This document shows, in pieces, positions 1-64,000 of a stretch of DNA of 64,000 nt. The notes below the pieces were generated by a model. That model was not told the DNA's origin. It did no database searches and was given only the letters and a program-made list of their open reading frames with translations. Position 1 is the stretch's first letter. The number at the start of each line of letters is the position of its first letter. Origin of the DNA: Raillietiella orientalis (taxonomy: Eukaryota); contig JAYWIR010000004.1 of NCBI GenBank assembly GCA_036172245.1, forward strand, positions 4,960,001 through 5,024,000, in the 5' to 3' direction. Position numbers and translations under genes: made by a program.

Positions 1-3000
1 CTAGGTCCTTGTTGAAAAGGAAGATCCAGACGAATGAAGAGGGGAGATCCACCACTGTCTTACTACTGCCTTCGGCTCGTTCGGCAGTTTCGGAACTTCC
101 ATGGCGGGCAGATAATCCATCCTATGCTTCCAATGCGTATCCCAGGGGCATTCCATTTCCTTCCTGAGGTGCTCTGCCTGCCACTGAGGAATTTCCAATT
201 TCCTAAGTATTCCGGATTTCCAAATCGCAGAGATTCTCCGCTGCTATTACTCATACTGTGGCTGTGACTTTGGCAGCGGTACCTGTTCTCCATTCTCTGC
301 CTTGCCTCTGCCAACGCCTTTGATGAGTATGCCTAAGAGTAAAAGATGCCCAGTATCATTTATCATTTATCTTTCCTTCGCCTTCCAGTACTGGATCCGG
401 TGTTTAGCACTAAATCTGTTTCCGGAATAGTTCGGTTGAAGGCTATCGATTCCCTTTCTTTCAGTGTTCCTCTCTGGGCCACCAGCTCAACATAGGACAC
501 CAGCTGCGTGATCAATGTCTGTATGTTGATGCATTCGTTGAGGGTGCGACCTAGTGAATCTTTTCATCCTCCACATCCTTGCACAGCTAACCGACCCCTC
601 CCCTCTGGGCGCTTGCAGAAGACCCTGATGGATGCTGCATGAAAGAATCTGTATTCTGCGATCCTTGAGTCGTTGTTGAAGAGAAAATGCTTCGAAAGGC
701 GATGCTGCCTAGGAAGGTGGAAAATTTCATGGAACCATCTTTCATGAAGGTCTTGCCTCCAACAGAGGTACTCACAAGAAAATGTTAACACGAACATTCT
801 TATGTATTTAATGTATTAGGCATCTCCGATGGGGTGATCTAATCGAAAAGATTTGATAAGGGATCAGAGAACTCTAGTAATCAACGTTGCCGACAAGGCC
901 TTTATTTTCTTCTGAGGTTTGTTTTGTATCGTTTTCTTTCCTGAACATCTTCCTTCAGTAACAAGAACGCAAAGTTGTTGCGATGTTTTTCTGAGCAAAT
1001 TAATGCATCAAATCTAAACTTTGCCTTATGCATGTTATAAATGAAATTGTATCCACATTTCCCTGTGTTTTCTTCTTTAAATTGCAACGTGCTTGTAGAA
1101 TTTAAGCATACCTAGAAGCATTACCAGTAAAATCGTTTCTTCCAAAAGTCATAGAAGAAGCTAGCTCAATGTAAACTTTAAAAGGGAACTCAGGTGGAAC
1201 AAGAGCATCAAAACATAACATTTGTGCTGCGTAAAAAATTACAAATAACCGAAATTTCAGAGACATCCTTGAATGAGCAGCACAAATATTAACGATGGAC
1301 TTGCTCTTCCCGCTATGTGAGAACTCACCGTTCGTATCCGTTACTGTGGGACGCTTAGATCCATGGCAACTCTGTACACGTACAGAGTTGCCATCCCTAC
1401 GAAGACTTTCGCTTTGTGTTTCCCTATTCCTTTCGTTCGTGTTCTCCCATTTCCACTCGCAATCGCAACGCTTTCCGTATTCAAGAATGCCCATTTCTTT
1501 GTGAAGTTTGGCGATCATCACTTTTCTCTTTGGTTCTCAGAAGCCAAAATCTCTGCGGAGAGCTTTCTGGGGAACATCACGGTCTTGAGTGGAACGCCGG
1601 TTGAATAGGAGTTAACCCTTGCTCAGTGAGGTCCAGTCATCGGGAGAAACAGTTGGAAGAATTTTCTTTGAAGACTTGTCTGGAGGTTGTGGAATTATTC
1701 TTTATTCTCGGAAATGCAGTTGTAGGACTTCGGACCGCTGTAATGAATATGGGGATCGGGGTCTGCGTGAACGGAGCAATTGGTGCTGCTTGCTCGAACC
1801 CGTTTCGTGGACCTGACTATGACTGAAGCACAAGCCACAGATGACAGCGCGTGATGTGCAGGCACGATCTTCGCGAGCCTGGCACTGATGCAATGCCGAC
1901 AAAGTGCTGTGTGACCGATGGGAAGCATGGTTTTTTGTTTTCCTCAAACTCAGTAATGAGGTGAAAAGCCTGCCATCCACGAAAAGGAAACGAAGGGCTT
2001 GTCTTTCTTGTAGAAGCCCTGAAGTCGCTTGCAGTGGCTTGGAGTCTACACGTGGAAATATGTCAATTGCAGTCGAGGCTGTAACATTTCAGTACAGCGT
2101 GAGGCAGGGTTGCACATAGTGGGAACGATGAGTGAGGGCTTTGGAAACGTATTCAGGATGAAAGGAGTTTCTTATGGAAGCTCAACAAAAAGTACGATTT
2201 TTTTTCCTCTACTTTTACTCTTCCTTAAAGTTACTCTGGCATATAGTTTGACATATATGTCTCCAAAACCCAAGAAACATCCAGGGAAACATCTCCCTGA
2301 ATTACACTCACTGCAAGCTTGGAGCACATCGGCAGAATTCCACTTTACACGTCATTCAAGCTCCGATGACGGCGTAAGTTCTTCTTTGGTCGGTCGACAG
2401 GCATATTTACTTTTTTTTATTTCATTCGCGTTTCCAGTTCGAGAGGTACATCTGATATGATACTCATGAACATTATTCAGAATAAATAACAGAACAACTT
2501 TCTGGAATCCCAGTGTACTTATTATTAAATTCGTTATTCAGCACAAGTTGTCAAGGATGGAATTACTAAAATGTTTAGAAAGTCTCTTGAGCACATACTC
2601 TTGCTCAACCTAAAAAAAACACAAACACATGCGCGAATAGTTCATCCACGATTTTGCTGGTGATGATAGTTCCTAAATTAAAACCATGATTTCTTAATGA
2701 TTCAAGGTGTGCTAATTTGCAATGAATTGTTAGAACGATGACATCTGGTATTCTCTGCAGAAAAAATTCTTTCCTTTGTATAGATACCAAAGCATTTTTC
2801 AGTCTGGAATTCTTGATGACGATTTTAAATATAATTCAATGAATCTTGAGAATATAACCTATGAGCATGTAAAACGTTTCTCTACAGGGTTCCCATTCTT
2901 TTTCGAAGCGTTCGGAGAGTTCTGTAATCTCAGGTTTTTTTTGAGACTTTTTTGTGATCGGATTAGTATGAAATCCACCCACTGACGTTTCGAAGACCGT

Positions 3001-5485
3001 CAGATACGATGGTCAGATCCAAAAGACATAAGCAATAAATCATGATTCTTCGGTGAATTCTTGATCTGAATTTTCGATTCCATAAACGTGTAGTTTGAAT
3101 GGAGAAAGAGTAAACTGTTCGTGATGCTTTTTTCAGTTGAACACGGTGAAGTAGGTATTCTGGACTCTAGTTTTTACGCTCTGTGAGTTCATTGGAATAT
3201 GAATCATATTTCTTAGCTTCTTACTCTTGCATCTTCTTGTTGATTACACTTGCGTCAAGTAATCAGGTAAAACGGCACATCTTGAGTTTTCTCTCATATA
3301 TCCCAGATATATCCAAGGTCACTGGAATGGGCAAGCTCCTAACCCTATTATTCTGACCAGAATATTTGCATCAACAGTAAGTAGATCAGAAATCAGTGTG
3401 TTGGCTTATCGATGCATTGACTCCACTCTGCATTTTATTGACTATCTTGTCTATAATCTAACTTCTATTACTGTTACTTTGGTAGTTATCTTTGTTCTTT
3501 TTGTAAGACTTCTTATGTGTTGAGATGACACGTACGAAAAACCACAGCAAGAGCAACGTTTTGCCATTCAGCTCATAAATGGTATACATTAAAGTGTAAA
3601 ATGGGGTGAAATCATGTTTTATACATTTTGCACTTTCTCCAGCTTTATGGAGTGCATAACTTTTACTTTAGTTTCTGCCCCCCTTCAAAAGTAAAATAAG
3701 TTGTACTTTGCATGTTGCAGAAAAGCTGCATCATGCAAAGAGAAATTACCACAAGTCTGAATCTGAATTATGCAAGGAGAAAAGAATCGTCTCAATTTGA
3801 GATTATGGGAATATATTCAATTGACGAAATCAGCGCTAGAAATGACTAAATGTTGACCTAGAAGGCAATATCCAAATTTCTCAGTTAAACTTGAGTTTGT
3901 TAATTCCGAAATGGCAGTTCTCCACAACTACATGCTGTGGAAATTTTGCATCTGAACAAGAGATAATTAGAAAGTTAATTCTCCCTAGGCCAGGGGAAAT
4001 AGATACCAATAAAATACGACAGAACAATTGTAAATGAGAAAGCGAAGCATTCGAAATTTAACAGAAATCCTAAACTGAAGAAGCACAGAGAAAATGAATT
4101 TCACCAAACATTGGCAAGTGTCAAGAGATTGGAAAGTCTTGTGCATTAGCATAGTCCAAGTTCAGCATTTATTCACCTCACGTTGAAGGCATCGAAGCTC
4201 TTTAGAGACTGATTCAGGATGGTTTCTGAGAAGCCAAAAAAAAAAACTCAAATTATAATAATTTTCTAAATCACTCGTAGTTAATATATTCACCCGACCA
4301 AGTCAGTGCTATAGAACCACATCCTAATGACATAAAACACAGATTAACTACTGCTTTTCTTGGGACGCTTTACATCTTTTAATCCAATAGAATGTTGCTT
4401 ATATCAAAGCATCTCAATTTATTGCCCTTTTTTCATGAAAATAGAGTTGTTGTGGCACACAGTGTATATTATCCAGTATTTTTCATACATTAATACGTAT
4501 CTTTAGGTGTGTCCTGCTTATTAAGTACGTTTCACTTATTTAACCGGCGCAGGCTTGTATTCTTGCTTGTTTAAATTGGCTAACATGAAGAAGTGAGATT
4601 TTCTCCCTACATCGTCTAAAAAATTGCAGTAAGAATTTCGTCTGCAGGATCTCTCGTTATGAACCGCACGCGCAGTGCTTTCCCGTCTGGTGGTGCACCT
4701 GGAGTCTGGAGTCCTCCCGACGGCCCTCTGCAACTGCGTGCGGCGTGGGGGCCAGCCGGAATGTTAGGGAGGTGGGAGGTGAAGAGGGCTGCTGCTTACT
4801 TTCAGGCAACCGCCCTGTGCCAAGCAGATCAACTTCTCCCACACGCAAACACATGGCCGTGCTGTGCAATTTTGCCGACAGTTTTCTTTTGATTCGGAAA
4901 AAAATAGGCAGTCGGGAGAATTATTCGGAACAGTTGTTGTGAAGATAACTGATTGGAACATTTTCTCGAAATGACACATCCAAACGCTTGGGACAACCTG
5001 GAATCACCAATCTGAATTGGTGAGGTTTCATGTAAATGCCAAGTGATATTCGGCTGTTTGAGAACAGTACGGGGATTGATTGGCGTTAATGATGTCATAA
5101 ACGTGCTTAGTCGTATTGCCTTTCGCTGAAAACCCGGTCTCAAAACAGCATTCGCAACATATTTCTGAAAGAATTGAGATGTTTTGATACATGAACCTCC
5201 TCCTAAAGATACAATAAAGTGAAGGTTTTGTTATCAAGAACTGCTAACTTGATTCTCATTTTATTAATCTATACAGGAAAAATATTCTATCATGATCACA
5301 AACTTGTGGGCTGCTCCTTTCTCCAGGATGCACTTTGATACTTGCGATACTTGAACATTTCAAATCTTTGTCAATCAAAAATAATAAATATTCTTTTATT
5401 GAATTGAATGTTGAAGGTATTGTAGAACAATGTAATGGGGAAAAACTTCCTTTGCATGTTGAACTGTTTGCCATTGTCCACATTA

Positions 5486-8400
5486 CTAATTTCGTCCAAG
5501 AACATTTCCTGTTCCTGGAAATGAACCCCAGCGCGAAGATCGTGGGGCAGAACGAGATCTTGGATTAGAAAACAGATTTTTCCTAAGAAGAGAATGAATG
5601 TTTACCAAGGCAAGAATACATACAAAAATACTGGTGTGTGTAAAAGCTGTTGACCTCCAAAATCTTGAGGATACTTGAACATGAGAAAAAAATATGTATG
5701 TCCCACTAAAATGCCGATAAACTCTGTAACCACTCTTAAAACACAGAGAAAATTTTTTTGGACTTGTTAGGTATCTTTAAACTTACTGTCCTCTTAAGAC
5801 CAAATTAATTAACAGAAGAATCCATGGCAAATATGTTGCTTTGAATTGGGTGCCAAACCAGAATTGCACAATTTGATGGGGGTTCAATTGACACCAAACA
5901 TACAATACTGCCAGCACCAAGATATCCATCAAAAGCTACAATAAGCAAATGATAAATTGTTCATAGTTCCCAAAGTTTTCCTACCATGATCTGCATAAAC
6001 AGTGCAATAATGACTGACTCTAGCCACATAAATAGTAACATAAATAAATGATCAGCTGGCATTCCATTATTAACACCTAAAATTAAATTGCACAGTTTCA
6101 CAATTGTCAGAGTATCAATAACCATGAGTAATTTTTTTGACCCACAGCATTCATTAACCAAGCATTTAGATAAAACTTTGGTCTAAACATATAAAAGCAA
6201 ACAGAACAGCTATTAATTAAATGCAAACAAATCAACACATAAAAAACACAAATAAAACATTTCCGCTGTTTTTTACCTTTTCTATTCTCACTTTTGTGAT
6301 AAAATTAAATGACTGGTATGTAAGCATTCATTTTGCAGTTAAAATACATGGAGTTCATGCATTAAGAAGGCAAATAGATGAAGAGCAAGCGTTTTAGACA
6401 AAATATATAAAGCCATGACCGACTACTCTTTTTGCTTTAACTTTGCATGGATAGGTAGTAAAGTAGTACATTCACGGCTATCATGAGACACTATAGGATG
6501 ACTATATTGTGGGATATCGAGAAATGGCGACAACTGCTGTAAATGTATCCAGATGTACTTTATTGTTTTTCTGTAGATGCTACACATACATATCCGAACA
6601 GTAAACGTCTAGAGTGAGAACAAAAAAATTAAGAGGCAAGAAATCGCAGAAAATAAGCAACATATATCAAGATTTAATCAAGGAAAACATGCAACAGTGT
6701 GACTGTGAACACAACAGTTCCTGAACATGTGTTGCTGACTGATATTATTTATCTTTCTTAATTCAAAATAAAAAAAAAAAAAAAAAGACTTAGCAACATG
6801 AATATGCCTCAAAAGATTAACTTATCACCACTGACATTAAAAAAAACCTATTTCTTGACCTTAATATCTCAGTTTGTCTCTGAAATAAGTTAGAAGGAAC
6901 ATCTTCATGGTATCTTTATTATTAATTGCGCTTTCTGGAGAAAGGTGCATCCAAGCTTGGTTTCTATTTGTATGGATAACACTTTCTCTCTTTTTTGCAT
7001 TATAAAATTGCAACATTCTGTTTCAAGTGATAACTTTTGATCAGGCACATACTTTTTGGGCATTTTGGAAACTTATGGAGCAAATTAATTCAACAGTGAC
7101 ATCAATGACTTTGGATATCTTTTGACCCTGCATTTCACTGGTATTTTTTCACTACAATTCCCATTAATCAAAAAATGAAATCTTAAACAATTCGTCACTA
7201 AAAATAAACAGTAAGAAAAAAGACCTTTTAATTTTAACAAGCAACATTCCCTGGAAAAAGTTAAAATTCCAGTAGGAAACTGTCTCAAATGTCAGCATTA
7301 AATTTTCTCATCCATTTTAAATTAATACTTAGGAGTTTCTGACTATAAGAAAAAGAAAATTTACATTCTTCCCCTCGGAGGCTTTATGGAATTCATAGAT
7401 ATGCTCAAAAATCATTCAAAAAAAAAGAAAAAAGGCTTCTATTTTCACACAACCATGTACTTTCACATAGCAAAACTTATTGCCTAATAATATTTACTAT
7501 ACTACCTTATAGCAATTTCAATGCTAACTTTCTTAAGAGTGTAATTACCTCAATGTATCTATTTGAAGAATCACCACTGTCTTAAAAAAGCATAATGACT
7601 GCGCAATTTTTACGGTGTTTTGTAAATGATACTTGCTGGGCACATTGAGACATAGCAGCTAAGCTTTTAAATAATGCCTTAATTTTAGCAATCTGTTAAC
7701 CAGATGTGTCTGTGTGTGTTTCTGTAACTTCACTAGATTGTGTATGTATGTATGTGTGTGTGTGTATATATATATATGTATATATATATAATGTATATAT
7801 ATACATATATATACATTATATATATATAATGTATATATATGTATATATATGTAAGTTCTTAAGGACTTACCGAATTCTCAAAAAATACAACACAAAACAC
7901 ATAAATACAAAAATACTTTGCTACACCATGCATCTATTTTTTCACTTTTTTGTGTTGTTTGCTTGTATCTGAGCACTTTAAATGTCAGTACTAAAAACAT
8001 AAAAAGACCAAAAACTTATGATCATCTTCACAAAATATTGTTATCAATTGAAGGCAATTGCTTTATCTCAGACTTGTGATGAAACATTTAGGCTTTACAT
8101 CATACCATGTGTTTTAAATAACAGTAACTCCTAACCAAATAACACAACTTGTTTAGGAATATTTGTATAGATCGAATGCTTTCTCAAAAAATCCATCAGA
8201 AATTTTTGACAAAACAAAATCATAAAGATCATCTCAAAATAAATTGAATATGAATTCCAATAAATTGAGGAGAAAAACATTCAACAAAAAAAATGCAAAT
8301 GCTCAAAAGTGTAAACAGTAAACCCCTAGTACTTTGAAAATGCATTCAATTGAGGTTCTACAACTTAATCTGCAACCAGTCAGCTGTACACATTTAAACA

Positions 8401-9668
8401 TGAATAACTCGATGTATATTAATATGTATCTGAGTATCATCTGGATGGTCTGAGCTTCTCAAGGAATTGAAAGTCTATACTGCAATATGAATGAATAACT
8501 ACAAGAATCTAAGGTCCAAAGTGTGAATTTGTGGTCAACTGTTTCAAATCATGTGCTAGCCATATAAAATGTAATTTATACATAATCAAAGGTATTGCTG
8601 GACAAGGCTAATGCAAAATATTAACTATCTACTATAATTTCATGGATAAAAACATTTGTTTTTTAATACAAATGCAGCCTTAAATAAATTCTTTTAAAAT
8701 ATAAATGCAACTTTAGGTGCAAAGCTCGTAAAGCTGCACAATTAAACCATTTGGGAAAACAAGGAAAAATGAAATGCTACAAATGCTGATGACAAAAATT
8801 AACACATTACATATCAGCTTATAGATCCGGTTCCCTTTCACCTTTATATATAACCTTAAGCAGGACACAACTGTTCATGAACTTAAAAATCAAACAGTTG
8901 TTTTCTTCATTAATGGTCCAATATAAATACAAAGAAAATTGTTATATTTCTATTATAAACGGGAAAACATACCACACTTTTATTGATTCAAAATAAAGAA
9001 CAACACATAATGGAACGTTACCAGTCTCTAATCGCATGGAATAATGATACAAAAAGTATAGATTCAACAGAAAATGAAACCCTGTTTGAGGAGTTATGGG
9101 GTAGTAAAACACAGCTGTTATAAGCCTCCATATCTGAAACAGAACTCATTATTAGAAATTTATTAATATACAGCAAAATTCTTCTTTATCATTTCCCTCA
9201 CATACATATCACATACACTGGTGTCATACATGACACAAATTGGAACTCATGAAATTTTAAATGAAAACAAATCAGTTTCAATCTGTAATAAATTTACACT
9301 TTTAGTTTGGCAACATAACCAAAATACAAAGTTATATAACGCACAATATAAACTAACCAAACTGGAACAAATGCATGTGAATCAGGACTAGGGGATCATT
9401 TGAAAAACAGGTTATAAATCAGTAAAGAGTTTTTACAAAAACAAAATAAACTTATGTTTAATGCTCTATAAATTGAACTCATTTCCGTTACTAAGTGTAA
9501 TTACTTTCACTTTACCTCGAAGTTCTTCACTACTGGATCATAAACAAGAACCAATGATTTTGGGGACAGCAAGCCAAATCGACCCAATAAAGAAGTTCCT
9601 ACAGTTAACCCCAACCAGTATCTTGTAATAATCGGGATATTGCTAAACCACTCACTTACATCGGCCAT
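5486..9668 (-). CDS. DERL1: Derlin-1 (ERAD rhomboid pseudoprotease), 6 coding exons: 9668-9516, 9133-9022, 6076-5985, 5935-5787, 5734-5624, 5582-5486
   Basis: Hand splicing at GT/AG sites gives 714 nt (237 aa + TAG) with consistent phases: MADVSEWFSNIPIITRYW...IWRLITAVFYYP...FLLNLYFLYHYSMRLETG...PADHLFMLLF...VLYVWCQLNP...FWFGTQFKATYLPW...LVGHTYFFLMFKYPQDFGG...FPGTGNVLGRN. The WR motif, FWFG.F, GH.YFFL and the C-terminal F.G.G..LG (SHP box) match Derlin-1 as remembered. Confidence 0.96.
7739..7852. repeat. (TG)n/(TA)n imperfect microsatellite in Derlin-1 intron 2
   Basis: Run tgtatgtatgtatgtgtgtgtgtgtatatatatatg... seen directly. Confidence 0.9.
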
Positions 9669-10899
9669 AAATCAATTTTTTGTGTTTCATACAAATTCAT
9701 TTACATTCATTTGGATTACTATTTTGTATCTCCGGATTGATGTCGGAAGGATTACCGACATCACCGAACGATTAATAAAATCTATTTACATCAAGAAGAG
9801 CAAAGAAATTAAATCATAATAATTTTGTTTCTTTCATGATTGTTCAGAATTATTATTCATAGTTGTTTCAAACAATATAAAAAGGAATAAAGAAATATTA
9901 CTAAAAACACGTAAATAATTTATTTTACAAATATAATTTCAAAAATAAATAAACAAAATATCGGATTGTTGCGATAGCAACTCAATTTTAGGTTTCCTTC
10001 AAGAATTATTTCAGAATCTGGAACTTTCGTTCTGCTTTGATGTTCTTTTCCACCATCGTTTGGTAGCTTTCATTCTGATTTTGGATTAATATTTAATATA
10101 AACAGTCGTCGTGCTGACCTGGCGATTCTGAGGATTCTATACGTAGTTAAACTCACGATCATCCACGTAAGAATCATAGCGTGTATTGTGTGGGTTTCCT
10201 TTTGATTATGCTCGAGAGGGCAGAAAAACATATTACATATTTTCTCTGATGAGAACAAAATTCCCAAACAGAAATGTTTCGAAAACTGTTTTAAAGACTA
10301 TTAGTACTTTGTCTTTTTAAGCATTTTTAAAAATACACTCCATCTTTTTCGTAAAACAATTTCGAAATTCCGATACAGTGGCAGGCATAAAGTGAAACCT
10401 TATTCATTTTGATCTATTTTCTGGATTGTTCATCTGGGAATGAGAAACTACTATTCAGAAAACTTTTCAAGTTTTCTCTAATTTGCTTATACTCATAGAC
10501 TAGAATACAATTGTTTGTTTCAGATGGTTTTGAGCATATCCTTTCAAATTGCTTTAAAAATCTAAAACAGTTGTCTCAGGTTTCTGAAACACTGAATCAT
10601 AGATTCTATTCATGGACGAATTCATGGATTTTGTTGAAAGACTGCCATCAACTTATCCTAGAGTTCAAAATGTTTAAATCGTTACACGTTAAGCTTTCTC
10701 CCCTTCTAACACTGTCAGTTTTCTTTTTTTGAAGTATTACGAATTGCTGGGCTTTATAGGTCACATAAATATAAGTTGAAGAATTGAACTTTTACTTTTC
10801 ATTCTTATGAACAATCATCAATTGAGCCCATGGGAATTTTTGCTTCCAATTGTCATTGCTTTATGGACAATTGCGGACATAATTCGCCGGTCTGGAATA

Positions 10900-12100
10900 C
10901 CGGACTGTCGAATCAGAATACTATAGTTCTTAAACTTCTGACTTCAAAAGTTTTTCGGGGAGCCGTAAACGTAGTTATTCATTGATTTCATGAAAATGAA
11001 AGCAACTAAATTTGAACCACGAGCTAAGTTTCTTGTGATGGCATAAAACTTGCTGAAGAAATTCTGACAGATGTGTCTCATTTACTATCTGTAGTCTGTA
11101 GCTGATTCTTTCCTCCTGAATGTTTGCCCATCACCTTGGAAGTTTCTGTCATTGTAAGCGTTTTAACAATCTTCTCTTCAACGATCTTTTCTGCTGTTTT
11201 CAGTGCATTAGTTGGAAACATTCTTGAACTTATCAGAAGTTGTGATGATACCAAATCATCCATGAGGTTGTGGTTGCGTTTTGATCGTTGTTTCCTTTAG
11301 AATGAAATCGAATAAACTCCTCCTCAAATCTTTCTATAGTCCATTGATTTCCTTTGGACCCAAAAAGTGCTTACACTCTTTTACCAAGCAGTGAGCACTT
11401 TTCAATAATCATTATTCAAGTTTGGTATATGCCTTTATTTTTCCATAATTAATATGTATTAACTGGTTCAAAATCATCCTATTCACAGTCTTCTTTTCCC
11501 ACTAATAATTTCTTTCTATTTTTCTTTCATTCTCAGTTCTACAGAAAATGGTGCTTATCCCTGAATACACGTTTTCAGTCAAAATATGCAAAGCTGATAA
11601 TTTGAACAACTCAACAGTCGAGAAGGGTCTTCGAAATCCTAATCACTATTAATTTAGAGATGACGGCGAGTACCCTGGCTGTTGCCAGCTCACTTGTGGC
11701 TCTATCGTCTCTAGGAGCAGCTAAAGCTTTTACCCTGGGATGATCGGACAGAGTCTAGCTTCCTCAACTCCTTTTCCCCGTCCACGAGCGCAGGTGATCA
11801 ACCACACCTGGAAGCCAGGTTCTCTGGCTAACAAGTTGGTTGCATATATGGATGCAGAAACTCGATTATATCACGAAATCCCTGACTTCATTTGCCATCT
11901 AATAGCAAGAGGACATTGCTGCTGCCCAAATACCAGGCGAGAGGCATTGAACCATTAGATCTCGAACTTGCCGAAGACCAGATTCCTTCGGAGTATTCTG
12001 AGTCGCTCACCTGGTAAATGCTCGTGACTGAGAGGTCGATTAAGACAAACGAACCATAGATCAACGTTTTCCCCAACGTGACTAGCAGTAGCGTAATTTA
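10900..12100 (-). pseudogene. Degenerate NACHT/STAND NTPase-like coding remnant
   Basis: Minus-strand fragments appear in NACHT order across stops and frameshifts: ENVDLWFVCLNR (F..VF...R-like), SSNVLLLLDG (Walker B-like, next codons K*), VWLITCAR (VLITSR-like) and ETHLSEFLQQ near 11050-11080 (FxHxSxQEF-like). By-eye similarity only. Confidence 0.35.
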
Positions 12101-12799
12101 TTTGAAAATTCAAACCAAGAATCGAGATAAAAAAAAAAAGGGAAGACATGAGACCCCCCCCCCCCCAAATAACACTCAAAAAGTCTCGTCCTTACTGAGT
12201 AGGAACACCGAACATCCTACCGAGCTCTCTTTTTAGAATTTTTTTTTCCTGAATCAGGAGTGTCTCTGCCATGGTTTGAAGTTTTCTGTGAATTTTCTCA
12301 TGAGAATTCTCATGAAAATTTTCTCATTTTCTCACTACATGAGAACCCCATCCCCCCAATGAGGGGATTCCCTACATGAGAAGTTTCACCCAACTGAGGA
12401 TGCCTATCTCGCTCCTTAGTGATCTCGTCATGAAGCCAATGGCTCTCCTGTCATATCTTTTCCTTTCTCCAGATTTACTCTTCTGATTGTTATGCTGCTG
12501 ACGAAGAAGGCAATTATCGTCCTAAGCATCGAGCTAAACGTCGAAATGTTTCCTTATTCCTCAAATAACCACCCGAACACACAGTGTACATAATCGTCCA
12601 ATCCCAAGCTAGAGTCAGAGAGATAAGGGAAGGTATGACTCAAAGACTCCTTAGCGCTCCCGTTGCTCAGCGTGGAAGAGAAGAATCGAGGTGAGGATCA
12701 GAGACGAGATGTTACAGAGCCCTTGCTGCATAGGTAGGAAGCGGATAGGGGAAGGACAGAAGGAGAGTTCTGCACTGAGAGAAGACGGATGCCAGAGCT

Positions 12800-13200
12800 A
12801 CCAGACGAACGCTCCTCTCCCGGGTGCATTGTCTTCCCACCAGAGGCGAATGCTCCTCTCGAAGGAGAGCAGCATTCTCCAAATGAAACCACAGCGGGAG
12901 ACCAAGGGAAGTATCTGAAGGGACCCTTGGATGCTGAAAGGGAGCGTTACTGCAGCGATGGAGATGCGACTCCCGTGGTCATGGAAGAAGTCAGAAAACC
13001 AGAGCATTCTCAAGGGTTACCTCCTCCTCGACCTGTCTGGCGTTTCGCCCGATGGAATCGATCGCACCTTTCTGATCATCCCCAAAAAGGAAAAACAGAA
13101 GTCAGGGCTGGGAAGCTGGATGTCTCCGTGGCTTGCGATCCTCCTGGAGAGCTGCAGCCTGGGGTTTCTCCTGAACAAAAAGGAAACATCATGGGCTCGA
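12800..13200 (+). mobile_element. Possible non-LTR reverse transcriptase fragment
   Basis: ORF 12931-13230 contains SPDGIDRTFLIIPKKEK...GSW, resembling the PGPDG / LIPK...WRP motifs of LINE RT. Short and decayed. Confidence 0.3.
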
Positions 13201-14083
13201 GGTCATTCTGGGATGTTTCTTGCACAATGAATCTGCAGGCAAGTTTCTTCGGGTCAGGACGACGCGCGAAAATCTATTTGCGGTCTGTGGATTCGCTGAA
13301 TCTTTCACATACTGCCAGTTCCCGGTAAACTGACTTCGAATTCGTGATGTATGAGACTGGTGGCTGTTCTCTCTAGATGTCTGCAAAAGAACTGATAAAA
13401 TTCTTACCCGGGCCATCAAAAGTTTTCTGAAGCACGTCCATCAGCACACTTCGCTGCAGACGGAATTGCAAATGCAGTTTCGCTTTCATTGGCTTTTGCT
13501 TCCCTCTGGCAAAACGTCCTTATATTCAGGTCATCATCTTAGTCACCAGAACAATTGCAGGAATTCGACTGAGGAAAGGGAAGTTTTCAAGTAATTCAAG
13601 CATCATGGATGCAGCCTGCATTTTTGCTATCTTCTTGGACTTGCCCGCACCCTGCTCCCTATACTGATTCACATGACAAATAGTAATGAATAGCTTCTCA
13701 TTTGGTAGTCCAGCTTCTTTTCTAACTAATACATGGGAAGTAAAGGCCGTTGAGAAACACACATTTCTTGCAAAGCACCAATGGGATTTTCTCGGGCACA
13801 AGTTTCGGCAGTATGTAAGACCCCACTGCTGAAAGTTAACACATCGATGGGAAGGGTCATGACTCCTTGCTGGAATAAGCTATGAAATAGAGAGCGAGCA
13901 GCTTCTTCTTTGCCTTTCTTTTTTTTTTTTAAACTTAGACAAAACCCGTAACCTGAAGCGCAGTCTGACAGATGTACATGGTAACGAATGGGTGGGCGGT
14001 TCACCTACGTGCCTACCATTTGTCAGAGTCAGGCACTTTTTAACGCATGTTTCCTGTAACGATGAAACAGGCGTGTTTGTCAT
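13180..14083 (-). pseudogene. loqs-like: Intronless, disrupted copy of a Loquacious/TARBP2/PACT-type triple dsRNA-binding-motif gene
   Basis: dsRBM1: TPVSSLQE...(frameshift)...PPIRYHVHL...KKGKEEAARSL. dsRBM2: NPIGALQEMCVSQRPLLPMY* then shifted KEAGLPNEKLFITICHVNQYREQGAGKSKKIAKMQAASMML, closely matching Loqs/TRBP dsRBM2. dsRBM3 remnants: NFISSFADI*REQ.VSYI, FTGNWQY and QETSQNDLE in different frames. No introns between domains. Confidence 0.8.
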
Positions 14084-14749
14084 TTCAACAAAGAGAAATA
14101 TTTTATTTCATCAGAATAGATCAAGTGATGTTTGGGGCATCAATTCAAATTGCATTCCAAAACAAAGCACGTATCTAGTAGGACAATCACTGTTCAACCA
14201 TTTCTTATATTGAAACAGTCATTCATTTGCTCTTTGGACCTGCATGGTGGCCACAAAGAAACAAGTGCTCCTCCACCACCATCAGGCATAATTACAGCCT
14301 TTTCTCTGAGTGTACTTCATCTACATTAAAGTTGACAATGAACATGCAAAAAACTAATGCAGATCTCTTTGTGTGCCAATATGTTCGTCAAACCACAAAT
14401 ATGGATAACCACAGGAGAAAGCAATTTTAAAATACTTCCTCTTTTGCTCAAACTGACCACATATTTTCATTCCACAGACGCGTCCTCTAGAGCATTATAT
14501 AAAAGTAAAGGCAGCTTAGTGGAAAGAAAATGCACTGCTTTCAAGCTTCGTAGCAGAGCATCAGTGAAACACTTCGATCAAAAATCAGGTAGCATATACA
14601 TTTCATATACACATCCTTCAATCTGTGATACATCAGATCCTCACTTTAATAATAATGACATGAATTGCTTCCTAAACTGCAATTGCTTCTTCTGTAACAT
14701 GTAGTGCTTTTGCGTGGAGATCATGCTGACTTTTCCCTGCAGGCACATC

Positions 14750-15560
14750 GAATGGATAGCAGTTATGCGCACATTTTTCAGTTATCCACTGTTTGATTTT
14801 GAACGATTCACTCAATCATGCTTGGTCCAGATAAGATCCAGAAAGCTATGATGCTGTTGCCCGTTGCATGCACACAGCCATAAGCAGAGGTAAAACAGAC
14901 TATAGAAATGGTCTTAATAAAGTTCCATAAGGTCATTTCATTTTCATGGGTATTACACACATGGCAAAACTTCTTTCTGTTCCATTTGTTTCCAATTGAA
15001 CCGATCTATGTACACATTTTGCAAGCAACTTCGCATCAAACAGCATCTCTCTGCATTCTCGAAATGATCTAACATGCTGAAAGCTTGCCCAAATGTGGGC
15101 ACAGCATGGTGTAATGAGCATTCCAACAAGTCAGTTTGTTTTGCATCTTTACTGGATCGATCGTTAATATTTTCAAGGCATCCACAATACAGCATTCATG
15201 AGAAAAATTCATCCGCATTCAGGCGCCAGCAAATTTCCGTGTTCGCCTCAAACACCTGCTTGAGAGCTTTTAACATCTTCCTGATTCATCTCTCTTTCAT
15301 CAAAAATTCTGGCCTATTCCTCATGTCTCCTAAAGTCGTCGAATGATCCATGGTCATGTGGAAAAATCATAAATCTGGAGTAATTTTTCGGCCGGAACCC
15401 AGTTGGGTGAGCAACAACTTTCAAGGAAATAGCATTTTCCGAAAAGGAAATTGTCAATGTATGCCATGTTGTTCTTGCCGGTCTCTCATCCTTCCACATG
15501 AACTGAACGTCCCTATCGAAATCCGATTAACCGGAAGAAGACTCAAATCTGGAACCATAC
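14750..15560 (-). mobile_element. Decayed hAT-family transposase core fragment
   Basis: Fragments NAISLKVVAH...FMIFPHDHGS and ITPCCAHIW...AKLLAKCVHRS resemble the hAT H.G and CxxH motifs, in the expected order. Multiple stops and frameshifts. Confidence 0.45.
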
Positions 15561-18500
15561 TTTTTGTCTGAACTCCGTTTCGACTAAGCAACCTGCGGTT
15601 AGCACCGGTCAGGGGTCCACTCGCAAGTGCTCGTGAAGAAATTCCTTCCTCATTACCGTCAAGATTTTCACACCGTGCTAGCAGCCAAATTGTGAGCAGA
15701 AGTGGCTCCAATGATTGCGAAATTTACCTTGAGCGACACGAGATTTACAAGTTTGCTAACAAGAAACTAACCAAAGTCGGACTGGCGCAAAGGGATTTGT
15801 GAAATATCCGAATTCGAGTTTCGAAAACCTCAGTTGTCCCTACAACCGATGCCGACTCCCCAGAACAGTAAAGACACGCCTGAACCATCAGTAATGCACC
15901 AACACGCTCGGTGTCCTTGTTAGGAAAGCATCGTGGATTTTCCCTAACTCTTAAATAAACACTAAAGCGAGTAGTTTTTCCGTCGAGTTACTCTGGTGTT
16001 CAACTTCCCGGACAGGAGTAGGAACCATCATAGGAAGAGCTGTACATAGGCGGTAGCAAGGAATGCCTCAATCCCCAGCAGATGCTTTCTTCATTCAGAA
16101 GTGCGAAAATATTGATCCTGATTTTTCGCCGGCTTCACAATTCCTATGACGATTCAATAAAGGGGAGACTCTATGGAATAGGAGCTACTCTTTGCGTTTC
16201 CCTCAAAAGCCTTGGGGATGCGCTCTCGCCGGAACCACCACGTGATTTCGCATACGCCACCTCAAATGAACGTGTGCTCTATGGAACCGCGTTCCACGAA
16301 AGCAGCGCAACGCAAACTCCCACATTCGCCTAATATGTGGAAGTGTTCACAACTGGACCCAGAAACAGGAGGATCTCTTCCAATGCACCTTCCATGCGTT
16401 CCGGGCTCACAGAGTGCACGGGCACGATTCAACTCAGGAGAGCGCTTCATTAACATTTGCTTGACTTCGAGCAAATAGAAATGAAAGGTCATGGAGTAAA
16501 TTGCCCATTACCATTAAGGCTTTCCACGTCACCTCACAGAGTACGTCTCTGTTACGACCATTGCGTTTTGATTTGAGGTCGAAGGCCGTCATTGCAAAAC
16601 ACAGCGCGGCTGTGGATGCCGATGAAAGACGGGCTCCATTCCTAAGAGGCAGAAGCTGATCCTGCAGTTACAGGAGCACTCCAAGAAAGGATTTTTCACA
16701 CGTTCGAATATCATGGAACAGCCGTCGTTGCAAGGGAAGTGCAATCGAAGAGCTGAAGTGTACGCAATATACCCGTACAATTTCAGACAGGTCGCTTCAG
16801 AACTTATTTCTTGCTTAAGAAAATGGAACTATGATAGAGAAGCGGTTTCGTGTAACGCAAAAGTTCCATCCCAACGTGAAATTTTCGAATGCTCTTTCCT
16901 GAAAAATAAATTCCGTTTCGAAAATTGTAAAGAAGAATAAAGAAAGAATGAACGCTGTTAATTTCGAATCGGCTGGCAGTTGTGTTTGTTTTCGTGTTCC
17001 TCATCTGGCGACAAATTTGACCACAGAGGAGGAGGCAGTTTAATCATTCCAATCTTGAATTTTTAAAAAAGAGAGCAAGCTTGGGTTTGAATACGCCCAT
17101 TCGGCTAGAAAACTGCCCACTTTCGAAGATGAGACCGCATGGAGAGCACGTCCGTTTGCTCCATTTTGACCAAGAAAGCAATGGCATGTCTGCCTAGTCG
17201 GAAAGATCAGTCTGTTCTCTCGTACCTCCGAATTCTTTCTTCCAGTCTCACATTATTCGTCAGAGTCACCACGACAAGGCTCTTTGCTCCAGTCGTATTT
17301 CCTTATCCAAATCATTAAGAATTTGTAATAAATTACAATCCAAGCGAAGTCTCTTTCCATACAACAGGACAAAAGTCCAACCCAGGAAAAATCTCTTTTG
17401 CCGTTATTTTCGTCTAGCGATGGGAAAGGCGCCTAATGCTTCTGCAAACTTAAAGCATCCAAACCAAAGTCACTGATCTTCAGAGCACTCCCTTTGTATT
17501 TTCACGAGAAAGTTTGCATGATCCGACGCATCCTCTCTGTTGGTCATAGAAGATTACTTTCGAAGAAGGGAAACCCGCCGAAAAGTTGCTGTGTGCAATC
17601 TCATGAGATGCTTCCTGGTATTCAAACCTCGTGTTCGGAAGGACATCTCAGACTGCTCTGTCTGGACGCGAAAGTGCGCTTCCACTGGCATTTCGAATTT
17701 CTACGCTTTATGGATGTCATTGGCATGTATTCCCGTTTAAACAGGAAAGCTTCTCATCAGCTTTGCCTTTCTTGCTCGTGAACTCTTTCGCGCTGAAAAT
17801 CCTGGTGGACGCCCGGCAATTGAGGTGCAAATCCTTTGCAGCATAAGACTCCGCTCCGAGAGATGGAATAAGGAATTAGAGAGAAAATTTAGCACATTCC
17901 TCTCTTATTTGTGCATCGGTTTGTTTCCACCTTTGAAGAGACGCAGTGCAACGAACACAACTCCAAGAAGGTCATATCAGGGTCTGATCGGTATGCCTGG
18001 AAATGGAGTCAGTCGAGCGTTTTCTTGTTTCGTGAAGCACCTGCTGCTAACACGAATTCCGCTTCTCTTCGCCTGATGCTGTGCAAACAGAAATCTGAAA
18101 GATCATCGAGGGAGAATTTTTAACCACCTCGAATCTCAATAAAATCAATGACTACGCCAAGATGATTAAGGGGATCCATCTAAGGAAGGGAAGGGAGTTA
18201 TTTCCTTGGCACGTCTGCTGTGAACTCACCGTTGGCAGAAATCAATCAGGACATGCCACTTCGCTTTTCAATCGTGTGCTCTTATCCGGCTGTAAGACAT
18301 CGAGCCCAGATGCCAAGCTGCGAAATTCTCTTCTCTTACGAACTGAGGTTGAGTTTGGTGACTCCGATCATCTCTCGGAATCAAGGTCGCCGGCGCACAC
18401 GAATAGAAGGATTCTTTAAACACGCTTGCTTATGCATTTGCCCCCCAACTGCCCCCGACTGGGGAACGGTTCTCGATCTTTCATTCCGTTCCTCATTATT

Positions 18501-19333
18501 CTTATGTATTAACCGGGAGCACGGCAGGACTGGGTCCCGTCTGGTGGAAGCAATTTTTGTCCTTCTTTGCCTCACCAGTCCTACAAATTTCTTCCTTCAG
18601 CGCATGAGACGAACTAATGCTGATAACTGAACGGTGTCACCGAAAACAGAAGAGGCCCTCCTCCAGCAATGCCTGTAGCTCATACCTCAGAGTTCCCCGA
18701 AACACCGATGTTCAAAACCAGAAGAAGATAAGCCGGCAGGTAACCATTCGGGAAGACTCTGCCGGTTAAACTCTCAAGGGAGTGGTCCAGAGAGGGTGCT
18801 TCAGAGTTCCGTAGGGGCGTACCGCCTTTCGAGAAGTACTTTTCCTAGGCTGCCACATAAGATCGGCCGCTTCATGTTCTCCGGAGATGTGGAGGAACCC
18901 AGATGAATCGTCATTTCTCCCCCCCAGAACTGTAGAGGAACTGCGACGAATTCTAGCTGTCTCCCTATACTTACCTGCCTTCGAGGTTTTAATTGTGATC
19001 AGATAGTGAATGTGGCTGAAATCACTATGAGAATTTTATTCCGGGGGAATTCTTTTTCTTTCATCGATAACTCCGTCGCAGCATCCCTTCCACCTCCATC
19101 TAGAGATGGGCACTCTTCTGCTGGTTGTTCCTCTCCCCTTCTCCTCCCGCGTCTCCACAAATCGGCACACCGCCACGTCTCTGTGGCAACCGCCGCCGTG
19201 GCTCCTGATCGTGGTGTGCCTGTCCATATGACGGAAATCCTTTTTGGGTTCTTTTCTGTCTTCGCTGTTTTCCTTCCAGTTTTTTTTTTTTTGGTTCGCT
19301 GCGTACCTCAAGAACCGTCGCAAACCTGGCGGC

Positions 19334-20065
19334 AGCTCTTTGACGCTGTTCCACGCCGACCGAGGGCGCGTGTGACTCTTCAAGATAGGTGGTACCCCCA
19401 GGAGGGGACCGCCCTATGAATCCAGGAAATGCTTCGTAGAAGCAAGTCCGTTCCTCTCACTCCTGGAGAGGGATCCTCGAAGTCTGATTGTCTCCGAAGG
19501 CAAACCCCGGAGGGAATCTCCTTCCTTATCGCTCCGGAGGGACTCCCGGAGGAGTCCGCTTTATTTTTCTTGTCCGGGAGGAGGACCCCCCCTCAGCAAG
19601 AGAACCTCTCCTGCTTTCCCTCCTCTGAAGAGAACCTCGAAGGGACGCTTCCGGATTATTTTTCTCAGAAGGATGCTCCCCGAAGGGCGAGGCGCACTTC
19701 TCTACACTCTCTGGAGAGGCATCGTCAATCCACCAGCTCCACGGTACGAGGCGGAGGGTCCATCCACGAGGGGGGAGGGAGGGACGGCTCTTTTGCACAA
19801 CCGAAGGGGAGCCCCCACTCCTTGGTCCCCGGGAGGACGCCGGAGGGTCGACTCCCCAGCCCGGCCACTCATCGGGGACATCCGGGGGCTTGAACCGCTA
19901 CCTGTGCCGCAGCCGAACGAATGTAGGCCAAGCAGAGTCATCTTGTGGGGGGGACTCGAACCTACGACGCACCCCCCATCTCTCGGCGTCGATTCTTTCC
20001 GAGTGTTCGCACCCGCGACGCTTGGTGGTGCCACGCGCGGATACCGCAACCACGTGGTCTCCGAC
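19334..20065 (-). mobile_element. tRNA-headed structured SINE-like element, copy A (full length)
   Basis: ~99% identical to 29270-30001 (about 8 substitutions over the shared ~720 nt core, by eye). The minus strand starts GTCGGAGACCACGTGGTTG...GGGTGCGAAC, with a further GGTTCGAGTCC B-box-like motif downstream. Many short GC hairpins. Confidence 0.8.
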
Positions 20066-20849
20066 ACGGGCAGGCAGGACGGAGCACTTGAGCCCGTGCG
20101 GTCTTCCAATGCCGGGGCCGAAACCTGCTTTCCGGTCCCGGGAAAGGGTCCCAATCCAAGTGCGAGAACGAGGAGCAGGGCACGCGCTATCGCGATAGAC
20201 CTCTCAAAAAAAAAATCTCTTCTATTTTTTGGACCGCTCTCGGCGAGGTGTACACGTTCCGGAGCACCTGCCCCTCTGCGATCCTCTGTGAGCAGTTTCA
20301 TTATCACTTCAAGTTGTGGTCGGAAAGGCTACGGCAGGAAGAAGTAAGTGGATGTTCGTAGTCTTCCCTCGCGGGGGATGGTCCAGCTGCTAGGGAGCTG
20401 CAACCGGCGCTCCCCTCCGATCACCGCCACGAAGACCTCGACGGAGCACGGGCGGAAATAAGTGGAAGTGGCGGAATCCCTCAGAGAAATCACCAGTCTC
20501 ACGTGATGGTCCAGAGGTTCTGAATTCCAAAATCAAGGTGCATCCGCAATGGTGGTGGCCCGCGGTCCTTGAATCCCAGAGACGTGCACGCAACAGCGGC
20601 GACCGTCCGCAGCGCTGCTCGTGGGCGTTCGAGAGCCCGCGTGCGCCTGCGCGAGTGCGCGAGTCCCGCGCACCTTCATGCGCGACCGGGCCTCTTTCGA
20701 GCTGGGATTCCCCTCTGCACATTTGTCGCACTTGGCAAACCTGATTCGTCCGGGTCACGTGCTTCGGGAGCTTGCCTAACAATGAACAAGATGGTGCCAG
20801 CATCCCCTTTGCTGTCCGGATCTCCATCCATCCTGCATAAGCATCACCC

Positions 20850-21200
20850 GCAAGGCCGCAAGGGACGAGGGGCTCCCGAGATGCCATTGAGGTTTGCTGT
20901 GCAAGAAGCAAGGCGGCTCCTTCCTAGTGCCTCCGAACATCAGCAGCTGCTGAAAGCGTGGCTCTCGGTTCGCGACGAGAACGCGTCGTGAGCCAAGATG
21001 GACGTTCCAAAGAGGCCGTTCTTGAGGCCGACTGCCCGAAAATGCTCTGCCATCTCTTTTGTCAAGATTGCCAGTGGATCTCTTGGAACAGAAAGCAAAT
21101 GCCATTCGGTGTGAGTTGGAGCGCTTGTAACAGAGATCAACAGAGGGTTGAATCTGGACATCTATCAATAAGAAAAGGACCTGTCCAGACGTAGAGCCTT
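20850..21200 (-). mobile_element. Decayed hAT transposase C-terminal dimerisation-like region
   Basis: Reads LSVPRDPLAILTKEMAEHF...SILAHDAFSSRTESHAFSSC*...GRSRL, resembling the hAT pattern DPL.FW....FP.L...IL..P.SS..SER.FS.....R.RL. Confidence 0.4.
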
Positions 21201-21984
21201 CGGTAAGTCTCCGCAGACTATTTGACACGGAGGACTGAAACGGTCAAGAAGAATGACGATGACGAGCACCGCAGCAGCGATCTGAAACAGAGACATCCCT
21301 CGGCTAGCTCGTTCTTGCGCAGTGGGGCGAACGCTTGTGACTTGTGATGGTGGGACTGACCAGCACGAACGGTAAGGGGGGAACCTGGCGAGGTGGCGGG
21401 GAAGTCCGATCCTCGTTCCGACCGCGCCAGCCTGCAGCTTCCAGCATCTGGAATCGGACGCCCGCATCTTTTTCCAAGGCCGCTTCCGTGATGTTAAGCC
21501 ATAGCAGCTTGGAACTTCAGAAGGCAAATTCTAACAGAAAGGAATCCTCTTTCCGCAGCTGCCGTTCCTTAACCGCTCGAACGCGTTCGTTCCGGCCCTC
21601 CCGATCCACCCCGTGCATGTGGACACGAGTCATGTGGAAAACACCCGCATTCAATGCGAGGTCACGTTCGGTGCACACGCCTTGAGAAAAGTGGAAAAAC
21701 TCGCGAACCTCAAGTTCGTTCCCTGGCTGAATGCAGAGTTAGATAGAACTCATCATCTCCTTGGAGGTATCACCACGTCAGTCTCTCAAGATCGTCCTTA
21801 GCGAGAACGATGCTTTTTCATACCAAAGAAACGCACCCTCCTATCTCTGGAGCGAATCGTGAAATTATTGCATGACGCTTAGAGCATGTTTTTGCGTCTT
21901 TGTATGTTGTTGTGAGCAGAAGAATAAAGCTAGGAGGAGCGTCGATTTGAGTATTGATGTGTCAACTTGTGAAAACGACCGTCC

Positions 21985-21990
21985 TTTATT
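21985..21990 (-). promoter_or_regulatory. AATAAA polyadenylation signal of the vitellogenin-like gene
   Basis: Plus-strand tttatt, 24 nt downstream of the predicted TGA at 22016-22014. Confidence 0.7.
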
Positions 21991-22013
21991 GCCCGGGGAA
22001 GGCGTTCTTTTCA

Positions 22014-25000
22014 TCAACAGGAAGACTTCAATATCCACTGCTCGTTCACAGTACTGGCCGACTTCAACTGCGTTTTCGTAGGAGCATGGAGGTGCTCCCA
22101 TTCGTGACTTGGAGGTGAGATGGTCTCCGAGAATCCACCTGAAGTTACACAAGAAGTGCATCGGGATTTGCATTGATTAAGAAATATTCAGCAGAAGTAG
22201 GAAACGATCTGGCTCACTTCGACGCGCCCGTTGGGATGCAAGACGATCTACAACTTGAGTTTGTTCCGGATGAAACATTCGGAAACCAAGAAATGTTTGG
22301 CCATCGTCTGGCTGGACCTACGGGCAATCCGGAGATGGCCAAAGAGAATCACATGCATGTAGATGCCATTACGTGAGTTTGCTTAAACAAGAGCGGGGCC
22401 AGCGGTCGGTGGAGATAGCAAACACATCGATACCACGTGGATTTCCTGTTTACTATCACAATAGTAACCCTGAAATCGTATCACGAACACCTGCCGTGTT
22501 CCTCTTTCTGGGGACTTTTGGATTTTGCACCTACAGAAGAGTCGTTCCTGGTCTATCCCCATCGGAACCGATGTGTGAATCATGCGGACTTTACAAGAGA
22601 ACGCAATCCCGTAGGATGTTCCGTGTGCTGTGTCGTTGACTGGCTCACTTTATGAGCCCCGGAAATTTTAAGTGAGGAACCCCAAGAATTGGTCTGAATG
22701 AAACAAGAGTAAACAAAAGGGAAAGAAGTACTTGGGATTTTCCTCAACAGGAAGACTTCAATGTCCACTGCTCGTTCACGGTGCTGGTCGACTTCCCTTC
22801 CTGCTCTTTCGTAGAGGCATGGAGGTACTCCCATTCATGAAAAATGAAAGAATGCAAGAGGGCATCAAACCTGAGGTCATCATTCGCTGTCAAATATGAG
22901 TATGGGAGCGAAAGGGAAAGTTGCTCACAATGCTCATGGGAATGGAGGTGCTTTCAAAATATTTGAGGTGAGGAAATCAAATGAAGAGAAGAGACTGTAG
23001 AGTGAACATTTCGCCATGCAAGGGAGGTAAGATGCGTTCAGACACGTTACCGACATGTCATGGATCGTTCCGCTGATGCAACCATAAATCATTACAAAAC
23101 ACACGCAGCACAAATGTTGCCATGGAACCAGGAACCATTTTTCTTCGTTTCCTAAACATTTTTCATTGCACTTCGTAAGAGAGAGGACGTCAGAAAGAGC
23201 TCCACTTGTTGAACGGTTTTGTTTGAAATTCCACGGGATGTTAAAGGTGATTCCTCATTTCTTAAGGACATTCTTCAGCTAGGTAGCGTAAAAGCCAGCC
23301 AGCCATGTTTCATTGGTGATTTATAAGCAAACAGTGGACATTGAAGAAGTAATGCACCGGAAACTGAGGCGTGTGGTAAGGATGAACTGAGCGTTCTCCT
23401 GAGGTGCTCTTGAGAAAAGTTTCGAGCCAATTTTTCGATCCGACTTTTCAAACTCAGGGGGATTTGCTCCATTGCTACGATCAACGGAGTGCATCGTTCA
23501 GGTCGAAAAAAAACGCATGCAACCATTTCTGGGACTTGCCGCCAAGTCTTACAGTTCACGAGAACTGTTATCTGTTGATCCTGATGATTCTGCAGAGAAC
23601 TCTGTGAGATCATTTTTCCAAGTTCTGTCGTGAAGAGGATCGCCAGGACCAGACGAGAGATGTAGGCATAACGACACGACCTTTTGCACGAAACACATCC
23701 ATAACATTGAAAAATCCTATGCGCTTCCCGAAAGCAAAAGCGCGGCAAATGGATGGGAGAATACAGAGTTTGCAACTCACTCGTTCGAAACACGCTCGAA
23801 ACAAACATTCTGGTTCAGCTACTGGTCACGACGACTCCTTGCTCCTCCAGCAAATATCGAATGCAACCCTACACTGCAACGTCATTTCCGCATGTCAATA
23901 GCGATCTGAGAGCATTCTCTTTCGGGAAAACTGGACAAGAAAAACGAGCCGCTGGCATCGTTGATCGCAAAATTTTTTTTTTTTTTTAGAAGCAGGGAAA
24001 TGAAGCAAAGATGCTGAAAGGCAGATTCACCTGAGTAATCTCCGCAGAGTCCACAGTGGGTGCCTGTGTGTCTGGCGTCCACTCCCACGTTCAGGAACGA
24101 TCCATCGAATATCACGAATACCCCGTGGTTCCATATCGACTTGATGAGATAGATGCTGTTGAATTGCCATATCCTTCAACGATCATTAGCACATCGTTGC
24201 CAGGTATTTCCTGTTGAATGCCATACCTGAAGATACAGTTGTGATCTTCCTTTTGGTAGCAAAACGGGATGTCCTCGTTCACAGAGACAGCTTTTCCATC
24301 GACGGTCAGTTGCAAAGAGCTTTCGTCGTCCGACGGTTTAATTTCAATCTTTATGAGATCAGAATCGAGTCTGCTCTTCCGCAGATGAACCGTAACCTCC
24401 TGAAAACGTGGAGGGGTGGATGCAAGATTCATAAGGGATGAACGCAAAGGAGAAATGAGAGGACGTAGAAGAAGAACGTAGAAGAGAGGGTCGGAGTCAC
24501 CCTCGCGCTTACGAGTGCTTGGCTATCTATTCTGGAGCGACGAGCAAGAACGGTGAAAGTTGCCGCATCTGAGCATTCTCTGCTAATCACAGTGGAGCAG
24601 TGTGACAGGTTGTTGGCTACCGCGTATCCTTGGATGAGGCGCACGTACTCCGACGTAACCTGGCACGTACCTAGGCAACCAGTGCTTCCGTTCCGGCTGT
24701 GACTGTTCACTTACGAAGCATTCCAAGCTTTTCGAGCAAGAATTTCGTGTTCCACAGTTTATAGGAAGGCCGGAAAACGAAAGGCAGCTGCTTCAAAGGA
24801 ATGAAAGTGAAGACGTCGTCGAACAGCGAGCTCGAGAAGCGGTAAGACACCGTCTTGTTGGCCAAGGAGATCTTCCTGTCGACTGCCACGTGTCCTACTC
24901 CGGCTTCCTCGCGAACGGAACGGTTTTCTTCGATGTCGTGATAAGGCTTGAAGATGGACCGCAGCATGGAGAGCAAGTTGTGGTATGCCTTCTTCAGATC

Positions 25001-28000
25001 GAAGGGGAGCTACGGCAGTGCGATCCTTGCCAGGAGGCAGGTCTCAGATGCGGGATTGCTTACGTTCTCGTGCTGTATGTGCAACTTCGAGTGGGTGATC
25101 TGAGAGGCGTAGTAGGCCAAGTGGGTGCAAGCATAGGAGGAAGCGATGGAAGTCTTTGTGAGGGAGGTGACGGTGTCATGGCTGCAGAGTTTCCTTAGCA
25201 GGCCGATGTCTTCGATTCCCTCCGGATTTTCGTTGTAGATAGAGAGCAGGTGTTCCATAGGGATACTGTGGTTCTCCGTCACCTCTCGCAGGTTGAAACG
25301 GAGTCCCCATTCTTGCCTGGGCGAGTAATCCGCTTCCACCTGAGGATCGTTGGATACGTTTCTGTTAGTGTTTCCGTTTCCCCGAGGAGGATACTTCGAG
25401 AAGGAACGAGGTGCCAACTGAAAATACCTTCAAAGAGAGTGATCCTTCCCTTTCGGCGCACTGCCTTCCCCACACGATCAAGTATTCAGAAGTCTTCTTC
25501 CATTCTTTAGACCAAACGTCCAAACCAGTGAAACGCGGGAAGTCGATCCTTCCTTCCAGGCATGCCTGAAACGAACGCCGTGCTCAGTCGGCTGCTGCTG
25601 CCGCCTACGGTCGCGCACGCTGTGCTCCGACACGTGCTTGCTGCCCTCCTCTCGCTGAGCGGATGCGCACGCTGCGGCTGCCGGCGTGATGGTGCCGAGG
25701 CACGCCGCTCTCGAGAAGGAGCCAGGTCTTTTCATCCAGGGGAAACTCGGGTCTTCCAAAGATGGGTCGGAAACAAGGTCTCCGAGACCTTCCGCTGCCG
25801 TAGACGAGCCGGAAAACTGACTTCGAAAGTTCTCGAAGCTTCGCGAGAGCGAAGACATGGAACTCTTTTGCGGTTTCTGCACGGCAACTAAGCGGAAGGC
25901 GTGTCCGGAGGAAGAGGAGGATGTGGTGGAGTGCCGCAGCTGCATCCCATCTGCTAGAGTTCAGCAAGCTGGATGCGGAAACTGCACTTTTCCGAGAACA
26001 AGTTCCGATCCAGGTAGTGAGAGAGCCACTCCCAATGCACGTCGCTTCCGCTGGGAAGGCATTTTCACAGTTCCTCTCTAAGAGTCTCATTCGTGAGCTC
26101 ACCGTTCCTTGTAGGAGGACCTGTTGTCCTCTTATGAGGAACATAACTGTGAGCTTCCCGGTCCTCCCGCCAAGCGAGCAAAGGAAATGTTAGTTCCCTC
26201 CAGCGGATCTCCCTGTGACCGCGCAAAGTGTGGGGTCGTGTCGCAAATGCGCCAAGTGTCCGAGGGGCATGTTTCCTGACCAGAGGAACCCCGAAGCGCG
26301 GCTGTGTGGACTCAGAACTGGCCTTCACCTCTTGCCTTCCGTACAACGTCTTGCTGGAGAATTTGGCGTTGATGTCGTGATTAACGAGTGACAGTTGCTT
26401 GTATTCGATGCTGGCGTCGTATGAGCTCGTGCTTCCGTTGAGGTAGGTGATGGTGAAGCGAAAGCTATAGCTGTCAGTTCTATTCTGCAATTCAGGTTCC
26501 TTGAGGTGTGACATGCTGACGATTTCGAAAACCAGCTAAGAGTTTATGGAACATCTTACGCCCAGAAACAAATATTCCAATCTACCTCTTTGATTATATG
26601 CGTTTTCTTGATCGCCAGGTTGAGGTTCCCTTTATGTGGCTGCAAGGTGGCGTAGTTCGTGAGATGACGCTGCATGGAGACTAAAGTGTGGAACAGATTG
26701 TAGCTAAAAGAGCAAAGTGCTTAGAGGATTCTTCCCGGTGGAGCCAGGACTCACTCGTTGTGGGGAAGATTTTCGATGTAGAATTTGCGCCACACGTGCC
26801 CCCTCAGCTCATCATATGACCCGCGAGCGTAGCTGCAAGGTACTGAGACCACGTACTTCAGAGGGTGAACGATGTCAGTTTCAAAGTTGCACGTCAAATC
26901 CTGGGACCCAAGGAAGCGTCACTAGGAAACGGTTCCGGAGTTGGTCTTTACCAGTTCCGCGTTGACGTCCACGATGTGATTTGTAGGCACACTGCTTCCG
27001 CCGAAGTGTTCAGCATGGCCGAAATCGAATATTTTTTCCTCGCCGAGGTCGAAGAGCGAAGTGACGATGGAGGAATTGATGCCGAAGTACGTGGTGATAT
27101 CTGGTGAGAAGTGCTCCACTTCGGCAATTCAGGAAAGGACATGGCTCACCTTTGGACGGGTACACTACGATCCTACTAGGCAGATTGCTCTGTTTCTGAT
27201 TAATGAAGGAGATTGTCGACTCGAAAGGAATGGACAAAGCGGTGGTGGTAATTCTGCTGACACTGTGGAGTGCATCCACTATTGGGTTGTAGAAGGAGAA
27301 GCTCAGGCTCGAAAGAACTAACCCTCTGAAGGAAAACAGGATTCACATTGGAGGGCTGTGCCGGTACACACAAGCTAGAGATCGGCAACCAGGGTCACGT
27401 TTTTCTCACCACGGATTCCCGGTTGCTAGGCTCGGTCTCCTGCATTCGCGGGAGAGCCCACAGTGGAAGCACAAACGAACAGTAGAGGAAGGTGGGAGGC
27501 ATGGGCTCGAGACTGTGGGATAGAACGGAAACGAAGCGACGGATGGAGACATAAAGGGGTCATCCGGAAAGGTCGAGTGTACGAGGGGCGTTTTGCTGAA
27601 TTTGCAATTTAAAATTGAAGCAATTTTAATGTATTCATCTTTGTCGATAAAACCTATCTTAACGCTATTTTGAGAGTAGCTTGAGGCTGGTTTTCGTTTT
27701 CTCTTAACAAGATTATCGGTTTCATAAATTTGTAGAGTTCTAGCACCGTCGTGAGAGAATAACTGTTCTCAGTCAGTGTCACCGTATTGTGATTGATTAG
27801 AAAAATCTAAGGGAATACTACCAATTGAGTAATCAATCGGTTCGTGATTTTCTAACTGCGATAACATCTTTCCAGATGGTCTTCCCTCAGGAATACAAGA
27901 GTACGATGAAAATTAAAGGATGATGAGTAGGAGGGAATAAAAGATACGAGTGGTTTCGTGGAACCGGGATCGGATATAGAAGTTTGGGGCAGTTCCCGAC

Positions 28001-31000
28001 TCAGGCCACAAAAGAACCTTCCCTCCCGTGGATGTGCTCGATGAGCGTTTTGTCACTCACGGGGCCAAGGGCTCCGCTGGTCTTGAACTTACCTGAAAGC
28101 GTACGATATGGACAACAAATCTTGCAGTGAGCCGGAAAACTGGAGATTGGACACTTTGAGGAACGGCATCGTTCCCTGTAGCTCCACGGGGAGTCCCAGG
28201 TCGTTCACGAATGAGTATCTCGAGTAGTACATATCCCCCAGTATTATGTTCCCGATTATTGACCGGATGAATTGGGTCAAACCGTCTTTCTTGGCTGCCG
28301 GAAGAAACACTCAAGTTCTCTTGCAAGCGCTATGTAGCCACTCACTCATAACGACGGCTATCTCCTGCAAGGTGTACGTCTTCAAGAATGCGACCTGGTT
28401 GTGGTATTTGACCACCACCTCGAAATGGAAATCTCCGTGGGTGCGCTCCTTAATGTTTTCTTCTTCTTCGAAGTCTGTGGTTTCCTTGGGGCTGAACCCG
28501 TAAGGATAAAGACTCTCCACGCCATGCAGATTCATCTGAAACTAAAAACACGCATTTTTTGGGGGGGGAGGAAGGGTTACCCTTCTAATGGGAAGCGAAT
28601 GCGTTGTGGACACAAACAAACCTTTCAACCTGGCAATTTACATTGAATTTATAATAAGTGCATGAATTTATGGTCATTATTACCATCTGAAATCAACTAC
28701 CATATTTTGTTTGTCAATTACCACAGTCAGTCACCATATGTGCAATTAATGCGTAATTATTTATATGAATTAATGCGACTATCAGAGCCTGCAGAAGAGG
28801 AGGGTCATCTTTCGAAAGTAGGGGTTGTCGGCATGCAACTGAGCCAAGGAGAGACAAAGGCAAAGATAAGCCAGGGAAGTTCTGAATGCATGGGAGGCTC
28901 TCGAACCTAGGGCATTGTAAAATCCTGTTGGGTTCTCCCATTTTCGCTGCTCCTCTTCCAACTTTTTCTTTCCTTTTCTTAGGTTTGCCAAGTGCTGAAG
29001 AACCGTTCACCTCCGTAGGGAGGGGCTAATGGAGCTTTTGAGACCGTCGATGCCACCCGAGGGTAAGTGTAGTGACTCTTCGAGTTATAGGGGTAGTCTC
29101 CGAGGATCACCCTATGAATCCAGGAATGTCTCGGATTTCGTTCCTCTCACGCCTGGGGAGGCATCCCCGAAGGGAATACCTCCACCCTGGTTGTCTCCGA
29201 AGGGAATCCCGAATTGGATCTCCTTCCTTATTTTCAACGAACTGTTGGCCACCTTGCGGGGGTTTGCAAAGCTTTTTAACACTGTTCCACGCCGACCGAG
29301 GGCGCGTGTGACTCTTCAAGATAGGTGGTACCCCCAGGAGGGGACCGCCCTATGAATCCAGGAAATGCTTCGTAGAAGCAAGTCCGTTCCTCTCACTCCT
29401 GGAGAGGGATCCTCGAAGTCTGATTGTCTTCGAAGGCAAACCCCGGAGGGAATCTCCTTCCTTATAGCTCTGGAGCGACTCCCGGAGGAGTCCGCTTTAT
29501 TTTTCTTGTCCGGGAGGAGGACTCCCCCTCAGCAAGAGAACCTCTCCTGCTTTCCCTCCTCTGAAGAGAACCTCGAAGGGACGCTTCCGGATTATTTTTC
29601 TCAGAAGGATGCTCCCCGAAGGGCGAGGCGCACTTCTCTACACTCTCTGGAGAGGCATCGTCAATCCACCAGCTCCACGGTACGAGGCGGAGGGTCCATC
29701 CACGAGGGGGGAGGGAGGGACGGCTCTTTTGCACAACCGAAGGGGAGCCCCCACTCCTTGGTCCCCGGGAGGACGCCGGAGGGTCGACTCCCCAGCCCGG
29801 CCACTCATCGGGGGCATCCGGGGGCTTGAACCGCTACCTGTGCCGCAGCCGAACGAATGTAGGCCAAGCAGAGTCATCTTGTGGGGGGGACTCGAACCTA
29901 CGACGCACTCCCCATCTCTCGGCGTCGATTCTTTCCGAGTGTTCGCACCCGCGACGCTTGGTGGTGCCACGCGCGGATACCGCAACCACGTGGCCTCCGA
30001 CGCCGACCATCATGAAATCAGTAACAGTTGAAAGTCTTTTTCACGATCTATTTTCGTGGGAGAAGAGTCACCAAGACTCTTCTCCCTCCTCCGCAGCGTC
30101 TTCTTCTACTCGTACAGGGAAGGTCACGCAACCAAGAGGATCTTCTTACCTGGACAGGGTAAAGTTCTCGCTTTTGGATCTTCCAGTTCAGCATTGCGTA
30201 CACGTAAGAAGGAAAGTAGGATTTGGGAGATCGATTGAGAGTGAAGAACAGCCCTCCGCTGAACCCGTATTCGTTGTCCTTGAATTTGAAATAATGGGCC
30301 CAGGAGTGGCTCTGGGGGGCGTCGAGGTGCGGGTTGCCCATACTGTCCAACAGCCTCCTAGCGGTATCTGCCCTAAAAGACATCGGGGTTCAGACGAAGG
30401 AAGACACTCGTGGGATTAAATGAGGAGGCCAGAAACACGGGGAGTTCCTTTCTCGCGGTGCCGACCGGGGTCAGGAAAGCTCCGATGCTTGTCGCGGGCT
30501 CCTGAGGGCCGACGCACCCACCCCACCAGGAAGCAGCACCGATCAGCGAGGAAGAAGGACCGCCGGGAGCCGCTTATCTCGCATGGTTTTCCTTCCAGAA
30601 CCCCTCCCTTCCTTCTTCGGGGAGAGCTGCAGGAGTCGCAATTACGGCGCACGAGATACTCCCGAAAATCCGGGACCTTTCCAAGAAGAGCGACAGAATC
30701 GGAGCGAAATCGGACCTGCACTTCCGCCCGAAAGGGAGCGAGCGGCCCACCGACAGCCGAGTGGGCACGGGGAAGGCGTATCCCCACGACGGCACCGCTC
30801 TGATATTCCTCTCAGAAGTCCCCCGCGAAATGGTGGTGGAGCGCGCACTTTTCCGCGGGTGGGCAGCAAGCAGGGCTGCCAGAAGTGACGTGTGAGATCT
30901 CTCTCTCTTTTTTCCTTTTTTCTTTTTTTTTCAAAAAAGGCAAATAGCTGCGACCTCAAAGGGAGATCGCTGTTGCTGACCTAGGATGATAAAAATCCTT

Positions 31001-34000
31001 TTGGATTCTATTCGCAGTGTTATCTCTCCAGTTCCCCCTCCCTTCCAGTTTTCTTTCTTTTTTGATTCTCCAAATACTTGAGAATCGTTCACACCCTTCT
31101 GCCATAGGGAGAGAGTCAACGGCAACGACGCGTGGGAACTCTCAAAGCTCTCTCAGCACGGCCACGCCCACACTCTCTTCAGATGGAACGAGCATGCGAA
31201 GATGTCAATGCTCCAGGGCCTCGCAGGCGCTGAGGACAGACATCCTCGGGATACACCCGCGAGGCGAGAACCGTCATCTTCCGTGCCTGGTGAGCTCAAC
31301 GCCCCACCTGCGCTCAACGCGAGAGCGGGTGCTACGCTCCCGCTGAAAAGAGTCCGAGGATCGTCAGCCTCACACGTTCGAAGTTGTGGGGGGTTCCTAC
31401 GAGCTGGAGACCTTCTTACCCCCTTCCTAGTCCTCACTTGTTAGCGACGCAAGTCTCTCCCAGATGGGACATTGCCTGCAGCAGCGAGTAGCAGTAGTGC
31501 ACTAGGTGGCTCTCGTAGTACTTCTTCGCGACCTTCAGTGTGAGAAACATGGTGTCGTACGACCCGTGGGCGAAGAGCACGGTGAGAGTTTTCAGGCGGA
31601 GGTCGTGGTTCTCGCTCATGTTGCTAACGATGTCGATCATCCGGTTGCCCATCTGCGAGACAAAGGAGGGAAGGAGTGATCCCCTCTCCCCAGTACGAAA
31701 CCGCTTTTCCTGACCTGCGGGCTCAAAGAGTGTTGCTCCTTGTGCAAGGAGACGAGAGCGTGGGCTCTCAGGTAGGGATCCTTGCTTTCGTCGAACGCGA
31801 TCTCTTGGGCGACCTCTTTGGTGAATTCATTGTCCATGTTCGAGATGGCCAGCAGCGAAGCCAGCTGCAAGGAGTAGGTCTTCCCGTCTGAAGCACATCC
31901 CCTCTGGTAGCGCGCGCTCTTCCCGGAAGGCCGGTCACTCACTGATCGCCTGCTCGCGTATGAGGTCTGCAAGGAACTTCAGCTGCTGCCAGTCGCATCT
32001 GGCGTTCTTGTCGGACTTGCTGCCGATCCTGTAGTCCGAAGCAGGCTTGCACGCGTGGGAGACCAAGGTCCCGAACCCGATCAGGGCGTGTTCGTAGGTG
32101 CTAGTCGACTTGTCGTATTCCTCCAGGACCTCCTACGGAAACGAACAGACGGGCCACTCAGAAGGACACGTCAAGCGGTCGGGGACAAATGCTAGGATGT
32201 CATTCTTGGAAACAAACGGGTTCAGGGAAGTCTGCGCCAAGCTGCTGACTTGGGGCTAGCGATGGAGGCGCGGTACAAACGAATGAACGCACGCGGTAAC
32301 TTGGTTGCGTCACGGGTAGGTGGCGCCAGGAACAGTTGGCGTATTCGGAAGCGGTCACGAATCACCGATTGAAGGCAAATCCTGAGAAAGGAAGATGCTC
32401 TCCGGGATAACCGATCGGTATGCCATCCAAGGACATGTTTTGACCCATCGCTCAAACAGTGTTGAGGATCTGTTGGAAGCATTCAGGCCGCAAAACAGAA
32501 TCCATTGTGCTTCGCACTGTGAACATTGTAGAACATTGTTTCGTTGTTCCGACAGCGCTGAAAGCTTTTTTTTTTGTTGTTGTTGTTGTTTACTTTTGAG
32601 CGACCACAAAGACTCCTGGAAGATGGTGGCACGCAGACAGGGTTTTGTGATGTCCCATCGCTGTACTTCGATGGACTGCTTGTTTCCGAATGGAAGCCGC
32701 GGTTTTGAGAACCTTGGGTTTCACTGTCTGATCATTGGGCTCAGTCTTTCTCGCCTGGGGGGCGACAGGACGCACGGGAACGACTGGGGGGAGACATACA
32801 GAGGTCAGTTTGAGGCCTGTATCTCCCCCTGTCCCTTGGCGCCCTTACGAGCTTGGAGGAAAGTCTTCGCTCTCTGTAGCGCGCAACGGTTTTTGCGGCG
32901 GAACGCAGGTTTGAGCAAGTCCATGGAAGGGTTCTCCAAGGAAGACAACAACTTATTGCGTACAAACCGACAACCGCGAGCAAAAAATGAAAAAAAAAAA
33001 AAGATGTGAAGAAAGAACCGTAAACACTTCTCACCCAAAGTGATTTCAGCAAATCATTGCTTAAGTCCGTTACGGACAAGGACCAAGTGAAGCTGGACGT
33101 GGCTTCGAGGTCGCTCAATTTCTTCTGTTTTCCCAGGGTGTACAAGAAATATATGGAATGGGAACTTCCGGCAAGCGAGAGAGATCGTATCAGGATCTGC
33201 CTGAAAATCCAAGTGAATTCGTTCTTTACATTGTCATTTGAAAAAGCCACTGGAAGAACATGGGAAAGATGTCCTGTACCTGCTTTTGGGATTCTCATCT
33301 GCCTCGAACAGGTCGTAGAGTTTTATCAAACTGTCGAGATTCAGAGAGCCGATCAGCCTGCGAGCTCCAAGCAGAGGCTTCAACAAACCAAGGAAGAACT
33401 CTTCGGATTGGAACTCGTCTCTTGCACTCCTTGACAGAGCAGTGATCTTTTTATGCACCTTGAAAATTTAGATGAAAGCACAGGATGAGTCCACAGCTGG
33501 AGAACATTTGAGCTAATCTCGAACCGCAAAACTCTTTGGGCCTCTAACAGGCCACAGCGTGCAGTGATTGCGGTTTTTCTGGTACTCGTCTTTTCGCTCT
33601 TCAGACAGTCTAAACATTCATTCGCTTTCTGTTACGAGTGTCAAAGGTTCCTCCGGAATAGCATCTTGCGAAAGCAAACCCTTCGGTGGGAGCTTCAGAA
33701 CGTCACATTCGCAGCTGAAAGAACCCTCACCTCGTTCCGTAGCCTCTCCTGGTCGAACGAGAATCTCTTGAGGCGAGAAGTCTGAGGCGCTTTCCTGAAC
33801 GACAGCGGAGCGTCCAAAGATTCGGCTGGATTTTCGAAAACGAACACCGGCGCGTGTTTCCTGAATTGACTTCCAAGCTCTATTTCCTTCATAGGGACTC
33901 CGGTGGCAAGGAGCATCAGATGCATCCTGGAATCCAGTACAAGAGCTATAGTAGCAGTGACCGTGTAACGCCGTCTGGCAACCGTAACAAGATTCAGCTC

Positions 34001-37000
34001 GTGATAATCTCGTGAGAAGGAGAAAAGAAGAAAAAAATTTTTTTTTTCGGCAACAGCTTCCCGCGAAGAGTGGCCAGACGCCGATGAAGTGAGAGCGCAG
34101 AGAGATAACTCCCAAGAACTGAGAGGATCTTCCACCCGCTGGTCATCGCCGTTTCGAGGAAGCGCGTGTGGTGCGTACAGACCTGCGCTCGAGGAGAGTG
34201 CCACGATCGACACGTATTGCGAGTTCCCACCGCATCTTCCCGCATCCGAGGTTCCCACACGAGCAGAAGGGGTGCGGCGACCTCGCTTGGCGGCAGAAAC
34301 GGGGCAAAGGAGGTCGTGAGGGGACTTTGACCCCAAACCTCGTTCACCTTACTGTGCGCTAGTGCTCGAAGGGGGGGCGCAGTGGTGCAACGAAGCTGCA
34401 CAGCAATTCCATTTTCGATGGAGCCAGCATTCGAAGAGAGGGAAAGTCTGCATGCACGTCGAGCGGATCAGACGAATGAGACCTCGAGATCTTTCTACAG
34501 TACAGCATTAACTTGGAGACAACTTTAATCTGCTTAAAGTTCAAAGCGTACGTCCCAGGATGTTCGTGCAGCAACCCCCATGTGTCGCTGATTCTAAGAC
34601 TCACTGTGCTCCCTACGCTTCGCGGCTTGTTTTCAATTATTTCCCCGTACTGGGGGGAGGGGACGGGAACGAGTTTTTCCCAGCTGTGCGTATGGGGAGG
34701 AGCATTCCATTCCCTTTCGATTAGAGACGGAGTGGCGCTTCCAAGGCCCGACGTGGTGGAAGCGTGGGTTGTGTCTGCCCCTGCGTTTCATTTCCTCCGT
34801 GTTGGCGCTACGCTTCTCTCCGTACCGCAAGAACTCCGAAGCACGTGCTTCGCGTACGGTGATTCCCGTACTTTCGCATTCTTGGACTTGGGGTTTGAGC
34901 TGCATTCCTTGAACCTACTGGAGTTGCACCCCAGGGTCTCATCAGTAGAAGAGGAGACGGAAAAAAGTTACCCCAGGGTGCACCTGCTGCCGATTCTTGT
35001 AACCGATGTGCAGCAGGCAGCAGACTGCGGGTTCGACAGGTAGGACTAGCTTGGATCCGCGCCCTTCTCTGGAAAGGGCACCGCTGACGTCACGCGGTGG
35101 GTATAGTGAGCACCGCTGATCGAAAGCCGATCGCGGTGGAATCGAGGAAGGGAATTCCCTCATTGGCTGCAATGCAGGAATGTTCTTCGCTAGACTGACT
35201 AAGAAACATGGTACAGGGCATTGTGCTGATGAAGCAAGCAAAGTTCCCAACCAGTTTGAGGCTTCCCAGCCGCTCAGAGGGCAGAGGTCGGAAGCACGCA
35301 AGTTTATCGCGAAAGAGAGGTTGCAATCATCCTGTTCCCAGAATATTTTTGGACTTACGTGTTTTTCTCTTCCAGAATGAATCCTTCCGGAGAGAACAGA
35401 GCGAAGATAGACGACCCTTTGAACTCGGCTTCCTCCAGAACGCTACCATTCTGCTTTAGTGTAAAGGTGGCCCGCTGGGGATTCTTGCTTTTGAATCTGC
35501 ACTCCTCCTAGCATAGACACAAACATTTGAGTGTAGTTCGTTTTTCCTTCTCATGCGAGCGGGAAAAAAATCACTGCTCCCTGATCACTCCGGCGAGAAA
35601 CAGCGTGAACAAGTACTGCCGGGCGGAAATTCTCGTGTCATCGGGGAACAGCCAGCATCGCCCGGTGATCCGGAGATGCAAGAGGAATCGAATCTGAATC
35701 CGTCGTCTGAGAATTTCTAATGGAAGCAGCTGTTGTCTTGGATGCCTTCGCGCTCTGGAAGCGTTCACGCGTGCAGGACCGTTTCTCCGGGTTTTCCTCG
35801 TCAGGCATGCCCCCCTTGGTTCTTTCCGTGGATTCAGCGGCACATCAGGTCGCCATCCCAATTTCCATTCATTCAATGACTGTGTGAATAATGGCTGGAT
35901 GCAGGTTCTTGCTGAGGAAGCAATTCGTCCTTGCGACCTTTCGATTCCCCGCCCACACGGGGAACAAACTTCAGCCGGCAGTTGAACTCGAAGTCCGCGA
36001 ATTCTCCCAAACAGTGACAAGCTTGTCACTGTTTGGGATGGGGTGGGGAGGGGGGGCAAGACCCCCACACCAACAGGTTGCTGGCATTGGTTTGCCTACA
36101 CTTGGGTCTTTGAAAATTTCCTGGATTGGCTCGGATTCCGTAGCCTTGGGAGCTACAAGAGTCATTCATGACGTTCGCTTTTCTGTCTTCGCTCTAGATG
36201 CACCCACGTTTCTTGTGATCATCTAGTTTCCGTTATGCTGCATTTTTCTGACCAGTGTCCAGAACACTCGTCACAAACCGGTCCTGACCTTCATTTCTTC
36301 CTCAGTGCTTTCGTACTTTTGGCTTTTGGTCTACGAAGAGCTTATAAAGCTACCCGATATCTACGAATCTCTGTAGTATTTGGGAATCGCTCTCGCTTGC
36401 TTCCTTGTGCAGTGAAGAGGCGACGACTCGGAGGGTCCCCCCGCAACGGGGAGGGTCCTCTCCTTTGAACAACTGGAGAGGTGCCCGTGAGGGCTCCTGC
36501 TCCATCTTGGAGCCGGAGGGGTCCCGCGGTGGGGGGGTCCGCTCTCCGTTGCACTATCGGAGAGGGAACTCCTCACTCCTTGATTCCTGGGAGGACCCGA
36601 AGGTCGACTCCCATTGTTCCGGCCTTCATCGGGAGGCCTCCGGCTTAATCCACCGCCGGTGCCACGCCCGAATGTCTCGGCCAACCAGCGCCATTGCAGG
36701 AGAAACTCGGAACTCGACGACGCAGTGGCGTCAGAGTTTCTGCAGAAGTATTCGAACCCGCGACCCATGTTGCCACACGCGGAAGCCTTAACCACAAGGC
36801 CTCCGACGAGGGCATGTTTTGGGAAGCATAGTATTTGGGAAGCATGTTTTCTGGTGTGTGCTTGTCAAAACAAAAAAAAATACCAGAAAACTGTGCCACT
36901 AAGATATGCATGGGGTTTCGTTCAAAAAAAAAACCTGCCGAATTCCCAAACGATTTCCCTGAACATCGTCAAGCTTCTTGAAATGACTGTGGATATGGAT

Positions 37001-40000
37001 TGAAAGGTGATATCGCGGTGACCTCATTTGCTCGGTTACCTTATTCTCATCGATTCTTCTTCCTCATCGGCATTGAACCTCTAGCTGTTGAAGGCCGTTA
37101 GCTCCTTCCTCGTATTCTGTACGTCTTATACAAGGAAACTGAGAACGCTGCTTGAAGATCCAGGGGCCACAGGTAGCCAAGTGAGAATTTCCTTTGTCTT
37201 GTATCGTGTGAAGCTGACATTCCGGCAACTGCTATTTATTTTCCACGTCAAAAATGGGAACGAAAAGACACCGAACTTCCCGCCCGAGCAAGCGTTGGGC
37301 ACGCCTTACATCGACCATTCGGTTCCATGCCACTGAGATATGCATGGTGTTTCGTTTCCGTTTACATAACGCGGAAGTGAAGTAGGTGGTTTTTCTCTGT
37401 TGCTGGAAGAAACACTGAACAGGAATCGTGGGAAGGGAGATTCAGCTAGAACTGAATGAACTCTCCTAAAGATGCGAATTCGTTCCAGAACACTTTAAAT
37501 CCGAGCGAACTTGGACTTTGGAATCCGGCACCTTCTTCCTAACTGTGTTCCTCACTCTAAAGTCTTAACGGTTGGGTATCTTGTACTTCTCTCGTGCTGA
37601 TGCCGTTAGCTGCCAAGGTAACATGCCTCTATCATTGCGATCATTACGAACGTTATGTATCGGTAGTCTCGAAAATGCTGGATGATTCCAGCTGGATGGT
37701 TTTTGCGACCTGCTTTCCCTCGCCACGTCCTCAATTGCTTTCTCATTGCTGTTCCCGTCCGTTCCATAGAACGGACGTTCAGCCCCTGGCCTTCGTTAGC
37801 ACAAGCATGTTGTATCCCTGTGTCCGTCAAGCTCTGTCAAACCTCGCCACCCCTCCTTGAAGAACTGCATACCATGTTTTTTGGGGGCTCCGATCTGCCG
37901 AGAAAACTGCTTTTCTTGCCACTACTCAGGATGCACCTGCTCCGTTGACAATGGAGAGACTACGAAAGCTCTCCTCCTAGACAGCTAACGGAAAGTTTGA
38001 AGCGAGATAATTCCTTCGGCTTGGTCCGCTTGTCGCGGAAAGTAAGATGTTAAAGGCGACCGAGATTGAATCTGACGAAAAGACCAGGTAGAAGAGGATG
38101 TCGGAGCCTTCACAGGCCGTGAAGTATTCCCGGGAAACGTACAGATTGCCCAACAGATTGCCCAGGATTTAACAACAAATGTCGCAGCAGACCCTCGGGC
38201 GCCTGCTGAGAAATTTGTCGGAAAACAGGGAGGTTGTAAGCTTGTTCTTTCTTGGTGGGGAACAAAAAAGGAAAAGAATTCACCTCTCCGATGCAAGCAC
38301 ACTGGTTGAAGTCCTGGAAGTTTTCGGCGATAAACGGTGCGTTTTTGCATTTATCCGCATCCCTGATCTTGTAGACGAAGACCGTGTCCCCGGAGGGAAT
38401 CGTGGTGTACCAACCTTCGCATACACCTCCGACGGTTGGCTTGGAGACAAATGACCTCAGCATCTCCCACCTTTTCGTCTTACCTCCAGAGCAAAGTTTC
38501 GCCTCTCCCCTTCACGCACAGGGAACTGAAGGTTGGATGCGATGGCTTTCTTTATGTTCACTGACCACAGCGTGTCGTCAGTTGACGTCCTGATGTGTTT
38601 TAACTGAAAGAAAGGAAACAAAGGGGCTGGTAGAAACAAACAAATCCAACAACCGAGGTCTGGTAGTTGAGCCGGTTTGGCCTTCGAGAATCCGGCCTGG
38701 AATCTCCTCGAGCAACTGCGAACTTCGCTGCTCTCGAGCGGTAAAACGCGTGGTACTAACCAGCTGTCTTCCGTCTAGATGGATCTCGAAGGTCTTTTCC
38801 AGCTCACTGATGCGCTCCTTGTACCTGGAGTCCGTGAGATGGATTTGGGATACGGTTGCTGCCTCGCTACCGCTGCTGCCGGGTCCGTTGAACAGTTTGA
38901 GGTACTGGACGACCACCTGGAACGGTTTGGATGAGTTTGCTGAAGTCACGGGACTTTAGAGAGAGGGGATCTCACCTGGCAGTTCAATATCTTTCCCTCT
39001 CCGGTAGTCCTCGGTTGGATGTACAAGAAGGCTTCACACTCGAATCCGGACTCGCCTTTGACTCTGAGGGTCTGTGGTTCCACCTTGGCCTCCAGAAAAA
39101 GCTTGTAGAGGTACTCGGTGCCCGAATGGAACGGGCTGATCAGACTGTGGTGCGTGTTCTGGGCTGGAACATACGCGTGCTGAGTGCCGCTCTCTGTACT
39201 TTCCGAACTTTCAACCAGCCCGCCGGGAATGGGCGGGTGAGCTGCAGATTGCGAAAAACCCGGAACATCCCAACGTAAAATCATGTGCAGGATTTGGGGA
39301 CAGGAAGGAGGGGGGGAGTCAGGAGATACGGCAAGGTAAAGACAGACCTAGAGGAGAGCGCGCTACCGGTGAGAGAAGCACCCCTTCGGGGGAAAGCGAA
39401 ACTCGCGTGCGGGACGAGAAGGCCAAAGTACTTCCGCCGGCGGCAGTTGGGAGAGGCTGACACTCTTGAACGGAGGACTGTCTTTGCGTGCAGAACTGTC
39501 TACGGATGGACGCGTGCGGAGGAACCCTGCACGCGTCCGGTGACGCCTGTAGGCGAAGGGAAGGGTTATCATGGAATCATAGCCCACCGTCCAGCTCTCC
39601 TTTGATCTCCTTCTTGGGAGAGGAGGGTCCTCTTTTAGAACAGACGCCAGAAGGATGCTGATCGGTCTGTGGCAGATTCCGGATCCTTCCATCTTGTTTT
39701 GGGTCATCCGCTCCCGCTACACTTCTGCACGGATGGAATTTTCGTTCCGCGGTCCCTATGCATCCGGCCATTCGGCTTGTCCTGTAAGATCTGCCACAGA
39801 AGCGCATCGTTTGCGGGGGTTCTCAGACTCAGGGCAAGTCGATCCTCCTCTCTGGACCTCTTCCTCTTCGTCTCCGCTTCGGTCAACCTTCACGCGACTT
39901 CCTTCCCGCCCTTCGAGCCAGGTGTAGCTTCTCTTCACGTGCCCCGTGGAGGTGGCGCTCCTCTGCCGTCCAGGTCGGCCAGGGAACGTCGCCCGGATCA

Positions 40001-41216
40001 CGGCCCTGCGTTGTCAGTTGACCCTTTCCCACCCTCGTGAGGGCGAACTCTCCCCCCGCGTCGTCGCGATCTTTCAATGACTCAGGTGTGCCCCCTCCGA
40101 ACCTCGCCCCAGACGCATGACCCAGAGGAGTGCCGGAAGTCTACGGAAAGTGGCTCCTTTCTGACCCTGGAGCTCTGTTCTTCCCGGAAACCTTCCCTCT
40201 CCCACATGCCTGAGTCGAGAGGACGTGCCGTTTTTCTGGAACTCGCGTGCAAAGGGACTTCGCTTGCCCGGCGTGTCCCTCCCGAGGGCGATACTGTTGC
40301 AGCCGGAGCCGAAGGACAGAGCGAGAGGCTTCCGTCGACGACGCCGTCGGCGGGCCCCCTTGGAGAGGCCGCTACTGCGGCCGCATAAGGGAAAGGCGTT
40401 TTCACTTCAGGAGGACCTGATCCTCGGGAGAGGCATCGATTCGTCGAGAAGCAGGCGTCCGGGAGATCTTTTCGAGCTTCACCCGCTTGCCCCGAGGGAC
40501 CCAGCAGGTCTGCCTTCGGAGGGAGTCGCTGCCTCGACTCTCTGGCCAATTCCCTGGCGCGTCCTCCATGGCCGCCTTCCTTGTGCGACCCCAGCGCTGT
40601 CCTGGCCGGCGGCGTTCTCTTCGCGCTGTTCGTGCTGCCTCGGAGCGGCGAGGTCACCTCTCTCCTCACGCCCCAAGGGAATGGAGGACGCATATGACCT
40701 CCGGGATGGGAAAGAGCGATAGGAAAGATCCTCTGGCATGGGTCTTCCTTCGTCACACCTCGCTGTCACTGACACCAGACTGCCCCCCTCCGCTCATGAG
40801 AACGATCCGTGGCCAACGGCAAACGGAGAGGATGGAGAGAATCCAAGGCAGCGAGTGAGCTGCTCCGACCGCAGATGTTCCCCGCTCGTTGGCGCTATCC
40901 TAGGAGGAGGGGGGGATTCCATCCTCCACGCTCGCTCATCCCCCCCCTCCCTTTGATCGTCAATGAAAAAAAGCCCTCGGAGGTGCAACCTGCAGGGAGA
41001 CCCACGTGCCCGCTAATGAAAGCTCCAGAGTCGGGTTTGCGGGGAAGTCGGGTGGTGCCTGGGCGGGAGAGTGGGAGAGAGCGAAGCCCTTCTGCCCTCG
41101 CGAGAAGCGGGTAAAGGGGGGGAAGGGAGGCTCCGCAACGGGCGGGAACCCGGCTTACCGTGAAGGCACGTGGCCGCTAGGAGGAAGAGGACCAGCGGGT
41201 GGCCCTTGGACTTCAT
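22014..41216 (-). CDS. Vg-like: Vitellogenin-like / large lipid transfer protein (signal peptide, LPD-N, C-terminal vWD), ~28-30 exons
   Basis: Phase-consistent exons: 41216-41159 (MKSKGHPLVLFLLAATCLH, signal peptide), 39241-38976 (PFHSGTEYLY), 38916-38761, 38603-38484 (WSVNIKKAIASNLQ), 38439-38284 (PTVGGVCEGWY), ~34285-33731 (internal boundaries uncertain), 33458-33280, 33200-33035, 32132-31943, 31887-31715, 31652-31438, 30372-30150, 28535-28346, 28294-28093 (DLGLP), 27325-27150, 27100-26952, 26855-26755, 26703-26586, 26535-26329, unresolved 26328-25340, 25339-25064, 25009-24715, 24670-24513 (vWD start), 24399-24227, 24173-24031 (VIFDG...HCGLCGDY), 22138-22014. Confidence 0.9.
22743..22839 (-). 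repeat. Diverged duplicate of the 3' part of the Vg terminal exon, inside the last intron
   Basis: Encodes HEWEYLHASTKEQEGKSTSTVNEQWTLKSSC* versus HEWEHLHAPTKTQLKSASTVNEQWILKSSC* at ~22014-22106. The DNA similarity is directly visible. Confidence 0.85.
29033..29232 (-). mobile_element. Diverged partial (3'-end) copy of the structured SINE-like element
   Basis: Matches 19334-19530 (gtgactcttc...ccctatgaatccaggaa...cgttcctctcac...ttgtctccgaagg...atctccttccttat) and lies almost directly next to copy B. Confidence 0.75.
29270..30001 (-). mobile_element. tRNA-headed structured SINE-like element, copy B (full length, in a Vg intron)
   Basis: Near-identical to 19334-20065, with the same 5' boundary GTCGGAG. 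Confidence 0.8.
36005..36038. repeat. Perfect 34-bp palindrome
   Basis: TCCCAAACAGTGACAAG/CTTGTCACTGTTTGGGA with no spacer, centred on AAGCTT. Confidence 0.95.
36430..36807 (-). mobile_element. Diverged 5'-half copy of the SINE-like element with the clearest tRNA-like head
   Basis: Minus strand reads GTCGGAGGCCTTGTGGTTAAGGC...GTGTGGC...GGGTTCGAATAC (A-box-like and B-box GTTCGAA). Internal blocks (actccttg, gtcgactccc, catcggg, gacgca) are colinear with copy A. Confidence 0.7.
39330..40800 (-). mobile_element. GC-rich decayed element in Vg intron 1, possibly the N-terminus of a non-LTR retrotransposon
   Basis: ORF 40082-40756 begins PCQRIFPIALSHPGGHMR, a C2H2-like remnant as in R2-type N-termini. 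Weak RT-like TGVTGRVQG further downstream. Weak evidence. Confidence 0.25.
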
Positions 41217-41269
41217 GGTTGCTCCGCCGACAGGATTCTGGCTGCCCGGAGCTGCCGCGACGTGCGACC

Positions 41270-41345
41270 TTAAATAGTACGGCTCTCAAGTGGCTCGATG
41301 GCAAACAAACACCAAGTTCAAGTGGCCCTGGCGACAAACAAACAC
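41270..41345 (-). promoter_or_regulatory. Putative Vg core promoter: TATA-like box plus duplicated upstream motifs
   Basis: TATTTAA at 41276-41270, ~55 nt upstream of AACC-ATG. Two copies of TCAAGTGGC...CAAACAAACAC at 41286-41312 and 41318-41345 (minus-strand TGTTTGTTTG, forkhead-like). Confidence 0.6.
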
Positions 41346-41575
41346 TCCTTCTTCTTCTTCATCTTCTTCTTCTTCACCACCATCACCATCTGCTTCTTCT
41401 CCTCCTCCTTTTCTTCCTCCTCCTCCTTTTTCCTTCTCTCGAGAGTGTGAACCTTCACTCTTCCTCACAAGCAGCGGCTGGCGGCGCGGAGGAGACGACA
41501 AGACTCCCTCCTCCTCCTCCTCGTCCTTCCTTCTTTCCTCTTTCCTCCTCCTCCTCTCCTCTCCCTCCTCTCTCA
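41346..41575. repeat. Polypyrimidine (CTT/CCT)n low-complexity tract
   Basis: Seen directly. It explains the Ser/Pro/Leu/Glu-rich spurious ORFs at 41006-42060. Confidence 0.9.
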
Positions 41576-42364
41576 CGGTTTGCATTGCTTTTCCCCCTCT
41601 ATGCCTCTCTTGTGCTTCGTCCGCCACGGTTGCAAACCTCTTGCACGGAACCCGGGCCTCCAATTCCGGAGCGGACAGGGTGTCCGCTCCTTCAGCAATG
41701 CACGCGGGGGTTCCAGAAAGCACCGGCGCACACAGCTGCTGCGATACTCCGCGCTCCCCCTCGACTCCAAGCGAAAACCGCCCCGGTTCCACACCCCCTG
41801 CGTTCGCTCTCTCGACCGCGGGTAGAAAGGTGTGCGGAGAGGGATTGATGGGGCACCCTCTAGCCGGAGCTCCGAGTGCCGATGGGTACCTCCTGGGACA
41901 TGCTCCACGGAGGAAGGCCAGAGCGGGCGGACGGCTGCCGTGCATGGCCACCCAGCGTTATATGTATAATCTTATTCATTATATTTATATTAAATTTATA
42001 CCTGATTTTAAATATAATATTTATAATAAAATCACGAGAGTGGATGAAAATATGCTTTGATTTATACAAAATCTCAAATGTTTTACATAATAATAATTTG
42101 TTAATAATGTATTAATTATTATGTCTTAATAGGTATGTTAAATATTAATAAAGGGATAAGTGTAATATTTTTAAAAATGTTTTAGTGTTAATTAAATGAG
42201 TTGCTTCTTAGCGTATTGCAAAAAGGTCAAGAAGTAGTTTAATAGAATATTTTGTTTACAACAAAGAGGAAGATTTCTTGTTGTTTAATGTGAAATACTA
42301 ATATGACAGAAATATATGTATTAAATTTAGGATTTAATTATGCTTTGGCTATTAATAAAAATTT

Positions 42365-42934
42365 CTACGGGTTCGAATCCTAGCGTGGAGGTTTCGACTC
42401 CAAGAAATGGATGCGTCGTGAGCCCCCCTACAGGATGGCACTGGTTGGCCTGTGGGCTTCGGGTGCCGCACTGGAGGGAAACCGCCGGCCCTCTCTGAAC
42501 CTGCCGGGGCTGGAATTCGACCCTCCGGGATCCTTTCAGGAATCAAGGAGTCCTTCGGAATTCCACTCCGGTTGTGAAGATGGAGCATTCTCCTTCCATC
42601 TCGTACCATGGAGCTGGTGGATTGGAACCTCTCCAGAGAGTGCAGAGAAGCGAGCCGATCCCTTAGGGGAGCGACTTTTCGGAGAAATTGGAAAGCGTCC
42701 CTTCGGAGTTCTCCTCAGAGGAGTAACAAGGAGAGTGAATTCTTTCCGGGGGGTCCCTCCGGATAGAACGAGGAAGAGATGGTTCCCTTCAGGCTTCCCT
42801 CCCAAGAGTCAGAGAGGAACGGACTCCTGCCTCCGGAACCCTTCCTGAATTCATGGGGTGGTCCCTAGGGGCTGCTCCCAAACTTAAAGAGTTGACACGC
42901 ACCCTCGGGTGGGGTGGACAGCATCAAAGAGCTT
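42365..42934 (+). mobile_element. Diverged, inverted, 5'-truncated copy of the structured SINE-like element
   Basis: Starts at the B-box GGGTTCGAATCC. Shares cgtaccatggagctggtggattg, cctctccagagagtg, gagaggaacggact and the terminal aagagt..acacgc.ccctcgg...cagc.tcaaagagct with copy A. Confidence 0.8.
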
Positions 42935-43149
42935 CATGATCCCCCCTCTACCCTCCAAGCAGGCGAGCGCTTCTTTGGCACTCAGCGAACCGACTAAACC
43001 CCAAAAGAAAAACCCCACCCGTCCACCCACCCCCCAAAAAAAGCTGGAAGAAGCAGTGGCAACAGAAGAACCCAGTAAGAATTCCATCCTGCTGTTTGTT
43101 TGCCCTGCCTCACCTGACATCAGGAAAAGGGTCTCCTGAGGAAAGCTCT

Positions 43150-44170
43150 TTGGGGCACAGGGCGGTCCCGAGTCCGACTCAAAGACTTGTGTACTGCGCA
43201 TAAGGATGATGGACTGGACATTCTTAAGCTGAAAAGGAAGCTCCAGTTCGCCCTCGCGGAGAAACTATGGACAACACCCTGGTGCGCACCAGCAAGACTC
43301 CTCGCGAAGAGCACAACCGGCTGCGAAGGACTCGCATCTCTTCTTGTCGCTCGCGAGAGATTGCTGAGGCGGCGTTGCGGATATACCAACTCAGCCAGAT
43401 GGTTGCTCTAGTGGAGGAGAACACCTGGATCTCTTGCTCCCCTGCGAACCTCACTGCCCGGTTCCAGGAGTCGGTCTTCGCCTGGGGGAAGATCCACGGC
43501 GCGAGAGGGGTAGGGCACGCCTACCTGCTACGGAGCATCGACGCTCGCAAGTCGCCGGAGGAGGTCGTCCGCAACCCGCAGATGTGCTGGGTCTCGTCCA
43601 CTCCCCTTGTCCCAGTGCCGCTCTCTCTTAGGGACTCAAGGAACAGCTCAATCCCTGCAAGGTGGGAAGTCGAATGCATCGCAGCAAAAGAGAAACTTCT
43701 GGGGTAGTGAACGACTAGGGAGGTCACGGACGCTGAGACCTGAAGTGTCCCACCCCAGGGACTTCTCCGGAGGCGGTGAGTGGACCTTAGAGTGCTGGAA
43801 CAGTGGCGCTCTCCTCCTCGAATGACAGGAGCTGGTGTTGCCGGTGGTGCATGGATGAATCCCGTGCAAAGTGCGCCTTCACCACTGGACGTGGGGAGAG
43901 GGTGGGTGTGCGAAAAAGGACATTCTCCCTCATCTGCTGTTGGACCGTGCTGCTCAGAATCCCTGGTGGGCGGTCCAGGGACATTTTCAGATGCCCCTTC
44001 GTAATTGGTGCCGCATTGCCTCCAGGCGAGTCCCTCGCAGTCCTCTGCTGTCCTCGAGGGATCATGGCAATCTGAAACGCCAGAAGAAGAGATCGAAATA
44101 GCAGGGCTGTCATCAGCTGGACGCGGATCTTCATGAGGATCGCCTCGAGATGGCTCCACCCGGGTAAGAC
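43150..44170 (+). mobile_element. Decayed 3' part of an R2/NeSL-type (restriction-like endonuclease) non-LTR retrotransposon
   Basis: HKDDGLDILKL resembles the post-RT GGLG.. region. Later PLDV and PFVIGA...AVISWTRIF resemble the RLE C-terminus. Heavily disrupted. Confidence 0.4.
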
Positions 44171-44639
44171 ACGGACAGAACTTGCCGGCATCCTGAGAAG
44201 GATGCAGAGGACGTCTGGCAGCGTACCGTGATCCCTTCCTCAATCCCTCCCCCCTTCCCCCCCTACACGTGTATAATTTCCCCTCCTGTGCTTTTGTTTG
44301 TTTGTTTCTTTCTTTCCCCGCGCTGACAAAGCGGACGTCGAAGCGACCTGCGTTCCGCTCTTCGGCAAGTTCCAAGCACGCGTGGTCGAACCAACGGTTC
44401 GACCACACCAATGTGTTTTTATTTCTTTCCGTAATGAATGTGTCGGCACAGCCGGCTGATAACCATCCTAGGCCAAGAGCGACGACCACAGTCCTTCATA
44501 AAAAAAAGAAAGGAGGACGCCGATTCAGCCCAGCTGGAGAGTTGCATGACTTTGCACGGGGGCAGCGTCCTTTGCGGTGGCAGCCGACCGCGACGCTCTT
44601 GGGGGCGATTTCTCCTCCTCTTCCCAGTTCCTCATGGGA

Positions 44640-44840
44640 TCCAGACATGCTGCCCCCCGGATGATGTCGGAGACGCTAGTCCGGAAAATACTGCACTGGG
44701 GGAACGATGGCTGCACCACGTGGAACACAGGGGAGACCACCAGCCACCTCCTGAGGTCCGGGCCTCCTGCAGAGAGTGGCATCGCGGCCGCTTCTTGCAC
44801 TGGCTGCTTGCAAAGTCCGACCAACTGTTGGGTGCCCCCC
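44640..44840 (+). mobile_element. Possible LTR-retrotransposon integrase zinc-binding (HHCC) remnant
   Basis: LVRKILHWGNDG...TGETTSHLLRS...IAAASCTGCLQ has the spacing of the integrase H2C2 domain, but the His residues are degenerate. Confidence 0.3.
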
Positions 44841-47479
44841 TTCCTGGTGTGTGTGGGGGAGGAACGGCGCGACAGCGACGCCCAACTCTCTTCCCCACCT
44901 TCCCGAACATGCGTTTTCCGTTGTGATTGTCTGTCTTTTCGGTCGCCGTAGCTTCGCGTCTTGGCGGTGGTCTCGCACGGATGGAGGAGGAGGTCCAGTG
45001 TCCCCCACTCTGGGGGAGGAGGAGGCTCGCTGATCTTCAAAGAGCGGATGGAAGAGAAAAGGCCGGATAATCGGTGACTCCACCGAAATCAGCACGTTTC
45101 AAGTGAACGCGCAATTTCCATGGGTGAGGAGGAATGCAAGGGTGAAAGGACTGGGATAAAAATAATAGACCACCAGTCTTTATAGCATTTTAGTGTTTTT
45201 GGTATCATTGATGTCCTTTCGGTGAGCCACCCCCCACTCCCTTTGTATTTGATTTCTTCTTCCCCCCAATTCGCGTTCAAAAACGACATGAATTTTGTCA
45301 TAAAGTTTTTTACAAGGAGTTGGGTTCGAAACCCCGAACGATCGAAATCCCGAATGTGGAAATCATGAAAGATAACAAAAAAAAAAAGCGCATCCGTGTT
45401 ATACATTTATAAATGTACAAATTCATTTTAGCATACATATTTATTAATATGTATTAACGCAACTATTATTCATATAATTAATCATGTATATTGTTAATAT
45501 GTATATTGAAGATTATAAAAATATGTGTGTTTGTTATATATAATGAACATATGTGAAGTGCATACATGAATACAGAATTATAAGCACATATGTTTGTGGA
45601 ACGATGAAAATCTCGCCCATAGAATTCATGATAAACTGAGAAAGTGTCATTTGTTGAGTGTCATCCAAAATGATAGGAAAATGAAATGCAAAATTTGTCT
45701 TTTGTTTTTTAAGTTCTTTGTCATTTCATTTTTTTCCCGCTATTTTTAAATGCCATCATTATTCTTTATTTTTTATAATTCGATATTTACATAATTCGAT
45801 ATTTCATTTAATATATGTTTATTATATATGTAAATATACAATAAGTATATTTATGTATTTTTGAAATTCCAATATATGCATTAAAGAGTACATATTAATA
45901 CACATATTAATTGTGTTCAAAAGTATTAATAAGTATCAGTGTTCAAATGAATTTGTACACTAATCTATGTATGAATACCTATATTAAGATGAATAATAAG
46001 CATATTTATACCTTATTTTGTCAACTTTATAATATATATAATAAAGTTGATATACACATATATAAATACACATTTACTTTAATGAACCTCCGGCATTTTG
46101 ATTGGGACCAGTTTGCAGTGAGCCATTTTTAGGTTCAATTTACTGATTTCATTTAATGGCCTGTAAAATATTTTCATGTTCCACTAATGCTTCTAATCAC
46201 TGAGAGCTTGTTATTGAAAGTGATCTCCGCTCATTTTTCCATGTCTTATCAATTTGATACTAAGTGGTCAGGTTTTGCTTACAAAGCAGGTGGTGTACTT
46301 GGACCATTATCACGTCTTGAGGTACTTAGAGAATTTTTTTTTTCTTTCCCCGATGCATCATTGCTGTTGCACGAGTAGGATAAGGGAGGTAAAAAAAAAA
46401 AAAATTCCTTTTTCACTAACCGGGACTGTTCCTTCATCCTTTAGGATTCCGTCTGCTAACAGCCTGGATGCAAACTCCAGTCGGATACGAAATGACCACG
46501 GATATATGGCATCCCTGCAGCTGTTATTTTTAATCCTTCATTTCCAGATCTCTTATGCCACACGATTACCACTTCTTATCTCACTCCCGCCTTTGGAATA
46601 GGCGGAGTTTCCGTCTTGGTATTTACTACCTAATAAATACGTCCAGCATGCTGAAATTATGTTTGCCATGGCTATACGAATTCGAGGCAATATTCGGGGG
46701 CTCTTCCCTTCAAATAATAATAGGGGACAGGGATGGTCAGAATACGGGAGAACACTTTTGCTGGTCGAGCAAACTCCTTGCTCGTTCTCGAGCGCGTGAC
46801 GTGGACTCAAGAGAGGAGTGCTGGGATTTTTCACCCGGTCACGCCGGGACGTTTGTTTTATGAAAAATAAACCAGTTGGGAACACACTGGTTCCCAACCG
46901 ACGACTATAGGAAACAAAGGGGAGGATCCACCGTCACGTAGGCAGGGACAACAGAGAGCCCAGAACGGAGGAGGGACATGAAGACAACAGAAATAAGCAA
47001 ACTGGGTGGGAAGGAGTAGGAATCTTAGGTGTCGCTCCCTGCGTGCACCGGAATCAAAACAAAAAAGCGTCGGGAAAGTTACGGAGAGAATGGGGACGAG
47101 GAAACCAGGAAAAAAATAAATAAAGGGAAAGAGTGCTGGGATCGGCAGGGATGGAGTGCCCTTTCCTACCCTCGTGAAAGCTCTCGAGCAGTGCCTGGTA
47201 AGCGGGGACACCCTCCCCTTCCATCTCTGGGAGGGCTCGCGTTACTCGAAAAGCCGGAGCATCCACATCTCGACATGCGCGCGTTCGTCTGCGCGCACCT
47301 CGAGACCCATGCGTGATGCACGAACTTCGCGACGCGCACTTCATGGAGGTTTCTTTACGTCCTGCGCGCGGTCACGGGTTCGCCCTCACGCGTCTCCAAA
47401 CGCGCGCGCGTGCGTTTGCTTGCTGCGTGCTCGAGCATGCAGATTAGGGGAAGGGGGGGGGATCCTCGGCAAGGGTAGA

Positions 47480-49500
47480 GCATAGCCATCTACAAAGTAT
47501 CCTCCTCCACTATCAACGGGCATCTTCTGCTCCGGGTTGAACCTTTCTCTTCCTCCTCCTCCTGTTGGACCGGCGGAGACAGCAGGCGATCTCAGCCGGG
47601 AGGGAGAGGGAGACCGATGACCAGAAGGCGAGGCGCCCGGAGTGCTCGAGGAGCAAGGTGGCAGGAAAGAACAACTGTTCAAGCAGAAGAGTCGAGACAG
47701 CTCGCCCCCTGGGCAGAGGAAGCGCCGGACACGTTCCTTTCATTCCTCGCTTCAGGAAAAAAGCGAACGCAAGCAAAAAAAATGGACTGTTCTCCCTTTT
47801 CCCATAGAATAGGTCGCTTCCAGAATAGCTGGGCACTCCCCGAGCACCTTCACTCGGGAAGTCTAGAGCGTCTGACGTTATCCCTCCATGTCCTGCCTGG
47901 ACTCCGGGGAGGAGAGGAGCCCAAGCCTGCAATGAAGTCTGCACAGGAGGTGTGAGAAGGCGTCGTCATCCCTGGAAGCGGAGAGTGGGGATGGGGGGGA
48001 AGCAAAGACAGGAGGAGCAGCCCCTTGCATTCTCGGCCTTCCGGTCTTTTCAGACCGAACAGACTAGGCAAGGAGAGCTCGTGGAGAGACCCGGTCGGTT
48101 TCTTCCCCAAAGGGAAGGAGACATGAGAACTGGGCGGAGGACGAGATCCATCCTCCCCCGCAGCCGCGTGCCTATGTCCGATGTTCCCTTCGTGGGAAGG
48201 CGCGTCTCGTTTCCTCCCTTAGGCACCAGTCCTTCCGAACCCCGATCAGCCGAGTCCAGAGAAGGATCCACTCTGGACCACCGTGGAGCTCCCTGACGGC
48301 CTGGTTTCCGTCTCCAGTGTCTCTTCTTCAGTTCCATCTGGAGGCTAGTTCTACCCTGAAGTACTGGCAAGGCTGGCTCCTGTAGCGCTCCCACATCTAA
48401 AGCCACATCCCCAACGGAGGGAGAAAGTTGCGGGATGGAATCAGCAGCTTCTTCTTCATCTATTTCTTCCTCCCCTGCTTCTTCATCCGCTGCTTTTCTC
48501 TTCAGCTGCTTTCTGCTTCTTCCAGTTTCCAGGAAGCGCTTCAAAGGAACCAATCCACACCTGGACCGCTAACCACAACAACAAGCGCTGGATCTCCGCT
48601 CCTCCGAGGAGCTCTCTTTAGGACCATTTCCCGATTTAACTGATCGAGAAGTGAGTGGGTCGCCTCAATAAGAGGCATGTGGCTCGCGAAGGAGTCTTCA
48701 GACCTTCTTGCTTCTTTCCTGCAGTTCTTAGGATGCTGTTGCATGTTCTCTTCAGTTTCATCTCGGAAATGAAGGTGCGACTCCTTTCAGGTCGCAGATC
48801 TGCTTTCCCCTTGGTGCTTTCTTTCGCTAGGCCCCTCAACATCTCCTTCTTCCCTCTCCTGCGTAAATTACGAGAAGTCCAGCGTCGAAGATTCCTTCTC
48901 TCATCTGTACGAGTCGACGACCTCGAGAGCTCCTGGAACGGTCATTTGGAAAGAAAGGGAAGGACGCTCACGAAGCAGCTGCTATTCCGCTTCACTCAGA
49001 TTCCGGAACCAGGACTCCAGGCGTCGTACCTCTGCAGCTGAGAAAACTAGAAGTTTCGTGGAGCGGATTGACCTCGGAGACATGAGCTGCTTTAGGGAGG
49101 AAAGGGGAGAGGGGACGGAAAGGTAGGCGATCTTTGGCTGTCGCCGGCTCTTATGCGAAAGAGTGGACCGGAAAGTTCTGGTACCAGGTCTTTCGTCTTG
49201 AGGAGCAGTGCACATGTGCATCCTCGAACCAAAGTTCGTCCGAACTCCAGAGTGTCCTCTGCCGACTTGCAAGGAGTCCGGACGCTTCGACCACTTTCGA
49301 AAGTCCCACTGAAATCCACCAGCCCCTACTTCTCATGAAAGGTCGGTCGTCGAACCTCTTCGGCTTCGCTCCGGAGGACCATATGGGGTGCGATCGGGGT
49401 GAGTGCGGAGGTTATGGCGTCACTTGGGAGGCTCTCCTTTGACAAGACTCCTTCGATGGCAAATTCGGGAGCTTGCGAAAGCTGACCACCACATTTACAC
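47480..49500 (-). mobile_element. Decayed LINE (APE endonuclease + RT) remnant
   Basis: Minus-strand fragments in LINE order: RTF...PKIAYLSVP (TF..RIDY-like), RKPGRQG (KAPGPDG-like), LVPKGG, RNRPGLST (GFRPGRST-like), ALDF, RGVP...LF and YFVDG (YADD-like). Confidence 0.45.
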
Positions 49501-52500
49501 GGCGGCAACCATCGCCCCCTCCCTTTCAGAATGCTCCCTCTTAGCGTCTTCCTTCCTCCTGTAGAGATGAAACCTTCTCGTGGAACATCTCTGCAGTCTC
49601 ATCCCACGCCTGGCATCACAGTTCTCTCTTCTCGCACCTTCGTATTTCCGAATCTTCCTCCCCCACGGCCGATCTCCAACCTTCTTTTTTTTTTTCCCCT
49701 TCCTCAGATCCATCCTCTTGTGCACGAAGAGAGAGGGTTTCACTAAACCGATCTACGAGGTAGCGGTAGCCCGCCAAAAAGGGAGTAAAATGGAGATGAC
49801 TTGAAATAACCGCCGCCTCTCGCGTAGTGTAAAGCTCGTTGCATTCGGTTACTACGCAGGGACCAGAATTTCCTATTGAATTTGCTGGCTCTTCCAGTGA
49901 ACTTTGGTGCTCAGAAGAGTGGCCGCTCGGACCAAGCGAAACCAGGGTAACCGCGAACTGGACTCCTGCCACGATGCCCGTAATCGCCGATGCACGCCGT
50001 GACTTCCGGCGACTAACGGTGGAGAGCTGACGTCGGTGTGAGATGCGGAGATACAGAGGACGAATTTTGCAATCTGATGATGAGGAAACTGAGATCTGGT
50101 TGAGAGATCCTGAGCGAAGCTCACCAAGTTGTGCAATCCTGGAGCTGTCTATCTGCCACTCTTGCTCTGTGAGCTTCCATTTGCTGGAGTTCAGATGTCA
50201 AGGGGGCTTCGTGATTTGCTTAGTTACTTGGAAGCAGATCCGATAGGCAAAATGCGATGACGTTCATTCTATTTCTTGCAGTAAACGATAGTAAAGGCAT
50301 CCTGATTTGTTTTTCTCTCCGATTTTCTCTTCTTTCTTTTTTTCTTTTCTTTTCTTTTCTTTTTCCTTTCTCCTGCTTCTGTTCTTTTACTTGTTCTTGC
50401 TTTTTGTGCCAGTAGCCTTGGAAGTTTTCTAAAATGGATGCTCGGCGTTATTCCTATTTGACGGCCAAGGCTATTGCACTAAAAATGCGATGCCTTGACT
50501 TCTCGGTCGATCCGAAGTTCGAATTTCTAAGAGACAGATCATTCCCATGATCAGAATAATAAGTGGATAAAAGAAAACTCCTCACCAGCTTGAAAATGGT
50601 GTATCATGATACAACAAATGCCCTCTTGCCCTTGAACAAAAAGGACTATGAATTATTCGAAAATGCTTCGGGAGCTCTGGCGAATGGATTTTCATTTTCA
50701 GGAGGCTGAGAAGTATTCATGTTCGATCATTCGAAATGGACTCTGGGAATGCTGTTTCTTCTCTGTTCATCAAGACCACCTCACTTTGACTTCCTGAAGA
50801 GTCAATTTTCAAAAGGGAACACTTCGCTTCAAAAAAAAAAAAGTTCTATCACACATTAGAATCCACTAAAGAAACAAATCTACTCCACAATCACAAGTTT
50901 CCTTTCGTCTTTCTGACACGGACCCTCTCCGTCAGACTGTCTTTTGTCTACTTCTAGTTCGAACAATCCAATATGTGCGTCGGTGTTCAGTCCTTGGATT
51001 TCAGGATAAACATGGTCCTCCCTTTTGGACCTTCAATATCCGAAACTGTTGCGAGAAAAAGTCTCATTAATTTATGCTTTATATATTTAATGAGAGATCT
51101 ACTGGCGACGTGCGATTTGTTAACCAAGTACTCAACTTTAATTTTTAGCGAGTGAGATTTCATTTCCTTTAATTGCTTCGGAGGTCCTCATGTGATGATG
51201 CAATCTGTAATTTTTGCAGCAGTCTTCCTTCAGTTTTTCTCTTCGATGGAATGACAGGATTCCAAAATTGCTCATCAAGTTTTTGCTGATTGGAAGATGC
51301 ATACGTATCAGATGCTTCCGCCTGGAATACATCTCCGATGTGAGCAGTTAATTTCTATTGCATGCAGGAAACTGACTTCCTTGGTTGCGCATCCGTTACT
51401 TCATTAGCAGTGAACCCAACACCTGCCTTGAAGTTTTCGTTTATCTAAAAGCGTTGTTGGGAAAAGATCTGCCTCTCCTTTATTTCTTTTTATTTATTTT
51501 CTTATTGTTTCTCATGACTTGAAGAAAAGACAGAATGATTCGTGTTCGTGATTCTGAAGACGCAATATGATTTTCCGCTCTCCTCTACTGCGATTAGCAG
51601 CTTGCTTGCAGTTCGATTGATATGATCACCGAATGGAACTCATCCACATAGGCTTTTGAATACAAATTTGAATATGAATGGGAAATGCACCGTGTCCATT
51701 TCTCCTTCACTCTTGCTTGCATCTACGAGCAGCCATTGCCTTGAAAGTCATCCTCCTTTTAAAGACCCGAAGAAGCGTCGTCCGAAGAGATCCAGCTCAA
51801 GGTTCCCCTGCCATTCGCACTCATCCGTCATGTTTACTTTTCTTGTGGTTGCTTGATAGCAGAGATTCGCTGACAGAGTAATAGAGGCTTAGATTAAATT
51901 GATAATTAGTTAGAAAAGTTAGAAAAAAAAAAAAGCAGAAACAGATAAACATGATCATGATCGTGCTAAGAATGTGAAAGCTTGCTTACAGTTTATGAAG
52001 CACTTCATGATCATTTGGAAAAGAGTGAAGATTGCAAGAAAAGGAATGAAGAATATCGATGATGATGCCACTTATGTTTCTGGGGAGTGTCTTTACAGAG
52101 TCTATCATTGGAGGTCCTAAAAATAAACTCTGGATAGAATTTAAGATTGAAGAAGTAAAAAGAATGTTCACTGAGGATGGTTTGATTGGGCAGCACGAAA
52201 GACAGAAGAAGGAAAAACCAATGGAATAGGATCCTTGTTAAGATTAAATTAGGGGTGACTGAGAAAAACCGGGAAGAACTCCAGAATTCCATTAGCAAAT
52301 GGGAAAGCATCCATATGATGGAAAGCTGTCATTAGGGATACTTTGACAGAGATATGAAAAGGTCTAGGATGCATGTAAATCTTGGAAAAGAATCCAAAAT
52401 AGGGAATTAGGATATCAGGGAAGATTGAAATCAAGGATAAGTTGCTTTCATGAGTGAGTTTTACAGTGAATAAGAATTTTCAGGATCACTATGTTCAGAA

Positions 52501-53926
52501 GCACAGGAAGTCTCCTTGGAAGCATGGAAACAACCTGAATTGAATGCCTAGTTACTTCAAAACAGGGAATTTCAATAAGTTCAAAATGGCGATCCTCTCT
52601 GATCTTAAATAAAACCAGAACTTCTGCGAACGGAGCCACGATGGGCATCTTGTTTCCACAAGGAAAATGCTCCTGGACGTCTGAGGAGCAAAGCTTGAGC
52701 AGTTAATCTGCATGAAGTTTCAAGGTGAGCGGGGGGGGGGGGGCAATCAGAGAGCAAGAATTAGCGTCACACACATCATGAATACCCACACCAAAAAAAA
52801 GCATACACACACAGACATCATGAATAGGGCACAAGTAGTACCTAGAAGCAACTAGTCAATTCTTCAAGTGAATGTCCTCCTAATTATTCAGAATTTGGAC
52901 TGAATTCCGGAAATACATGCTGCTGATAAACAGACCTGTTGCAGAATTCACGAATCAAGAGAAGTTACATTTTTGGATGGGCACACTTTTCCTTTTCATT
53001 TGTATTTTTTATACCAAGAAGCAGAGCTCAGCACCCTGCAATTTATAACTGAAGATGCTTAAGTGGTTTAAGCATATCCCATGGAGCAAAGCGGCTGTAT
53101 GGGAAGCATTTGGAGGTATTTTTAAAGTATGTTTGGGAAAATTAGAATGTGAGATTTTGTGCTCCGATCACGGATTTTTATTTTTTATTTTTTGAAGCAT
53201 TCGATTATACAGGATAGATTGACTTGAGTGTGCATATAGGAAAGGCTTGCCAAGATCATTGCAAATCTAATTCCATATCTCGAGTTTCCATTTGAATTGG
53301 AATGTAAGGACTTCAATGATTTCCTATCCCTTCTAGTATCTAGAATCAGACGAGCTATTGAATTTATACCAAACAGTTGATAGTGACTGATAAGAGTGAA
53401 AGTCCGGGCACACGCTTGATAAATACCGTAATTTTATATCGATAATAAATAATCAGTACTGTTAATTCCAAAGCAAATTTTGTTTCGCCGCCTCTCTTGA
53501 AATCGCCACATACAGGAACATGTGAAGAGTTCAAAGCAAACTATCAAAAAAACGTCGAATACAGTTTTCCGAGCGTGGAGACGAAGGTGTGCCGGTGCCA
53601 AGGCGACAGGCAACGCTGCTTCTCTTTGTCTCTGGTTGACTTTTGATCCTTTTTATCGTTCTCAAATGTATGTGTACATACTGTAGTTATATTTGAGTGA
53701 AAAAACGTGGACACACTGTTTATGGCTTCCAATGATCCCATGTGAGCGCTTTCGGATTTCGTTCCACCATGTGCTTTCTTTTTAGAATTCAATGTTGTGC
53801 TTGGTTAGGGTTAGCTGGGACGAAAAGAATCTTCTCATTGCGTAAAATAGTATATTCGTAACATGTTTACGTAATGAATTGATTTCCGAGTAGCAACATC
53901 GGTGCTTGAGACTCATGTATTTTCAA

Positions 53927-54300
53927 CTAAGTGTGCATGTATTGTCCGAGCACTTCGGCTGTCTTGTGTCTGTTTTTGGAACAAACGAGTCCATTATTCC
54001 TGTGTACAGTCATCAGCGCGATGACTTTAAGCCGTTCGCAAAGGCCATGTAATTGGGCAAATCGATCATTCGTTAACACCCACCAGCAATCCGCCATCTC
54101 CCAAATCAACATGGTTCCGTCACTCGCGATGAACTGCTGCCATCGCGCTCCAGAACCATATTCTGGGAACATCGCTTGTACCCTCCCCATTGTATGCATA
54201 TCTCAGAAGCTGGAATCTCGTTAGCATAGTTCCAAAAGAAGCACTCGACCTCCGTGCAAAGCAAATGCATCCAAGTCCCATTTGTTGTAATCCCCTCCGA
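53927..54300 (-). pseudogene. Possible degenerate roadblock-fold (LAMTOR2-like) retrocopy
   Basis: ORF 53927-54199 (HTMGRVQ...EYGSGARWQQFIAS...NDRFAQLHGLCERLKVIA...LVC...AEVLGQYM) loosely parallels LAMTOR2 as remembered. By eye only. Confidence 0.25.
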
Positions 54301-57300
54301 AGCAGATAAAGGAAGATTTGATAAAAGCAAAAACAAAAAAAGGGGGAAAAGAAAAAAGAAGAAGAAGAAACGCGAAGCGAATCTGGCGCGATGATCATTG
54401 TCCAAACTCACGGAAAGGTCCCTCCCCATCCTCGATTCCATGTTTGTGAATCGTAGGTGCACGAAAGAAACTCATTTCGATGCCGGCAAATGCTCGATAC
54501 GCTGGGGGAGACCACGTCGATCTGTTCCGTATGGAGCAGCCCGCAAGACCAGCAGCAAAAGAGTAAAAAAATTTCCTTTGATAAGCGCTTTCGGGTTACA
54601 TGGCAGAGTTCATATTTACACACGTGCAAGCCTATTTGCTCAATCCTTTATTAGCAGGGAGATGATGATAACTTTTTCGGCGGGCGTGATGACCGACAGG
54701 TCACAGAACTAGCATGGGACTCGAAAATGGAAGCAGGAAAACAATTTGGAAGAGCTCTCGATAGCTTTTCCCCTCGATAGTTGCTGCAATGCAGTCCCGA
54801 GTGGAAATAACCGCAGTAGGAAACTGGATTGGAATCGCATTTCTTTCTTTGTGTGTTGTAGTCCTATTAAAATAGGACTTTCAGAGATACTACTACTACT
54901 TTCAGAGATAAGGGCAGGATTCTGTCAGAAGTCGAGGACCCTTCCCCTCAACCAGAATGGTGACGAACGGTGAAGGAAGGGTCTCTGAGAACTCTGTAAA
55001 GACAAAAATAGTTTCTGAACCGACCGAAGGAAATGTCCGCAAAGCTCACCGCAATAATGAATTCTTTTGCATTGCCGATGCCGGAGGACCTTTACACAAT
55101 CTCATGATGTCAGTTCAGAGAAACAGCAGCTTCTCCGAAAGAAAAAACAAAAAAAAAAAGGATTTGAAGTCAGCGATTTAAACTTTCCACGACAGTTTTC
55201 CGTTCGACCCCACTGGAATCCCCTATGAGAAATCTCCCGCGTTTGAGGGAGAATTCTACCTGCTTTGCGTCCCGATATCGGGTTTAATACGAACGCCACT
55301 CCTACACTTTCATGTTTGAACTGTTTCGAATGCCTCACAGCAGCCTCGTCCTCGCCGCCAGAAACGGTTGTTGTTGTGTTCCAGCAAGCAGAGCAAGGAA
55401 GGAGAGCTCAGACTGAACAAAGAGCACGCAGTCATCCCGTGGAGTTTCCGGCTGGAGTACAGCGAGGAAGTGTTTTGACTCGAACTCAACCTGGCTGAAC
55501 AAAGCCCCAAATGGGATGCCAAGGAAAACAGACGCCCGAACCCCGAGGACCGACGCGGTGGCTTTCCTTTCTTGGCAGCCTGTAAGGAGTGACGGTGCTT
55601 CTTCTTCACGCACGACTCGACGTCGCCTGAAGCCTCCCTCAAAGTCTTCTTGGGATCATGGGGTCGAGAAGTCACCGAAAGAGGCCAGTCGAACGATGAG
55701 CTCATTGCTAATCGTATGCTCCCCCATGAGGGAGTCGAAAAGATGGCCGCGCATCTCTTCCAACAAAAGGAACAAGTTGCCAACATCCTCCAGAGGATGC
55801 TGAGGACGCCGGGAAGAAACCTGTGACCCCTTCGCTTCCTTCCCCACACATTTTTCAACTGAAATTTTGCATTTGTGTTTTTTTTTGTTTTTGTCCACCC
55901 CTTGCCTCACTCCTGTGCGGACCTCATCGAGGGAGCTGCTTACGAGAAGCGGCGCCTCCGAGGCACCTCCCTTCGCAGTGGTGATGTAAAAAACCACTAC
56001 GAAAACATTTTTATATTTTCTGTGAAATATTTTTTTCACAAGAAACTCTCCGACGTGAAAACAGGAATTGACGCGGACATGAACGAGGCACACACTCCTC
56101 TCCTGTCTCTCTAAATTTCGATCGGGAAGAAGGACATTCAGTGCTCAGTCAGCACCAGCTTCGTTCGCTAAAATCACCAAAGGATGCGGAGACCGCATTC
56201 TGTCCTTCACGTTCCCTGCTGGATTGTTAATCCACAAACAGGGGAACGTGAGGTGGGGTCAAACAGCTATCGCGAGACAGATCCATTGATGAATGGTCCT
56301 TGCCTAGCAAGAGAAGAACCACAGCTTCTTTGGTCGAACGGCCCGCGGAGCGAAGACACCACCCGCCGGATGGTGCCTGAACACCTCCTAGGCAGGATCC
56401 GTCCTAGTCGAGAGCTACAGTGCCGTCGCACCTCTGAAGTCGGGGGACAGGTCAGGCATGCTGGGACTTTTCGTCTGTTCTTTAGAGATGGGTTCCCGCC
56501 GCAGCCTCCGCCAAGCCCCGGCCAGAGGAATCCTCGTTCCTTCGGGCAGCGCGCGGATGGACCTCAGCCCGAGGACGAGCGCGTTTTCGCCGTCCGGAGC
56601 GTCATCGAGCATCCAGCATGGAGAACCTGGGGGTGTCGAATCGTCTGTAGATGACTTGCCTACCCGACCGGGGTGCTGTATTTGGTAGAACAGCCACCAC
56701 ACTCCGAACTATTGAGACCAAGTCCTTCTTATGGTCGACGATTTATCAAAAGGAACTAAAAAAAAGGGAGAGAGAGAGGGCTGTGTTCTATCAAAACCTC
56801 AACTGCATTTCAGATTTTGACGAATCACAAGCAGCAGCCTGGCTCATGATCAGACGGTGCCAAGAAAAAAAGGGGAACCTCGTTTTGGGGGGAAGCGAAC
56901 TGTACTCGGAGCTCCTTGGGGAAAAGCTCCTATCGAACAGAAAGCAGGGAGGGGCGCCGTCTGCGACTCGGAGAAACGAGAAGTGCGCAGTTGCAGCTCT
57001 CGAATTTTCCGATCCCGACGAACGACCGAGCGGAATCGACTTCGCTGCTCTGGAAGATGTCCACGCACAAGCAGGCTGCCGGCAGGCACCGCGGTGCCGC
57101 ACCTCGAGCGGGTCGCGCACGTCCCGATCGATGGCGGCCGCCAATGGAACGTCTCCGACTGCAGCCAGCGATCGATAAGCGTTCCTTCTTCCCCTGAGCA
57201 AAGCTCCGACAGATGCCGAAAGACGAGCAGGAGGGGGAACCCTTCTCGGGTGCGACCACAGATCGAGAGGGGAGGGGAAAGGGGGAGAGAAAAGAAATGC

Positions 57301-60300
57301 AGAGGACTCTCGGCCTTTTGAGAAGTGGCTTCGGCGGAGCTCCGGCAGAATAGAAAGGATTCGACGCTCCGACAGCAGGAGACTGGGAATCGGCGCGAGA
57401 GGAAATTTCTGGAAGGTTACCAGAGCAGATGACAGCAGGGATGGCGATGGAAATGCTGCCTGAATGGTCTCCAGAGTTCCTGAAATTCGCTGGGAGAGGG
57501 AACGGTCGCTTACTATCCCAGGAGAAAGGAGCGAGGCTGAACGGAACGACAACTTCCGCTCCGGATAACGAAGAACAAAACCGGGAGCATGAGAGAATGC
57601 GGTAAAATGAAAACGGGATCCGGGGCTGCGCTAAAAAACAAGGGATATCTGGGGGAAGGAGGGAGGGGGGAGGGGATCACTGTCCGATAAGGGGTGAAAT
57701 TCCAACGCCTTCTTCGGACAGGAGACGCGAGCGTGACGATCACACTAGTGGATCTTTGCGGGGCCTCCGGGAGTTTTCAGCCAGTCTCACTGTTCCTCAG
57801 AATCCACTCGTGGAAGGTTACGTAGAGAGTGGAGCTTTGCTGACTTGCGTGTTTGCCTTCGGGAGGGGCAGAAGCCTCGGAGTGCCGTTGCGGCGACGCG
57901 CCTCTCCCCCGAGGTCGGCTGCAGACGGAGCCGAATTTTATCGACCAGCCACAGGAGTGCCTGAAATGCACGCGGAACGGTTCGACGCGCGGGGATCGAA
58001 GTCTACCAGTCGATGGTGCCGCCTCCAGCCGCCTAAGAGATATCGGCTCTGCCTGTTTACCGCGCAGCATTATCTCCGAGATGTTTTGCCTGTGGTTCTG
58101 TGGCTAGCTAGTGGTCTGCCTCTCTCCCAAGGACATCTGCTCCGAATCCGGCGAGAAACCGCAGCAATGCTTCGAAGATGAGAAGGGGAAATTTTCTCTG
58201 CAGGAATTTTGCAATCATATACTTCTGATTCAAAAATACTCCTGCCTGATTTCTGGGATGCATCCCATCGTGCCTACTCTTTTCGCTCACGAATCCAATT
58301 GATTTTCCTTCGGAATGATAAGTGAGGAAGAGGGAAAGAAAGCAAAACGAAGGGCAAAAAAAAAAAAGAAAAAACCTTCCTCCTCTTTGATTGCGATCGT
58401 CTTCTTACGAGGGACGAAACACACGACCATGACGCCTCCTAGGAGCCGCGCTGCTCTGCGATACATACCGCTGTTGCGAATGACTGACGATTCCAGCAAG
58501 CATGGCGGAGGAGGCTGCACCAGATGCTAAGATTCTGAACGCGGAATGAGATGATTCCATCGTCAGTAGTGATCCGCAACGAGACGAACGTGGAAAAAAT
58601 CATTCATTCGGCCTACTCGGAAGCGATGTGAAAAACGTCGTCTGCTTTGTACCTACTGACTCCCGCTGCGGACAAGCAAGGCATACCAGAACATTTATTT
58701 GCCTCCCCCTAATTATATAGTGAAGGAACGACTCGGCTTTCTTCTCTAGAGCTACAACAACAAACCAAAAAAAAAAAAAAAAAAAGCACCAGGGGCCGGA
58801 ATATCTAAAGTGGTTTAAGAATTTCATCGTCTGATGATGATACGAGGAAGCTTCGAGCTAATAAAAGCTTGGATCCATCAAGACAAATCGCTCACCTTAC
58901 ATTGTTTGTGTTGACATTTTGTGGTACAAAATCAGTCCTGCAGCCACAGTGTACATCAGCAAGCGTCATGTGGGAAAACGTTTCATTTGAATGATGCTTT
59001 GACAATGACTACAAGTACGGATGTTTGGGAATCACCAACCGAAAACTGGATTTTATGATCGTAGCTAAAGCGAACATCATTGGGATCTTACGTCGGTGGC
59101 TTTGAGGTGCAAGTCCTTCGTAATGAAGTGAAAAGGATGAGTAAATAACCCAGCCTTCTAAGTTTCCTAGAGTTGCCAAGTATAAAAGATCTCCTTAGAA
59201 CAAGCAGTGACGATGCACTTTTCTTCCTTTTCAAAGCAAGAAATGGATTCAAAAAGTGGGATTTCCAAAACAGCATCGATTGGTTAAATCTAAAATGCAT
59301 GGTTGCAAAGGTATAAGTGACACATCGTAGCTACAGCCTATATGGTCACGTGAGCCAATTTGTCTAGATTAGATTGGCATAGGTATCTCGGCTTCTTGGC
59401 GAAGACAAGTGTCTTGGATTCCGATGAAACATCTGTTTACGAAATAGTCAAGAATGCATTGGGCAAAAACATGACTCCACTGTATTCAGTACTTTCTATT
59501 TAAGAGTCGGCCTTTGGAGAAACGCACAAAAAAAGCTGGCCGATAATTTCGGAACATTTATTCGAAATGGATATAAGCCTAGCCCACTCTAGCTTAGCGA
59601 GTCGGCATTTCCCTGACAGCAGAACGAAATTTCCTACATGTTGAATTACATGTACACAGACAGAAATCTTATGATGAGGTCTATCCATGGATAAAGCCGA
59701 CCCTCAAAAGTTATCGAATCCTTTCAGATGAAATCAGATCACATCTTCCACATTTTGCAGACAATAATTGTGTCCAATACATGAGTTTGGCTCGTCTTAA
59801 CAAGGAACCTTATTGCTTGAGCACTGACATCGATGTTTGATCCTTATTTCTCACTCATTTGATATGATGCCTAATTTTTTTTTTCTTTTCCTATGCTTGT
59901 TTATAGAAAAGAACTCTTGAATCCATGCAAATAAGAACGAAAAAGACACTGTACATTTACGATAACTCTTATGCTACTGGCATACTTCTTTGAGAGTTTG
60001 TTACCTATTGTGTGCGGATATTGAAGACAACCATGAGGTTTTCCAAAAGCAGCTTCTTGGTTTCATCACACTCGCAAATCACAGACGCAAGATTATTCGC
60101 AGATTGGAAATAGTGAGAAGAGCTAAGGAATATGATGAAACGCCTAGAAAACATAATGAATCCTTTTTTTTTTTTTTCGTGCAATTCATCTTCCACGAAC
60201 ATAAGCACTCTCTAGATTTGTGTTTAAAGGTGAATAGACAAAACGTCCATCAAAAAAAATAAAATACGGGTATCACAAAACTGAAAAAGGAAGATATTAT

Positions 60301-63300
60301 TTATTCCCGAAAAATTGGGATATGCTTCAAAATTCAACAAGGATCTCTACTGATCGTTTAAACTGTCTTAAAAAAAAAAAAAAAGGATTCGTTTTTAGCC
60401 AAGTCAAGGGAATGTTTTCATAAGTTTTTGTCTTCATAGTTCACATCACCCGAAAACTTCTCTAATGCACCTCGTGTGAACACAAGCATCCTGAGTAATA
60501 CGAAATATATGTGTGTTTAGAAGTTCTTTTTTTGCACTAATTTAGAAAATAAGTTCTTATATTTGAAAAGGTCTAATTACAGAGTGATTATGAATACGCA
60601 TCAAATTCCAGTGGTTTCTCGAAGAGATTACGAAATAAAAACTATTCGAGCAGTTTGCAGAGAGAAATTGTCTCAAACTCAATAATTCTCAAACTCACCT
60701 GCTTTTTAGAAAAAAACGAAATGTATGTATTGCTCTCCCAATGTTACTTGCAACATGCAGACGTTGAACTCTTCATGATAACAATTTAGGTTGTAGAGCT
60801 TCTTTTTTTTTTTAACATAAGCAACTCTCAAAATAACCTCCATGTCGAATTTGAGTTTTTTAAAAAAAGAAAGTAAAAATTAATTTCAGAAAAGCGAGCA
60901 ACTCAGTTATACCGATGTCAATTGTTCTCATTTTTGCAAGGAGTAGAAATTAATAAATGAAGAGGAATAGAAGCTTGCGAAATTGCTCCTTGATTATCAA
61001 CTGGTGGCTAGTTACAATCATGATTTCATGAGTATATGTATCTTCACTGTCAGAGCACTCAGATTTCTTACCGGTGTCTTTCATTCTGGAGATATTCCTG
61101 AGTCTGTTCACAATAGATGCTTTTTGAAAAACTGAATATGAATAGTGGGAATGAACAATGAAGCGTAATGTATAAACCTAATCTGATGTATAAGATTACC
61201 AGGAAAAAGAACCACAAAATAGTGGATAAGTAGAATAAGAAGCACTTCCTGTGGGCTATTGAAAACGGAAGCAGAATTCAGATTTCTTTATTGGTTTCTT
61301 CGAATTTCGATGTTTCTTGTGGAATTTGACTACCACTCAAACCTTGGTAACACTGATCTTGCTTCCTTTGAGTTGCAGTTGTACAATTCCGTTCCAAATC
61401 CCATATGAATTTCTTCATGATAAATCACGCCAGTTTCCATTATTTTCATACTCAATTTGTGTTCATGAGTATACTTCCTCTTCTGATATGCTCACTACTG
61501 TTTTTACCTCGTTTCATCGCATTCGCCTAATCCCAAAAGTTCTTCCCCTCCCCCTCCCCTCTTGCCCCTCACACGCACAAGATCAACATTTAAGTTTTTA
61601 GGTTTAGTATGTGTTAAAAATCCATGATGTTAAGAGCGCTTATCTGTCGAGTTTACCGAAACAAGAATGTTACTCATCATGATGGCAGGGTATTTTAGAA
61701 ATCAGATATCTGAGATGCAGATGAATTTCCCTCGATGTAATGGAGGCAAAACTAGGATTCACATGTGAATTTCCAAAAAAACATTGGGCATCAAAAGAAT
61801 GAAACAGCATTCTTTAGTTATCAAAATCTGAACAACTAAAGAATGCTTGTTCGACTTCTGAATGCATTTCGAAATCTGAATACCTTTTGACATAAAAAAT
61901 GGAATTATGGACATGAAAGTAATAGTTGCAATTGAAATTTATCATACTTTCAACACAAAGAGATAACAAAACATGGAAGATGTTTCAGTTGAGTGAATCT
62001 AAGCTCAGGAATGGGAAAAATAAATTTGCAAGTGCTTATTTTTCTCTGTATGCTGGACTCCTTGGCTTTCCATCACTCTTTCAGATTTATTGCTATGCAA
62101 TATTTCAGGGACCTTAAGCAAACAAAAAATTTTTTTTCCGAGTTCACTTACAAGTCATGTTGTTACCACAAGCATGCTGAAGTGATAATTTGCTATAGTC
62201 AATTACAGGATTCTAAGCCAGTTGAATTCCACGGGGAGAGAAACTAAATTTCATACACCTTATATTATTCAAAGAAATGAAAATTTCCTTGAATAAAATA
62301 ATGTGCAAATGAATGAGCATCCACCAAGCAATGAGAAGCAATCCATCTGTAAACTATATTTATTTGGAGTCGAGAATGTATCAAAAATCATCTCGTTGCA
62401 AACAGCTTTCCATGATGGTGGCGTGAAGCCTCCACGAAATCCTGTTCAAAATATTTGTTGCGCAAAAGAAGGCAGCGGAATCGAAGACAGGCGACGAACG
62501 GAAACCTTACTTACAAAAGGAATGGTTTTATTGATGTCAACCTCTATGGTAATGGTATAGCTTGAAAATAAGACTGATTTCTTGTATGATTTCGTATTTT
62601 CCGGAGTTTTTAATGTACATAAAATCCCATTTACTTGCATTCGGAACTTTGTCAACATTTTTCAAAGCCAAGTTGTATGGTAATCATTAAATAGCGGCGT
62701 AAATAATTAGGAAGCTATAAATGTTTATCATAAAACTGATGGTGAAAAAATTCTTAATCTCTTATTTCCTCAAACGAATCTCATAATGTGCTGTCTTCTT
62801 ATTTTTGGAACTTACGCATACTGAGTATGTTTTTTTCTTTTTACTATTCTTTGGATATGAAACTTATTAAGAATAGACATCATAATAATCATGAATGTTT
62901 AATTACCTATGAAACAATAAAAGCCAGAAAACAAGGAAGGCATTACTCACACTTGAGATTAATTGCCTTTTGTTTGTTGCCTGTCTTCATATGTGTTTTT
63001 TCCTTCTTAAGAAGTGCTGTTGTTCAGAAGGGAGATTAACCAATAAATTAAGCACTGTACAATTTTGAATCAGCTCATGGTAAATTTTGGTAAATTTTGC
63101 TAAGTGTGATTGATGTGACAATCATTCAGAGCTAGCAAGCAAGTTGTACTTTTCATAAATTTATGTATTCAAACTGAAAACTAATTAATAATTTACCAAA
63201 AGTTTCAGTTTACATACATAAGCATTTAAAATGTCCAAGCAAACTTGGACTTTTACAACTTTCGAATTCTCGGTTGAGCTTTTTTGTATGATGTAGTGTG

Positions 63301-64000
63301 AATTGATATGTTAAATGAGATTCTTGCTTTTAATTAAGAATGAAAGCTTCCAATATAGATTTCAGGTTGGAAATTTCACAAATGTTCTGCATCGGTTTGG
63401 GGCAACAGTTAAAGGGAGGAAAGTGCGTGATCCACAAAATCCAAAAAATGCTAAAACATTCCATGATTCATTAATGAATTGCAAAGTCATTGCAAAAGTC
63501 ATTGTAAACTTGGCCAACTTATACTTTCAACGCAGTATCGATCAGCAGAGGAGGACGACTTTATATAAACCCTGGAACTGTGGCCCTAAAACGTGCAAAA
63601 TGCTAAAATTTGTATTTCCAATATGTATGATTAAATAGGAGAATAAGTTAGATGAAAACCGGCAATTCCATACGAGGCCGAAAAAACGATATGTTTCAGC
63701 TTTTTGAATTGTAGGTCCAAGCCTTAGATAATTTTGTAACCCTAGAACTTTAAAGACATCAAGAAACTCAGAAATCGAAGGAACATGTATAGGCTTGAGT
63801 ATCCTGTACTTTCAGCATACAGGAATTTGTCTACGTCATAAGTTTATGGTAACCATTTTGTTAGATGCGTGACGGTAGTTCCGCTTGTAGTTGTTCGTGA
63901 TGATTGCTAGTGATTAAATTTCAGTAACGGCTTATAGTTTGTTTTTTTTGTTTTTTTTTTTACAAAGATTCTTGTAAAATAACAGCAGCTAGCTTAATGT

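Follow-up and report, generated by a model that had tools for sequence, protein, structure and literature searches.

What kind of element recurs as a ~720-nt unit with a tRNA-like start within a single 64-kb stretch of DNA (the whole stretch analysed, hereafter the window)? A preliminary description had taken it for a young, tRNA-headed mobile RNA, built as a chain of hairpins. Our analysis favours another answer, namely that the copies probably belong to a family of animal retroposons that are SINE-like and non-coding, and that the near-identical block shared by its two most similar copies is a mosaic.

Genomic setting and wider searches

Pfam matches to VWD (25.5 bits, over the cut-off) and Vitellogenin_N (20.9 bits, under the cut-off), both on the minus strand, point to an animal origin of the window, and the copies are scattered in and near what reads as an animal yolk-protein-like gene. 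Two ORFs of at least 75 aa, at 63.3–63.8 kb, fell outside the Pfam ORF scan, and 124 additional small minus-strand ORFs, a set from which the 17 overlapping the copies were left out, yielded no further exons. For the VWD exon no homologue turned up among longer proteins, and a protein atlas gave no usable match. The CpG o/e of 0.85–0.87 argues against a heavily methylated vertebrate genome. A pattern scan of public contigs gave 0 and 4 matches in metagenome contigs, 3 in genome contigs and 0 and 0 in viral contigs, and the seven matched loci were attributable to chance by nhmmer (best E=0.11). Five 14–17-mers of the element were absent from the main full text of papers, where a 10-mer occurred in unrelated primer contexts.

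Six related copies and fragments

All five copies listed in the preliminary description were recovered by blastn and nhmmer, together with a sixth fragment. Used as a blastn query against the window, 19334–20065 (minus strand) matched 29270–30001 (minus) at 98.5% identity over exactly 732 nt and, more weakly, 42394–42933 (plus), 29072–29231 (minus) and 36528–36807 (minus); an nhmmer profile of copies A and B matched 42368–42765 and 42728–42933 (plus), 36498–36807 (minus) and 29037–29231 (minus). The unit comprises a head of ~75 nt, whose A- and B-box-like motifs are placed much as in a tRNA; a body of ~560–655 nt rich in sense-strand CUNCGG, with an extra ~92 nt in copies A and B; a first tail module of ~40–75 nt (tail1); a variable A-rich stretch; and a conserved second module of ~50–65 nt (tail2).

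Copy A (19228–20065, minus; ~838 nt, family profile match 20065–19217) is the most complete, with the head at ~19991–20065, the body from there down to 19334 (ending in AGCT), tail1 at 19293–19333, an A13 run at 19280–19292 and tail2 at ~19228–19279. Copy B (29270–30001, minus) is separated by a 38-nt spacer (29232–29269) from copy E (28905–29231, minus), which is 5'-truncated at about element position 537 and runs on through AGCT, tail1, an A-rich stretch and tail2. The insertion containing copy D (36387–36828, minus) begins with 21 extra nt, followed by the head with GTCGGAG from 36807, a body that reaches position ~331 and has a short stretch duplicated within it, and a tail1-like end; the claim that three copies start at GTCGGAG holds for A, B and D. 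Copy C (42363–43097, plus), truncated at position ~50 and adjoining AT-rich DNA, is without the ~92-nt A/B insert (approximately 19530–19621, minus, in copy A) and goes on into tail1, which is followed by a long stretch rich in A and C and then by tail2. Fragment F (30979–31118, minus; profile E=2.3e-25), truncated at position ~760, holds only tail1, the A-rich stretch and tail2; it was absent from the preliminary list and is the sixth family member in the window.

This amounts to six copies or fragments per 64 kb, all between 19 and 43 kb and with unrelated flanks. The units, up to ~838 nt, are thus shorter than 1 kb, interspersed and non-tandem; no tandem array was found among the copies, nor any significant internal repeats or dimer structure in the element body.

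The 3' end and flanking DNA

The preliminary description let the element end at AGCT, with no A-tail. Family homology passes this point: in A, C, E and F it extends ~100–110 nt beyond AGCT, across tail1 and the A-rich stretch, which varies (A13 in copy A), as far as tail2, which is ~73–75% identical between copies compared with ~65% for the body. As far as these alignments tell, the fixed, tailless 3' end is an artefact; the 98.5% identity of A and B stops at AGCT. E and F have ~15 nt more in common beyond the last aligned position of A and C, and the true 3' terminus is placed only roughly by the alignments. Sense-strand runs of four or more (copy B excluded) comprise 2 of T versus 17 of A.

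For four copies the preliminary description also saw no obvious target-site duplication (TSD). At A, B, C, E and F no flanking direct repeat was found; copy D is bracketed by a perfect 13-nt direct repeat, TTCCCAAATACTA (upstream 36829–36841, downstream 36374–36386, both minus), a candidate TSD with exactly two matches in the window versus 0.00 expected; the alignment score of the copy D flanks was reached by 1/400 shuffles. The downstream 13-mer can also be aligned to the family tail1. Site-specific insertion with tail2 as the target site was considered and rejected: none of the six copies has a 5' flank with anything in common with the others or with tail2.

Promoter-like motifs in the head

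The B-box pattern GGTTCRANNCC has eight matches in the window versus 1.41 expected (0/100 shuffles reach eight), five of which sit in copies on the sense strand. A pattern that combines A- and B-box-like motifs at tRNA-like spacing has three matches versus 0.00 expected, in A, B and D only: in the copy D head (36748–36795, minus), as A-box-like GTGGTTAAGG and B-box-like GGGTTCGAATAC, and with the same pattern at 20003–20053 in copy A and 29939–29989 in copy B. Copy C carries a perfect B-box motif, GGTTCGAATCC (42370–42380, plus). In A and B the B box at the canonical position is degraded (GGTGCGAACAC), and extra B-box-like motifs occur at 19952–19962 and 19886–19896 (copy A) and at 29888–29898 and 29822–29832 (copy B). 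Other GGTTCAATGCC sites, at 11943 and 37069, belong to no repeat, and the sequence before copy C, considered as potentially tRNA-like, was dismissed as AT-rich flank.

The motifs of boxes A and B thus predict a Pol III promoter, as an indication only; the 'Definitions' of SINEBase likewise treat such boxes as an indication, not proof (PMC3531059). The 'tRNA-headed' character in the preliminary description survives as box-like motifs at tRNA-like spacing but not as a whole tRNA: ARAGORN found no tRNA, even at an 80% threshold, and the Rfam tRNA, 5S and 7SL models had no match at E<=10 on the heads of A, D or C. In the copy D head, positions 13–57 align in register with positions 16–60 of a bacterial tRNA-Asp; 30/44 nt are identical, among them an uninterrupted stretch of 15 nt spanning the T-arm, and the score is reached by 8/200 shuffles. 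Against 30 distinct tRNAs from one bacterial genome, the best overlaps of the heads span 36–49 nt at 68–75% identity (3–8/200 shuffles reach the score). This similarity is modest, the heads scoring 16 and control pieces of the window 12.1 on average, with a maximum of 21.

The near-identical pair

Copies A and B, both on the minus strand at a distance of 9,936 nt, have unrelated flanks, and their identity ends exactly at both limits of the 732 nt. They differ at 11 positions, three of them within the last 12 nt, so that identity is 712/720 up to position 720 and 9/12 thereafter (P about 8.5e-4, post hoc). Beyond the block, the spacer between B and E is weakly similar, in register, to tail1 of copy A (about 19/26 identical; 2/500 shuffles versus the tail alone, 23/300 versus the whole element), which is only suggestive of homology between the spacer and that tail. 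Because identity drops at the end of the block and is ~19/26 beyond it, and because the two copies share a strand at a distance of 9,936 nt, we read the 732-nt block as a probable mosaic from a local event between them, most likely non-allelic gene conversion or in-register replacement. The limits of the 98.5% block would then differ from the natural element boundaries, the 5' limit being the end of homology and the 3' limit the place where the tails of A and B differ by an indel. At the divergence seen in the tails (~73% identity, on 26 nt), however, conversion would be inefficient.

Alternatively, A and B could be independent recent insertions from an active master of a young subfamily, the tail of B having later been lost or replaced, which we consider a real though secondary possibility; to the same limited degree we would expect the genome to hold many ~99% identical copies. 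Their 98.5% identity, unrelated flanks and common exact 5' start are what such insertions would leave, and the ~92-nt insert and additional perfect B-box-like motifs set A and B apart from C and D. Nonetheless, the tails of the two match worse than their bodies, with A running into tail1, A13 and tail2 and B into 38 nt (~73% like the tail of A) and then the old copy E. Moreover, 3 of the 11 differences crowd into the last 12 nt, neither copy has a TSD, and the canonical B box is degraded in both. Outside this pair, all copies are 64–78% identical, which marks the family as old and decayed; the epithet 'young' would apply to the A/B pair alone.

Motifs and folding of the sense strand

According to the preliminary description, the family is a ~720-nt RNA with fixed ends and no tail, whose fold, a chain of hairpins with UNCG-type caps, is under selection; we consider this highly improbable. 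Among the points in its favour is the motif CUNCGG, which shows strong sense-strand enrichment in two copies only ~65% identical, with 8 sense and 1 antisense sites in copy A (shuffle mean 1.50) and 8 and 0 in copy C (shuffle mean 0.92; 0/1000 in both cases). The UNCG-type loops therefore hold as a sense-strand-specific motif, but mostly without a stem: three or more contiguous pairs occur at 7 of the 20 sites (none of the 8 in copy C), and the other 13 have two or fewer. At 5 of 19 testable sites the hairpin is more stable than when the flanks of the site are shuffled (z<-1.64, where about 1 site would be expected), but the positions of these five are not conserved, and two are inside copy-specific inserts.

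The hairpin GGACTCC-TCCG-GGAGTCC at 19540–19557 is present as described, with 7 bp; no other stem with a 4-nt loop reaches 5 bp, and this one lies inside the ~92-nt insert missing from copy C. Stems of 3 bp with 4-nt loops number 26 versus 14.8+-3.9 in shuffles (5/1000), whereas those of at least 4 bp (5 versus 4.3 expected; 432/1000) and at least 5 bp (1 versus 1.2) are not enriched. Folding energies match those of shuffles, with z-scores for the whole element of -1.09 (sense) and -1.90 (antisense), a mean z of -0.21 (minimum -1.09) over 13 sense-strand windows of 120 nt in copy A, and a mean z of -0.38 in sliding windows of copy C. A chain of hairpins is thus not borne out.

Comparative evidence, of low power with only three independent lineages, is weak, and the sense strand has no advantage in it. 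When the 3' block is folded by RNAalifold, double-sided changes affect 4/46 pairs versus 1.5+-1.0 (8/500) and the covariation score is 0.225 versus 0.191 (5/500), a test biased upwards because the structure was derived from the same four sequences. Column shuffling gave z=-1.86 for the 3' block on the sense strand (2/100), and for the 5' block -2.84 on the antisense versus -0.70 on the sense strand, so that the antisense strand scores equal or better. The RNAalifold covariation term was +0.38 kcal/mol. The 3' stem said to be kept by compensatory changes dissolves into pairings that each copy can form in a different register, and RNAalifold predicts none. Rfam, with its HDV, hammerhead and twister models, gave no ribozyme or other family match: there were no matches at the gathering score in the whole window, and copies A, D and C, screened at E<=10, had only chance-level matches to unrelated families. 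Neither energies below those of shuffles nor strand-specific covariation, the marks of a structured non-coding RNA, were observed, and the ends are not fixed. These observations can be accounted for without any selection on an RNA fold.

Class and origin of the family

The SINE-like label of the preliminary description fits an interspersed, non-coding family with a common 5' start, box-like motifs, 5' truncation and one 13-nt repeat. Three of the six copies are 5'-truncated (C, E and F, at about 50, 537 and 760) and have the 3' part in common, and these, with the perfect 13-nt repeat at D, make LINE-type retroposition a fitting explanation. Pol III would transcribe master copies from the internal promoter, and a partner LINE would supply the reverse transcriptase and endonuclease by which the RNA is copied into nicked target DNA, a process expected to leave 5'-truncated copies and TSDs. 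No reverse-transcriptase ORF, and hence no candidate partner, was found among the 469 ORFs scanned in the window, nor any LINE with a matching 3' end.

A repeat of another class that happens to carry box-like motifs, be it a non-autonomous DNA transposon or Helitron, a solo LTR, or the 3' portion of some longer element, LINE or otherwise, is in our view quite unlikely. The lack of a whole-tRNA signal, boxes that are only an indication in the SINEBase definitions (PMC3531059), a unit unusually long for a SINE and the ill-defined 3' end (with ~15 nt more shared by E and F) all leave room for it. Set against these are the exact 5' start in three copies and 5'-only truncation in the other three, a retroposon pattern, and the absence of any coding remnant, no ORF of 75 aa or more overlapping the copies having a Pfam family. 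The ends are neither TG...CA nor TC...CTRR, TIRs are lacking at either candidate 3' end (443/500 and 79/500 shuffles reach the score), and the window repeat search found no inverted repeats involving the copies. The combination of TIRs and a fixed-length TSD that distinguishes MITEs and DNA transposons was not observed.

A variant of the SINE-like reading appears unlikely as well: an undescribed, unusually long (~750–840 nt) tRNA-promoter SINE whose masters retain about ten sense CUNCGG sites over deep divergence and whose copies are renewed in place. The CUNCGG sites might then, on an equally long shot, be nucleation points for RNA folding or a protein-binding repeat, and renewal might, with no better prospects, proceed by homology-guided conversion that is mediated by cDNA or by a copy and keeps in register with old copies. 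In-place renewal, if true, would account for both the A/B mosaic and the junction at D, where the 13-mer aligns with the element's own tail.

Taken as SINE-like retroposons with a mosaic pair, the family is a decayed interspersed repeat to be masked and annotated as such, and matters little as it stands; a near-identical copy pair can, as here, mislead on element boundaries. If they held genome-wide, two features would modestly interest specialists: a length above the catalogued SINE range, and the strand-specific CUNCGG kept between ~65% identical copies, a hint that the master RNA is constrained. The A/B mosaic, if confirmed, would be a clean example of SINE–SINE gene conversion outside primates.

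Comparison with known systems

SINE-like elements that bear ribozymes include the schistosome Sm-alpha family (hammerhead) and retrozymes. The present family resembles them as non-autonomous, repetitive RNA-coding elements in invertebrate genomes, and a test for self-cleavage had been suggested for it, but differs in having no hammerhead, HDV, twister or other Rfam match. Okada and Ohshima reportedly reviewed 'stringent' SINE/LINE partnerships, in which SINEs have a LINE-derived 3' region; the conserved 3' module (tail2) and the lack of a terminal poly(A) recall these, although no LINE with a matching 3' end was found in the window.

In primates, Alu SINEs undergo gene conversion with one another (PMC2686708). 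As there, one copy apparently overwrote part of another with a sharp change in identity; in contrast, conversion is here deduced from a single pair, whose prior similarity may be too low. SINEBase, in its 2012 section 'SINE data analysis', covers 175 families of 75–662 nt without tail (PMC3531059), a range that the ~838 nt found here exceed. Its criterion for a tRNA, 5S or 7SL origin is at least 60% identity over at least 60 nt, and the best overlaps of our heads reach 36–49 nt against one bacterial tRNA set. Unlike in tRNA-derived SINEs, as far as that source portrays them, the A-rich stretch is internal and followed by the conserved ~50–65-nt module. In the remaining traits that the same source gives for tRNA-derived SINEs the likeness is close: the family is interspersed, non-coding, shorter than 1 kb and organised as head, body and tail; its 5' start coincides with the tRNA-like, box-bearing region and the origin of its body is obscure; and it shows a variable A-rich stretch, 5'-truncated copies and one TSD-like direct repeat.

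Copies of a SINE-like family and the extent of their 3' end

Both blastn and nhmmer confirmed the five copies (A–E) named in the preliminary description, and a profile built from all copies recovered a sixth fragment, F. With this profile, copies A (20065–19217), B (30001–29236), D (36807–36427) and E (29231–28905) and fragment F (31118–30979) lie on the minus strand and copy C (42367–43097) on the plus strand, the best match in the window beyond these six having E > 2. Unrelated flanking DNA marks the copies as insertions rather than segmental duplicates. Across exactly 732 nt, A and B agree at 98.5%; every other pair is 64–78% identical. The six represent a genuine SINE-like repeat family, old for the most part, that may already have been catalogued. 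Pattern scans for the element returned chance matches only from contig collections of metagenomes, genomes and viruses, and its 14–17-mers were absent from the main text of papers.

A fixed 3' end without an A tail had been proposed for the family, but the AGCT that closes the body ends the A–B identity only, and family homology extends beyond it, for ~80 nt between C and E. Past AGCT, A, C, E and F have in common a first tail segment (tail1), a variable A-rich stretch and a conserved second segment (tail2), which terminates near GAACCCAAAAGGATTT; homology then fades, with ~15 more nt common to E and F. The A-rich stretch is A13 in copy A (19280–19292) and a longer, degenerate A/C- or A/G-rich run in C, E and F. 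Tail2 was considered as a target site and rejected, because nothing in the 5' flanks of the copies resembles it. As tail1, the A-rich stretch and tail2 thus belong to the family, copy A spans ~838 nt.

Junctions and signs of retroposition

Three sequences lack 5' sequence of the element but keep its 3' part: C is truncated at about position 50, E at about 537 and fragment F at about 760. AT-rich DNA adjoins the 5' junction of C. The element has no terminal inverted repeats that we could find, and no flanking direct repeat was found at A, B, C, E or F. An exact direct repeat of 13 nt, TTCCCAAATACTA (36829–36841 and 36374–36386), flanks copy D; it occurs twice in the window, only around D, and the flank alignment score was reached by 1 of 400 shuffles. 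D ends in ~60 nt that can be aligned to tail1 of F (score reached by 4 of 500 shuffles), so that the downstream 13-mer can be read in two ways, either as a target-site duplication or as the element's own tail, the latter implying in-register insertion into an older tail. Between the upstream 13-mer and the GTCGGAG start of D lie 21 nt (TGCTTCCCAAAACATGCCCTC; 36808–36828, minus strand) in which pieces of the neighbouring flank (ATGCTTCCCAAA and ACATGC) recur, and this 5' junction resembles a scar left by template switching or microhomology.

The tRNA-like head

The common GTCGGAG start was borne out for A, B and D. In the head of D, positions 8–23 (GCCTTGTGGTTAAGGC) resemble a D-arm hairpin and include an A-box-like motif, and GGGTTCGAATAC lies at about position 50; the corresponding site carries a perfect GGTTCGAATCC in C and a degraded GGTGCGAACAC in A and B, which have two additional perfect B-box-like motifs downstream. 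The B-box pattern occurs eight times in the window versus 1.41 expected, five of the eight on the sense strand within copies. The element had been described as tRNA-headed, and of this the Pol III box-like motifs stand while a whole-tRNA signal does not: ARAGORN found no tRNA in the copies even at an 80% threshold, its calls at 70% being inconsistent, and the Rfam tRNA model had no match on the element at E ≤ 10. When the heads were compared with 30 distinct tRNAs of a single bacterial genome, that of D aligned in register with a tRNA-Asp (30 of 44 positions identical, including 15 consecutive matches across the T-arm), at a score only ~2 SD higher than those of shuffles and of control pieces of the window. 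The 'Definitions' section of SINEBase (PMC3531059) treats A and B boxes as an indication only. A tRNA ancestry of the head is plausible, at a level below the SINEBase criterion of ≥60% identity over ≥60 nt in this comparison with bacterial tRNAs.

Copies A and B as a possible mosaic

A and B lie on the same strand, 9,936 nt apart, and their 11 differences (nine transitions and two transversions) are unevenly spread, three falling in the last 12 nt, where 0.18 would be expected (post hoc P about 8.5e-4). The 38 nt that follow AGCT in B, adjoined by the old 5'-truncated copy E, are in register with tail1 of A (19 of 26 identical), a score reached by 2 of 500 shuffles in comparison with the tail alone and by 23 of 300 in comparison with the whole element. 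Because A–B identity drops from ~99% to ~75% while staying in register, B resembles a mosaic more than a complete young insertion. A young active subfamily in which the tail of B was damaged would be a less likely account of the same pair. The mosaic probably arose by non-allelic gene conversion, or in-register replacement, between the two loci, in which case the tract would be limited on the 5' side by the end of homology and on the 3' side by the indel difference between the A and B tails.

RNA folding

Folding energies were unremarkable. With 20 shuffles per strand, the MFE z of the whole element was −1.09 (sense) and −1.90 (antisense), and 120-nt sliding windows gave sense means of −0.21 in A (minimum −1.09, 13 windows) and −0.38 in C (minimum −2.12, 11 windows), and an antisense mean of −0.40 in both. 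Hairpins with 4-nt loops are enriched at 3-bp stems (26 versus 14.8 ± 3.9 in shuffles, 5/1000). The 'hairpin-packed' character claimed earlier did not extend to longer stems (five versus 4.3 at ≥4 bp, one versus 1.2 at ≥5 bp), and the 7-bp hairpin cited for it falls in a ~92-nt insert that only A and B carry.

CUNCGG enrichment is a real signal, a sequence motif, with eight sense and one antisense occurrences in A (1.5 sense expected) and eight and none in C (0.9 sense expected), neither sense count being reached in 1000 shuffles. Several sites are positionally common to different copies, with the N position swapping U and C. The majority of sites form no hairpin: 13 of 20 have at most two contiguous pairs, and none of the eight in C has three or more. 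When the closing pair was imposed, five of 19 sites scored better than with shuffled flanks (z < −1.64); their positions are not homologous, and two lie within copy-specific inserts.

In the 3' block (A, B, C and E) the RNAalifold covariation term was +0.38 kcal/mol, and its structure had four double-sided pairs versus 1.5 in shuffles (8/500), a count biased upwards because the structure derives from the same sequences. Against column-shuffled alignments, the sense and antisense strands had z of −1.86 and −1.44 in the 3' block and of −0.70 and −2.84 in the 5' block, with no preference for the sense strand. Selection on the RNA fold is therefore unsupported by energies, stems or covariation, the covariation tests having low power with three independent lineages. 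Nor do the results support reading the element as an RNA with fixed ends, no tail and a fold under selection.

Host locus

The window looks eukaryotic, and its CpG o/e of 0.85–0.87 is unlike that of a heavily methylated vertebrate genome. It contains no tRNA genes and no Rfam families at gathering score, and a Pfam scan of 469 of its stop-to-stop ORFs revealed no reverse transcriptase or transposase. The scan did identify a VWD exon (23885–24175, minus; 25.5 bits, over the cut-off), with a visible GLCGD motif, and a Vitellogenin_N-like exon (38460–38774, minus; 20.9 bits, under the cut-off). Their N-to-C order on the minus strand suggests an animal vitellogenin/apolipophorin-like gene that would span at least 15 kb, no further exons of which were identified in the window. 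Copies B, E and D and fragment F sit between these two exons in sense orientation. A dsRNA-binding-motif exon (13529–13879, minus; 22.5 bits, just under the cut-off) and a weak 7tm_1 match (62758–63036, plus; E = 0.0035) are possible neighbouring genes.

The window falls into strongly contrasting compositional domains. GC content is 0.29–0.46 at 1–18000 and 50000–64000 versus 0.46–0.61 at 18000–50000, with the maximum at 40–42 kb, and this GC-rich middle holds all six element copies. Other repeats include a ~100-nt direct repeat with no relation to the element (22008–22107 and 22738–22840; 84% identical, ~730 nt apart), and a ~120-nt inverted repeat (45401–45523 and 45856–45972; 71.5% identity) close to a B-box-like GGTTCGAAACC at 45323–45333.

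Comparison with known SINEs

In SINEBase (PMC3531059), a SINE consists of a head, a body, a variable simple tail and an optional LINE-derived 3' region. The present element departs from this concept in that its A-rich stretch is internal, no partner LINE was detected in the window, and its length of ~838 nt exceeds the 75–662 nt of 175 SINEBase families. Its anatomy fits the SINE concept of that source.
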